Virus record (IMG/VR): IMGVR_UViG_3300031417_000415 | Reading direction: 5' to 3' (one strand) | Length of the DNA: 35,027 nucleotides | Source: a virus | Taxonomy: Duplodnaviria; Heunggongvirae; Uroviricota; Caudoviricetes | In this document: in pieces, positions 1 through 35,027 of the stretch | How positions within the stretch are numbered: position 1 is the first letter of the stretch | How the letters are laid out: every line of letters begins with the position of its first letter | The notes under the pieces: generated by a model | Seen by the model: only the letters and a program-made list of their open reading frames with translations | Told to the model about the DNA's origin: nothing | Database searches by the model: none | Translations under genes and position numbers: made by a program

Positions 1-2409
1 ATGCCCGATCGGGGTGCCAGTGACGCATGGAGATCCGACGGAGAGGAAAAGGACTTGGACGACTTCACATGGATACTCGCGCAGCACGACATCGCGCAGG
101 TGACGCTGGCGCTGCTGGTCTGCCTGTTCGGCTCGTACACGGTATTCTCGCTGGCTGACCGGTCGGTGCGAACCGGCGAGGCCGGATGGCACATCTGGAT
201 GCTCGGCGCCGGCGCGGCAGCGGGCTGCGCGATCTGGTCGACGCACTTCATCGCGATGCTCGCGCTCGATCACGCCATGCCCATGCAGTACCAGACGGGC
301 GGCACGGTGCTGTCGATCGCGATCGCCATCATCGGGGCGACGCTCGGACTGATGGTCGCGCTTCCGCACGAAAGCGTCGTGCGCCGGATCGTCGGAGGCA
401 CGCTCGTCGGCGCCAGCATCGCGACGATGCACTTCCTAGGCATGGCCGCCACGACGATGGCCATGGCGCACACGCACGATGCGCTCGGCCTGGCGATAGC
501 TCTGGGAACGGGCGGCATGCTGAGCATAGCCGCGCTCGTCTCCTACCGGGCGTCGGACATGAACCGCCGCATGACGTCGGCGGGACTGCTGAGCCTCGCC
601 GTCGCAGCCATCCACTTCGGCTCGATGGCCTCCATGCGGATGGGGGACGCCACCGGACACGTGAAGACGACCGGCCATGCGACCTTCGCGATCGTGCTGG
701 CGTTCGCCGTCGGCATGCTGCTCCTCCTCGCACTTCTCGGGGCGGGGTTCGCCAACCGGCTGGAGGCGCAGGACGCCGCTTCGGCCGAGCGCCTGCGGAG
801 CCTCGCCAACATGTCGCTCGAGGGCATCCTCGTCGTGGACGCCGGCGGCGTCGTCATCGATGCGAACGACCAGATGAAGCGCATCGCCGGGCATGATCCC
901 GTCGGCACCGCGTTGGCCACGCATCTTCCCGACGTCTGCGACGCGATCCGCAGCGGACGCGCCGAGGCCGGGCCCATCGAGACCGGCCTGCTGCGCGCCG
1001 CGCTGCCCGAGATGCCCGTACAGGCGTTCGCGCACCGCTCCAGCCACGTGAACCAGACGACATGGACCGTGGTCGTCCGCGACCTCACCGAGCAGCGCGA
1101 AGCGGAGAGCCGCATCAGGCACGCGGCGAGCCACGATCCCCTTACCGACCTCCCCAACCGGTCGCTGCTGATGGACCGCCTGCAGCGCGCGATCGCCCGG
1201 TCGCAGCGCAACGGCACGACGACCGCGCTCCTCTACATAGACCTCGACGGCTTCAAGCGCGTCAACGACACGCACGGCCACGGACGCGGTGACGAGGTCC
1301 TCAAGGACGTCGCGCGCATCCTCCTCGACAACGTCCGGCAGGTCGACACCGTCGCCCGCCTCGGGGGCGACGAGTTCGTCGTGCTGCAGGAGGACATGTC
1401 GCCCATGGTCGCACAGGCCACCGCGCAGCGCCTGATCGACGAGACCGCCTCCGTCTACGGGCAGGGTCGCAGCGACGTGATCATCGGCATGAGCATCGGC
1501 ATGGCGGTCACGCCGACGGACGCGGCCGACGCCGGCGAGCTCGTGCGACTGGCGGACGTGGCGCTCTACCGCGCCAAGGCAGACGGACGGAACCAGGCGC
1601 GGTTCTTCGAGCGCGCCATGGACCAGGTGGCACGCGAGCAGAGGAGCCTCGAGACCGATCTGCGGAGCGCGCTCGCCAACGACGAGATCAGCATCGCCTA
1701 CCAGCCGCAGATGAACACCGTCAGCGGCGAGATCGTCGGCTTCGAGGCGCTTGCGCGCTGGAAGCACCCCACCAGAGGCCAGGTGCCACCGGACGTCTTC
1801 ATCCCCGTCGCGGAACGGACCGGCATGATCGTCCATCTCGGCGCGTGGATCCTGAAGGAGGCGTGCCAAACGGCGGCGCGGTGGAAGCGCCCCTTGCGCA
1901 TCTCGGTGAATCTCTCTCCCCTCCAGATCCGCGACGAGGGCCTGGTGCCGCTCATCGAGGAGACGCTGCGCGAGACGGGTCTGGCACCCGAGCGGCTGGA
2001 GATCGAGATCACCGAGACCGCGATCCTGCGCGACGAGCGCGGCACGGTAGCGGCGCTCGGGCGCATGAAGGCGCTCGGCCTCAAGATCGCCATGGACGAC
2101 TTCGGCACCGGCTACTCGTCGCTGTCCAGCCTCCATTCCTTCCCCTTCGACAAGATCAAGGTCGACAAGTCGTTCGTCTCGGGCATCGAGGACGACGGCA
2201 AGGCCTCGACCATCGTCAAGGCGGTGATCGGCCTCGGCCACAATCTCGGACTGCCCATCGTCGCCGAAGGCGTCGAGAACGAGCATCAGCTCGAGCTGCT
2301 GCGCGCCGAGGGCTGCACCGAGATCCAGGGCTTCCTGATCGGCCGACCGATGGCGATCTCCGAATGGGAGCATCTCGTCGAGACGATCGTGCGCGACCTG
2401 GCCGCCTGA
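1..2409 (+). CDS. MHYT-PAS-GGDEF-EAL c-di-GMP signalling membrane protein (diguanylate cyclase/phosphodiesterase)
   Basis: N-terminal multi-TM MHYT repeats (IWSTHFIAM, IATMHFLGM, AIHFGSM); PAS-like segment (EGILVVD..VIDAND); HDPLTDLPNR, YIDLDGFKRVNDTHGH, intact RLGGDEF with RQVD I-site; FEALARW, EITE, DDFGTGYSSL, KIKVDKSFV, VAEGVE. Alternative TTG start at 55 after GGAGAGG. Confidence 0.95.
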   Translation: MPDRGASDAWRSDGEEKDLDDFTWILAQHDIAQVTLALLVCLFGSYTVFSLADRSVRTGEAGWHIWMLGAGAAAGCAIWSTHFIAMLALDHAMPMQYQTGGTVLSIAIAIIGATLGLMVALPHESVVRRIVGGTLVGASIATMHFLGMAATTMAMAHTHDALGLAIALGTGGMLSIAALVSYRASDMNRRMTSAGLLSLAVAAIHFGSMASMRMGDATGHVKTTGHATFAIVLAFAVGMLLLLALLGAGFANRLEAQDAASAERLRSLANMSLEGILVVDAGGVVIDANDQMKRIAGHDPVGTALATHLPDVCDAIRSGRAEAGPIETGLLRAALPEMPVQAFAHRSSHVNQTTWTVVVRDLTEQREAESRIRHAASHDPLTDLPNRSLLMDRLQRAIARSQRNGTTTALLYIDLDGFKRVNDTHGHGRGDEVLKDVARILLDNVRQVDTVARLGGDEFVVLQEDMSPMVAQATAQRLIDETASVYGQGRSDVIIGMSIGMAVTPTDAADAGELVRLADVALYRAKADGRNQARFFERAMDQVAREQRSLETDLRSALANDEISIAYQPQMNTVSGEIVGFEALARWKHPTRGQVPPDVFIPVAERTGMIVHLGAWILKEACQTAARWKRPLRISVNLSPLQIRDEGLVPLIEETLRETGLAPERLEIEITETAILRDERGTVAALGRMKALGLKIAMDDFGTGYSSLSSLHSFPFDKIKVDKSFVSGIEDDGKASTIVKAVIGLGHNLGLPIVAEGVENEHQLELLRAEGCTEIQGFLIGRPMAISEWEHLVETIVRDLAA

Positions 2410-2440
2410 GCGCGGCCACCATACGGACAGGAGAACGAAG

Positions 2441-3592
2441 ATGGCGACGACCATGCCCGCCGCTGCACTGGCAGCCCTTTGGGCTGCCACGCGGCGACCA
2501 GTCGCGGGCGGACAGGCGGACCGCATGCATGAGCGACTGAAACGTGTCGCCGAACAGGGCTGGATATATCGGAGCGGCCTCTGCGACCTCATAGAGGATT
2601 CGGACTACCGGCTGCGCAGGGGTGCGATCGACATCTCCGTCGAGGACATCCTGAGCGCCTTCGGATACCGGCTCGAGACCGTCGCGAGACGACCGGGCAG
2701 ACGTTCGACCGGAGTGATGATGCTGGACGCACTGCGGGCGTCGGATCTGGCCTCGCTGCTGTGCGATCTCGATGCCATGGGCTTCCTGGTGCCGGCGGCG
2801 ACGCTGTGCGACTACCTGCGTCCGTCGATCGAGACCCGCGCGACGGTGACGTCCAGCGACATCTCGGTGCTGTGGAGCGGCCGGACGATCGGGCGCGGCA
2901 AGATCGACCTGAAGGCGGATGACCCTCCCGCTGTCGCGGACTACGACGAAGGCAGGCTACCGACGGGACACCGCTACTTCGCGACAACGGACCAGGCGGG
3001 GCAGCCCGTCTCGATCGAGATCAAGGGACCGAAGTACCGCAACACGCCCGCACCGACCCTCAGGACCTGCGACGTATGCGGCACGACCTACCTGCATGGG
3101 GATCCCGACTCGTCCGCCAAGCACCGGCAGGCCCACCGCCGGGTAGCGTACGTGACATCGCCGAAGCCGCTGCCTGCGATGATCGCCCATCTCGTGGATG
3201 CCGACCCCTACGACCCGGTGATGCCGCACTCGCCAAAGTGGATGCAGCGCGAGATGTACGAGCGGGCCACACGCTTCCGGCGAGAGATGGGCTTCGACTT
3301 CGTACAGTGGACAGCTCCTGGGCGCGTCGCGGATCAGGAAGCGAGAGGGCATCTGCTCACCGACGAGCACGGCGCTATCCACGGAGCCTGCTCCTTCCGC
3401 CCGCATGGCGGCACGGGCCGCTGGGGCCTGCAGTGGATATGGGTCCGGCCCGAGGCGAGGCGCACGGGCATCCTGTCACGGCAGTGGGAGGACATGCGAC
3501 GTCGCTATGGCGACTTCCTCGTCGAGGGGCCGGTATCGCCCGCGATGCAGGCGTTTCTGGAACGCAGGGGCGAGGCTAGACTGATGGACTGA
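2441..3592 (+). CDS. Eco1/ESCO-like C2H2 zinc-finger plus GNAT acetyltransferase with an unknown N-terminal domain
   Basis: CDVCGTTYLHGDPDSSAKHRQAH matches the ESCO-type zinc finger (CxxCGxxY....PxD...H...H); GLQWIWVRPEARRTGIL matches the acetyl-CoA-binding motif (GIsrIWV...RRxGIA). SD GGAGA upstream. Confidence 0.7.
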   Translation: MATTMPAAALAALWAATRRPVAGGQADRMHERLKRVAEQGWIYRSGLCDLIEDSDYRLRRGAIDISVEDILSAFGYRLETVARRPGRRSTGVMMLDALRASDLASLLCDLDAMGFLVPAATLCDYLRPSIETRATVTSSDISVLWSGRTIGRGKIDLKADDPPAVADYDEGRLPTGHRYFATTDQAGQPVSIEIKGPKYRNTPAPTLRTCDVCGTTYLHGDPDSSAKHRQAHRRVAYVTSPKPLPAMIAHLVDADPYDPVMPHSPKWMQREMYERATRFRREMGFDFVQWTAPGRVADQEARGHLLTDEHGAIHGACSFRPHGGTGRWGLQWIWVRPEARRTGILSRQWEDMRRRYGDFLVEGPVSPAMQAFLERRGEARLMD

Positions 3593-3641
3593 CCGAACCC
3601 GACCGGCAGGAGGCGCACGACAGACTATCGAGGAGAAAACG

Positions 3642-4070
3642 ATGGAGCGGACTCCGGGGACGACCGACATGCAGGATCTGCCCGTCGTGGTAGGAAATGC
3701 ACTGAAGGGAGAGTGGCCGACGGTCCTGTGCGGACCCGAGATCGTCGACATGATCATCCTCATCGAGTGCGGCGTCAGTGCCGACCACTTCGCCATGTGG
3801 CGCGAGGACGAGCTGGAGAACCGCAACTGGGAACAGTATCTCGATCGACGCTGGACGGCGCGCCTCGAGACCCTGGCGGTCGCCGAGGTCGAGGAGCCCG
3901 AGGGCGGATGCGCCGAGCAGGCTCACGCGGTATACTACTCCACGCTGGCGACGAAGGCCCCGCCCATCGTCGTCGAGGGGCGCAAGCTGATGGACGGCAA
4001 CCACCGTCTCGAGGCGGCACGCCTGCGCGGCGAGACCACCATCGACGCCTATGTCATCGCTCCGGCATGA
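3642..4070 (+). CDS. ParB/sulfiredoxin N-terminal-like domain protein
   Basis: PPIVVEGRKLMDGNHRLEAARLRGETTIDAYVI is a ParB/Srx core (PIvV...DGxHRxxAA); SD GAGGAG. Confidence 0.75.
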   Translation: MERTPGTTDMQDLPVVVGNALKGEWPTVLCGPEIVDMIILIECGVSADHFAMWREDELENRNWEQYLDRRWTARLETLAVAEVEEPEGGCAEQAHAVYYSTLATKAPPIVVEGRKLMDGNHRLEAARLRGETTIDAYVIAPA

Positions 4071-4426
4071 CGGCTATCCATACCATTCGACTACAGGAAC
4101 GCATCATGGACGACATTCCGATCTCGCAGGCTCTGCTGCTGTGGAACTCGGGGCTTGGCGGGGATACCCCGGCCTTCGTCGTACGGCCCCTAGGGCATGA
4201 CGACTACCACGAATACGGATACCAGGCCGGAGCATGCATGCGCTCCTGGCAGAACGCCTCGGCGGACCTGCAGCGCGAGATGCTGCTCGTGCAGATCTGG
4301 CACATCGCCGCCTTCTACGCCGTGCCGCCGACAATGATGGCGCAGGAACTGCTCCGCATCCCCGAGTACCGCGGCGTCCTCGCCGACGACTGCCTGCCAA
4401 GCGCATATCGGGGCGAACGCCAGTAG
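4067..4426 (+). CDS. hypothetical protein (119 aa)
   Basis: ATGA overlap with the upstream stop; protein-like composition; the longer ORF-track start at 3713 overlaps the ParB-like gene and is rejected. Confidence 0.6.
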   Translation: MTAIHTIRLQERIMDDIPISQALLLWNSGLGGDTPAFVVRPLGHDDYHEYGYQAGACMRSWQNASADLQREMLLVQIWHIAAFYAVPPTMMAQELLRIPEYRGVLADDCLPSAYRGERQ

Positions 4427-4439
4427 GAACGGACATGCG

Positions 4440-4468
4440 TTTCCGTATTCCGCCCCCCATCCTATAAC
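4440..4468 (+). promoter_or_regulatory. putative sigma70-type promoter containing CATCCTATAACC
   Basis: TTTCCG-N17-TATAAC; the next ATG (4475) lies 7 nt after the -10 and has no SD; same core motif at 7965 and 11824. Confidence 0.45.
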
Positions 4469-4474
4469 CAGCGG

Positions 4475-4756
4475 ATGGAAGACGCCCGACATCCCACGGT
4501 CGAGAGGGTGCCCTGCGCCGCGCCCTCATGCGGTCGGGGTATCGGAGCCGCTGCATGGCGCCGACGGTTCGGGGACCTCGATCTGAAGACGGCCGAGTAC
4601 GTCTGCCAGCTGCACTGGTCGCAGACCCCGCCCGCGATGCGGAAGGTCTATGCGAGGGCGCGCCGGCGGGACCGGCGTCTCGGCATGCATATGGACTCGA
4701 CTGGACGAATATGGCGACGCATCATGACCGCGATACGACAGGGGACGAGCACATGA
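4475..4756 (+). CDS. small Cys/His-containing hypothetical protein (93 aa)
   Basis: CAAPSC...VCQLHW pattern suggests a zinc-binding fold; basic C-terminus; its stop overlaps the next ATG. Confidence 0.6.
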   Translation: MEDARHPTVERVPCAAPSCGRGIGAAAWRRRFGDLDLKTAEYVCQLHWSQTPPAMRKVYARARRRDRRLGMHMDSTGRIWRRIMTAIRQGTST

Positions 4757-5154
4757 CCACCGACACCTCGGCCCGGGACGCGGCCGAACTCGCCGACACG
4801 ATCGGCACGGCCCTGCAGCAGACGATACGCATGCATCTGCTGATCTCCGACATCCGGGTCTACTACTGGATGACGATCGTGCTCGGCACGGTCTTCGGGG
4901 CCGCCTCGATGGCATCGATCACCTTCGGTGCAGCCTGGCTCGCGCTGGGCGTGCCGGGGAAGGCCGGGCTCGATCCTGTCGCGATGGTGCTGATCGGCGC
5001 AGGCGTACTGCTCACGACGATCTGCCTGACCATCCACCGCACGTCCGCCTTCTCGGTCGTGCTCGCGACGATGCGCCGCGAAGTGGCCGTGCTCGAGAAG
5101 GCCACCGAGGAGGCGCGCGCGGAGGCACGCTCCATCGGCATGGCGACCGCCTGA
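4753..5154 (+). CDS. hypothetical membrane protein (133 aa)
   Basis: ATGA overlap; two hydrophobic helices (YYWMTIVLG...ALGV; VAMVLIGAGVLLTTICL). Confidence 0.65.
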   Translation: MTTDTSARDAAELADTIGTALQQTIRMHLLISDIRVYYWMTIVLGTVFGAASMASITFGAAWLALGVPGKAGLDPVAMVLIGAGVLLTTICLTIHRTSAFSVVLATMRREVAVLEKATEEARAEARSIGMATA

Positions 5155-5186
5155 ACCACACGGAACTGGACGAGAGGACACGCACC

Positions 5187-5903
5187 ATGCACGACCTGGA
5201 CACGCCCGGCGACCACAGGAAGCGGGCCACGCTGCTGGTCGGCCTCGGACTCATGTCCATCGCGATGTGGCAGTTCCCGGAGGGGCGGATCGCCCTCTAT
5301 CCCTTCACGATCCTGGCCACCTGGTTCCACGAGATGGGTCACGGTCTAGCCGCGCTGCTGACCGGCTCGCGGTTCGAGCACCTCGTGATCTTCTCCGACG
5401 GATCGGGCTACGCCTCCATCCTGCGGCCGGGGAACGGCTTCAGGGTCACCGACGCGATCATCGCCGCCAGCGGCCCCCTCGGACCTGCGATCGCAGGCTC
5501 GCTGCTGATCGTGGCCTCCAGGACGCCGCGCAGCTCGGGACGCGCGCTGACCGTGCTCGGCGCCGCCCTCGCGCTGTCCGCCGTGATCTGGGTGCGCTCG
5601 ATCGTCGGGCTCCTCGTCCTGCCCATGATCGGCATCGCCATCCTCGGAATCGCCGCCTATGCGAAGCCCGCCTGGCAGCGCCTCGCGGTGCAGGTCCTCG
5701 GCGTACAGGCCTGCATCAGCGTATGGCGGCAGTTCGACTACCTGTTCAGCGATGGCGGATACGTGGGCGGCCGGCCTGCACAGTCGGACACGTCGGCGAT
5801 CGCGGACGCGCTGCTGCTCCCCTACTGGTTCTGGGGGGCTGCGGTCAGCGTCGGCATCGTCGCTCTGCTCTGGTGGAGCATCAGGGTCTCGTTCCGGCGA
5901 TAG
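5187..5903 (+). CDS. M50B-like intramembrane metallopeptidase
   Basis: TWFHEMGHGLAALLTG (HExGH), SGPLGP, SDTSAIA; several TM helices; SD GAGAGGA. Confidence 0.85.
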   Translation: MHDLDTPGDHRKRATLLVGLGLMSIAMWQFPEGRIALYPFTILATWFHEMGHGLAALLTGSRFEHLVIFSDGSGYASILRPGNGFRVTDAIIAASGPLGPAIAGSLLIVASRTPRSSGRALTVLGAALALSAVIWVRSIVGLLVLPMIGIAILGIAAYAKPAWQRLAVQVLGVQACISVWRQFDYLFSDGGYVGGRPAQSDTSAIADALLLPYWFWGAAVSVGIVALLWWSIRVSFRR

Positions 5904-5933
5904 CGGGCCCGAACGGTCGACAGGAGGGAAAAA

Positions 5934-6887
5934 ATGGAGGCTCTCGACGCGGCCGATATCCGGCGCGGCGCGGCTGCCCGCGACTACCGAGACAGGCTTC
6001 CGGCGAAGGAGGTCGGGCGGCTGCGCGCCATGCTCGATATCGGCATGCAGAACGTCGACATCGCCGCCGAGATGGTCCTGAACAGGTCGGCCGTCATGTA
6101 CCACCGCCGCCTCTACGACGCGGAGCTGATCGAGGCAGGCAAGACGGCCACCGTCCCGGTGCGCGAGGGGCGGATGACCGGCCGTGGTCTGCCCAAGGCA
6201 CAGGTGGCCCAGCTCGAGGCTCTTCTCCGCAGGGGCGTGCCGGCCGACGACGCGGCGATCGCCATCGAGGTGTCCCGCCCGTGCGCGATCCGCTACCGCA
6301 TGCGCATCGTCCGCGAGCTCGCGGCGAAGGGGCGTACGCTCCCCGGATGCGACGCCGAGGGGCGGGTCGTCGGACGCCGGAGCGCCAACGCGGTGCCTCT
6401 CGACGTGCTCGCCGACATTCGCCGTCGCCTCGTCGTGCCGGAGCGCATGCCCGCGATCGCCGCCACCACCGGCGTCGCCCTGGTCACCATCCGCCGCTTC
6501 TGGAAGGAGCTGCGGCCGACGCTCGATCCCGTTCCGAACTGCCCCTGCGGCAAGGAGGCGCACCACATGCAGCGCTGCCGTCCCGGCACGGGCATCGATC
6601 CCAGAATCGACGGAGAGGCTCTGCGCGGCATGGTCGAGGCGGCCGTGCCCCGCCATCACGATGCAGCGCTCAGAAGCGACATCGTCCAGGACGCGATCGG
6701 CGAGATCCTCGCTCTGCCGAGGCCGCCCGACGACCTTCCCGCTCTGGTGCGACGGACGGTCTCGGCCAACTACCGACGCTTCGCCGACCGCTGGGGCACG
6801 CTGTCGCTCGACGCGCCGCTCGGCGACGGTAGTACCGCCACGCTCCTCGACGTCATCGCCAGCCGCAGCGACGAGGACGTCCAATGA
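5934..6887 (+). CDS. multi-HTH protein with a Cys/His knuckle and a sigma-factor-like C-terminal segment
   Basis: Three HTH-like repeats; CPCGKEAHHMQRC; C-terminal DIVQDAIGEIL...TLSLDAPLGDGSTATLLDVI resembles sigma70 region 2-3 sequence; SD GGAGGG. Confidence 0.55.
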   Translation: MEALDAADIRRGAAARDYRDRLPAKEVGRLRAMLDIGMQNVDIAAEMVLNRSAVMYHRRLYDAELIEAGKTATVPVREGRMTGRGLPKAQVAQLEALLRRGVPADDAAIAIEVSRPCAIRYRMRIVRELAAKGRTLPGCDAEGRVVGRRSANAVPLDVLADIRRRLVVPERMPAIAATTGVALVTIRRFWKELRPTLDPVPNCPCGKEAHHMQRCRPGTGIDPRIDGEALRGMVEAAVPRHHDAALRSDIVQDAIGEILALPRPPDDLPALVRRTVSANYRRFADRWGTLSLDAPLGDGSTATLLDVIASRSDEDVQ

Positions 6888-6933
6888 TACTTCCGCGCCC
6901 TCCGGTTCCAGATCGCCCATGAGAGAAACAGCC

Positions 6934-7617
6934 ATGACTCCGAAGATCATCCCCGTCATCCACTATGCCGACGACGCCCAGGCCCTCCGCAACGCGGAAC
7001 GTGCCTTCGACGCGGACTGTGACGGCGTCATGCTCATCCAGATGCAGGGGCAGCACTCGCGTCGGCTGGCCACGCTGGCAGGCGAGATCAAGACGCGCTG
7101 GCCCGATCGGCTGGCAGGGATCAACCTGCTCGGGACGGAACCCCTCCTCGCGCTGAGGGCGAGCATGGCCGCCGGTCTCGACATGACGTGGACCGATGAG
7201 CAGCTGACGCACAGCTCGAGCCTGCAGGACGACGAGGCGGACGACGTGCGCGGTCTGCTGACCGGCGCACCAGGCCATCTCATGTTCGTGGGCGTGGCGT
7301 TCAAGCACCAGCGCCACGAGCCCGACCCTGGACGCGCCGCACGGGACGCGGCGCGGCTCGGCTTCGTGCCCACCACCAGCGGCTCCGCGACGGGCGTCGC
7401 CGCCGAAGCCGGCCGCATCGCCGATCTGCGCGATGCGCTGGGTCCGGACGCGCCGCTCGGCATCGCCAGCGGCATCACGCCCGACAACGTGACGGCCTTC
7501 GCCCCGTATCTGACCCATATCCTCGTCGCGACGGGAGTACTGGCCCCGTCGGCGGGCTCGGGGGACGAGTTCGATACGGTACTGCTGCGCGACCTGGTCC
7601 GCGCCGTGAGGAGCTGA
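6934..7617 (+). CDS. BtpA/SgcQ-like TIM-barrel protein
   Basis: IIPVIH, GINLL, FVGVAFKHQ, TTSGSATG, LGIASGITPDNV, ILVATGV match the BtpA/SgcQ family pattern. Confidence 0.7.
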   Translation: MTPKIIPVIHYADDAQALRNAERAFDADCDGVMLIQMQGQHSRRLATLAGEIKTRWPDRLAGINLLGTEPLLALRASMAAGLDMTWTDEQLTHSSSLQDDEADDVRGLLTGAPGHLMFVGVAFKHQRHEPDPGRAARDAARLGFVPTTSGSATGVAAEAGRIADLRDALGPDAPLGIASGITPDNVTAFAPYLTHILVATGVLAPSAGSGDEFDTVLLRDLVRAVRS

Positions 7618-7622
7618 CCGGC

Positions 7623-7931
7623 ATGGACATCGCAGGCAACGACGCCCTGAAGGCGCTGGCGGCAGCCAGGACGAGGCCATGGCCGCACCCTCCGACGCCG
7701 CAGTGCCAGCACCAGGTACCGCGGGTAACCGGCCCCAACGGCTTTCCGAAGCCTGAATCGATCGATCGTCAGACCGCACGCATGGTGGCCCAGGGCAAGG
7801 ATCCTGCGCTGTGCGCCCACCGATCCTCGTACCTCGTCGACGGACGCCACTACTGCGGACAGCATGCGGGCATGGTCGCGCTCGAGCTGCTGATCACGGC
7901 CGGACTGGCGGCAGAGATCCATCCAGACTGA
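7623..7931 (+). CDS. small Cys/His hypothetical protein (102 aa)
   Basis: CQHQ...LCAHRS...HYCGQHAG zinc-ribbon-like pattern. Confidence 0.6.
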   Translation: MDIAGNDALKALAAARTRPWPHPPTPQCQHQVPRVTGPNGFPKPESIDRQTARMVAQGKDPALCAHRSSYLVDGRHYCGQHAGMVALELLITAGLAAEIHPD

Positions 7932-7946
7932 CGGAAGCGGGCGCGA

Positions 7947-7975
7947 TTGCCCTTGCCTATGTCCCATCCTACAAC
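7947..7975 (+). promoter_or_regulatory. putative sigma70-type promoter containing CATCCTACAACC
   Basis: TTGCCC-N17-TACAAC; ATG at 7983 lies 8 nt after the -10 with no SD. Confidence 0.5.
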
Positions 7976-7982
7976 CATCCTC

Positions 7983-8213
7983 ATGACACTGATCGCACGC
8001 AACAGGGACAAGGTCACACGACAGGGTCTAATGAGGTACCCCGTCGACGATGCCGAGGATCGGATGCGCATCGAGGACATCGCCCCCGTGCCCGCAGCCA
8101 CGCGTGGGACAGCGCAGATGCGTCTGCCATTTCTATTTTTTCCACGGCATGGAAAAGACCCGACCGGCAGATGGAAAATCACGAAGCAGGGAGACCGCGA
8201 TGCGCTGGCTTGA
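7983..8213 (+). CDS. hypothetical protein (76 aa, possibly leaderless)
   Basis: In-frame ATG just downstream of the predicted promoter; overlaps the next gene start by 14 nt; start uncertain (7959 also possible). Confidence 0.45.
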   Translation: MTLIARNRDKVTRQGLMRYPVDDAEDRMRIEDIAPVPAATRGTAQMRLPFLFFPRHGKDPTGRWKITKQGDRDALA

Positions 8214-9357
8214 TCGTCTGAAGGCCTCGCCCGCGACGCCGAGCGGAGACACCTCGCCGGTGGAACGCAGAGCGCAGAAGCTGTTCCCTCAGGAGAACGC
8301 AGAAACCGCAGTGCGCATGGTGTCCGGAGCGCTCAAGACGTTCGTCCAGGATGGCCAGGATCTGGAGATGCGGATCGCGACCGAGGCGGGCATCCTCGCA
8401 AGGCTGGATCCCGAGGACCTGGCCGACCGCTTCCAGTCGACGAACCTGCCGAGGCTCGACGGCTACCCGGACGAACACGACGCCAGACTCGCCTGGATCG
8501 AGGACGTGCTGCGGGCAGAGCACCGGGACGTGTGCGAGGGGCGTATCGCGCTCATGGACGCGCTGCAGATCGCCGTGTCCTGCCGAGGGTATGCGGTACG
8601 CGAGAGCGACGCTCCCATCGGCCTTGGCCGCGGGCCGGCACGTTCGGGAAGCGACGTCATCGAGCGCGAGGCGCTGCAGATCGCCAGACTGCCAGACGGC
8701 CTGCTGCGCCAGCGCTTCAGAAGCGTGCCTGGCGCGGCCGAGGCGGACATACCCGCCATCCACCGCCAGGACGCCCGCACCGAGTGGATCGTGCGCGCGC
8801 TCGAGGCGGCCGAGACACGACAGCTGTGCCGGCTGGCCGATGCCGCGACCGATGGCACATGGGTCGAGGACCTGACGGTCACGGTCGAGGGGATCGAGCT
8901 TCAGGTCTCGCAGGACGACCGTCTCGGATTCACCGCCGAGCTCGGCGTCTCGGGCATGCGGATCTGCCGGGTGTCGTCGACAGATCATGACGCACTGGCG
9001 ATGTCGCACTGGCAGCCAGGCACGGGGCCGGGCGAGATCGAGGCGGTCGAGGACTATCTCGCGACCAGGTGGGCCGCGGACGACGGCGCACCGGCGAACC
9101 TGCAGGATCTCGTCCTGGACCGGGTGTCGATGCACGTGGCGCTCAGCGGCTACCATGCGGCGACGGCGCACAGCGTGCTGTTCTGCCCCGATATCGGCGC
9201 TGCCGAGCCGTATCTGATCGAGGTGATCATCCCCGAGGGGGGCACCCGGGAGGACACAATCGCATACGTGCGCACGCTGAACGACGAGGCCGTGATGCTG
9301 GACGAGATGCCAGAGGAAGACGCCGCCCTCCTCTGGGCATCCCTGTCGGACGCCTAG
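8200..9357 (+). CDS. hypothetical protein (385 aa) with an internal duplication
   Basis: SD GGGAGA then ATG at 8200; two similar segments EAxxxARL..L..RF.S...DAR..WI...L.AE. Confidence 0.7.
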   Translation: MRWLDRLKASPATPSGDTSPVERRAQKLFPQENAETAVRMVSGALKTFVQDGQDLEMRIATEAGILARLDPEDLADRFQSTNLPRLDGYPDEHDARLAWIEDVLRAEHRDVCEGRIALMDALQIAVSCRGYAVRESDAPIGLGRGPARSGSDVIEREALQIARLPDGLLRQRFRSVPGAAEADIPAIHRQDARTEWIVRALEAAETRQLCRLADAATDGTWVEDLTVTVEGIELQVSQDDRLGFTAELGVSGMRICRVSSTDHDALAMSHWQPGTGPGEIEAVEDYLATRWAADDGAPANLQDLVLDRVSMHVALSGYHAATAHSVLFCPDIGAAEPYLIEVIIPEGGTREDTIAYVRTLNDEAVMLDEMPEEDAALLWASLSDA

Positions 9358-10121
9358 CGGCCCTGCCCCCCGCTCAGCGCGATCTGCTGGCGGTGCATGT
9401 GCTGCGGATCGATGCGGACCTTCGTCGACCCCTGAGGATCGATGCGGACCTTCTCGGATCCCTGGGGATCGATACGGACGGGAGCGGCGGCGGCGAGCTC
9501 CACCCCGTGACGTGCGCCGACCGACGGCGAGGTGCGGACGGGATGACCGGCCTGCTGGGCGTGCGTCGCCGGCGTGACGCCGGTCCGGACGATACGGGCC
9601 TCCTCGGAACGACGCGCCATGGTCTGACGGCACTCCTCGACCACCTCACGCGGGACCGCGCCACGCGCCTCGCGCGCGGCAGCCTCGCCGCCGACGACGT
9701 AGGCGCCGGCGCGGGCGTCCATCGCCACGGCCACGGTATGGCACTTAACCGCCTTCGCGCGGTCGGGAGTGAGGGTTCCCTGCGCGGACTGCTCCATGGC
9801 GCGGGTACGCTCGGCGGCGAGACGGATACGGTCGCCGATGTACCCGCCCGGCGCCGAAATGCCCGACGACATCTCGCGACGGCTGCTCACGTCGATCGCA
9901 GATGCAAGCGCCTTGCGATCGTCGGTCGTCAGGCTGCGGCTGGCAGGATCGATCCTCGGCAGCGTGCCCGACGGAAGCGCCTTGCCGGCGCCGTTCTCCG
10001 GCGTCGCGCGCGCGACGCTCGTCCTCATCTGGCGCAGGGCCCCGAACAGCTGTCCGGCCTCCCCTGCCTGATGTCGCTCCATCCGATATTCCACCGCCGG
10101 AGGCGGCATGTCCATGGCCAT
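9354..10121 (-). CDS. hypothetical protein (255 aa) with C-terminal 10-aa repeats
   Basis: Only convincing minus-strand gene; SD AAGGGA; fills the gap between + genes; shares a CTAG stop with the convergent gene; VRIDPQ repeats. Confidence 0.6.
   Translation of the reverse strand: MAMDMPPPAVEYRMERHQAGEAGQLFGALRQMRTSVARATPENGAGKALPSGTLPRIDPASRSLTTDDRKALASAIDVSSRREMSSGISAPGGYIGDRIRLAAERTRAMEQSAQGTLTPDRAKAVKCHTVAVAMDARAGAYVVGGEAAAREARGAVPREVVEECRQTMARRSEEARIVRTGVTPATHAQQAGHPVRTSPSVGARHGVELAAAAPVRIDPQGSEKVRIDPQGSTKVRIDPQHMHRQQIALSGGQGR
9406..9479. repeat. about 2.5 copies of a 30-bp coding tandem repeat
   Basis: GGATCGATGCGGACCTTC at 9406 and 9436, GGATCGATACGGAC at 9466; encodes VRIDPQGSEK/VRIDPQGSTK/VRIDPQ on the minus strand. 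Confidence 0.85.
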
Positions 10122-10216
10122 GATCGTTTCCCTTCTGGAGAGGAATGATGTCAGAAGACATGGCGGCAGTCGATTCGGAATCGTGCGCGAATGATGGGCC
10201 CGAACGGAGGATCACC

Positions 10217-10564
10217 ATGAAGAGGGACAGGAAGGGGCCGCAGTCGACGACGTCGCCGGCCGGAACGGATATCTGCCGATGCGGCGGCGTACGGCAGGAG
10301 CCTCCGATCGATCAGGACCGCGCCGAGGACGTGTTCGACATTCCGCTGGGATCGGTTGTCACGTCGGCCGAGACGGGCAGGCCGTGGGTGTTCTTCGGGT
10401 GGTCGTCCAACACGGCAGGGACTTACCCAAACTTCATCGAGGCGCTGACGCCGGCGCGGTTCCCGGGCGTTCCCCACTACGACTACCACGCGGCCTTCGC
10501 CGACACGCTGGAGCGCAAGTTCCCCAACGTCGCGCGCTTCCGCGGGACGCCTGAAAAAGGCTAG
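10217..10564 (+). CDS. hypothetical protein (115 aa)
   Basis: GGAGG SD at 10206; protein-like segment PLGSVVTSAETGRPWVFFGW; alternative start 10145. Confidence 0.55.
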   Translation: MKRDRKGPQSTTSPAGTDICRCGGVRQEPPIDQDRAEDVFDIPLGSVVTSAETGRPWVFFGWSSNTAGTYPNFIEALTPARFPGVPHYDYHAAFADTLERKFPNVARFRGTPEKG

Positions 10565-10722
10565 GCTGGTCTTGCCGGACGGCCTGCGGCTGCCGGGACG
10601 ACCGCAACACCGACACGGATGCTCCGCAGCAGACGGAGCCCTGCAGTCTTGAACCGGGAGACCGGGAATGCCTGGAAGACGCCATTGGATCTTCAGGATG
10701 GCAATATGACCGGTGACATCAT

Positions 10723-10956
10723 ATGAATCGTGCCATCGTGCTTACGTCACGTACATGCCCCTCCAGATGGATAACGCCGGTGGATATCGCCTTCTCCGCA
10801 ATCGGATTCGTCCTCGACCTTCTGTTCTTCGGTGCGTTCTCACGCGATCCGCACGAGCGGATGCATCCACGCTATGGCATCCCGCGTGAGCGGGTACGAT
10901 CCATGAAACGCACAGCGCAGGGTCGCGCGGAGCTGAAGAGGATCAGGGAGCACTGA
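10723..10956 (+). CDS. small membrane protein (77 aa)
   Basis: One hydrophobic helix (IAFSAIGFVLDLLFFGAF) followed by a basic tail. Confidence 0.45.
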   Translation: MNRAIVLTSRTCPSRWITPVDIAFSAIGFVLDLLFFGAFSRDPHERMHPRYGIPRERVRSMKRTAQGRAELKRIREH

Positions 10957-11124
10957 TCAGCCGACAGGAGCGAGGCTTCGTCGAGACGGACGTGGCGCTA
11001 CGGAAGCAACCAAGGCGCGGGGCTCCCGAACGGTGATGCGTCATGCATAGATCGAGGGATCGGGTCGGAAGTACCCCGACCTCAGAACAGATGCATATAG
11101 ACGACATGTACGAGGAAAACGAAG

Positions 11125-11568
11125 ATGTGCGACCAGTGCAACGCCGACCCGCTATCCTACGGCGAGGTCATTCCGGGCTGGATGCTGATGCGGGCGCGTC
11201 AAGACGGCATCAGGTGGAGGAAGGACGATTGGGGCCTCGTCTGCTCCAACGATCCGACCTTCACCTGGACCAGCACGCCGACGCCATGCCCGCTGTTCTG
11301 CATGCCCGACGAGGAAGATCAGATGGCATGGTTCGACGCGCAGCCAGAGGGCAGTCCCGACGTCAAACGGGCATTGGCCTACACGCCCGACGACTTCAAG
11401 GAGGCGTTCATGATGGATGCAGGGCTCGGCTACGACCTCGTCGTGGCGGCCATGACCTGTGGCTACGATCCAAATGATGGCGGCGACTTCCATGCATGGT
11501 TCTTCGACCATATCGGCGAGTATCTCAGGACAGCGACGGGAACCGGACACGCCAAGCCGCAGCCATGA
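11125..11568 (+). CDS. hypothetical protein (147 aa)
   Basis: SD GAGGA; MCDQC N-terminus; acidic/aromatic composition; stop overlaps the next ATG. Confidence 0.7.
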   Translation: MCDQCNADPLSYGEVIPGWMLMRARQDGIRWRKDDWGLVCSNDPTFTWTSTPTPCPLFCMPDEEDQMAWFDAQPEGSPDVKRALAYTPDDFKEAFMMDAGLGYDLVVAAMTCGYDPNDGGDFHAWFFDHIGEYLRTATGTGHAKPQP

Positions 11569-11756
11569 GCCACGTGGCAGTCTGCTCGGCGCGACCGCGC
11601 CCTTCCGTGCAGAACGACCGGAGCAGGTTCGGCAGCCAGTGGAGGAGGCGGGACATCTATCACCTGCAGGGCGACGGAAGCCGCACGCTATGCGGACGCG
11701 ACTGCTCGGAATGGCTGGTCGTCGGCGACATCGACAAGATCGACAACGACTGCTGA
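11565..11756 (+). CDS. small zinc-finger-like protein ending at an in-frame TGA (63 aa; 78 aa if read through to 11801)
   Basis: ATGA overlap; YHL...TLCGR...NDC-TGA-TRCA; the TGA sits at the expected first Cys of a CxxC. Confidence 0.5.
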   Translation: MSHVAVCSARPRPSVQNDRSRFGSQWRRRDIYHLQGDGSRTLCGRDCSEWLVVGDIDKIDNDC

Positions 11757-11804
11757 ACGCGATGCGCCGACAGGGCGGGATCGTCGCTTCCGAAGGGATA
11801 GCCG

Positions 11805-11834
11805 TTGCCTTGACGTTCCCGTTCATCCTACAAT
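11805..11834 (+). promoter_or_regulatory. putative sigma70-type promoter containing CATCCTACAATC
   Basis: TTGCCT-N18-TACAAT upstream of the HsdR_N-like gene. Confidence 0.5.
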
Positions 11835-11886
11835 CCCTCGACTGCGGCGGATGTCCCTTTCCGCCGTCACCAAGCGAGGAATCACG

Positions 11887-13191
11887 ATGGACGTCGAACG
11901 TATCCGATCTCTGCAGGCGCGGCTGCGCGCCAACCGTTCCAAGGTGCGGACCGACGAGGCCGCACGCGCCGCGCTGGTCCTTCCGTTCATCCAGTCGCTC
12001 GGCTACGACGTGTTCGATCCCGAGGAGGTCGTGCCGAGCTTCACCCGAGGCCAGGGCCGCGCCGACTTCGTCGTCCTCGACGGCGAGCGGCACCGGATGG
12101 TCATCTCGCTGGCGCAGGACCCCGCGGACCTCACTTCCGACCGTGCCATGCGTCTCGCGGAATGCTTCGCCAACGTCGGCGCGACGACCGCCGTCCTGAC
12201 CGATGGCTCGCTCTACCGCGTGCATACCGACGCCGACCAGCCCGGCCGCATGGACGAGGAGCCGCTGCTCTCGGTCGACCTCGGCGGCGCCGCCGACGTC
12301 GATCCGTCGGTCCTCGCCGGTCTCGAGAAGCACACCTTCGACATCGAGAGCCTGGCGACGGCCGCCAAGACGCGTCGCTACGACGAGGCCGTGCGGCGCG
12401 CCGTCGGGGACGAGCTGGCCGATCCGTCGGAAGGGTTCATCGACATCATCGGCGGACGGATGCGCTCGGTCGGGTTCGAGCCGCGCGACGATCTGTTCCA
12501 GAGCGTGTCGGCGATCTCGCTGCATTCGCCCTCGCCCGCAGGCTCCGTCGCCGACGGCGCGCAGGCTGCGGTCGAGATCCAGTCGGGCGACGACCGCGTC
12601 ATGACCCAGGACGAGATGCTGGGATACCACATCGTCCGGGCGCTGGCCGCGCGCCACATCGACGCCAGCCGGATCACGGTGCGTCCGGCGCAGTCCTACT
12701 GCGCGATCCTGCTGGACGACAACAACCGCAAGTCGATCGGCCGCCTGCACTTCAACAGCCAGACCGTGAAGTACCTCGGCACCTTCGCCCACAAGCTGGA
12801 GACCCGTCGCCAGATCGCCGGTCCCAACGGCATCTACGACCTCGAGTCCTTCATCGTCGACCGTCTGCGCGAGCTCGACCCCAAGGCGTTCGGCCTCGCC
12901 GAGACGCCGGCCTCGATCAGCCGCGACGAGCAGGACGCAGGCACCGGCGATGACGACGTGACCGACGTCGAGACCGTCACCGCTCCTGTCGGGGCGGAGC
13001 CGGAAGCAGCCGCGCCGATCGTCGCCGAGACGGAGCCGAGGGCTCCCGTCACGTCGTTCGAGGACGGCATCGACGAGGAGCGCCGCGAACCAGGCGAAGA
13101 GGGCCAGGACGACGACGGCCAGGACGACGATGCGCAGGACGGCGATCGCGGTCGCGCGACCGACCTGCTCGGAGACCGTCAGGACGACTGA
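11887..13191 (+). CDS. HsdR N-terminal (type I restriction endonuclease-like) family protein, probably nuclease-dead, with an acidic tail
   Basis: TDEAARAALVLPFIQSLGYDVFDPEEVVP and C-terminal SYCAILLDDNNRKSIGRLHFN typify this family; the expected ExK is replaced by ISLA; SD GAGGA. Confidence 0.75.
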   Translation: MDVERIRSLQARLRANRSKVRTDEAARAALVLPFIQSLGYDVFDPEEVVPSFTRGQGRADFVVLDGERHRMVISLAQDPADLTSDRAMRLAECFANVGATTAVLTDGSLYRVHTDADQPGRMDEEPLLSVDLGGAADVDPSVLAGLEKHTFDIESLATAAKTRRYDEAVRRAVGDELADPSEGFIDIIGGRMRSVGFEPRDDLFQSVSAISLHSPSPAGSVADGAQAAVEIQSGDDRVMTQDEMLGYHIVRALAARHIDASRITVRPAQSYCAILLDDNNRKSIGRLHFNSQTVKYLGTFAHKLETRRQIAGPNGIYDLESFIVDRLRELDPKAFGLAETPASISRDEQDAGTGDDDVTDVETVTAPVGAEPEAAAPIVAETEPRAPVTSFEDGIDEERREPGEEGQDDDGQDDDAQDGDRGRATDLLGDRQDD

Positions 13192-13212
13192 CGCCTCTCG
13201 AAGCAGGACCCG

Positions 13213-13245
13213 GACCGCCTCCCGTCGTGTCGACGGGAGGCGGTC
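13213..13245. other. perfect 15-bp inverted repeat (hairpin) without a U-tract
   Basis: GACCGCCTCCCGTCG-TGT-CGACGGGAGGCGGTC, just downstream of the HsdR_N-like stop. Confidence 0.85.
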
Positions 13246-13408
13246 AACCCCACGAGACACCCCTGACATCCGCCGACGTCTCCCCGCGCGCCTACGGGTC
13301 AGGGTCGAGAACACATCGCTGGCGCACACGCCATCGCCCGATGCATCCTCGGACGGCAGCCCCGACACCGGACCGGACCCCGACAAGAACAGCCTGAGGA
13401 AAAGAGAC

Positions 13409-13990
13409 ATGGACTGGGCGGACCTCTACCGGAACACGGTGCGGCACATGCTCCCCGGAGCGCAGCCCTATGCGGACATGCTGCGACGCTTCGTGCTCGC
13501 CAACCGCGAGCCGATCGCGACCTGGATCGTCGAGGCGCAGGCGATGCTCGAGGGCTATGGCCGCATCCGCGAGGAGAGCGACCTCGCCATGCTCGCCGCC
13601 ATGGTGGAGCGCGGCACGCTCGCCATGCTGCCGGCCGTCGCCATGGCCGACCTGGTCGAGCAGGCCGCCCGTGCCAACGGACGCGAGATCCTCGTCGGCG
13701 CAATCGGCCACGGCCATCTGGTCGCATCGCTCCCTCTCGACGCAGACGGGGCCGAGGACATGGCGCGCACGGTGACCCGCACCGTAGCGAGGCATGCCAT
13801 GAACGGCGTGAACTGGCTCGGCATCGCCGCAAGGAACTCGGCGGCGGCACCCGGACGCCGCGTCGACATGACCGCGGACGCAGAGCGCATGCGGATGGAT
13901 CCGGTGTGCATCATGGCCGCGAGCGTCGTCCTTCCCGCAGTGCCCATAGCGCGCATCGCGGACATGCTGAGCGCGAGGGCCGCGGCGTGA
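13409..13990 (+). CDS. hypothetical protein (193 aa)
   Basis: SD GAGGA/AGAG then ATG at 13409; helical, Ala-rich; GTGA overlap with the next gene. Confidence 0.65.
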   Translation: MDWADLYRNTVRHMLPGAQPYADMLRRFVLANREPIATWIVEAQAMLEGYGRIREESDLAMLAAMVERGTLAMLPAVAMADLVEQAARANGREILVGAIGHGHLVASLPLDADGAEDMARTVTRTVARHAMNGVNWLGIAARNSAAAPGRRVDMTADAERMRMDPVCIMAASVVLPAVPIARIADMLSARAAA

Positions 13991-14550
13991 GCGCGCCCTC
14001 CATCACTGCACGGGAGCGCCGCATCCTGATAGCGGCAGCCAGCAAGCTGACGACGTCCAGCCAGCCGGGCGAGCGCGAGGGGGTCTTCCAGCGCATCAAC
14101 GGCGAGCTCGACCGCCTGAAGATCACGTGGGGCGAGATCTTCGAGAAGGCCCTGCCCCAGCCCGAGGACGCCGCGCCGAAGAAGCCCGAGCCGCTGGATC
14201 TCATGGCAGCGGCCGACGCGATGATGGGCGGCTTCGCGGACATGATGGCCGGACGAAAGGCTCCGCCTCCTCCGCCCAGACCCGCAGGGCGACGCCACCT
14301 GGCGGGCGACGAGATCCCCCGCACGATCAGCGGCCGCATGACGATCATCGACGAACGGCAATGGCGAGGCGGCTCGATGATGTTCGTGAACGTCACGAGC
14401 GACGAGTTCGTGTATGGCCCCCTGATCATCTTCCAGGACATCTCGCAGGAGACGGCCAGGAACGCAGGTGACGGAACGGTGACCGGCAGGGTCGATCAGC
14501 CGCAAGGCACGGCACAGTCGCCGGTACTGCACGGACTGACGATGGACTGA
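13987..14550 (+). CDS. hypothetical protein (187 aa), N-terminal helical motif plus possible OB-like C-terminus
   Basis: GTGA overlap; KLTTSSQPGEREGV...LKITWGEI resembles a motif common in phage/MGE proteins; beta-rich C-terminal part. Confidence 0.6.
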   Translation: MSAPSITARERRILIAAASKLTTSSQPGEREGVFQRINGELDRLKITWGEIFEKALPQPEDAAPKKPEPLDLMAAADAMMGGFADMMAGRKAPPPPPRPAGRRHLAGDEIPRTISGRMTIIDERQWRGGSMMFVNVTSDEFVYGPLIIFQDISQETARNAGDGTVTGRVDQPQGTAQSPVLHGLTMD

Positions 14551-14559
14551 TACACGAGG

Positions 14560-15015
14560 GTGGAGAACAAGATGCTGCATATCATCGGGCACGAGCTTGC
14601 CCACCGCACGATCGCGCGTCTGCTGGGAGCATACGACGTGGTGATCCTCGATACCGCGCTCGAGCCCGAGGAGGAGGGATCGAAGTTCCCGTTCTCGCCG
14701 GCGCAGTCGTCGCTCCGCAAGCTCGTCCAGAGCATAGCGAACACCAGCGGCCTCAACGTGACGCCGTTCGCACCCGACGACAGCGGCGTGTCCCCGGGCG
14801 ACGGCCCCATGGCGCTCCACGTGGTCGTCGGACTGCATGCCCTGGACGACCTCGAGGCAGAACGGATCGAAGGCTTCATCCGGCACTACTCGTCCATGAA
14901 GAACGCATCGTCGCAGCGCCTGCTCGTGCTGACGGACTCCGTCTTCGTCCGCGGGGAGCCGCACGGCTGGGCGGCCGATCCCCGGATCGCCGTCGTACAC
15001 ATCGAGGGCAGCTGA
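14560..15015 (+). CDS. hypothetical protein (alpha/beta, about 150 aa)
   Basis: GTG start after GAGG (or ATG 14572); alternating beta/alpha pattern. Confidence 0.6.
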   Translation: MENKMLHIIGHELAHRTIARLLGAYDVVILDTALEPEEEGSKFPFSPAQSSLRKLVQSIANTSGLNVTPFAPDDSGVSPGDGPMALHVVVGLHALDDLEAERIEGFIRHYSSMKNASSQRLLVLTDSVFVRGEPHGWAADPRIAVVHIEGS

Positions 15016-15032
15016 GCCCCAAGGAGGACCTC

Positions 15033-16166
15033 ATGGTCGAAATACCGCTTCCCGCGCACAGCGTGGTGCTGATCGTCGGCGGCCGCAGGGCTCCGCTCGC
15101 GGAGGTCGCAGACCGCGTGCCGGCGTCGGCCGCTGCACCGTGGAACGTCCAGAAGCCGGACGCCTCGCTCGATCTGCTGCACGAAACGCTCGGCATCGCC
15201 AGCATCGTACGCGTCTGCATGGCCGATTCGAACGGCAAGGCCCGCCGCGCCGTCGCATCCGCCGCGCACCGCCGGGGCATGAGGTGCATCTGCATCCGGC
15301 TTCCCGGCGCCGCCGTCTTCGATGCCGCCGACGAGAAGATCGACACGGCCTACGACGTAGCCGCGCCCGGCGACGTCTCCTTCCGGATCGTGCCCATGCC
15401 GTCGGACCGCACCGAACTCGCCGGACCGTTCGACATCGTCGGCGACGTGCACGGGTGCCGGGACGAGCTGACGGAGCTGCTGGGGCTCCTCGGACACCTC
15501 GACGAGGACGGCGAGATGCGTCGCCACCCCGACGGACGCATACCCGTCCTGCTCGGCGACCTCACCGACCGGGGCCCCGACAGCAGGGGCACGCTCGAGA
15601 TCGCGCGACGCCTGACGGAGATCGGCGGCATCGTCATCCGCGGCAACCACGACGACAAGCTGATGGGCTGGCTCCGTGGCAAGGACGTCGAGGTGAAGGC
15701 GGGCCTCGACGTGACGATCGGACAGCTCTCTGACACGACGCAGGAGTGGCGCCTGGACATGGCCGCGTGGATCGGCACGCTCGAGTCGCACCTCATGCTG
15801 GACGGCGGCCGCCTCGCGGTCGCCCATGCCGGCATCGACGAGGAGCATCAGGGGCGCCACACGCGCGGCGCCTGGTCGATGGGACTCTACGGGCGGCCCG
15901 TGAAGGGCGGCACCGAGCTCGACGAGCACGGCTTCCCGCTTCGCGAGGACTGGGCGCTGACCTATGCGGGCAGCGCGACGGTCGTCCACGGCCACGTCGT
16001 CCACGACGAGCCGCGCATCGTCGGCGACGTGGTGGCGATCGACACGGGCTGCGTCCACGGCGGCCGGCTGACGGCCTATCGCTGGCCCGAGCGCGAGTTC
16101 GTGTCGGTGCAGGCAAGAGCGGTGCATTTCGCAAGGGCGGAAACAGTGGAAGCGGACCCGACCTGA
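15033..16166 (+). CDS. Pnkp/PrpE-like metallophosphoesterase with a degenerate N-terminal polynucleotide-kinase domain
   Basis: GPFDIVGDVHGC, GDLTDRGP, RGNHD, AHAG, VHGH, IDTGC..GGRLTAYRWPE are typical of the bacterial Pnkp phosphatase; the N-terminus aligns to the Pnkp kinase but lacks the P-loop; SD AGGAGG. Confidence 0.85.
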   Translation: MVEIPLPAHSVVLIVGGRRAPLAEVADRVPASAAAPWNVQKPDASLDLLHETLGIASIVRVCMADSNGKARRAVASAAHRRGMRCICIRLPGAAVFDAADEKIDTAYDVAAPGDVSFRIVPMPSDRTELAGPFDIVGDVHGCRDELTELLGLLGHLDEDGEMRRHPDGRIPVLLGDLTDRGPDSRGTLEIARRLTEIGGIVIRGNHDDKLMGWLRGKDVEVKAGLDVTIGQLSDTTQEWRLDMAAWIGTLESHLMLDGGRLAVAHAGIDEEHQGRHTRGAWSMGLYGRPVKGGTELDEHGFPLREDWALTYAGSATVVHGHVVHDEPRIVGDVVAIDTGCVHGGRLTAYRWPEREFVSVQARAVHFARAETVEADPT

Positions 16167-16270
16167 CATCCGCGGCCTCCAGAACGGCCGATCCGGCTAG
16201 ATGAGCGATTGCTAGACGCCGCCGACATGGTTTAAGGATAGATAATAATATCATCCTGAAAGCGACCACC

Positions 16271-19200
16271 ATGCTGAGCGGCGTCAAGATCTGGGCATAT
16301 GCAGCGTCGACCGCCATGGTCCTGTGCACGTCCACGATCGCGGCCGCGCAGTCCTCAGACGTCGTCGTGATGCGCAAGATGATCGACGGCCGTCTCGACG
16401 GAGAGCTGCTTCCCCCTTCGATCAGGCCCGCGCCTGCGCAGCCGAAGCCCGGCGATGCCAACTACTATTCATGGCAGGTCACCGCCTGGAAGCAGGTCGG
16501 ATCCTGCGGAAGCCGCGGCACCGAGACGCGGACCGTGCAGTGCGTCCGTACGGACGGTAACGTGGGGCCGGACGCGTCGTGCACGGGCAACGGATCGGGC
16601 ACGAAGCCCATCGCCAGCCGCCCGGCGAACATAACCCAGACGTGCGGATACGGCTGGCAGACAAGCGACTGGAGCGTTCCCGCCCCGACCTGCGGCAAGG
16701 CACGCCGTACCCGGGACGTGGTCTGCATGCGCTCCGACGGAAGCCCGGCGGAAGCCGACAGCTGCCCGGCCGGGTCCAGGCCCGACGCCAGCGAGAGCTA
16801 TACGGACACGTCGACCTGCAGCTACGGCTGGTCGACTGGCGCATGGAGCGAGCCCTCCACGCAGTGCGGTCCCGCGACGCTCAGCCGCGCCGTCGCCTGC
16901 GTCCGCTCGGACGGACGCGCCTCGCCTGCGGACAAGTGCGACGCGGCTGCAAGGCCGGCGACGACCCAGGACGTCGAGATCGAGGTCGGCTGCGCGAACC
17001 ACTGGACGATCGGCGAGTGGGGCTCGCCCGCCGCCGCCTGCGGCAGCACCTTCTCCTATCGCAGCGTGACCTGCGTCCGCTCGGACGGCGTTCCCGTCTC
17101 CGACGACCAGTGCGTCACGACCAAGCCGATCGGGCGAGAGGCAGCGATCGACTATTCGACCTGCACCGACGGCCGCTCGAACGATCACCCGTACGGATGG
17201 AGCATAGGCGAGTACGGCGCTCCCAGCACGACGTGCGGACAGGCGGTCGCGACACGCAGCATCAGATGCACGGGCAACGACGGCAGGGAAGTCTCCGCCG
17301 ACCGGTGCGTGACGCCACGCCCGGAAGCGAGCAGGGCGTCCTACGAGACGAGCGGCTGCACGGTGCGCTGGGCGACCGGCGAGTACGGGGACCCCCAGCC
17401 CGCGTGCGGCGCCACGGCGAGCCTGCGCAGCGTCTCCTGCATGCGCTCGGACGGACAGTCGGTCTCGACCTACAGCTGCCCTGCGGACGAGCGCCCGACG
17501 TCGTCGCGTCCGACGACCGACTATTCGGCATGCTCGTTCGGATGGACGGCCACGTCATGGTCCGACTGGGACGCCACCTGCGGTCCCGCGACGCAGACCA
17601 GGGAGGTCTCATGCCAGCGTTCGGACGGAAGCGCGGCGATCGACGGCAGCTGCGACGCGAAGACGCGCCCGGCGACCTCGCAGTCCTCCTATCAGACCTC
17701 GGGCTGCGGCATCGCATGGAAGGCCGGCGCATGGGAGACGGCGCTTCCGGCGTGCGGAGCCTCGACCCAGTCGCGGCAGGTCGTCTGCATGCGATCGGAC
17801 GGGCAGGAGATCGACGCGGGAGAATGCTCGCGCCTGGCCAGGCCTTCCGACACGCGCGACGTGACGGACTACTCGACGTGCTCGTACGCGTGGGTGACCG
17901 GCGCCTTCCAGGGGGCGACGACGACCTGCGGGACGACGACGCGCAGCCGCAGCGTCCTGTGCCAGCGATCCGACTCCGCCATCGTCGACGACGAGTCCTG
18001 CGCCAGTGCAGGCGACCGCCCTGCGACGAGCGAGACGACCACGCAGACGTCCGGCTGCACCTTTGACTGGGACACGGGCGACTGGGGCCGTGCCGCTGCC
18101 GCATGCGGTCCCTCCGTCCACAGCAGGACGGTGACCTGCCGCCGCAGCGACGGCACGGCGGCCGACCCCTCGCAGTGCGTCAAGACGAAGCCTTCGACAA
18201 GCGAGGCCGTGGCCGACTACTCGACATGCACCTACGACTGGAAGGTCGACCAGTGGGACGGCAGCGGAGGCTGCGGCGACACGGTCACCCAGAGGCGCAG
18301 CGTGTCGTGCATACGCTCCGAAGGCTCGACGGTCGCGGACGCATACTGCGGCAGCCTGAAGCCGGCGCCGTCGCAGACGATCACGGACTATTCGGCATGC
18401 AGCTATTCCTGGAAGGTCGTGAACGGCCTGTGGTCGAGCACCTGCTCGGCTGACGCGACACGCACCAACTCCGTGACCTGCCTCCGCCAGGACGGAGCCG
18501 AAGTCGACGATTCCTTCTGCGGAAACGGCAAGCCGGCGACGGTCGACACGGGCAACTACTCCAGCTGCACATACACCTCGCGATACGGGGAATATCAGAC
18601 CTGCACGACAACTACGGCAGGCGGCACGACGGGCACACAGACGGCGCCCATCGCGACCTGTACCCGTTCGGACGGAGCCTCGGTCGCCACCAGCCAGTGC
18701 TCGTCGCAGAGCATCAGCAGATCCTGCTCGATCAGCTATGTCCCGACGTACAGCGATACGTATGGCACCTGCCAGGCATCGTCAGCAGGAAGCACCACGG
18801 GCACGCAGACGGCGCAGATCACGAAGTGCACGCGATCGACGGATGGCGCCACGGTGCCAAACGGCTACTGCCCAGCGTCGACGACCAGCCGAAGCTGCTC
18901 GATCACGTACACGCCGACGTACAGCGCCACCTACGGAGCCTGCACGCCGACAAGCGCCGGACAGACCAGCGGCACGCAGTCGGCACCCATCTCGAGCTGC
19001 ATCAGATCAAGCGACAACGCCAGCGTGTCCACGAGCTACTGCTCTCCGTCGACAAAGACGCAGCCGTGCACGGTGACCTACGTGCCGACCTACGCCGGCT
19101 ACGGCTCCTGCACGGCCGATGCCCCAGGCAGCACCACTGGTACGCAGAGCGCAGCGATCTCATCGTGCACGATGAACGGCACGACCGTCAGCAACTCCTA

Positions 19201-19510
19201 CTGCTCACCGCAGACCAAGACACAGACCTGCAGCATGACCGGCTTCAACTGCGGAACGACGATGACGCCGGGTGGCACGGCCTGGGGAGTCGATGCCGAC
19301 GGATGGACCAGGATCGGCGCCGTAAGCGGTACGACGCAGGCCGCGCGCATCGCGGACGCACTCCCGAAGTGCACGGCATACGCAAACAACACGCGCAAGG
19401 CAGCCGGCGTGTGCGGCTTCAACGATTCGAACAGCGGAAGCCTGTACTACTGGAGCTCGACTCGCACGACGCAGGTCGGCGGCAGCAACGTGAGCACCAC
19501 CTGCAAGTAG
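16271..19510 (+). CDS. secreted Cys-rich thrombospondin type-1 (ADAMTS-type) repeat protein
   Basis: Signal peptide (…TIAAA-QS); 12 repeats of about 58 aa of form W-x4-W-x5/6-CG-x5/6-R-x-V-x-C-x-RSDG-x7-C-x4/5-P-x11-C, then 4 Thr/Ser-rich variant repeats. Confidence 0.8.
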   Translation: MLSGVKIWAYAASTAMVLCTSTIAAAQSSDVVVMRKMIDGRLDGELLPPSIRPAPAQPKPGDANYYSWQVTAWKQVGSCGSRGTETRTVQCVRTDGNVGPDASCTGNGSGTKPIASRPANITQTCGYGWQTSDWSVPAPTCGKARRTRDVVCMRSDGSPAEADSCPAGSRPDASESYTDTSTCSYGWSTGAWSEPSTQCGPATLSRAVACVRSDGRASPADKCDAAARPATTQDVEIEVGCANHWTIGEWGSPAAACGSTFSYRSVTCVRSDGVPVSDDQCVTTKPIGREAAIDYSTCTDGRSNDHPYGWSIGEYGAPSTTCGQAVATRSIRCTGNDGREVSADRCVTPRPEASRASYETSGCTVRWATGEYGDPQPACGATASLRSVSCMRSDGQSVSTYSCPADERPTSSRPTTDYSACSFGWTATSWSDWDATCGPATQTREVSCQRSDGSAAIDGSCDAKTRPATSQSSYQTSGCGIAWKAGAWETALPACGASTQSRQVVCMRSDGQEIDAGECSRLARPSDTRDVTDYSTCSYAWVTGAFQGATTTCGTTTRSRSVLCQRSDSAIVDDESCASAGDRPATSETTTQTSGCTFDWDTGDWGRAAAACGPSVHSRTVTCRRSDGTAADPSQCVKTKPSTSEAVADYSTCTYDWKVDQWDGSGGCGDTVTQRRSVSCIRSEGSTVADAYCGSLKPAPSQTITDYSACSYSWKVVNGLWSSTCSADATRTNSVTCLRQDGAEVDDSFCGNGKPATVDTGNYSSCTYTSRYGEYQTCTTTTAGGTTGTQTAPIATCTRSDGASVATSQCSSQSISRSCSISYVPTYSDTYGTCQASSAGSTTGTQTAQITKCTRSTDGATVPNGYCPASTTSRSCSITYTPTYSATYGACTPTSAGQTSGTQSAPISSCIRSSDNASVSTSYCSPSTKTQPCTVTYVPTYAGYGSCTADAPGSTTGTQSAAISSCTMNGTTVSNSYCSPQTKTQTCSMTGFNCGTTMTPGGTAWGVDADGWTRIGAVSGTTQAARIADALPKCTAYANNTRKAAGVCGFNDSNSGSLYYWSSTRTTQVGGSNVSTTCK
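16466..19231 (+). repeat. protein-level tandem repeat array (12 TSP1-like units at 16466-18568, 4 variant units at 18569-19231)
   Basis: Repeats counted by hand from the translation; diverged at DNA level, conserved Cys/Trp/Arg and the RSDG motif. Confidence 0.85.
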
Positions 19511-19567
19511 CACGATCGGGAAAGTCGGACGGAAAAGACGTCCCGCCACACATAAAGGGCGAAAAAC

Positions 19568-19909
19568 ATGGCAGGAAAGCAACTGAGCCAGGTGACGGAC
19601 CACGACCTCCTCCGGTCGGGCCTCGTCACGGTCTTCGGCATCGAGAGCTTCGGCTCCGTCATGCCAAGCAGCAAATGCGGCATCCTCGATCCGCAGCACG
19701 TCTGGAGCAAGGCGAAGGACGACATCGCTGAGGAGCCTACCTACCAGTCGTGCACGAAATGCGGCTCTGTGCGGCGGTCGCCTTGGGGCCTTGTCGACGA
19801 GACCGGCCACGAGGTGTCGCTCGCGCCGATGGACGGGGACGAGCGCGTGGCGAAGGCCTGGCCCGCACCTGTAAGGCGAGCGCTGGAACGCGTCCCGATG
19901 TCACTATAG
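19568..19909 (+). CDS. hypothetical protein (113 aa) with Cys/His motifs
   Basis: KCG...HVW...SCTKCGS pattern; fills the gap after the TSP1 gene. Confidence 0.6.
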   Translation: MAGKQLSQVTDHDLLRSGLVTVFGIESFGSVMPSSKCGILDPQHVWSKAKDDIAEEPTYQSCTKCGSVRRSPWGLVDETGHEVSLAPMDGDERVAKAWPAPVRRALERVPMSL

Positions 19910-20046
19910 TGTCGCCCGATGGGCATCCGACCTGGGCGTAACGTGATCACCCACCCGTACCGGGATCATGCCGAGGCGTAAGGTAGGGAAAGCCATGACA
20001 ACGGCGATGGACGTGTGGCTCGACGAAAGCGAAAAAGGAAAGACCG

Positions 20047-20322
20047 ATGACCTCCAGAAAGATGCGGCGCGCGGCTGAACAGCGCGCGAAGGCGGCACGT
20101 CGCCTCGAGACGCGGCCCGATCGCCGGACGAAGCCGCAGCGCGACGCGGAGGCCAAGGCCGAGCGGCAGGCGAAGTGGAACGAGCATCGCGAATGGCTGG
20201 CATCTCTGACGCCGGAGCAGCGCGAGCGCTACAACCGTCGCGAGGACGAACGCACGCAGCGGATGATGGAGATCTGCGCGCCGGCGCTGGTCGGCGCGCT
20301 CGGCATGGCCGTTCGCGGCTGA
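20047..20322 (+). CDS. basic coiled-coil-like hypothetical protein (91 aa)
   Basis: SD AGGA; Arg/Glu/Ala-rich helix. Confidence 0.55.
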   Translation: MTSRKMRRAAEQRAKAARRLETRPDRRTKPQRDAEAKAERQAKWNEHREWLASLTPEQRERYNRREDERTQRMMEICAPALVGALGMAVRG

Positions 20323-20326
20323 GACC

Positions 20327-20599
20327 ATGGACAGGGAGATGACAATGTACGACACCATCGACGACCGGGCCGACGTGGACCGGGCCTTCGAGGCTCTGAA
20401 GGCCGCGACGCCCGCCCGCTTCCAGGGCGACTTCGAGCGCATGATGCTGATGGGGCGGAGCGGCGACGTCCACGACTTCAAGCACAAGGACATGCGTCGG
20501 GGCTTCGGCTTCGACGTCGTCACCGGCGAGTTCCACGAGCGGAGCTTCGAGGGAGACGTCACCACCGCAGAGGAGGCCTACGAATGGGCACGCAGCTGA
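20327..20599 (+). CDS. hypothetical protein (90 aa)
   Basis: Protein-like composition; start may be 20345 after GGGAG; overlaps the next gene. Confidence 0.6.
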   Translation: MDREMTMYDTIDDRADVDRAFEALKAATPARFQGDFERMMLMGRSGDVHDFKHKDMRRGFGFDVVTGEFHERSFEGDVTTAEEAYEWARS

Positions 20600-20862
20600 A
20601 CGACGCGACGCAGGATCCGGCCATCCGCTTCTGCATGAACGCCTTCGCGACGGCGGACGGCCATCAGGAATACGCCGCTCCAGATACGGAGGACGCGACG
20701 CTGGGCTGGAACGTCTATGCACGCACTCCCGAGAACGACACGCCCGTCGGCGTCGACCTGTCGGCCGAAGGGGACTACCCGAGCTATGCCGCAGCACGCG
20801 CGGCAGCCGAACGCGGCTGCGCGACGCTGGGTCTCGATCCGGCGGACATCCGCCTCTACTGA
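20584..20862 (+). CDS. hypothetical protein (92 aa)
   Basis: GAGGAGG upstream; acidic, protein-like composition. Confidence 0.6.
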   Translation: MGTQLNDATQDPAIRFCMNAFATADGHQEYAAPDTEDATLGWNVYARTPENDTPVGVDLSAEGDYPSYAAARAAAERGCATLGLDPADIRLY

Positions 20863-20897
20863 GACGACCACCCTACCATCATCGACCGGAGGACGGC

Positions 20898-22040
20898 ATG
20901 GAACTTCCCGTGACGACGACCTTGCGCGAACTGTCCACCATGTTCGAGGCCGAGGGGCGCCGGCTGTGGCTCGTGGGCGGGTGCGTGCGAGACTGGCTGC
21001 TCGGGATCGTGCCTGCCGACATCGACGCGACGACCGACGCGACGCCCGAGGAGCAGATGGCGATCTACGAGGCCAACGGCGTGCGCTACGTGCCGACGGG
21101 CCTCAAGCACGGCACGATCACCGTGATCCGCAACGACGAGATCTACGAGATCACGACGCTGCGGACGGACGTGGCGACGGACGGCCGCCATGCAACGGTC
21201 GCGTACACGCGCGATCTCGCGGTCGATCTCGAGCGGCGCGACCTGACCATCAACGCCATGGCGATGGACCTCGACGGCGGCATCGTCGATCCGTTCGGCG
21301 GGCGCGAGGACCTCGCTGCCGGCCGCGTCCGGTTCGTCGGCGATCCCGTCTCCCGCATCCGCGAGGACTATCTCCGGATCCTGCGGTGGTTCCGCTTCCT
21401 CGGACGGTTCGCCGCGGAGGGCGGCATCGCACCGGATCCGGACGCCTACGCCGCGGTCATGGCGGAGGCCGGAGGACTGTCGAGGATCAGCGTCGAGCGT
21501 ATCTGGTCGGAGATGTCGCGCATCCTGACCGGACGCAACGCCCTCCATGTCCTGCGCCTCGTCCACGACAGCGCCGCATCGGCGGTCATCGGACTGCCGG
21601 AAGGCTCCGAGAAGCGGCTCACGATCGCACTGGAGCATGGCATGGACCCCGCGACGACGCTCGGCGGCTACCTCGGGGACGCCGGCGACCGCACGCTCGT
21701 CGCCTGGAAGCTGTCCAACGCCGAGAAGCACCGTGCTCGGTTCGTGGCTAGGCGGCTCCGGCAGGACGGCTACGGGACGAACGCCGCAAGGCTCGACCTC
21801 GTGAATGGCGAGGATCTGCGCCTGGTGACCGACACGATGCGCCTTGCCGGCAGCGACGGCATCGCCGCGGTCGAGACGTGGAGCGTTCCGGTCTTCCCGG
21901 TCGACGGCGACGATCTCATCGCGCTCGGCATGCAGCAGGGGGTGGAGATGGGCATGCGGATGAAGCGGATGCGCCAGGAATGGATCGCGTCCGACTACAC
22001 GATGACGGCGGCAGAGCTGCTCGGAAAGGTAACGGCATGA
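20898..22040 (+). CDS. cca: CCA tRNA nucleotidyltransferase (class II)
   Basis: LVGGCVRD, DID (DxD), TGLKHGT, EITTLRTD..TDGRHA, RRDLTINA, DPFGG, RIREDYLRILR: the alphaproteobacterial CCA-adding enzyme signature; SD GGAGG. Confidence 0.92.
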   Translation: MELPVTTTLRELSTMFEAEGRRLWLVGGCVRDWLLGIVPADIDATTDATPEEQMAIYEANGVRYVPTGLKHGTITVIRNDEIYEITTLRTDVATDGRHATVAYTRDLAVDLERRDLTINAMAMDLDGGIVDPFGGREDLAAGRVRFVGDPVSRIREDYLRILRWFRFLGRFAAEGGIAPDPDAYAAVMAEAGGLSRISVERIWSEMSRILTGRNALHVLRLVHDSAASAVIGLPEGSEKRLTIALEHGMDPATTLGGYLGDAGDRTLVAWKLSNAEKHRARFVARRLRQDGYGTNAARLDLVNGEDLRLVTDTMRLAGSDGIAAVETWSVPVFPVDGDDLIALGMQQGVEMGMRMKRMRQEWIASDYTMTAAELLGKVTA

Positions 22041-22339
22041 AGCTCGACCAGACGATTCGCCGGCTGAGGCTATACCACGGCTTCCGGCAGCGCGAGGTGT
22101 GCGAGCGGACGGGCCTGTCCACCTCGATGATGTCGGAGATCGAGCGGGGGCAGAAGCAGCCGACCCTGCAGGTCATCGGCCGGATCGCGGAGGTCTATGG
22201 AGTCGCTCCCTCGGAGCTCGTCTATCTGGCCGAAGCGGTCGGGCGCCCTCCCGGAGAACCGCTCCCGCCGATGCCGCATCCGACGATCGCACGGATGATG
22301 ACGATGCACGAGGCGCAGATGTCCGTAAGGACTCAGTAA
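22037..22339 (+). CDS. XRE-family helix-turn-helix transcriptional regulator
   Basis: IRRLRLYHGFRQREVCERTGLSTSMMSEIERGQKQPTLQVIGRIAEVYGV is a Cro/C1-type HTH; ATGA overlap with cca. Confidence 0.9.
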   Translation: MKLDQTIRRLRLYHGFRQREVCERTGLSTSMMSEIERGQKQPTLQVIGRIAEVYGVAPSELVYLAEAVGRPPGEPLPPMPHPTIARMMTMHEAQMSVRTQ

Positions 22340-22377
22340 TCCCCGCAAGGGACCGGAAAAACACGAAGGAGAGACCG

Positions 22378-22851
22378 ATGCGCTTCATCATGCACATCAT
22401 GCAGGGTGCCAATCTAGAGGCTACCGCGACGCTGACGTCGAACGAGGACGAGACCCCGGAGGATCTGTCGCAGCGCGCTCGCGACGTGCTGATCGCCAGC
22501 GCCATGGACGTACGGCTAGCCCGAAGCGAGCAGGTCATGACAGAAGGCATGCTCGAGCGCCTGGTCGACGTCTTCGCGCAGACGGTGCTGGAACAGGCCC
22601 GCGCGGGCACGAGCCGGTACGTGACGGTCTACACGCGCGGCGACGACATCTACCAGCGCGACGGACAAATCACGCTGCTCGGCAGCGTCAACGACATCAC
22701 CGGCCTCATCGACATCGAGGACGACGAGACCGTGCGGCGCAACAGCTTCGGCGCCATGGCACGCGAGAAGCTCGGACGTGATCCGACGTCGTCCGACATC
22801 GTGCTGGAGGACGTGTCGGCGGAGGACATGGAGCGGAGCTTCCAGCGATGA
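22378..22851 (+). CDS. hypothetical protein (157 aa)
   Basis: SD AGGAGAG then ATG at 22378; its stop overlaps the next ATG. Confidence 0.65.
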   Translation: MRFIMHIMQGANLEATATLTSNEDETPEDLSQRARDVLIASAMDVRLARSEQVMTEGMLERLVDVFAQTVLEQARAGTSRYVTVYTRGDDIYQRDGQITLLGSVNDITGLIDIEDDETVRRNSFGAMAREKLGRDPTSSDIVLEDVSAEDMERSFQR

Positions 22852-23864
22852 GCGCGCCTGCCATACGGGACCGCAACGCCCGGCGGCTGCTGAAGGAGAA
22901 GCTCGCACTGATAGCGGGCGGTCCTGCCTTCGGCATTCCCGTGACCCTGATTCCGTCATGGGACAGACTGACGGACGGCATCGACCTGCACGACATCACC
23001 ACCGTAGGCGCGATATGGGCCATGACGTCATTCATGATGACCTCGATCTGCATGGTGTCGATAACGGGAATGACCTTCATGTCGTCCAAGCGCACACCCG
23101 ACATGCCGAAATGGGCCGATCGAGACAGCGTGAGACGGGTCATCGAGGCTCTTTGCGATGCGACGAGACACGGCCTCGCCTCGGATCGGAGAATGGCGGT
23201 GACTCGGGATCTCTCGAGGGCCTCGGACCTGCTCTCCTACCTGTGCGGCAAGCCGGTCTGGATCCATGCGGAGAACTCCGACGAGAAGGCCGACGGCACC
23301 GGCCTGCTGGCGCTCAGGGGCGACGCGCTACGCCGGGACGGCGAGACGCTATGCGATCTGCTGGACAGGAAGCACGGCGCCGACATGCTCCACTTCCAGG
23401 CCGGGCTCGGAAAGGTCGTCCCGCTGATCGCCTCCGTGGCAAGGGACTTCGGACTGGAGACCTTCGAGTTCACAGCGTCGGAAAGGGCTCTGCCAGGGCA
23501 GATCAGGGGCGAGGCTACCCCCATCCCGCAGCTGGCCGCGCCGACGGTGGCGCTCGCGGACGAATGGCTGTCCGGGTCCCGCGGCAGCGTACCCGATCTC
23601 CTGTCGATAGCCGCGGATTCCGCGGCTCGCCAGGACCTGGACGAGCTGCAGCGGTCCTGGAAGACCGCGCGCCTGTCCGCTCCCGACGACGAGGCTGCAC
23701 AGCGGGTCGACGACACGTTCGGCTCGGCGCTTTCCAACATCTCGCGGACCCTCTGCGAGGCCATCGCGGCGCGCTCCGCCGGCGACGAGCAGGATCTGCA
23801 GATCCAGGGGCGCTACATCGAGAGCAAGCACGGCAACACGGCAGGCGACCTCGTCGCCTCGTGA
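22848..23864 (+). CDS. hypothetical protein (338 aa)
   Basis: ATGA overlap; long protein-like ORF; no family recognised. Confidence 0.7.
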   Translation: MSAPAIRDRNARRLLKEKLALIAGGPAFGIPVTLIPSWDRLTDGIDLHDITTVGAIWAMTSFMMTSICMVSITGMTFMSSKRTPDMPKWADRDSVRRVIEALCDATRHGLASDRRMAVTRDLSRASDLLSYLCGKPVWIHAENSDEKADGTGLLALRGDALRRDGETLCDLLDRKHGADMLHFQAGLGKVVPLIASVARDFGLETFEFTASERALPGQIRGEATPIPQLAAPTVALADEWLSGSRGSVPDLLSIAADSAARQDLDELQRSWKTARLSAPDDEAAQRVDDTFGSALSNISRTLCEAIAARSAGDEQDLQIQGRYIESKHGNTAGDLVAS

Positions 23865-23887
23865 CCATCACACAGGGGAACCGCCAT

Positions 23888-24556
23888 ATGAACATCGAAC
23901 GCTCTCCTCACGGCTACAGCCTGGTCCACTTCATCGACGCCGTGGGCTCGGACTGCTCGCTACAGGACAGCAGCCTGGCGTCGGAGGCCTGCTGCTGGTT
24001 CGGCGTCTGCCGTTCGCCGGCTCCCCGGCGAGACGAGATGACGCGGATGCACCTCACCGTCGAGATGACCCGACAGGTGGCGCGCGCCATGCGCGCGGCG
24101 CTCGAGGGGGTTCCCTTCGAGAACGCGGAGTTCGTCGACCGCTACGGTAGCACGTGCATCGTCGCCGCCTCGAAGGACGCGCGAGCCGTGATCCGCATCG
24201 GCGTCACGAAGGGATTCCACGGGAACAACGGCATGCCGATGCACCTGGATGCGGACGGCATCCGTAGGCTGATGCCCTTCCTTCTCGGCTTTCTCGCCGG
24301 AGGCAGCGTTTCCGAGAAGGGCGGCGCCTCTGAACTGGAGGATCCGGCCGCACGTGTGCTGGACGCGAAGATCCCGGTATCGATGCTGGCAAGGGCCGAC
24401 ATCGGCGAGACCGGCGTCTCGGCGCAGGACCTGATCGACGCCTTCGTCCTGATGGAGAGATACTATGGGGACGATCTCGTCGGCGCACTCGGTCACGACA
24501 ACGCGATGCGCATCGGTCAGATGAGGACGAAGCTCGGCCATCTGGCGAAGCGATAG
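23888..24556 (+). CDS. phage-type hypothetical protein with a tandemly duplicated domain (222 aa)
   Basis: FIDAVGSDCSLQDSSLASEACCWFG...RMHL and a second copy FVDRYGSTC...IRIG...PMHL; SD GGGGA. Confidence 0.65.
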   Translation: MNIERSPHGYSLVHFIDAVGSDCSLQDSSLASEACCWFGVCRSPAPRRDEMTRMHLTVEMTRQVARAMRAALEGVPFENAEFVDRYGSTCIVAASKDARAVIRIGVTKGFHGNNGMPMHLDADGIRRLMPFLLGFLAGGSVSEKGGASELEDPAARVLDAKIPVSMLARADIGETGVSAQDLIDAFVLMERYYGDDLVGALGHDNAMRIGQMRTKLGHLAKR

Positions 24557-24585
24557 GCGAGACAGGCATCGGAAGGGAAAAAGAG

Positions 24586-25119
24586 ATGGGCATCGATCGC
24601 GAACGCAAGCCGCGCCACCCGGGCTTCCATCGCAAGGAGAAGCCGGTGAAGGCGCATCGTCCGTCGCCGGCATCGTCGCGGTCCACGCTCGACAAGCGCC
24701 GTCCGGACAACCACCGGGTACCCGACGAGGGTCCGATCAGGATATTCTTCGACGACGAGCGGGAGATGCCGGAAGGCTTCGTGATCGCGCGCACCGTGCC
24801 TGCCTTCAGGGAGCTGATCGAGAGCATAGACCTCTCGCGGCTCCACACGATATGCTTCGACTGGCATCTGAACCACGATCATCAGACCGTCTCGGGCGAG
24901 AGCGGACACGACGCCGTCGCGATCCTGATCGAGATGATCGAGCAGGACCACGAGCGGTTCTCGGGCCTCAGCAGCATCTGGCTGCACAGCACCGACCTGA
25001 AGCAGGCGATCGCCATGGCGCGCAGGCTCGACCAGTGCCTGTTCGCAGACGAGCGCAAGGACTTCTTCGACGACGTCTACGTGCTTCCGGACACCTATTC
25101 GCCGAAGGCCGGAGTATGA
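24586..25119 (+). CDS. cyclic-phosphate-processing receiver-like domain protein
   Basis: IFFDDEREMPEGF..AR, ICFDWHL, SGHD, WLHSTD resemble the family pattern LyLDDeR..P.gw...r, sLDHDL, tGyD, vHSaN; basic N-terminal extension. Confidence 0.65.
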   Translation: MGIDRERKPRHPGFHRKEKPVKAHRPSPASSRSTLDKRRPDNHRVPDEGPIRIFFDDEREMPEGFVIARTVPAFRELIESIDLSRLHTICFDWHLNHDHQTVSGESGHDAVAILIEMIEQDHERFSGLSSIWLHSTDLKQAIAMARRLDQCLFADERKDFFDDVYVLPDTYSPKAGV

Positions 25120-26042
25120 CCGCCATGGACACGCCTACCGCCCTTGGGTCCATCGTGCGGATGCACATGGGCGCGAACTTCAAGGAAGGCATGCTCGTCA
25201 TGCGGCAGGACCAGGACCGGTCGCTGCCGGCCCGCCTGACCATCGCGGTCGGTGCAGGAAGCGACGACGCCCACTCGGTCTCGTTCTGCTCCTCGGCGTA
25301 CGAGCTGGAGACGATCTCGCTGCCTGCGTCCGGCTCCGTGCTGATCATGTACGGCATGGGCTCCCTGATGGAGCGCGTGCGCCATCTCGCTCCAGGGCGC
25401 CTCGCCGCGCTGGAATGGCTCGAGGAGCATCGGCCGGACTGGCGCGAGCACGGCGACATCGCGATCGTGGCGACCGATCCGGACGAACCGACGTGGATCA
25501 GTCCCGTGCCGCTGCGTCTGGTGCCCGATCGCAATTCCGAGGGCTTCCGCGACATGCCCGAGGGCACTACCGGGATTCCGGTAGGCGACGCGCATCCCGG
25601 CGCCTTCGGCTTCCGCAGGCGCAACCACGTCCACGAGGGCGTCGACCTGTACGTGCCGGAGGGCACGCCGGTCAGCGCGGTCGAAGCCGGCGAGGTCGTC
25701 TCGGTCATTCCCTTCACCGGAATCATCGCCGATCCGCCGTCGCCGTTCTGGCGGGACACCTGGGCGGTACTCGTCGAGGGCGCAAGCGGAACCGTCGTCT
25801 ACGGCGAGGTGGACCGCGTTCCCGTGAAGACGGGCGACGAGATCGCCGCCGGCACCGTGCTCGGCTACGTCAGGGAGGTCCTCGTGAAGGACAAGGTCCC
25901 GCCGCGTCCCAAGAGCATGCTGCACCTCGAGCTCCACCGAGGCCGGGTGAACGACGCCTGGGAATGGCCCGTCGACGGGCCGAGGCCGCCCAGCCTGCTC
26001 GATCCGACCGAGCTGCTGCTCTCGGCATGTCTTAGCGACTGA
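25116..26042 (+). CDS. M23-family peptidase-like protein with an unknown N-terminal domain
   Basis: HEGVDLYVPEGTPVSAVEAGEV (HxxxD), GDEIAAGTVLG, SMLHLEL (HxH motif with the first His replaced by Met); no signal peptide; ATGA overlap. Confidence 0.75.
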   Translation: MTAMDTPTALGSIVRMHMGANFKEGMLVMRQDQDRSLPARLTIAVGAGSDDAHSVSFCSSAYELETISLPASGSVLIMYGMGSLMERVRHLAPGRLAALEWLEEHRPDWREHGDIAIVATDPDEPTWISPVPLRLVPDRNSEGFRDMPEGTTGIPVGDAHPGAFGFRRRNHVHEGVDLYVPEGTPVSAVEAGEVVSVIPFTGIIADPPSPFWRDTWAVLVEGASGTVVYGEVDRVPVKTGDEIAAGTVLGYVREVLVKDKVPPRPKSMLHLELHRGRVNDAWEWPVDGPRPPSLLDPTELLLSACLSD

Positions 26043-26165
26043 CGGCGATCGCAACGCCACGTTTACTCCTGCGGCTCTAGGGCCGCGGGACGCCGACGCA
26101 CGCGGCCTTTCCAAAGGGGAGAGATGACTGCGTCAGATAGGACGTAACATCTCTGAGATGGGAAA

Positions 26166-28613
26166 ATGAAGATGAAAAAGTTCCTCGTATCCTCGGCCAG
26201 CATCCTGGTTCTCGCCTCGCTCTCCGCTTGCGGCGGCGGCGGTGGCGGCGGCATCAACTCGCCCGGCACGTCGGCTCCGCCGACGACGGGCGGCGGCGGT
26301 GCCGCGCCGACCCCGACGCCCACCCCTGCTCCTGCTCCCGCGCCGACGCCTGCGCCGACGCCAGCTCCGACGCCGGCCCCCACGCCGGTCGCGGTCGCGC
26401 CGACGCCGACGCCCACTCCTGCACCGACCCCTGCACCGACGCCTGCACCGACGCCGGCACCGACGCCTGCACCGACTCCTGCACCCACGCCGGCGCCGAC
26501 GCCTGCGCCGACCCCGACCGAGCCGGTGTACTACGATCCGGTGACCCCGCCCGCGGGCTACGTGATCACGCCGTCGGAGAAGCAGCCGGTCCGGTCGGTG
26601 AACGACACGGCCGAGTTCCGCCGCAACTACGGCGCGAACGAGTTCATGGGCGCGCTCTACGCGCTCGACTCCAAGTACACCGGCCAGGGCGTCAAGGTGG
26701 CCGTGATCGACGACGGCGTGGTCAACGTCAACGGCGAGCTCGACGACCGCATCGACATGAACCTGTCCAAGGACTTCGGCTACGTGATCGCGGCCGACGG
26801 CACGCGCACCAAGCGCAACGAGCTGGGCAGCGCGACCTCCGACCACGGCACGGCCGTCGCCAACATCATCGGCGCGGCGGCGAACGGCAAGGGCACGGTC
26901 GGCTATGCGCCGAACGCGACGCTCGTCGTCCTGCGCGTCGCCGACTGGGACGAGAAGACCCAGTCGGAGATGCTGTTCCACACCGACGAGGCGATCCGCT
27001 ACGCGGCGGACAACGGCATCAAGCTGGTCAGCAGCTCGCTGGTCGGCGGCAGCCCCAGCTGGACGGCGTCGACCACGCGTCTCGGCGCGACGGGAGGCCT
27101 GCTGATCAACTCGGCCGGCAACTTCGGCTCGGCCGATCCGTACAACGCGCAGTGGATCACGGACGACAACCGCAAGGCGGTCCTGTTCGTGGTCGCGCTC
27201 TCGCCGGCGCTCAACTTCTACCAGATCGAGAGCTACTCGAACAAGGCGGGCAGCATGAAGGACCGCACCGTCGCGGCCGTCGGCTCGAACGTCACCACGC
27301 TGGTCGACGGCTCGGTGGGCGTGTTCTCGGGCACCAGCTCGGCGACGCCCAGCGTCGCGGCGCTCGCGGCCGACATCCTGTCCAAGTGGCCGCAGCTCAC
27401 CGGCCAGCAGGCCGGCGACGTGATCCTGCAGACCGCCAAGGATCTCGGCGCGCCCGGTCCCGACGAAATCTACGGCATGGGCCTCGTCGACTTCAAGGCG
27501 GCGCTCTCGCCGGTCAATCCCAAGCTGTCGAACGGCACCGCGCAGACCAGCGTCCAGACCTCGGTCATGGGCGTGCCCGCCGCGATGGGCGCAGGCTCGA
27601 TCCAGACCGCGCTGTCGAACGTCACGGTCCTCGACGAGTTCGGCCGCGACTACACCGGCTCGGTCGCCGGAATGGTCGTCAAGCCGCAGCTGGCGGCCGA
27701 CCGCCGCATCGAGCGTCGCGTACGCCAGATGAACAGCCACGCCGACCTCTCGTTCGGCGGCTTCTCGGGCAGCTTCGGCTACACCACGAACCGCTTCGGG
27801 CCAGGCGCCGATCAGGTGCGTACCGAGGCCATGGCGGGCAGCATGGCCTTCGTCAGCGGCCAGGACGGCTTCCGCGCCGCCTGGAACTCGTCGGACTCGC
27901 TCCAGTCGGACGTCATGGGCCTCGCGCCCTTCGCCGACGGCGTGCTCGCCTACGTGCCCCAGGCCGACACGAGCTTCGGCTACGACCGCTACGTGGCAGG
28001 CGGCAAGCTCGGCCTGACGATGTCGTCCGGCCGGAGCTACGGCAGCGCGGCCAGCGCGGTCACCGTCGGCTGGTCGACGTCGCACACCGACGTGCGCTTC
28101 TCGTACATCGACGAGAGCGGTTCGATCATGGGCATGCCCACCGGCCAGGGCGCCCTGCGGCTGGGTCGGGGCGCACGCACGATGATGATCGAGGCGCATC
28201 GCACGTTCGGGCTCGCCGACGGCTGGAACCTGGAGGGCTACGGCTCGCTCGGCATCACCCGCCTCAAGATCGACGCGGCGTCGCTGGTGACCGGCTCGAC
28301 CGGCATCCTCGGCTCGCGCATCGGCTTCCAGGCCACCGGCCTGATGCTCGGCGGCCTCGTGTCGTTCGGCGTCGCGCAGCCGCTCGCGATCGAGTCGGGC
28401 TCGGCTAAGCTGACCTACGGCGCGGGCTACGACCTGACCAGCCAGTCGCTGGTATACCGCACCACCAAGGCGAGCCTCGCAGGCGAACGTCGCCTGCAGC
28501 TGACCGCCGGCTACTCCACCGGCGGCGTACGCTCGTCGTTCCGCATCGGTATGATGCAGGACGTCGCGAACGGCTCGACCAGCGCGCTCGCAGGCTGGAA
28601 CGCCCGCTTCTGA
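26166..28613 (+). CDS. S8 subtilisin-like lipoprotein serine protease, autotransporter-like
   Basis: Lipobox LSAC (Cys22) plus poly-Gly, Pro-Thr linker, catalytic D (VAVIDDG), H (DHGTAVA), oxyanion N (SAGN), S (SGTSSATP); beta-rich C-terminus ending in Phe. Confidence 0.9.
26304..26525 (+). repeat. coding low-complexity tandem repeat (APTP units, about 12 bp)
   Basis: Repeated GCACCGACGCCT-like units encoding a (PT/PA)n linker. Confidence 0.9.
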
Positions 28614-28620
28614 CGACCAC

Positions 28621-28654
28621 TGCCCCCGGACCACGGTCCGGGGGCATATTTTTT
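28621..28654 (+). terminator. Rho-independent terminator after the S8 gene
   Basis: TGCCCCCGGAC-CACG-GTCCGGGGGCA (11-bp stem) followed by TATTTTTT. Confidence 0.9.
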
Positions 28655-28739
28655 ATGGCGGATGCCGGAAAAACCGACGACGCGGCGGATCCCCGAACGA
28701 GGGGCAGAAGACGATCGGAACGAACGAGGGGAAAAGACG

Positions 28740-29246
28740 ATGCAGCAGGAGAAGATGCCTCCGGGCGGGCGCAAGCGCGAGCCGAGGCGGAAGACGGCGC
28801 TGCCTGCCAGGCTGCGTACAGACGGGACATGGGGAGACGCGACGGTGCTAAACATGTCGTCACGGGGGCTGATGATACGGACGCAGCAGGCCATCCGGCC
28901 CGGCACCTACCTCGAGATACGCCGCGGCACCGATCTCGCCATCGTCGGAAGGGTCGTGTGGTGCAGCGGACCATATGCCGGCATCAGGTCTCAGGACGCC
29001 ATCGACGTCGAGGCCGCCGCACGCAGCACGGCACGTGCGTCGTCTGCCGTCGGCGGAAGCGATCGCCGCTCGTCCGCGCGCCGGCCGGCAAGCGCCGCCG
29101 AGAAGGCGGAGCGCAGCCGGATGCTCGGCTCGCTGATCCAGTACGTCGCCATGGCGGCGGCCGTCGCCCTCGGAGGCGTGATCGCGGCCTCGGTGGCGGG
29201 AGACGTGCTGCACTCCGCCTTCAGGCCAGTCGCCGCAGCCCTGTAG
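28740..29246 (+). CDS. PilZ-domain protein with a C-terminal TM helix
   Basis: REPRR (RxxxR) and NMSSRG (N/DxSxxG) c-di-GMP motifs, GRVVW, hydrophobic C-terminal helix; start uncertain (28662/28740/28755). Confidence 0.8.
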   Translation: MQQEKMPPGGRKREPRRKTALPARLRTDGTWGDATVLNMSSRGLMIRTQQAIRPGTYLEIRRGTDLAIVGRVVWCSGPYAGIRSQDAIDVEAAARSTARASSAVGGSDRRSSARRPASAAEKAERSRMLGSLIQYVAMAAAVALGGVIAASVAGDVLHSAFRPVAAAL

Positions 29247-29274
29247 CATACGACGTCCGAACGGAGAGACATCA

Positions 29275-29523
29275 ATGACCATACCCGACATCGTCGGCAA
29301 CGTCGGCGTGCTGTGCATCCTCGGCAGCTATCTTGCGGCGCAGACCGACCGCATGAATCCCCGCGGAGACGCGTTCCTGGTAGTCAACGGCGCAGGCTCC
29401 GCGCTCGTGCTGTACTCGCTGCTGTACTCCTACAACCAGTCCGCCTTCGTGATCCAGTGCTCCTGGATCGCCATCAGCGTCGTCGGACTGATCCGAAACA
29501 GGATACGACGCAAAGAAAGTTGA
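29275..29523 (+). CDS. CBU_0592-like small three-TM membrane protein
   Basis: DIVGNVG..ILGSY..Q, VNGAGSALVLYSL, FVIQCSWIAISVVGL pattern; SD GGAGA. Confidence 0.7.
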   Translation: MTIPDIVGNVGVLCILGSYLAAQTDRMNPRGDAFLVVNGAGSALVLYSLLYSYNQSAFVIQCSWIAISVVGLIRNRIRRKES

Positions 29524-29573
29524 GACATTCCATCCTGAAAGTGTGGCATCATACGTACAGGAGAGGAAAAGTC

Positions 29574-29756
29574 ATGAGCATCGCGACCCCGATCGACTAC
29601 GCAGACACCCGCCTCCGGGCCAACGCACTGTGCTGCAGCCTGGCCTTCGGCGATGGAGATCCCGCCCCAGTCATGCGTCAGGCCGGAAGCGCGCTGGCGG
29701 ACCTGCAGCGCCATCGCCGCCACCTGCACGCCAAGCGCAGCTGGCAGAACTCCTAA
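29574..29756 (+). CDS. small hypothetical protein (60 aa)
   Basis: Strong SD GGAGAGG; ATG at 29574. Confidence 0.5.
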   Translation: MSIATPIDYADTRLRANALCCSLAFGDGDPAPVMRQAGSALADLQRHRRHLHAKRSWQNS

Positions 29757-29764
29757 AATCCCAT

Positions 29765-29798
29765 GGCCTGCCCGCAGACCCTGTGATACGGGCAGGCC
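29765..29798. other. 10-bp inverted repeat (hairpin)
   Basis: GGCCTGCCCG-N14-CGGGCAGGCC; no U-tract. Confidence 0.6.
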
Positions 29799-29813
29799 GC
29801 AAGGGGTAGAGAA

Positions 29814-29915
29814 ATGTCCACGACGCAGACCACGACCGCGAAACGCGCCGCCGCCATGCGGCCGGCGTCCGTCGCCGTGCGCGCGCCAGAGGCCCGCACC
29901 ACGTCCTCCGCCTAG
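29814..29915 (+). CDS. possible 33-aa micro-ORF (MSTTQTTTAKRAAAMRPASVAVRAPEARTTSSA)
   Basis: Purine-rich SD-like AGGGGTAGAGA upstream; sits in an otherwise empty gap. Confidence 0.25.
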   Translation: MSTTQTTTAKRAAAMRPASVAVRAPEARTTSSA

Positions 29916-30004
29916 CCTGACGGCTCGGGACGGAGGCATCGGCCCCGTCCCGCTTCCCTCGATGGGATCGGACGCGGCTCCGAGATCATCCAGGGAACGG
30001 AAAA

Positions 30005-32638
30005 ATGAAGAAGATCGTGATCGTCCGGGGCCAGCCCGGATCAGGGAAGAGCCACCTCCTCGACGAGGTCGGTCTCGGCGGCTACTCGCTGTCGCTCGAC
30101 GCGATGCGCCAGGCCTTCTCCAGCTTCACCATGGCGCCATCGGGCGAGATGATCATGTCGCACGAGAACTCGTTGTACGTGATGGAGGTCGTCATGAAGT
30201 CCATGAACGCCCGCGTGCACACCGGCGAGACCATCGCCTACGACGCGACCAGCCCGAAGCCGGTCGACGCGATGCGCATGGCCCAGCACGCGGGGAAGAG
30301 CGGCTACGAGGCGATGTACGTCGACTTCTTCGGCGTCCCGCTGGAGGTCGCGCGGGAGCGGCTGCTGTCGCGCCCGGTCCACCGGAAGGTGCCCGACAAG
30401 GCCCTGGAGCGCATCCACGCGGCGGCCGAGCGGCTGCCGGACGGCGAGAACGTCGTCTACGTCCGCGACGAGGAGAGCTACGCCAAGGCGGTCGAGGACG
30501 TGCGCGCGTTCCTCGCCCGCGAGATCCAGGTGCGGGACCTGTCGTCATACGACCGCATCGTCCACATCGGCGATCTTCAGGGCACGGCAGGCCCGCTGAT
30601 GGACCCGCTCGCGCCGACCGCGAACGGCATCGACGTGCCGGGCACGTTCTTCGTCTTTCACGGCGACATACTCGACCGCGGCGAGGAGAACGCCGAGGTC
30701 ATCCGCTGGTGGCAGCGCAACGTCATGGGGCGCTCCAACTACGTCCACATCGCGGGCAACCACGAGGACCACATCGAGATCCAGGGCTCCGGCGGGACGT
30801 CGGGGTCGCGCGAGTTCGTCAACCGCACGCTGCCGGCGCTTCGTGCCGACGGCATCACCGACGCGGAGCTGAAGGCGATCGGCGCCGGCACCGTGCCCGT
30901 GCTCCAGTACTTCTGGCGCGGCAAGGCCGTGCTGTGCAGCCATGCGGGCTACACGCGCTGGCCGCAGCGCATCGATCTCCTGTCGCAGTCGCAGGTCCGC
31001 AAGGGCAACGCGCACCACCAGACGCCCATCCACGAGATGTGGAACGCATGGTCGGCCGAGGCCGAGAAGCGCGGCGTCGACGGCGACGACCTCGACGCAT
31101 GCTGGAGCGGCACGGAACTGCCCGTGACCGAGCTGTGGCAGGCGTTCGGCCACCGCAACACGGCGATGTCTCCGATCGTCTCCGGCCGCTGCCTGGTCCT
31201 GGAGGGCCAGGTGGAGTTCGGCGGTCACATGCGCTTCGCCGTCCTCTCCGGGAACGGGTGGGAGCCCATCGCCATACGCCCGCGCCGGTTCCGGCCGTCG
31301 CACCGCGACCAGCAGATCAACATCGCCGAAGGACGCCAGATGTTCGAGAAGAAGATTCCCATCGCACCGTGGATCGCGCGAGGCGAGGACGGCGAGACGC
31401 CGGTACCCGCCGAGGTGATGGACGCGTTCGCGTCGCATCCGCTCGTCTACTCGCGCCGGTCGGAGGTGCTGCGCCACGTCAGCGCGATCAACTTCACCAA
31501 GCAGGCGTTCTTCGACCACCAGTGGGACACCGTCAACATGAAGGCCCGCGGGTTCTTCGTGTCCGACGACAACGTCGTGGTCGCGCGCTCGTACGAGAAG
31601 TTCCAGGCTCACAAGGAGCTCGCCGAGACCCTCGAGGAATGCGACGAGATCGTCCAGCGCGAGATCCGCTACGACGCGGTCGCCTACTCGAAGCCGAACG
31701 GCTTCCTCGGAATCTCGGGCTACGACTCGGTCACCGACAGCATCGTGCTGGCGTCGAAGTCGCGTCTCGACGGCGACTTCGCAGGCTACTTCCGCACGAT
31801 CGCGCAGGACGTGCTGGGCGACGTGGGCATGGAGAAGCTGTTCCGCCTGAACCGCGACCAGATCGCCTCGTGCGTGTTCGAGGTCGTCGACCCCGTCAAC
31901 GACCCGCACATCATCAAGGAGGACCGCCCGCGGCTGATCCTGCTCGACGTCGTACGCCGCCACCACGAGTTCGAGCGGATGTCGTACGAGGATCTGGTTC
32001 AGATCGGCGCGTGGCTCGGCTGCGAGGTCAAGCAGATCGTCTTCAAGGCGCCCAACTGGATCGCGCTGAAGAAGCAGATCCGGCAGATCACCACCAGCTA
32101 CGACTGGACGCCCGGCCGTGGCCATCCGCACAGCGAGGGCGTGGTCGTCGAGAGCGCGCGGGGCGAGGGCGAGCAGTTCATGTTCAAGCTCAAGGGCGCC
32201 TTCTACCGCCACTGGAAGTGGATGAGGACCGCCAAGGACCTCATCGTGGCCTTCCGCGCGAAGGGCGGATCGCTCGACATGTCCCGCTACGAGCACGACG
32301 AGCGCGCGATGGGGTTCCTGACCTGGGCGCTCCGCCAGCCGACCGACGTGCTCTCGCGCGACATCGTCTTCCTGCGCGACGTCTACGAGGCAGACCCTGA
32401 CGGCGTGCTGATCCTGGAGCAGGCGCCGCCCGCTCCGCCGGGACCGGTCGTGCCCGACCAGACCATGTTCCTCAAGGGCGTCGACGCGCTCGCTAGGCAG
32501 GTCGAGGCGGGCACCGCCAAGATCGCAAGCGTGCGCCGGATCATCGACAAAGCGTCTGAGGACGAGCATCGTCTGGCGGCGTTCGACGCGCATCCGGCAT
32601 CGGCGACACTGCGCGGCTTCGCGCTGGCCGACGCCTAA
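30005..32638 (+). CDS. RNA repair fusion: polynucleotide kinase + calcineurin-like phosphoesterase + Rnl1-type RNA ligase
   Basis: Kinase GQPGSGKS, LDAMR, YDAT; phosphoesterase IGDLQG, GDILDRG, GNHE, SHAG, FGHR; ligase KARGFF, ARSYEKF, motif I KPNG, FE, LLDVV, EGVVV, FKLK. Confidence 0.88.
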   Translation: MKKIVIVRGQPGSGKSHLLDEVGLGGYSLSLDAMRQAFSSFTMAPSGEMIMSHENSLYVMEVVMKSMNARVHTGETIAYDATSPKPVDAMRMAQHAGKSGYEAMYVDFFGVPLEVARERLLSRPVHRKVPDKALERIHAAAERLPDGENVVYVRDEESYAKAVEDVRAFLAREIQVRDLSSYDRIVHIGDLQGTAGPLMDPLAPTANGIDVPGTFFVFHGDILDRGEENAEVIRWWQRNVMGRSNYVHIAGNHEDHIEIQGSGGTSGSREFVNRTLPALRADGITDAELKAIGAGTVPVLQYFWRGKAVLCSHAGYTRWPQRIDLLSQSQVRKGNAHHQTPIHEMWNAWSAEAEKRGVDGDDLDACWSGTELPVTELWQAFGHRNTAMSPIVSGRCLVLEGQVEFGGHMRFAVLSGNGWEPIAIRPRRFRPSHRDQQINIAEGRQMFEKKIPIAPWIARGEDGETPVPAEVMDAFASHPLVYSRRSEVLRHVSAINFTKQAFFDHQWDTVNMKARGFFVSDDNVVVARSYEKFQAHKELAETLEECDEIVQREIRYDAVAYSKPNGFLGISGYDSVTDSIVLASKSRLDGDFAGYFRTIAQDVLGDVGMEKLFRLNRDQIASCVFEVVDPVNDPHIIKEDRPRLILLDVVRRHHEFERMSYEDLVQIGAWLGCEVKQIVFKAPNWIALKKQIRQITTSYDWTPGRGHPHSEGVVVESARGEGEQFMFKLKGAFYRHWKWMRTAKDLIVAFRAKGGSLDMSRYEHDERAMGFLTWALRQPTDVLSRDIVFLRDVYEADPDGVLILEQAPPAPPGPVVPDQTMFLKGVDALARQVEAGTAKIASVRRIIDKASEDEHRLAAFDAHPASATLRGFALADA

Positions 32639-32676
32639 GGATCGGCTCTCCTCGATCATCGCATGGGATATGACAT

Positions 32677-33093
32677 ATGGACATGCATGGGATCCCCGAG
32701 AGCCAGGACTTCGCCGGAGAGCAGGCCGTCATGGTCCTGCCCTCCGGCACGGTCCTCCACCACGGCACCAGCGACGACTGGGATCCAACGGCGACCCATC
32801 TGCGCGGACCCGCATGGTTCGGCGACGCCGACATGGCCGAGCGCTACAACGTCGTCATGGGTCACGAGGCTCCGGTCGTGCTCGGCTACGAGACGGTCAG
32901 GCCGCTGCGGCTGCTGGACGTATCCGCCGGAACACGGGCAAGCGCCGAACTCGTGGCGATGTGGGACGAGGAGACGCTTCCCTGCGACATGGCACATGCA
33001 TGCGCGGAGGCCGGCTACGAAGGCTGGTTCGAGCATGACGGCGAGGTCATGATATGCGACACACGCGACGTGAGGCTGATACGACCCTCGTAG
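32677..33093 (+). CDS. putative ADP-ribosyltransferase-fold protein (138 aa)
   Basis: LHHGT strand, WF..A..Y, Y...RPLRLLD, GYEGW, GEVMIC resemble small H-type ART-like domains; weak motif-only call. Confidence 0.4.
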   Translation: MDMHGIPESQDFAGEQAVMVLPSGTVLHHGTSDDWDPTATHLRGPAWFGDADMAERYNVVMGHEAPVVLGYETVRPLRLLDVSAGTRASAELVAMWDEETLPCDMAHACAEAGYEGWFEHDGEVMICDTRDVRLIRPS

Positions 33094-33103
33094 CGGGCCT
33101 GCA

Positions 33104-33239
33104 GGACATGCATCTCAGACCTGTTCCGGACATTGCTGGACAAGAGCCGGCCACCCCCTTCGAAGACCGTACGAGGGGATTCGACGAATCCACGCCCCGA
33201 TCCGGACATCCTACGGACATTGCTGGCCACTGCTGGCCA
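33104..33239. repeat. intergenic cluster of short direct and inverted repeats
   Basis: CGGACATTGCTGG at 33127 and 33214; GGACAT at 33104/33128/33204/33215; TGCTGGCCA at 33221 and 33231; GATTC-GAC-GAATC hairpin. Confidence 0.6.
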
Positions 33240-33251
33240 AGGAGACACCCC

Positions 33252-33647
33252 ATGCTTATCCTAGCCGCCGCGCTGGCAGGCGCCGCCGTACCCGCCGACG
33301 TGACCTATGACCGACTGGGGCAATGCCTCGACTCCAAGGACAGCTCGTCGACCGGCGGGGAGACGCTCTGCTACGAGACCGCGCGTCGCGCCTATCAGGC
33401 GCGCGTCATCCTTGCCCTATCCTCCGTGAGAAGGCATCTGGATCAGGAGGCGGCTGCGGCGCTCGATATCGAGCAGAAGGCCTGGATCTCCTATCGGGAC
33501 GCGAGGCGCGACGCCATGATGGCGATGCTCATCAGCCGCACGGGGTCGGTGTACGCTCCCATGCAGGAGGCCGACGACATGACCGTGGCACGCGACCGCG
33601 CCCTGCGGCTGGAGGCGCAGCTGCACATCCTGGAGATCGAATCATGA
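33252..33647 (+). CDS. LprI/DUF1311-like secreted protein
   Basis: Signal-like N-terminus; C-x14-C; L...QKAWISYRD...ARDRA..L helical pattern; SD AGGAG. Confidence 0.7.
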   Translation: MLILAAALAGAAVPADVTYDRLGQCLDSKDSSSTGGETLCYETARRAYQARVILALSSVRRHLDQEAAAALDIEQKAWISYRDARRDAMMAMLISRTGSVYAPMQEADDMTVARDRALRLEAQLHILEIES

Positions 33648-33904
33648 CCACCGCCGCTCCCGCGCCCGCCCCGTCGAAGTACCTGCGCCCGATCAGGAAG
33701 GGCGAGTACGACATCGCCAACGTCTCGATCATCGGGTACGACCCGACCGACGGCCGCGCCTACGAGGACTGCCACGCCGAATGGCAGCGCGAGTTCGACC
33801 GGGTGCGCGCCGCTCGGGAGACGACGCCCCGGTGGAACCTCGCCGCCAGGCTGCGGCTGCGGTTCCAAGTCGCGGCGCTGTCGACCCATCTCGGAATGAG
33901 CTGA
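33644..33904 (+). CDS. hypothetical protein (86 aa)
   Basis: ATGA overlap; lies between the two LprI-like genes. Confidence 0.55.
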   Translation: MTTAAPAPAPSKYLRPIRKGEYDIANVSIIGYDPTDGRAYEDCHAEWQREFDRVRAARETTPRWNLAARLRLRFQVAALSTHLGMS

Positions 33905-33905
33905 A

Positions 33906-34316
33906 ATGAGCATGCTGATCATCGCCGCCCTGCTCCTCGCATCGAACGGGCCGAAGGAGGACCGTACAGCGATCGCGCTGGAACGCTGTCTCGCCTCGCC
34001 CGCAGCCGCAGCGACGCCCCCGGAGGTCCAGGACGACGACGAAGCGAATGAGGAGGTTCAGGAGGAACAGCCGGCCGTTCAGGAGAGGCCCGACGGACGC
34101 ACGACATGCCTGGACAACGCACGCCTGTCCTATGACCGTCGCGTGGTCGGCACCTATCGCTCCCTCATGAAGAAAGCCTCCCCCGAAGTGGCAGAGTGGC
34201 TCGCCCAGACCAATCAGGCCTGGATCGGTTACCGCCAGACCATGACGAGCGAAGTGGACGCAGTCGCAGCGGCTCGGGACCATGCGCAGTGGCTGGAAGG
34301 CCTGCGCGACAGATAG
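33906..34316 (+). CDS. second LprI/DUF1311-like secreted protein
   Basis: Signal-like N-terminus; ERC...TTC; YRSL...WL...QAWIGYR...ARDHA..L, parallel to the 33252 gene, with an acidic insert. Confidence 0.6.
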   Translation: MSMLIIAALLLASNGPKEDRTAIALERCLASPAAAATPPEVQDDDEANEEVQEEQPAVQERPDGRTTCLDNARLSYDRRVVGTYRSLMKKASPEVAEWLAQTNQAWIGYRQTMTSEVDAVAAARDHAQWLEGLRDR

Positions 34317-34363
34317 GCGGGGCTCCCAATACCGAGTAAGTCGGTATGAAGACCATAACAGTA

Positions 34364-34398
34364 AAAATGCCCGACTTGAAAGACGGGCATTTTATTGT
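34364..34398. terminator. probable bidirectional Rho-independent terminator
   Basis: AAAATGCCCG-N10-CGGGCATTTT-ATTGT; a second hairpin ATACCGA-GTAAG-TCGGTAT lies at 34329-34347. Confidence 0.75.
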
Positions 34399-34886
34399 CT
34401 TATGATAATGTTTTGGCAGATCTAATGACCGCCTACAACACCTGTAAGACTTATCATCTCCTCAATAACGCACCGCGTTCCTGAGAGGAATGATAGACCA
34501 CCAGGCTGTTGAACGTATTAGCCCTTGATGGGCTTGCCGATAGGCCAGTAGCGCATGTGAAAACCCTATTGTTGGAGTGCGTCTTTCGACAAGGACACTT
34601 ATGTCGCCAAATCGTTTCGCAATTACGAGCTGACATGGTTAATGATAAATTTACCGCAGACGATTAATCTTTATTCGTAGCGGATAGCACGTAGAACGAA
34701 TGGCAACGGCAGCGACGCACGCAGGCCGAGCCCGCGCATATGATCGGCGTATCGCAGCGGGCTAGCCGCGCCTCCGTGATGATGGCCCGACAACGGGGAC
34801 GAGAACCGTCATGGCTGCCGAAACGACCAGGACCGTCGATATCCTGACCGCCTGATGAAACGAGACCGTAGCGAAGGAGAAAAGAC

Positions 34887-35027
34887 GTGGCCGAGCAGCA
34901 GACGAAGACCGTCGAGATCCTGACCGCCGAGAACGGCATCTGGGGGGCGCACGCGACCTGGCCCGTACAGGACTGGAAGTACGAGGTCGACAACGACGAC
35001 ACCCGCCTCGGCTACTGGGAGTGGGTG
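34887..35027 (+). CDS. partial hypothetical protein running off the window end
   Basis: SD AGGAGA, GTG start, open to the window end: MAEQQTKTVEILTAENGIWGAHATWPVQDWKYEVDNDDTRLGYWEWV. Confidence 0.65.
   Translation, partial: MAEQQTKTVEILTAENGIWGAHATWPVQDWKYEVDNDDTRLGYWEWV

Follow-up and report, generated by a model that had tools for sequence, protein, structure and literature searches.

RNA-repair systems already described

The tRNA repair pathway of T4 Pnkp and Rnl1 counters the PrrC anticodon nuclease. The same chemistry, consisting of 5'-OH kinase, 3'-end healing, and Rnl1-family sealing (KxxG, EG, and KxK motifs), is predicted for a protein encoded at position 30005 of the 35,027-nt stretch of DNA analysed here (the window), although this fusion puts all three activities in one chain, its 3' healing domain is a binuclear metallophosphoesterase instead of the DxDxT/HAD phosphatase of T4 Pnkp, and the profile of its ligase resembles fungal Trl1 more closely than T4 Rnl1. 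Fungal and plant Trl1 (ligase, kinase, and cyclic phosphodiesterase; PMC6379707) is likewise a single-chain trifunctional heal-and-seal enzyme, and Trl1 ligase domains are the best structural-database matches of the fusion ligase domain (E 1e-26 to 7e-20); conversely, the domain order of the fusion is reversed with respect to Trl1, and a metallophosphoesterase takes the place of the 2H phosphodiesterase. The order kinase, metallophosphoesterase, ligase is shared with the bacterial Pnkp-Hen1 and Pnkp1-Rnl-Hen1 systems (PMC3675462, PMC4411300), but the Hen1 gene is absent here, in agreement with the original prediction: no Hen1/methyltransferase match was found among the window ORFs scanned or among the Pfam matches precomputed for the 7.6 kb past the window.

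At the level of the gene set, phage RNA-repair toolkits were predicted by Iyer, Anantharaman, Krishnan, Burroughs, and Aravind (PMC7824862, 2021; PMC9503650, 2022). Scattered RNA-repair sets occur in jumbo phages, and a link between cREC and RNA ligases is described (PMC7824862); the phage neighbourhoods described comprise a T4-like ligase, cREC, kinase, and calcineurin-like phosphoesterase, and also SAK-HAD (PMC9503650). The parts of this repertoire are the same as those found here, namely an ATP-dependent Rnl1-type ligase, a polynucleotide kinase, a calcineurin-like phosphoesterase, cREC, a CCA-adding enzyme, and a SAK-type HAD phosphatase, and in both cases they are scattered over a very large genome, with PTH2 and an aminoacyl-tRNA synthetase present in relatives of the window element. 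In contrast to the jumbo-phage repertoire, no sirtuin or KptA gene is seen here, the kinase, phosphoesterase, and ligase form one chain, there is a second phosphoesterase, derived from Pnkp and joined to a dead kinase, and virion genes were not recognised in the searched parts of the carrier. The most probable reading is that the window comes from a giant phage-like element of Sphingomonas-type bacteria, at least 0.55 Mb in size and with almost all genes on one strand, and that each of the four genes is an independent module of the RNA/tRNA-repair repertoire of this element.

The four repair proteins and their neighbours

The original prediction listed four RNA-end genes within 18 kb, and all of them are found there (Table 1), on the + strand and in the GC3-favoured reading frame. 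Independent gene calls on an identical metagenome contig match three of the four ORFs, the 15033 ORF corresponds to a recorded 377-aa protein with 97% identity, and the catalytic residues are preserved in every protein; the genes look active. The four identities are confirmed, as is RNA 3'/5'-end chemistry as their common theme.

Table 1. Features of the window discussed in the text
Feature	Position	Strand	Length (aa)	Domains, basis, or remark
Pseudokinase-phosphoesterase	15033-16166	+	377	Pfam Metallophos
Class II CCA-adding enzyme	20898-22040	+	380	Pfam PolyA_pol head and RNA-binding domain
HTH_3 (Xre-type) small regulator	22037-22339	+		Gene call and Pfam; start overlaps CCA stop codon
g23	22378-22851	+	157	Unknown protein; synteny
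g24	22848-23864	+	338	Unknown protein; variable
g25	23888-24556	+	222	Predicted N-terminal PUR/Whirly/MRP-like fold
cREC protein	24586-25119	+	177	Pfam cREC_REC
Intrinsic-terminator-like hairpin	28621-28646	+		Directly 3' of S8 subtilase stop codon
Kinase-phosphoesterase-ligase fusion	30005-32638	+	877	Pfam AAA_33, Metallophos, and RNA_lig_T4_1

Judging from its alignments, the 15033 product joins a pseudokinase to a binuclear metallophosphoesterase of the type found in Clostridium thermocellum Pnkp (CthPnkp; model TIGR04075). Specifically, residues 127-367 match the CthPnkp phosphatase (PDB 4J6O, E 4e-60), the protein scores 267 bits over positions 164-421 of TIGR04075, and all nine essential CthPnkp residues, as defined in PMC3675462, are retained (D138, H140, D176, R180, N205, H206, H265, H321, and D337). 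The N-terminal ~125 aa align with Pnkp kinase domains, with the P-loop lost and the lid deleted, at variance with bacterial Pnkp (alignment A3), and, as in Pnkp1, a ligase domain is missing. The earlier assignment as a phosphoesterase stands; the protein is not related to T4 Pnkp. The protein is predicted to act as an RNA 2',3'-cyclic phosphodiesterase and 2'/3'-phosphomonoesterase.

The assignment of the 24586 protein to the cREC domain defined in PMC7824862 is borne out by PF20274 (47 bits, cut-off 27), by phrog_1479, and by an invariant acidic triad (D56, D57, and D92; alignment A5), and the protein is predicted to be a receiver-fold enzyme that opens cyclic phosphates. Its constant upstream neighbour is g25, adjacent in L010, L016, L017, L018, and L219-L222, whose predicted model (pLDDT 76.5, pTM 0.71) has human PURA and trypanosome MRP1/2 as top Foldseek matches (prob 0.97-1.0, E 6e-3) and atlas rows that include Whirly and DUF3276; g25 is therefore predicted to bind single-stranded nucleic acids. 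In two distant elements, the phosphoesterase homolog has a g25 homolog (34-38% identity) 1-3 kb upstream, and stable sub-modules of g25 with cREC and of g25 with the phosphoesterase exist.

At other loci, the neighbours of cREC are tubulin/FtsZ-like GTPases and AAA ATPases, SIR2, or DNA glycosylase and PRPP synthetase, and not RNA ligases, so the cREC substrate may not be RNA. Processing of cADPr or cyclic nucleotides has been suggested for cREC (PMC7824862, PMC9503650), the 15033 phosphoesterase also matches Ap4A hydrolase structures, and ADP-ribosylglycohydrolase genes adjoin fusion homologs, all of which would fit a role of the phosphoesterase and cREC in destroying nucleotide signals or NAD/ADP-ribose derivatives (Ap4A, 2',3'-cNMP, and cyclic ADPr phosphate), thereby blunting nucleotide-based immunity, with the fusion and the CCA enzyme as unrelated neighbours. 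This role is unlikely: the phosphoesterase is far nearer to the CthPnkp RNA-end phosphatase than to the Ap4A hydrolase PrpE, whose model it matches at 167 bits, below the cut-off of 340; part of an RNA kinase domain survives in it; g25, its conserved partner, has a fold typical of nucleic-acid binding; and no sirtuin, Macro, NADAR, or Nudix genes are seen in the window.

The CCA-adding enzyme at 20898 was correctly named: it matches PF01743, PF12627, and phrog_2244, as well as human TRNT1 structures over its full length (E 1e-71), carries the GGxVRD..DxD, RRD, and EDxxR motifs, and is ~43% identical to jumbo-phage CCA enzymes and 45% identical to the one CCA homolog that Sphingomonas sp. 3-13AW encodes. 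The HTH gene that follows it matches only HTH models in PADLOC, and L010, L017, and L218 retain the two genes as a pair. Downstream, the predicted model of g23 (pLDDT 75) has no convincing fold match, and g24, which is missing from L017 and from the 3-13AW locus, gives no lead in Pfam, PHROG, PADLOC, or the atlas; a SIR2-like identity of g24 was rejected, as it is not similar to a SIR2 protein. Intergenic gaps from 20898 to 28613 range from -4 to 123 nt, and the strong hairpin beyond (11-bp stem with 9 GC pairs, followed by a T-run) probably marks the end of a CCA-to-S8 transcription unit.

The three domains named for the fusion were all recovered, and the protein belongs to phrog_8238, which it matches over its full length (E 2e-106) and which is a family of phage proteins with the annotation RNA ligase. 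Its members in large Bacillota phages (Staphylococcus Herelleviridae, Brochothrix A9 gp147, SPbeta-like, and Lactobacillus plantarum phages) have the same three domains but are only 26-32% identical to it. The family profile matches Trl1 tRNA ligase (1e-26), and also T4 Rnl1, lambda phosphatase, and the CthPnkp phosphatase and kinase. The GDLQG motif is family-wide, and the invariant residues are K15, D32, R35, D190, D221, R225, N252, H253, H313, H383, K563, E711, K728, and K730. A bacterial Pnkp identity was rejected on the phrog_8238 membership and on a TIGR04075 score of 16 bits against a cut-off of 750; no CthPnkp ligase chain is among the 60 matches listed. In the fusion, Gln occupies the CthPnkp His189 switch position, and the ligase is Trl1-like. 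The product is predicted to be a single-chain polynucleotide 5'-kinase, metallophosphoesterase, and Rnl1/Trl1-like RNA ligase, a Hen1-independent heal-and-seal enzyme that has, on paper, every activity needed for both steps. IMG/VR contigs encode 305 relatives. The closest relatives overall (37-44% identity) come from uncultured giant elements and Rhodobacteraceae genomes.

The carrier element

The gene arrays of the window and of related elements lie on one strand, and an identical fusion protein is found on contigs of 552 kb and of more than 1 Mb. The fusion is found in none of 301 Sphingomonadaceae genomes and cREC in one of 251. RNA/tRNA genes recur throughout the element class: a HAD_SAK_2 gene of RNA-repair type lies ~4.4 kb beyond the window end, PTH2 is encoded 5 kb from a fusion homolog in a related element and on the giant contig of 3-13AW, and a Band_7 gene lies near a phosphoesterase homolog in a relative. 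The search for tRNA genes found none in the window or nearby DNA, and no Rfam family matched in the window.

No virion genes are recognisable on the replicon within the parts searched. On a related 581-kb contig, the Pfam models for HK97 capsid and terminase have no match, and ordinary prophage matches fall on other contigs, so that counter-defence by a phage is a conjecture. These results, the signalling and secreted-protein genes of the window (MHYT-PAS-GGDEF-EAL, PilZ, M50B, S8, M23, and LprI), and the cellular nature of bacterial Pnkp systems (PMC3675462, PMC4411300) are consistent with a plasmid- or chromid-like replicon whose genes would benefit the host bacterium, for instance through stress RNA repair or protection from competitors' tRNase toxins, and not phage counter-defence. 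Such a replicon is a shade more doubtful than signal destruction, as the gene organisation is phage-like with many PHROG matches, large phages are the source of the nearest reference-collection homologs of both the fusion and the CCA enzyme, and PTH2 and aminoacyl-tRNA synthetase are jumbo-phage traits (PMC7824862). The Pfam models used would miss divergent capsids.

Gene order in relatives and the modular repertoire

The four genes occur together only in the near-identical relatives L218 and L010 (proteins 89-97% identical), and since related elements share ancestry, their conserved gene order says little about shared function. In Sphingomonas sp. 3-13AW, the phosphoesterase and cREC are retained, with the CCA gene absent from that contig (its single homolog is on another) and the fusion found nowhere in the genome. 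The order there is endonuclease-like gene, phosphoesterase, g23 (the sole called gene separating phosphoesterase and cREC), cREC, M23, S8, PF09414 RNA ligase, and HAD_SAK_2; the PF09414 ligase is unrelated to the fusion and occupies the interval between the anchors that flank the fusion in the window. Parts are replaceable. L016, L018, and L221 have g25-cREC-M23 without CCA or fusion at the locus, and L017 has CCA-HTH-g23-g25-cREC. In three element lineages, phosphoesterase and fusion are found on one replicon at distances of 14 to 140 kb, including two distant elements with both homologs on one contig, 68 and 140 kb apart. Of the 80 viral loci with the fusion, three have a CCA gene within 10 kb and none has cREC nearby, and the one phosphoesterase is a weak match (27% identity) inside the fusion gene's own span.

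The original claim of one coordinated, undescribed heal-seal-and-retail system, whose interdependent parts would reverse internal tRNA cuts and 3'-CCA damage, is favoured by the proximity on one strand of four genes that all act on RNA ends, the tight CCA-cREC string ending at a terminator, the order in L218 and L010, the shared replicons, and the substituted ligase of 3-13AW, but is the least probable reading, given the subsets in 3-13AW and other lineages, the variable spacing, the 80 viral loci, a repertoire already described, and a fusion that on paper heals and seals unaided.

On the preferred reading of independent modules, the element class, like jumbo phages, would carry many separately acquired RNA/tRNA-mending genes. 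The pseudokinase/Pnkp-type phosphoesterase, the PUR/Whirly-like g25, and cREC would form a 3'-end healing module that binds broken RNA and strips 2',3'-cyclic, 2'- or 3'-phosphates, and insertion of a thrombospondin-repeat gene and of the CCA-HTH cassette may have pulled this module apart in the present lineage. The CCA-adding enzyme, probably co-transcribed with cREC, would rebuild tRNA 3' ends, while the self-sufficient fusion would phosphorylate 5'-OH ends, open the cyclic phosphate, and seal the break without Hen1. We infer tRNA as the substrate, cooperation between the parts, use against ribotoxins, and a role in counter-defence. The four genes would be separate, swappable parts of a toolkit already known from giant phage-like elements and not a single new four-gene system.

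RNA-end proteins encoded in the window

The original prediction had located four RNA-end genes in this stretch, and the predicted product of each matches its domain family and keeps the conserved catalytic residues. The largest is a kinase-phosphoesterase-ligase fusion that comprises an AAA_33 domain (residues 5-144), a Metallophos domain (184-350) and an RNA_lig_T4_1 domain (513-730), and it matches phrog_8238 full-length (E 2.3e-106; residues 1-796 against profile positions 1-731 of 737). Homologs are found in 135 reference phage records (tblastn) and in 305 IMG/VR stretches; on two near-identical IMG/VR phage contigs (L099/L100), the fusion homolog is preceded, at a distance of ~650 bp, by the end of a gene for a CCA-adding enzyme, the only close adjacency of these two genes among 80 viral loci. 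No biochemical assay of this Hen1-independent family, which has hundreds of phage members, was found in the literature.

With the bacterial Pnkp-Hen1 system, the fusion shares the order of kinase, metallophosphoesterase and ligase in one chain of about 850-870 aa, but it has no adjacent hen1, falls below the curated cut-off of TIGR04075 (16.4 bits against 750), and carries a ligase that is not of the Pnkp type (Rnl4), no ligase chain of Clostridium thermocellum Pnkp (CthPnkp) being among the best 60 of 120 family-profile matches. The lack of a Hen1 partner had been noticed from the sequence at the outset, and it holds: no hen1 or other methyltransferase family occurs in any scanned window ORF or beside the fusion homologs at the listed loci. 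A single-sequence PDB search with the fusion finds no CthPnkp chain, and the family profile matches Trl1 ligase domains best (1e-26), followed by lambda phosphatase, the CthPnkp phosphatase, T4 Rnl1 (1.7e-10), the CthPnkp kinase and the T4 Pnkp kinase.

The kinase, metal-binding and ligase motifs of the fusion are invariant across 27 homologs, including K563-N565-G566, E626, E711-G712 and K728/K730 of the Rnl1-family ligase (PF09511; nucleotidyltransferase motifs I, KxxG; III; IV, EG; and V, KxK) and D190, D221, R225, N252, H253, H313 and H383 of the phosphoesterase. In the same homologs, the first phosphoesterase motif, DxH in canonical enzymes of the lambda-phosphatase/CthPnkp type (DxH, GDxxDR, GNH[ED], H, GH), reads GDLQG, and Gln takes the place of CthPnkp His189. 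The H189D change converts CthPnkp into an enzyme with cyclic-phosphodiesterase activity only, whose 2'-phosphate product is sealed by yeast Trl1 and not by T4 Rnl1 (PMC1920235), while H189Q or H189N lowers activity in the CthPnkp scaffold (PMC2190708). As far as residues and profiles can indicate, Gln at this position and the Trl1-like ligase profile would allow a 2'-phosphate-dependent route for the fusion.

The separate phosphoesterase matches the crystal structure of the CthPnkp phosphatase over residues 127-367 (4J6O, E 4e-60) and positions 164-421 of the bacterial Pnkp model. The residues of CthPnkp defined as essential by mutagenesis (D187, H189, D233, R237, N263, H264, H323, H376 and D392; PMC3675462) are all nine kept in the HMMER alignment to 4J6O, as D138, H140, D176, R180, N205, H206, H265, H321 and D337. 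Its first ~125 residues align to the kinase domains of Pnkp-like relatives bearing AAA_33; no Pfam kinase domain is found in the protein, and family-wide GxxGxGKS/T has given way to other residues (GGRR..APLA), the DxxR region is missing and the lid is shorter by ~30 residues, the loss of P-loop and lid holding across ~70 related sequence clusters. These alignments identify a Pnkp/Pnkp1 derivative with a dead kinase and without a ligase, distinguished from Pnkp/Pnkp1 by the missing functional P-loop kinase domain. It stays below the curated cut-offs for the Ap4A hydrolases PrpE (NF010148, 166.9 bits against 340) and ApaH (40-63 bits against 176-223), and reference phages contain weak metallophosphoesterase-domain matches only.

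The CCA protein is headed by a PF01743 PolyA_pol domain (109 bits), matches human TRNT1 over residues 6-377 (E 1e-71), and displays motifs A (DxD), B (RRD) and D (EDxxR), while reaching none of the NCBIfam equivalog cut-offs. It is predicted to be a full-length class II CCA-adding enzyme. It is ~43% identical to the CCA enzymes of alphaproteobacterial jumbo phages and shares 45% identity with the only CCA homolog in Sphingomonas sp. 3-13AW.

The cREC protein matches PF20274 (47 bits against a gathering threshold of 27), and its receiver-like acidic triad (D56, D57, D92) is invariant in 15 sequences. No match is present in reference phages, and clear cREC genes occur in 6 of 401 Pseudomonadota genomes, five of which, other than 3-13AW, have tubulin/FtsZ-like GTPases with AAA ATPases, or SIR2, as neighbours. 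In three metagenome-assembled Pseudomonadota genomes (L050-L052), cREC follows a tubulin/FtsZ-like GTPase gene in a context unrelated to RNA ligases, with a two-AAA-domain ATPase gene also upstream in L050. An RNA ligase is encoded no more than 5 kb from cREC in the window, where 4.9 kb and five unrelated genes separate the two, and in 3-13AW; it is absent from the other cREC neighbourhoods described, including two more distant metagenomic loci, one with a DNA glycosylase and PRPP synthetase and the other devoid of RNA-related neighbours. A metagenome scan with the cREC alignment returned 7 loci only, none on the distant giant contigs, and it is not evidence of absence because the search depends on one peptide pattern.

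Coordinates of the genes and features discussed in the window and in related loci (L-numbers)
Feature	Sequence	Coordinates	Strand	Remark
MHYT-PAS-GGDEF-EAL protein	window	1-2409		
383-aa protein	window	2441-3592		
Phosphoesterase	window	15033-16166	+	
Thrombospondin-repeat protein	window	16271-19510		1079 aa
CCA enzyme	window	20898-22040	+	
HTH (small regulator)	window	22037-22339	+	
g23	window	22378-22851	+	
g24	window	22848-23864	+	
g25	window	23888-24556	+	222 aa
cREC	window	24586-25119	+	
M23 and S8 peptidases	window	25125-28613		S8, 815 aa
PilZ-domain protein	window	28740-29246		
Fusion	window	30005-32638	+	877 aa
R2K-type ATP-grasp gene to DUF3307	L002	15074-20630		window-equivalent 35078-40634
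HAD_SAK_2	L002	19380-20015		'Swiss army knife' RNA-repair phosphatase, downstream of fusion
PF09414 ligase protein of 3-13AW	L001	14869-16038		389 aa
tRNA genes near cREC locus	L006	18089-18279		
tRNA genes near cREC locus	L009	16427-16501		
PTH2 of 3-13AW	G001:C1	458867-459217		giant contig
Band_7/SPFH gene	L056	7556-8464		
PTH2-type hydrolase gene	L227	17508-18386		
cREC after GTPase gene	L050	5902-9057		
cREC after GTPase gene	L051	7039-9090		
cREC after GTPase gene	L052	1737-3815		
Adjacency of CCA enzyme gene and fusion homolog	L099/L100	8721-9347		

The carrier element and its local anatomy

The window has a G+C content of 66-70% and nearly all its coding frames on the plus strand; a 552-kb JGI metagenome contig and contigs >1 Mb encode the exact fusion protein. 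At the DNA level, no plasmid matches the window, and the sole match to known phages is a 164-nt CCA segment shared with Brevundimonas jumbo phages. The fusion is not found in 301 Sphingomonadaceae genomes, cREC is present in only 1 of 251, and among reference genomes a relative was found only in Sphingomonas sp. 3-13AW, via a 581-kb contig. On these grounds, the region is part of a rare accessory element. An Rfam search of the window found no family, and PADLOC matched no defence-system model to the nine enzymes and unknown proteins tested, generic HTH models excepted. The related 581-kb contig bears tRNA-Arg(CCT), tRNA-Gly(TCC) and tRNA-Met genes within ~45 kb of the cREC locus, and no tRNA gene occurs in the window or in the other loci examined. 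Within the phage-like gene array, c-di-GMP components appear (the MHYT-PAS-GGDEF-EAL and PilZ-domain proteins), and the 383-aa protein gives weak sub-threshold matches to a GNAT acetyltransferase and an ESCO-type zinc finger (PF13878, 17 bits against a cut-off of 27).

Intergenic gaps measure -4 to 123 nt along the genes from CCA to S8 and a strong terminator-like hairpin lies 3' of S8, and hence CCA and cREC are probably co-transcribed. The M23 peptidase gene starts 5 nt after cREC and is followed by the S8 subtilase; both accompany cREC in every related element, M23 always directly downstream, which sets a secreted-type peptidase beside an enzyme of cytoplasmic type. No structure resembles the g23 fold model convincingly, and a language-model atlas is uninformative for g24 and g25. 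The g25 model is of moderate confidence (pLDDT 76.5), and over its first ~140 residues it is similar to the fold of the single-stranded nucleic-acid binders PUR-alpha, Whirly and MRP1/2; because the E-values are weak (6e-3), a PUR/Whirly-like g25 is kept as a lead only.

Independent gene calls on L002, the same metagenome contig continued 7.6 kb past the window end (L002 coordinate + 20004 = window coordinate), place an R2K-type ATP-grasp gene 7-13 kb downstream of the fusion together with a conserved block that ends in HAD_SAK_2 and DUF3307; the HAD_SAK_2-to-DUF3307 block is common to 3-13AW (70-74% identity). The thrombospondin-repeat protein, between the phosphoesterase and the CCA cassette, holds nine ADAMTS-type thrombospondin type-1 repeats (PF19030, E 7.5e-59); related proteins are encoded at the 3-13AW locus, on the opposite strand, and 4 kb upstream of a fusion homolog on a 447-kb scaffold (L227; 1933 aa).

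Co-occurrence of the four genes

The full set of four recurs on related replicons only in L218 and L010, which keep the gene order of the window with proteins 89-97% identical and are too close to it to serve as independent evidence. A more distant locus (L017, cREC 65% identical) reads CCA-HTH-g23-g25-cREC-M23-S8, and three others (L016, L018, L221; cREC ~50% identical) keep g25-cREC-M23 without CCA or fusion. In 3-13AW, a compact string runs from an endonuclease-like gene through the phosphoesterase, g23, cREC and M23 to S8; beyond it lie a protein of 389 aa that bears an RNA-ligase domain (PF09414) and then a set of shared backbone genes and HAD_SAK_2. No CCA gene lies on this contig and no fusion homolog in the whole genome. 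The original prediction had also proposed a replicon search for RtcB, which in this relative is absent, and asked whether cca is the only copy: the genome has one CCA homolog, on another contig, one PF09414 ligase and no PF09511 ligase.

The PF09414 ligase occupies the place of the fusion, between the same anchors (S8 and the x34887/b324 pair), and this use of RNA ligases from unrelated families at one position in two related elements is a clear case of non-homologous displacement. In that 389-aa protein the ligase domain is C-terminal, the ~200 N-terminal residues are of unknown family, and no PDB sequence matches. The phosphoesterase sits two genes upstream of cREC in 3-13AW, whereas in the window the two are separated by the thrombospondin-repeat gene, several small ORFs and CCA-HTH; because of this difference in spacing, the dispersal of the genes appears to reflect an older healing cluster that has gained insertions or undergone deletion.

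On two distant giant contigs, a phosphoesterase homolog (56-57% identical) and a fusion homolog (39% identical) share contig and strand at distances of 140 kb and 68 kb, and on both a g25 homolog precedes the phosphoesterase homolog by 1-3 kb. One distant element has a Band_7/SPFH gene between these last two, and another a PTH2-type peptidyl-tRNA hydrolase gene 5 kb from the fusion homolog. Among the 80 best viral fusion loci, CCA is within 10 kb of the fusion in three, cREC is near it in none, and the phosphoesterase is matched in one, weakly (27% identity) and within the stretch that encodes the fusion itself. Taken together, the comparisons show that the four do not form a conserved unit. 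Stable linkage joins g25 to cREC (and M23) and g25 to the phosphoesterase; the latter enzyme and the fusion both recur as cargo of this element class, not linked to each other, and CCA-HTH is a mobile cassette. The claim of a single undescribed four-gene system is not supported; the observation behind it is confirmed, and the interpretation is partly supported.

Known repertoires and a putative division of labour

Jumbo phages are described with scattered RNA ligases, kinases, phosphoesterases, cREC, CCA enzymes, PTH2 and tRNA-related genes, and the same work defined cREC, which is linked in operons to RNA ligases and has NAD/ADPr enzymes also among its associations (PMC7824862). Sirtuin-centred phage neighbourhoods predicted in 2022 combine a T4-like ligase, cREC, a kinase and a calcineurin-like phosphoesterase, and also SAK-HAD (PMC9503650). 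The window contains the same parts but no sirtuin, has three activities fused, and adds a Pnkp-derived phosphoesterase; moreover, the giant contig of the carrier's closest relative, on which PTH2 is present, gives no match to capsid and terminase Pfam models, which divergent virion genes may escape. The window does not fit the type 2 sirtuin-centred neighbourhood, in which a sirtuin gene is closely linked to those of a T4-like ligase, cREC and a kinase (PMC9503650): the scanned window ORFs give no SIR2 match, g24 shows no similarity to a SIR2 protein, and the ligase and cREC genes are not neighbours. Each of the four genes adds a member to an established family, and the repertoire they belong to is of a known kind.

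In the proposed mechanism, the fusion would phosphorylate 5'-OH ends, open 2',3'-cyclic phosphates and seal the break, the phosphoesterase with g25 and cREC would heal 3' ends, the CCA enzyme would rebuild trimmed tRNA ends, and the downstream SAK-type HAD would add a further phosphatase to the set. A bolder reading, which we consider improbable, makes the fusion a naturally occurring counterpart of the engineered CthPnkp H189D switch: it would open the cyclic phosphate only to the 2'-phosphate for yeast-like, 2'-phosphate-dependent sealing, and a separate healing module (the phosphatase encoded at 15033, g25, cREC and SAK-HAD) would remove the leftover 2'-phosphate or serve ends that the fusion cannot use. 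If true, the scattered genes would represent a true division of labour, and such sealing would have no precedent in bacteria or phages.

The principal outcome is corrective: neighbouring RNA-repair genes on giant elements need a co-occurrence test before being called one system, and the set of four does not pass it here. The interest is modest and rests mainly on the dead-kinase Pnkp phosphatase and its PUR/Whirly-like partner, the ligase-family displacement at one locus and the His-to-Gln variant fusion. The first represents a populous, unstudied Pnkp-derived family in which a dead kinase is borne on a fully intact 2',3'-phosphatase that travels with a PUR/Whirly-like protein, and the natural change in the fusion family at the residue that switches CthPnkp between repair pathways poses a direct biochemical question.

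Follow-up and report, generated by a model that had tools for sequence, protein, structure and literature searches.

A bacterial thrombospondin type-1 repeat protein with four-cysteine units and an exchangeable tip, encoded on a giant plasmid- or phage-like element

Thrombospondin type-1 repeats (TSRs) are textbook adhesion modules of animals and apicomplexans, and the canonical repeat contains six cysteines paired C1-C5, C2-C6 and C3-C4. What, then, is the role of a long array of such repeats, each with four cysteines, encoded in a 35,027-nucleotide stretch of DNA (the window) whose carrier is a giant plasmid- or phage-like element? The original prediction described the gene product as a secreted, eukaryote-like array of 12 repeats that acts as an adhesin or a host mimic and is carried by a mobile element. 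In this study, the protein is read, at a probability of about one half, as a Sec-exported modular binding protein made up of a tag, a stalk and a head. The features on which this reading is built are listed in Table 1.

Table 1. Features of the TSR gene, its product and its surroundings (positions in the window).
Feature	Position	Strand	Basis
Promoter-like site CCGACA-16-AATAAT, AT-rich patch 5' of the gene	16222..16249	+	Consensus match only
CATCCTGAAA box, 9 nt 5' of the ATG	16252..16261	+	Exact copy
Coding sequence of the TSR protein (P0001), 1079 aa	16271..19510	+	ORF call
Sec-type signal peptide, residues 1-26, likely cleavage between AAA and Q	16271..16348	+	Read from sequence
Conserved N-terminal box D-V-V-V-M-R-K-M-I, residues 30-38	16358..16384	+	Profile comparison
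Twelve Trp-containing TSRs, residues 63-766, two disulfides each (putative)	16457..18568	+	Pfam, AlphaFold model, Cys alignment
Four Trp-less TSR-like units, residues 767-987	18569..19231	+	Cys pattern, Y-x-P-T-Y...Y-G-x-C
C-terminal four-Cys head, 92 aa, residues 988-1079, PAN/apple-like predicted fold	19232..19507	+	VIA search
Variable distal cassette: TSR unit 12, Trp-less units, head, about 0.5 kb 3'	18400..20040	+	Comparison with L005
Small ORF, 113 aa, CxxC, no signal peptide, inside the cassette	19568..19909	+	ORF call; no Pfam match
Lipoprotein subtilase autotransporter: lipobox LSAC, PT linker, S8 domain, C-terminal barrel ending WNARF	26166..28613	+	Domain search

PF19030 (TSP1_ADAMTS) was the sole Pfam family matched by the protein at E values up to 10, with 196.3 bits against a cut-off of 23.8 (E = 7.5e-59) over 12 stretches, a count equal to the number of Trp-containing units. 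These units are 56-65 residues long, carry their four cysteines at about +16, +27, +40 and +58, and share the motifs W-x4-(W/Y/F), CG, R-x-V-x-C-x-R-S-D-G and (R/K)-P. Of the residues that might build the Trp/Arg layers of the fold, W4 is invariant among them, while R23 and R29 are conserved to 90% or more; position 9 is W, Y or F in 11 of the 12, unit 12 being shifted. An AlphaFold model of units 6-8 reached a pLDDT of 95, and the best 22 Foldseek rows for this three-repeat model were all TSR structures, headed by THSD7A (E = 1.7e-6) and followed by properdin, TSP-1, C6 and Sema5A. The best 25 rows of a VIA structure search with the same units were also all TSRs (Z = 7.8 to 8oxr), and single domains fitted TSR structures over 48 residues at 2.8-2.9 Å. 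By profile and by predicted fold, units 1-12 are true ADAMTS-type TSRs; the original prediction had named a Pfam search and a structure comparison as the ways to check this identity, and both agree with it, the former well above the gathering score.

The nearest known systems are the TSRs of ADAMTS, ADAMTS-like and THSD7A proteins (PF19030, clan TSP1; PDB 8oxr), which share the profile family, the three-stranded fold, the tandem arrangement and the retained C3-C4 pair. TSP1_ADAMTS-type repeats have one Trp fewer than classical TSRs and R-x-V in place of R-x-R, and the C3-C4 "top" pair marks the thrombospondin/ADAMTS/properdin class (bioRxiv 10.1101/779553); the units here likewise have one Trp fewer and R-x-V. 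Unlike their ADAMTS-type counterparts, they have four cysteines rather than six and no inter-unit linkers, and a single protein combines two complementary forms of the four-cysteine pattern; moreover, the protein is bacterial and Sec-exported and contains no protease, Ig or PLAC domains. As one would expect of a protein made by bacteria, the units also lack the motifs for C-mannosylation (WxxW), their aromatic residues being spaced W-x4-W, and for O-fucosylation (C1-x-x-S/T-C2-G), C1 being missing. Tandem Repeats Finder reported no tandem repeat at the DNA level in the gene, and in amino acid sequence the units share just 23-46% identity with unit 6, taken as the reference. This indicates that the array is old and not a recent product of slippage.

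The missing pair had been assigned to C1 and C5, and for units 1-12 this assignment is confirmed by column-for-column alignment with six-cysteine bacterial relatives that share C-x-R-S-D-G. It is also borne out by the co-occurrence of cysteines, counted over 1057 units in an HMM-anchored parse. Units with only C2 upstream had one far cysteine in 819 of 876 cases, units with only C1 had one near cysteine in 31 of 43 and one far cysteine in none, and units with both upstream cysteines had two downstream cysteines in 116 of 129. These patterns point to C2-C6 and C3-C4 as the disulfides of units 1-12.

Twelve four-cysteine Trp units had thus been recognized correctly, but the array continues beyond them with four Trp-less units and a C-terminal domain, which had been overlooked. 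The Trp-less units have cysteines at the C1, C3, C4 and C5 positions and lack C2, C6 and CG. They match TSR structures weakly (best E = 4e-3, Foldseek with a second model), and a PDB sequence search with their profile gave no matches. The C3 and C4 cysteines are invariant in all 16 units, suggesting that the "top" bond is present throughout. Three disulfides are usually counted into the definition of the TSR fold; with C1 and C5 lost from units 1-12 and C2 and C6 lost from units 13-16, the units represent, as judged by their cysteines, a reduced and non-canonical variant of this fold.

The last 92 residues are predicted, with moderate confidence, to form a PAN/apple-like domain. The best 13 rows of a VIA-wide search with this head were all PAN/apple structures (67-103 residues aligned), with an rmsd of 2.6-3.6 Å in 12 of them, and the lectins SML-2 and TgMIC4-A5 were included; the Z scores of the 13 rows were 4.7-6.0, and Z 5-6 is a range in which unrelated small alpha/beta domains can match. 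With the Sarcocystis lectin SML-2 (2yil), Toxoplasma MIC4 apple 5 (2ll4), the N domains of plasminogen and HGF, and the apple domains of factor XI and kallikrein, the head shares a predicted beta-beta-helix-beta-beta-beta order over about 85 residues, and cysteines in the helix (Cys1034), in the next strand (Cys1048) and at both domain ends (Cys994 and Cys1078), the ends that are tied to each other in apple domains. It differs from them in allowing two disulfides instead of the three of apple domains, in the moderate confidence of its model (pLDDT 53-82), in matching none of the Pfam families PAN_1 to PAN_4 at E values up to 10, and in having almost no sequence relatives, with only three real ones among 1.84 billion representatives. 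Foldseek on the second model returned no PAN row because its list was filled with weak TSR rows; PAN/apple structures appeared only in the VIA search, which is independent of Foldseek. The ESM Atlas gave no usable matches to the whole protein or to the head alone. The same head is also found in a protein that consists of a signal peptide, the conserved box and the linker, with no TSR (P0091).

The signal peptide claimed by the original prediction is present; this peptide and its likely cleavage site after residue 26 were read from the sequence, and homologues share the layout of AxA followed by Q. The lipobox cysteine is absent from the cleavage site. Pfam and NCBIfam searches together with reading of the sequence revealed no lipobox, LPXTG, PEP-CTERM, beta-barrel, autotransporter domain or T9SS C-terminal domain, and no NCBIfam family matched the protein, in agreement with the claimed lack of an anchor or autotransporter domain. 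Upstream of the gene, one promoter-like site was found where 0.4 were expected. The adjacent CATCCTGAAA, which is the reverse complement of TTTCAGGATG, is found unchanged at 16252 and at 29531; when one mismatch is allowed, there are four matches against 0.7 expected.

After the signal peptide comes the conserved box, joined to the TSR array by a Pro-rich linker that extends to residue 62. At least 50 protein clusters, many of which have no TSRs, carry this box in almost invariant form, and their lengths range from about 100 to 1600 residues; many of the box proteins are secreted, have 100-200 residues and carry diverse heads. Heads of the CBM_4_9 type were found on some of them (P0057 at 27.8 bits, above the cut-off; P0062 and P0095 weaker), and Pfam gave no informative domains for eight larger and two small box proteins that have no TSR stalk. 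The box itself matched no Pfam or NCBIfam model. A search of four records for its exact DNA pattern found one TSR gene and missed others, since the box varies slightly; the profile search performed better. Two NCBI gene starts were apparently placed at the Met inside the box, whereby the signal peptide was dropped. A twin-arginine reading of M-R-R was rejected, because no hydrophobic region follows and both the upstream signal peptide and D-V-V-V are conserved. The box could be a cleavage site instead of a tether.

The distal part of the protein is variable. A near-identical metagenomic locus, L005, is 96-100% identical to the window outside the cassette. From the gene onwards, the two loci agree at about 100% as far as ~18400, at 47-76% from there to ~20040 and at 98% thereafter, and synonymous differences amount to 2% in the stalk and 37-47% in the tip. 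The L005 protein has one Trp-less unit fewer, and the similarity breaks off inside the stalk, in unit 12, rather than at the head boundary. This comparison indicates that the cassette has been swapped by recombination between close relatives.

The architecture suggests how the protein may work. Cleavage of the signal peptide would leave the box on its Pro-rich linker at the mature N-terminus, where it most likely serves as a sorting or tethering signal, holding this end on the cell envelope or on a partner. The 16 TSR-fold units, placed end to end with no linkers and each locked by two disulfides made in the periplasm, would form a long, stiff stalk that passes the outer membrane and presents the PAN/apple-like head as a ligand-binding, specificity-setting tip, which would be exchanged by recombination between close relatives. 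A glycan or a protein on the surface of another cell, or of a substrate, is the probable ligand, and the protein may function as an adhesin. The subtilase autotransporter encoded downstream is a possible processing partner. Against this reading, no conserved neighbouring secretion system, usher or anchor gene was present at the loci compared, and the neighbours of the window showed no homology to those of four plasmid loci, so no conserved partner gene emerged. "Periscope" stalk adhesins such as SasG and Rib-type repeat proteins have an anchored end, a rigid repeat stalk of variable repeat number and a functional tip. The TSR protein would resemble them in its anchored end and its tip, and the number of tandem repeats in its stalk likewise varies from one close relative to another. 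It differs from them in that its stalk has the TSR fold and its candidate anchor is N-terminal, in a Gram-negative-type (alphaproteobacterial) setting; its repeats have also drifted apart in DNA sequence, which makes slippage unlikely here.

The relatives of the protein form a bacterial family of 89 clusters at 23-85% identity, which includes six-cysteine forms. All four matches in a plasmid database lie on alphaproteobacterial plasmids of 305-408 kb, three of which are typed mobilizable, and relatives are rare, occurring in 6 of 401 genomes of the class Alphaproteobacteria. This patchy distribution and the location on large plasmids support the claim that the gene travels on a mobile element. 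A single-protein search of genome contigs gave no matches. Bacterial TSR proteins have already been named by NCBI, and the family itself is annotated in databases; the literature searched yielded no paper that deals with bacterial TSR arrays or with the box. For example, the "thrombospondin type-1 domain-containing proteins" of Sphingomonas sp. 3-13AW and Azospirillum sp. TSA2s (WP_136705936, WP_136705937) belong to the same family (33-41% identity) and have the same four-cysteine "RSDG" units, with the box in three of the four Sphingomonas paralogues. They differ in their C-terminal heads and repeat numbers, and were named from the Pfam-type domain only.

Such a setting raises the question of whether the protein serves the spread or defence of the element itself, through mating-pair stabilization, recipient recognition, or surface or entry exclusion, with the tip deciding which partner is recognized, much like PilV shufflon adhesins or phage tail fibres. 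The large, mostly mobilizable plasmids and the cassette exchanged relative to L005 are in keeping with this role, as are the runs of co-oriented ORFans, accompanied by genes of RNA-repair and anti-defence type (Acb1, Eco1-like), in the window and related loci. On two Azospirillum plasmids, TSR genes are even part of a MOBH F-type tra operon, where their place is between traA and dsbC/traC. However, the traA-dsbC position is presumably a cargo hotspot, as in SXT/R391 elements, so that location in the tra operon need not imply a role in transfer, and the Azospirillum proteins lack the DVVVMRR box and contain other domains. Furthermore, no tra, pilus or virion genes were found in the window, L005, L008 or L009. 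A search of 50,697 phage records gave no TSR matches, which counts against this role, and a phage origin of the protein was rejected. The sole DNA similarity to phages was 164 bp in the CCA-enzyme gene of Brevundimonas jumbo phages, and PHROGs identified an endonuclease and only weak matches among the neighbouring genes. A role in the service of the element appears doubtful.

Delivery of a polymorphic toxin or bacteriocin-like effector is less probable still. Here the box and stalk would carry a variable C-terminal effector, and the small ORF in the cassette would be the immunity gene. The cassette does combine a C-terminal domain with about 0.5 kb of 3' sequence containing a small cytoplasmic ORF, many box proteins are short, secreted and diverse in their heads, and a weak Imm32 match lies two genes from P0091 in L009. 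Nevertheless, the resemblance to polymorphic toxins is confined to this cassette layout, and no toxin or immunity family was matched in Pfam. The four-cysteine head, which is presumably disulfide-bonded, resembles no toxin family and is modelled as a PAN/apple fold of the binding type, and several heads of other box proteins are carbohydrate-binding modules. The recombination break falls in stalk unit 12 instead of the head boundary, and the downstream ORF has no family match and was not called as a gene in L005.

The protein might also be a structural spacer or scaffold of the periplasm or outer surface with no specific ligand. This suits the long run of linker-free, disulfide-locked units and the lack of a recognized anchor or secretion partner in Pfam and NCBIfam, but a row of 16 units at roughly 5 nm each, an estimate based on known TSR dimensions, would be much too long for the periplasm, no part changes faster than the lectin-like distal tip, and the gene is a rare, accessory one; such a purely structural role is improbable. 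Least likely of all is that the protein is a host mimic, as named in the original prediction, whose gene was recently acquired from an animal or protist and which acts on the extracellular matrix or complement-like systems of a eukaryotic host: TSR and PAN/apple domains are hallmark modules of animal and apicomplexan adhesins (for TSP1 in the latter, see PMC3417536) and the only PDB sequence match is human THSD7A, but the family of the protein is bacterial, large and deeply diverged, with dozens of bacterial matches at E < 1e-100 against a best eukaryotic match, ADAMTSL3, at E = 1e-17 and 25% identity, six-cysteine bacterial intermediates exist, the eukaryotic glycosylation motifs are absent, the composition (GC 0.64-0.70, GC3 0.86) is that of the replicon, the named sources are soil, rice paddy soil and marine sediment, and there is no effector-secretion context.

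In sum, the protein is best read as a tag-stalk-head binding protein, and its family appears to run the TSR fold on two disulfides. Both possible reductions, the loss of C1-C5 and the loss of C2-C6, occur in one protein with C3-C4 always retained; these complementary losses are a natural experiment that asks which of the bonds are required by the fold. The box recurs in dozens of secreted proteins that are not otherwise related, and is a candidate for a new envelope-sorting signal that can be put to the test. Tentatively, DVVVMR(R/K)-x-(I/V/L)-A-P-P may be a new alphaproteobacterial N-terminal sorting or tethering signal that displays lectin-like heads with or without a TSR stalk, often on giant plasmid- or phage-like elements, and the bacterial TSR and PAN/apple modules may represent an ancient prokaryotic stock of adhesion domains that animals and apicomplexans came to use at a later time. 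The combination of a TSR stalk and a PAN/apple-like tip recalls the microneme adhesins of apicomplexans and bears on the origin of eukaryotic adhesion domains. Finally, the swapped tip offers a handle on how giant extrachromosomal elements of sphingomonad-type bacteria may alter the surface of their hosts.

The TSP1_ADAMTS family (PF19030) is the only Pfam-A family in the thrombospondin type-1 repeat (TSR) protein (E 7.5e-59, 12 stretches). NCBIfam and PHROGs gave no match to the protein, and human THSD7A is its only PDB match by sequence. PF19030 was defined as an ADAMTS-type TSR in which one Trp is absent and one Arg is replaced by a hydrophobic residue (bioRxiv 10.1101/779553), and the W-x4-W and R-x-V of the units agree with this definition. 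Units 6-8 were modelled from an alignment of 20 rows, made up of repeat triplets of this protein and of a Sphingomonas paralogue. The predicted model reached pLDDT 95, and its best 22 Foldseek matches are all TSR structures (THSD7A, properdin, TSP-1, C6 and Sema5A); VIA-align gave Z 7.8 against 8oxr, and single-domain fits placed 48 residues at 2.8-2.9 A on the TSRs of Unc5D and the POFUT2 complex. The original prediction of TSRs, as opposed to other Cys-rich repeats, was thus borne out by profile and structure matches, and on the Pfam profile and the predicted fold the repeats are true TSRs. A super-repeat of two units (about 116 aa) also runs through the stalk, where Y-(E/Q)-T-S-G-C endings alternate with T-D-Y-S-T-C endings (window units 5-11; units 4-20 of the related protein P0003).

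The Cys residues of units 1-12 lie at +16 (C-G), +27 (V-x-C), +40 and +58. In alignments with THSD7A, the first three correspond to C2, C3 and C4 of the canonical six-Cys TSR, with Ala, Pro or Thr at the C1 position. Six-Cys TSRs are present in other alphaproteobacterial genomes; one such set (L012) has the C-x-R-S-D-G and R-P signatures of the window units, which match it column for column in a joint alignment; in the window units other residues occupy C1 and C5, and the final Cys coincides with C6. With C3 and C4 as the HMM anchor points, parsing of 96 proteins yielded 1057 bacterial units. One far downstream Cys, at the C6 position, occurred in 819 of the 876 units with C2 as the only upstream Cys; where C1 stood alone, one near downstream Cys, at the C5 position, was found in 31 of 43 units and one far Cys in none; and units with both C1 and C2 had two downstream Cys in 116 of 129 cases. 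Such co-occurrence is expected if C1 pairs with C5 and C2 with C6, and supports the earlier proposal that units 1-12 lost C1 and C5 together. Canonical six-Cys arrays (W-S-x-G-x-W-S-x-C-S-K-T-C-G-G-G-T-Q-T-R) were also seen in alphaproteobacteria with small genomes of 1.7-1.8 Mb (L011 in G252, L014 in G532 and L015 in G415), at loci of 42-46% GC; by eye, the L014 array looks fused to a putative Hint/intein-type C-terminal region.

Residues 767-987, absent from the original description, form four further units of 53-57 aa with four Cys each. These units 13-16 lack Trp and show the pattern Y-x-P-T-Y-x-x-x-Y-G-x-C; they have A-G or P-G at the place of C2-G, retain I-x-x-C-x-R-S-x-D-G, and carry their final Cys only 9 residues past C4. 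Trp-less units of the same kind with six Cys occur in another genome (L016), in which Y-G-S-C-S-T-T-C-G-T-G-T-Q-T-A aligns with units 13-16. By the Cys spacing and this alignment, units 13-16 keep C1, C3, C4 and C5 and have lost C2 and C6, the opposite loss to that of units 1-12. In a predicted model of residues 820-1079 they have the same strand pattern at pLDDT of about 80-93; their best structural matches are TSRs, but weak ones (E 4e-3 and above), and a PDB sequence search with their profile gave no match. C1-only units were found in 26 of the 96 parsed proteins, and are the last before the C-terminal domain in the TSR protein and its relatives P0002 and P0006.

The C-terminal head (residues 988-1079) has few relatives. 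Among 1.84 billion representatives, only three real ones were listed (P0002 and a pair of ~110-aa proteins); P0006, not listed by that search, is a fourth, with 40% identity in the domain. The head model (pLDDT 53-82) comprises strands, an 18-residue helix and three strands. In a structure search independent of Foldseek, its best 13 rows were all PAN/apple domains: the Sarcocystis lectin SML-2 (Z 6.0, 70 residues, 2.6 A), plasminogen (Z 5.9), Toxoplasma MIC4 apple 5 (Z 5.8), and also factor XI and kallikrein apple domains, the HGF N domain, AMA1 and an Eimeria PAN module. Of its four Cys, the head has one at each end, one in the helix and one in the strand after it, the placement that an apple-type closure together with a helix-sheet staple would need. 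Since the structure matches are PAN/apple but no Pfam PAN model matches the head, we describe its predicted fold as PAN/apple-like and claim no family membership.

By inspection of its sequence, the N-terminus looks like a Sec signal peptide with the end AAA|Q; homologues show the same AxA|Q layout. The box that follows stands at the same place in about half of 89 homologues, and searching with a profile of residues 1-50 brings up at least 50 clusters of proteins of 100-1600 aa. Many of these proteins measure 100-200 aa and match no Pfam family, and others, of 300-1200 aa, lack TSRs; in nearly all, DVVVMRR is invariant and leads into x-(I/V/L)-A-P-P and a Pro/Thr linker. Four box proteins are encoded on a single 128-kb contig (three in L009, and P0097), and one of them joins box and linker to the same head without any TSR; CBM_4_9-type carbohydrate-binding modules end other box proteins. 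Thus, box proteins occur with or without TSRs and with differing heads, and the architecture is a tag, an optional TSR stalk and a variable head. No Pfam or NCBIfam model matches the box, and our literature search turned up no paper about it; the box is a candidate for a new signal in sorting, tethering or processing. The NCBI models of P0003 and P0007 (Sphingomonas sp. 3-13AW) begin at the box Met (MRRSLDPKTRT...). For P0003, an in-frame upstream start gives back a signal peptide and VVLMRR, and the deposited start looks mis-called; that of P0007, with the same first residues, probably is too. A second TSR subfamily of 660-790 aa (P0032, P0033, P0035, P0037, P0040, P0041, P0043, P0044, P0048, P0050, P0052, P0053 and P0055) bears a similar motif, (I/V)-(I/V)-F-R-R-x-I, at its very C-terminal end in place of the N-terminal box, most members with an N-terminal DPIPGLYNTG segment. 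Plasmid copies from Erythrobacter and Sphingosinicella carry a T-P-A-F-R-V-P-L variant after the signal peptide.

Features of the window and of loci with related proteins
Feature	Location	Strand	Remarks
Promoter-like site	16222-16249		predicted; upstream of TSR gene ATG
CATCCTGAAA box	16252-16261 and 29531-29540	+	exact copies; first 9 nt before TSR start codon
TSR gene	16271-19510	+	1079 aa; 69 Cys, 26 Trp; Thr, Ala, Ser, Gly abundant
N-terminal box D-V-V-V-M-R-K-M-I	16358-16384		2-6 residues past cleavage site
113-aa ORF	19568-19909	+	inside swapped cassette, downstream of TSR gene; CxxC motif, good GC3, no signal peptide
815-aa lipoprotein subtilase autotransporter	26166-28613	+	lipobox LSAC, ~100-aa PT-repeat linker, S8 domain, C-terminal barrel ending WNARF
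Further box sites	L009:1498-2046	+	
	L009:2072-2515	-	
	L009:9962-10345	+	
	L006:9911-10060		
	L007:1452-1601	-	
	L008:9271-9420		
NCBI model start, P0003 and P0007	L006:9911-10003		begins at box Met
Azospirillum TSR-domain genes	L002:9098-12441 and L003:11245-12849		adjoin 1192-aa hypothetical protein
Genes at related loci	L008:4796-5290, 5589-6653; L009:8184-8744, 14395-15552		among long one-strand ORFan runs

The TSR gene is the sole long frame at its place with coding-type GC3 (0.86), in a window of 57-71% G+C. CATCCTGAAA is the reverse complement of TTTCAGGATG, and no obvious Shine-Dalgarno sequence lies between its upstream copy and the start codon. A metagenomic locus (L005) is syntenic with the window (phosphoesterase, TSR gene, small ORFs, CCA enzyme), at 96-99% identity over about 11 kb. 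Within the TSR gene, identity is about 100% up to about 18400, the start of unit 12, drops to 47-76% until about 20040 (about 0.5 kb past the stop), and beyond that recovers to 98%; synonymous differences amount to about 2% before the drop and to 37-47% in the distal part. The L005 relative has three Trp-less units, versus four here, and no gene is called there for the 113-aa ORF. By this comparison, the distal cassette has been exchanged by recombination, as in receptor-binding proteins.

The neighbouring genes, almost all on one strand and including many ORFans, encode an MHYT-PAS-GGDEF-EAL protein, a PilZ protein, a phosphoesterase, a CCA-adding enzyme, a kinase-phosphoesterase-RNA ligase fusion and an endonuclease. 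The subtilase autotransporter has a NalP/SphB1-like architecture and could be a processing enzyme for surface proteins, the TSR protein among them. Four relatives share a single 581-kb contig in Sphingomonas sp. 3-13AW, and others sit on plasmids of 305-408 kb in Erythrobacter, Sphingosinicella and Azospirillum. In the order of that Sphingomonas, PF19030 turned up in 1 of 151 genomes (the query genome itself), and in the class in 6 of 401 (the query genome and 5 others); none of 14 control genomes had it. The related loci L008 and L009 together carry Acb1 (anti-CBASS), a spore-photoproduct-lyase-like radical SAM gene, a weak Imm32 match and a TnpB gene, a content in keeping with a giant phage- or plasmid-like element that has many counter-defence genes. 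On the Azospirillum plasmids, the TSR-domain genes sit inside a MOBH F-type transfer operon, flanked by traA (pilin) and dsbC/traC, and could be either hotspot cargo or a transfer-related adhesin.

In sum, the best-supported model, to which we give a probability of about 0.5, is that the TSR protein is a Sec-exported binding protein built of tag, stalk and head. Beside it we considered a role that serves the element (conjugation or exclusion), a polymorphic-toxin-like system, mimicry of a eukaryotic host and a purely structural role. RefSeq already has a label for this family, and TSRs are no rarity in bacteria; therefore, this is no new kind of protein. What is new is the coexistence in a single chain of two complementary TSR variants with two disulfides each, the predicted PAN/apple-like tip, the swapped distal cassette, and a conserved N-terminal box that reaches well beyond TSR proteins.
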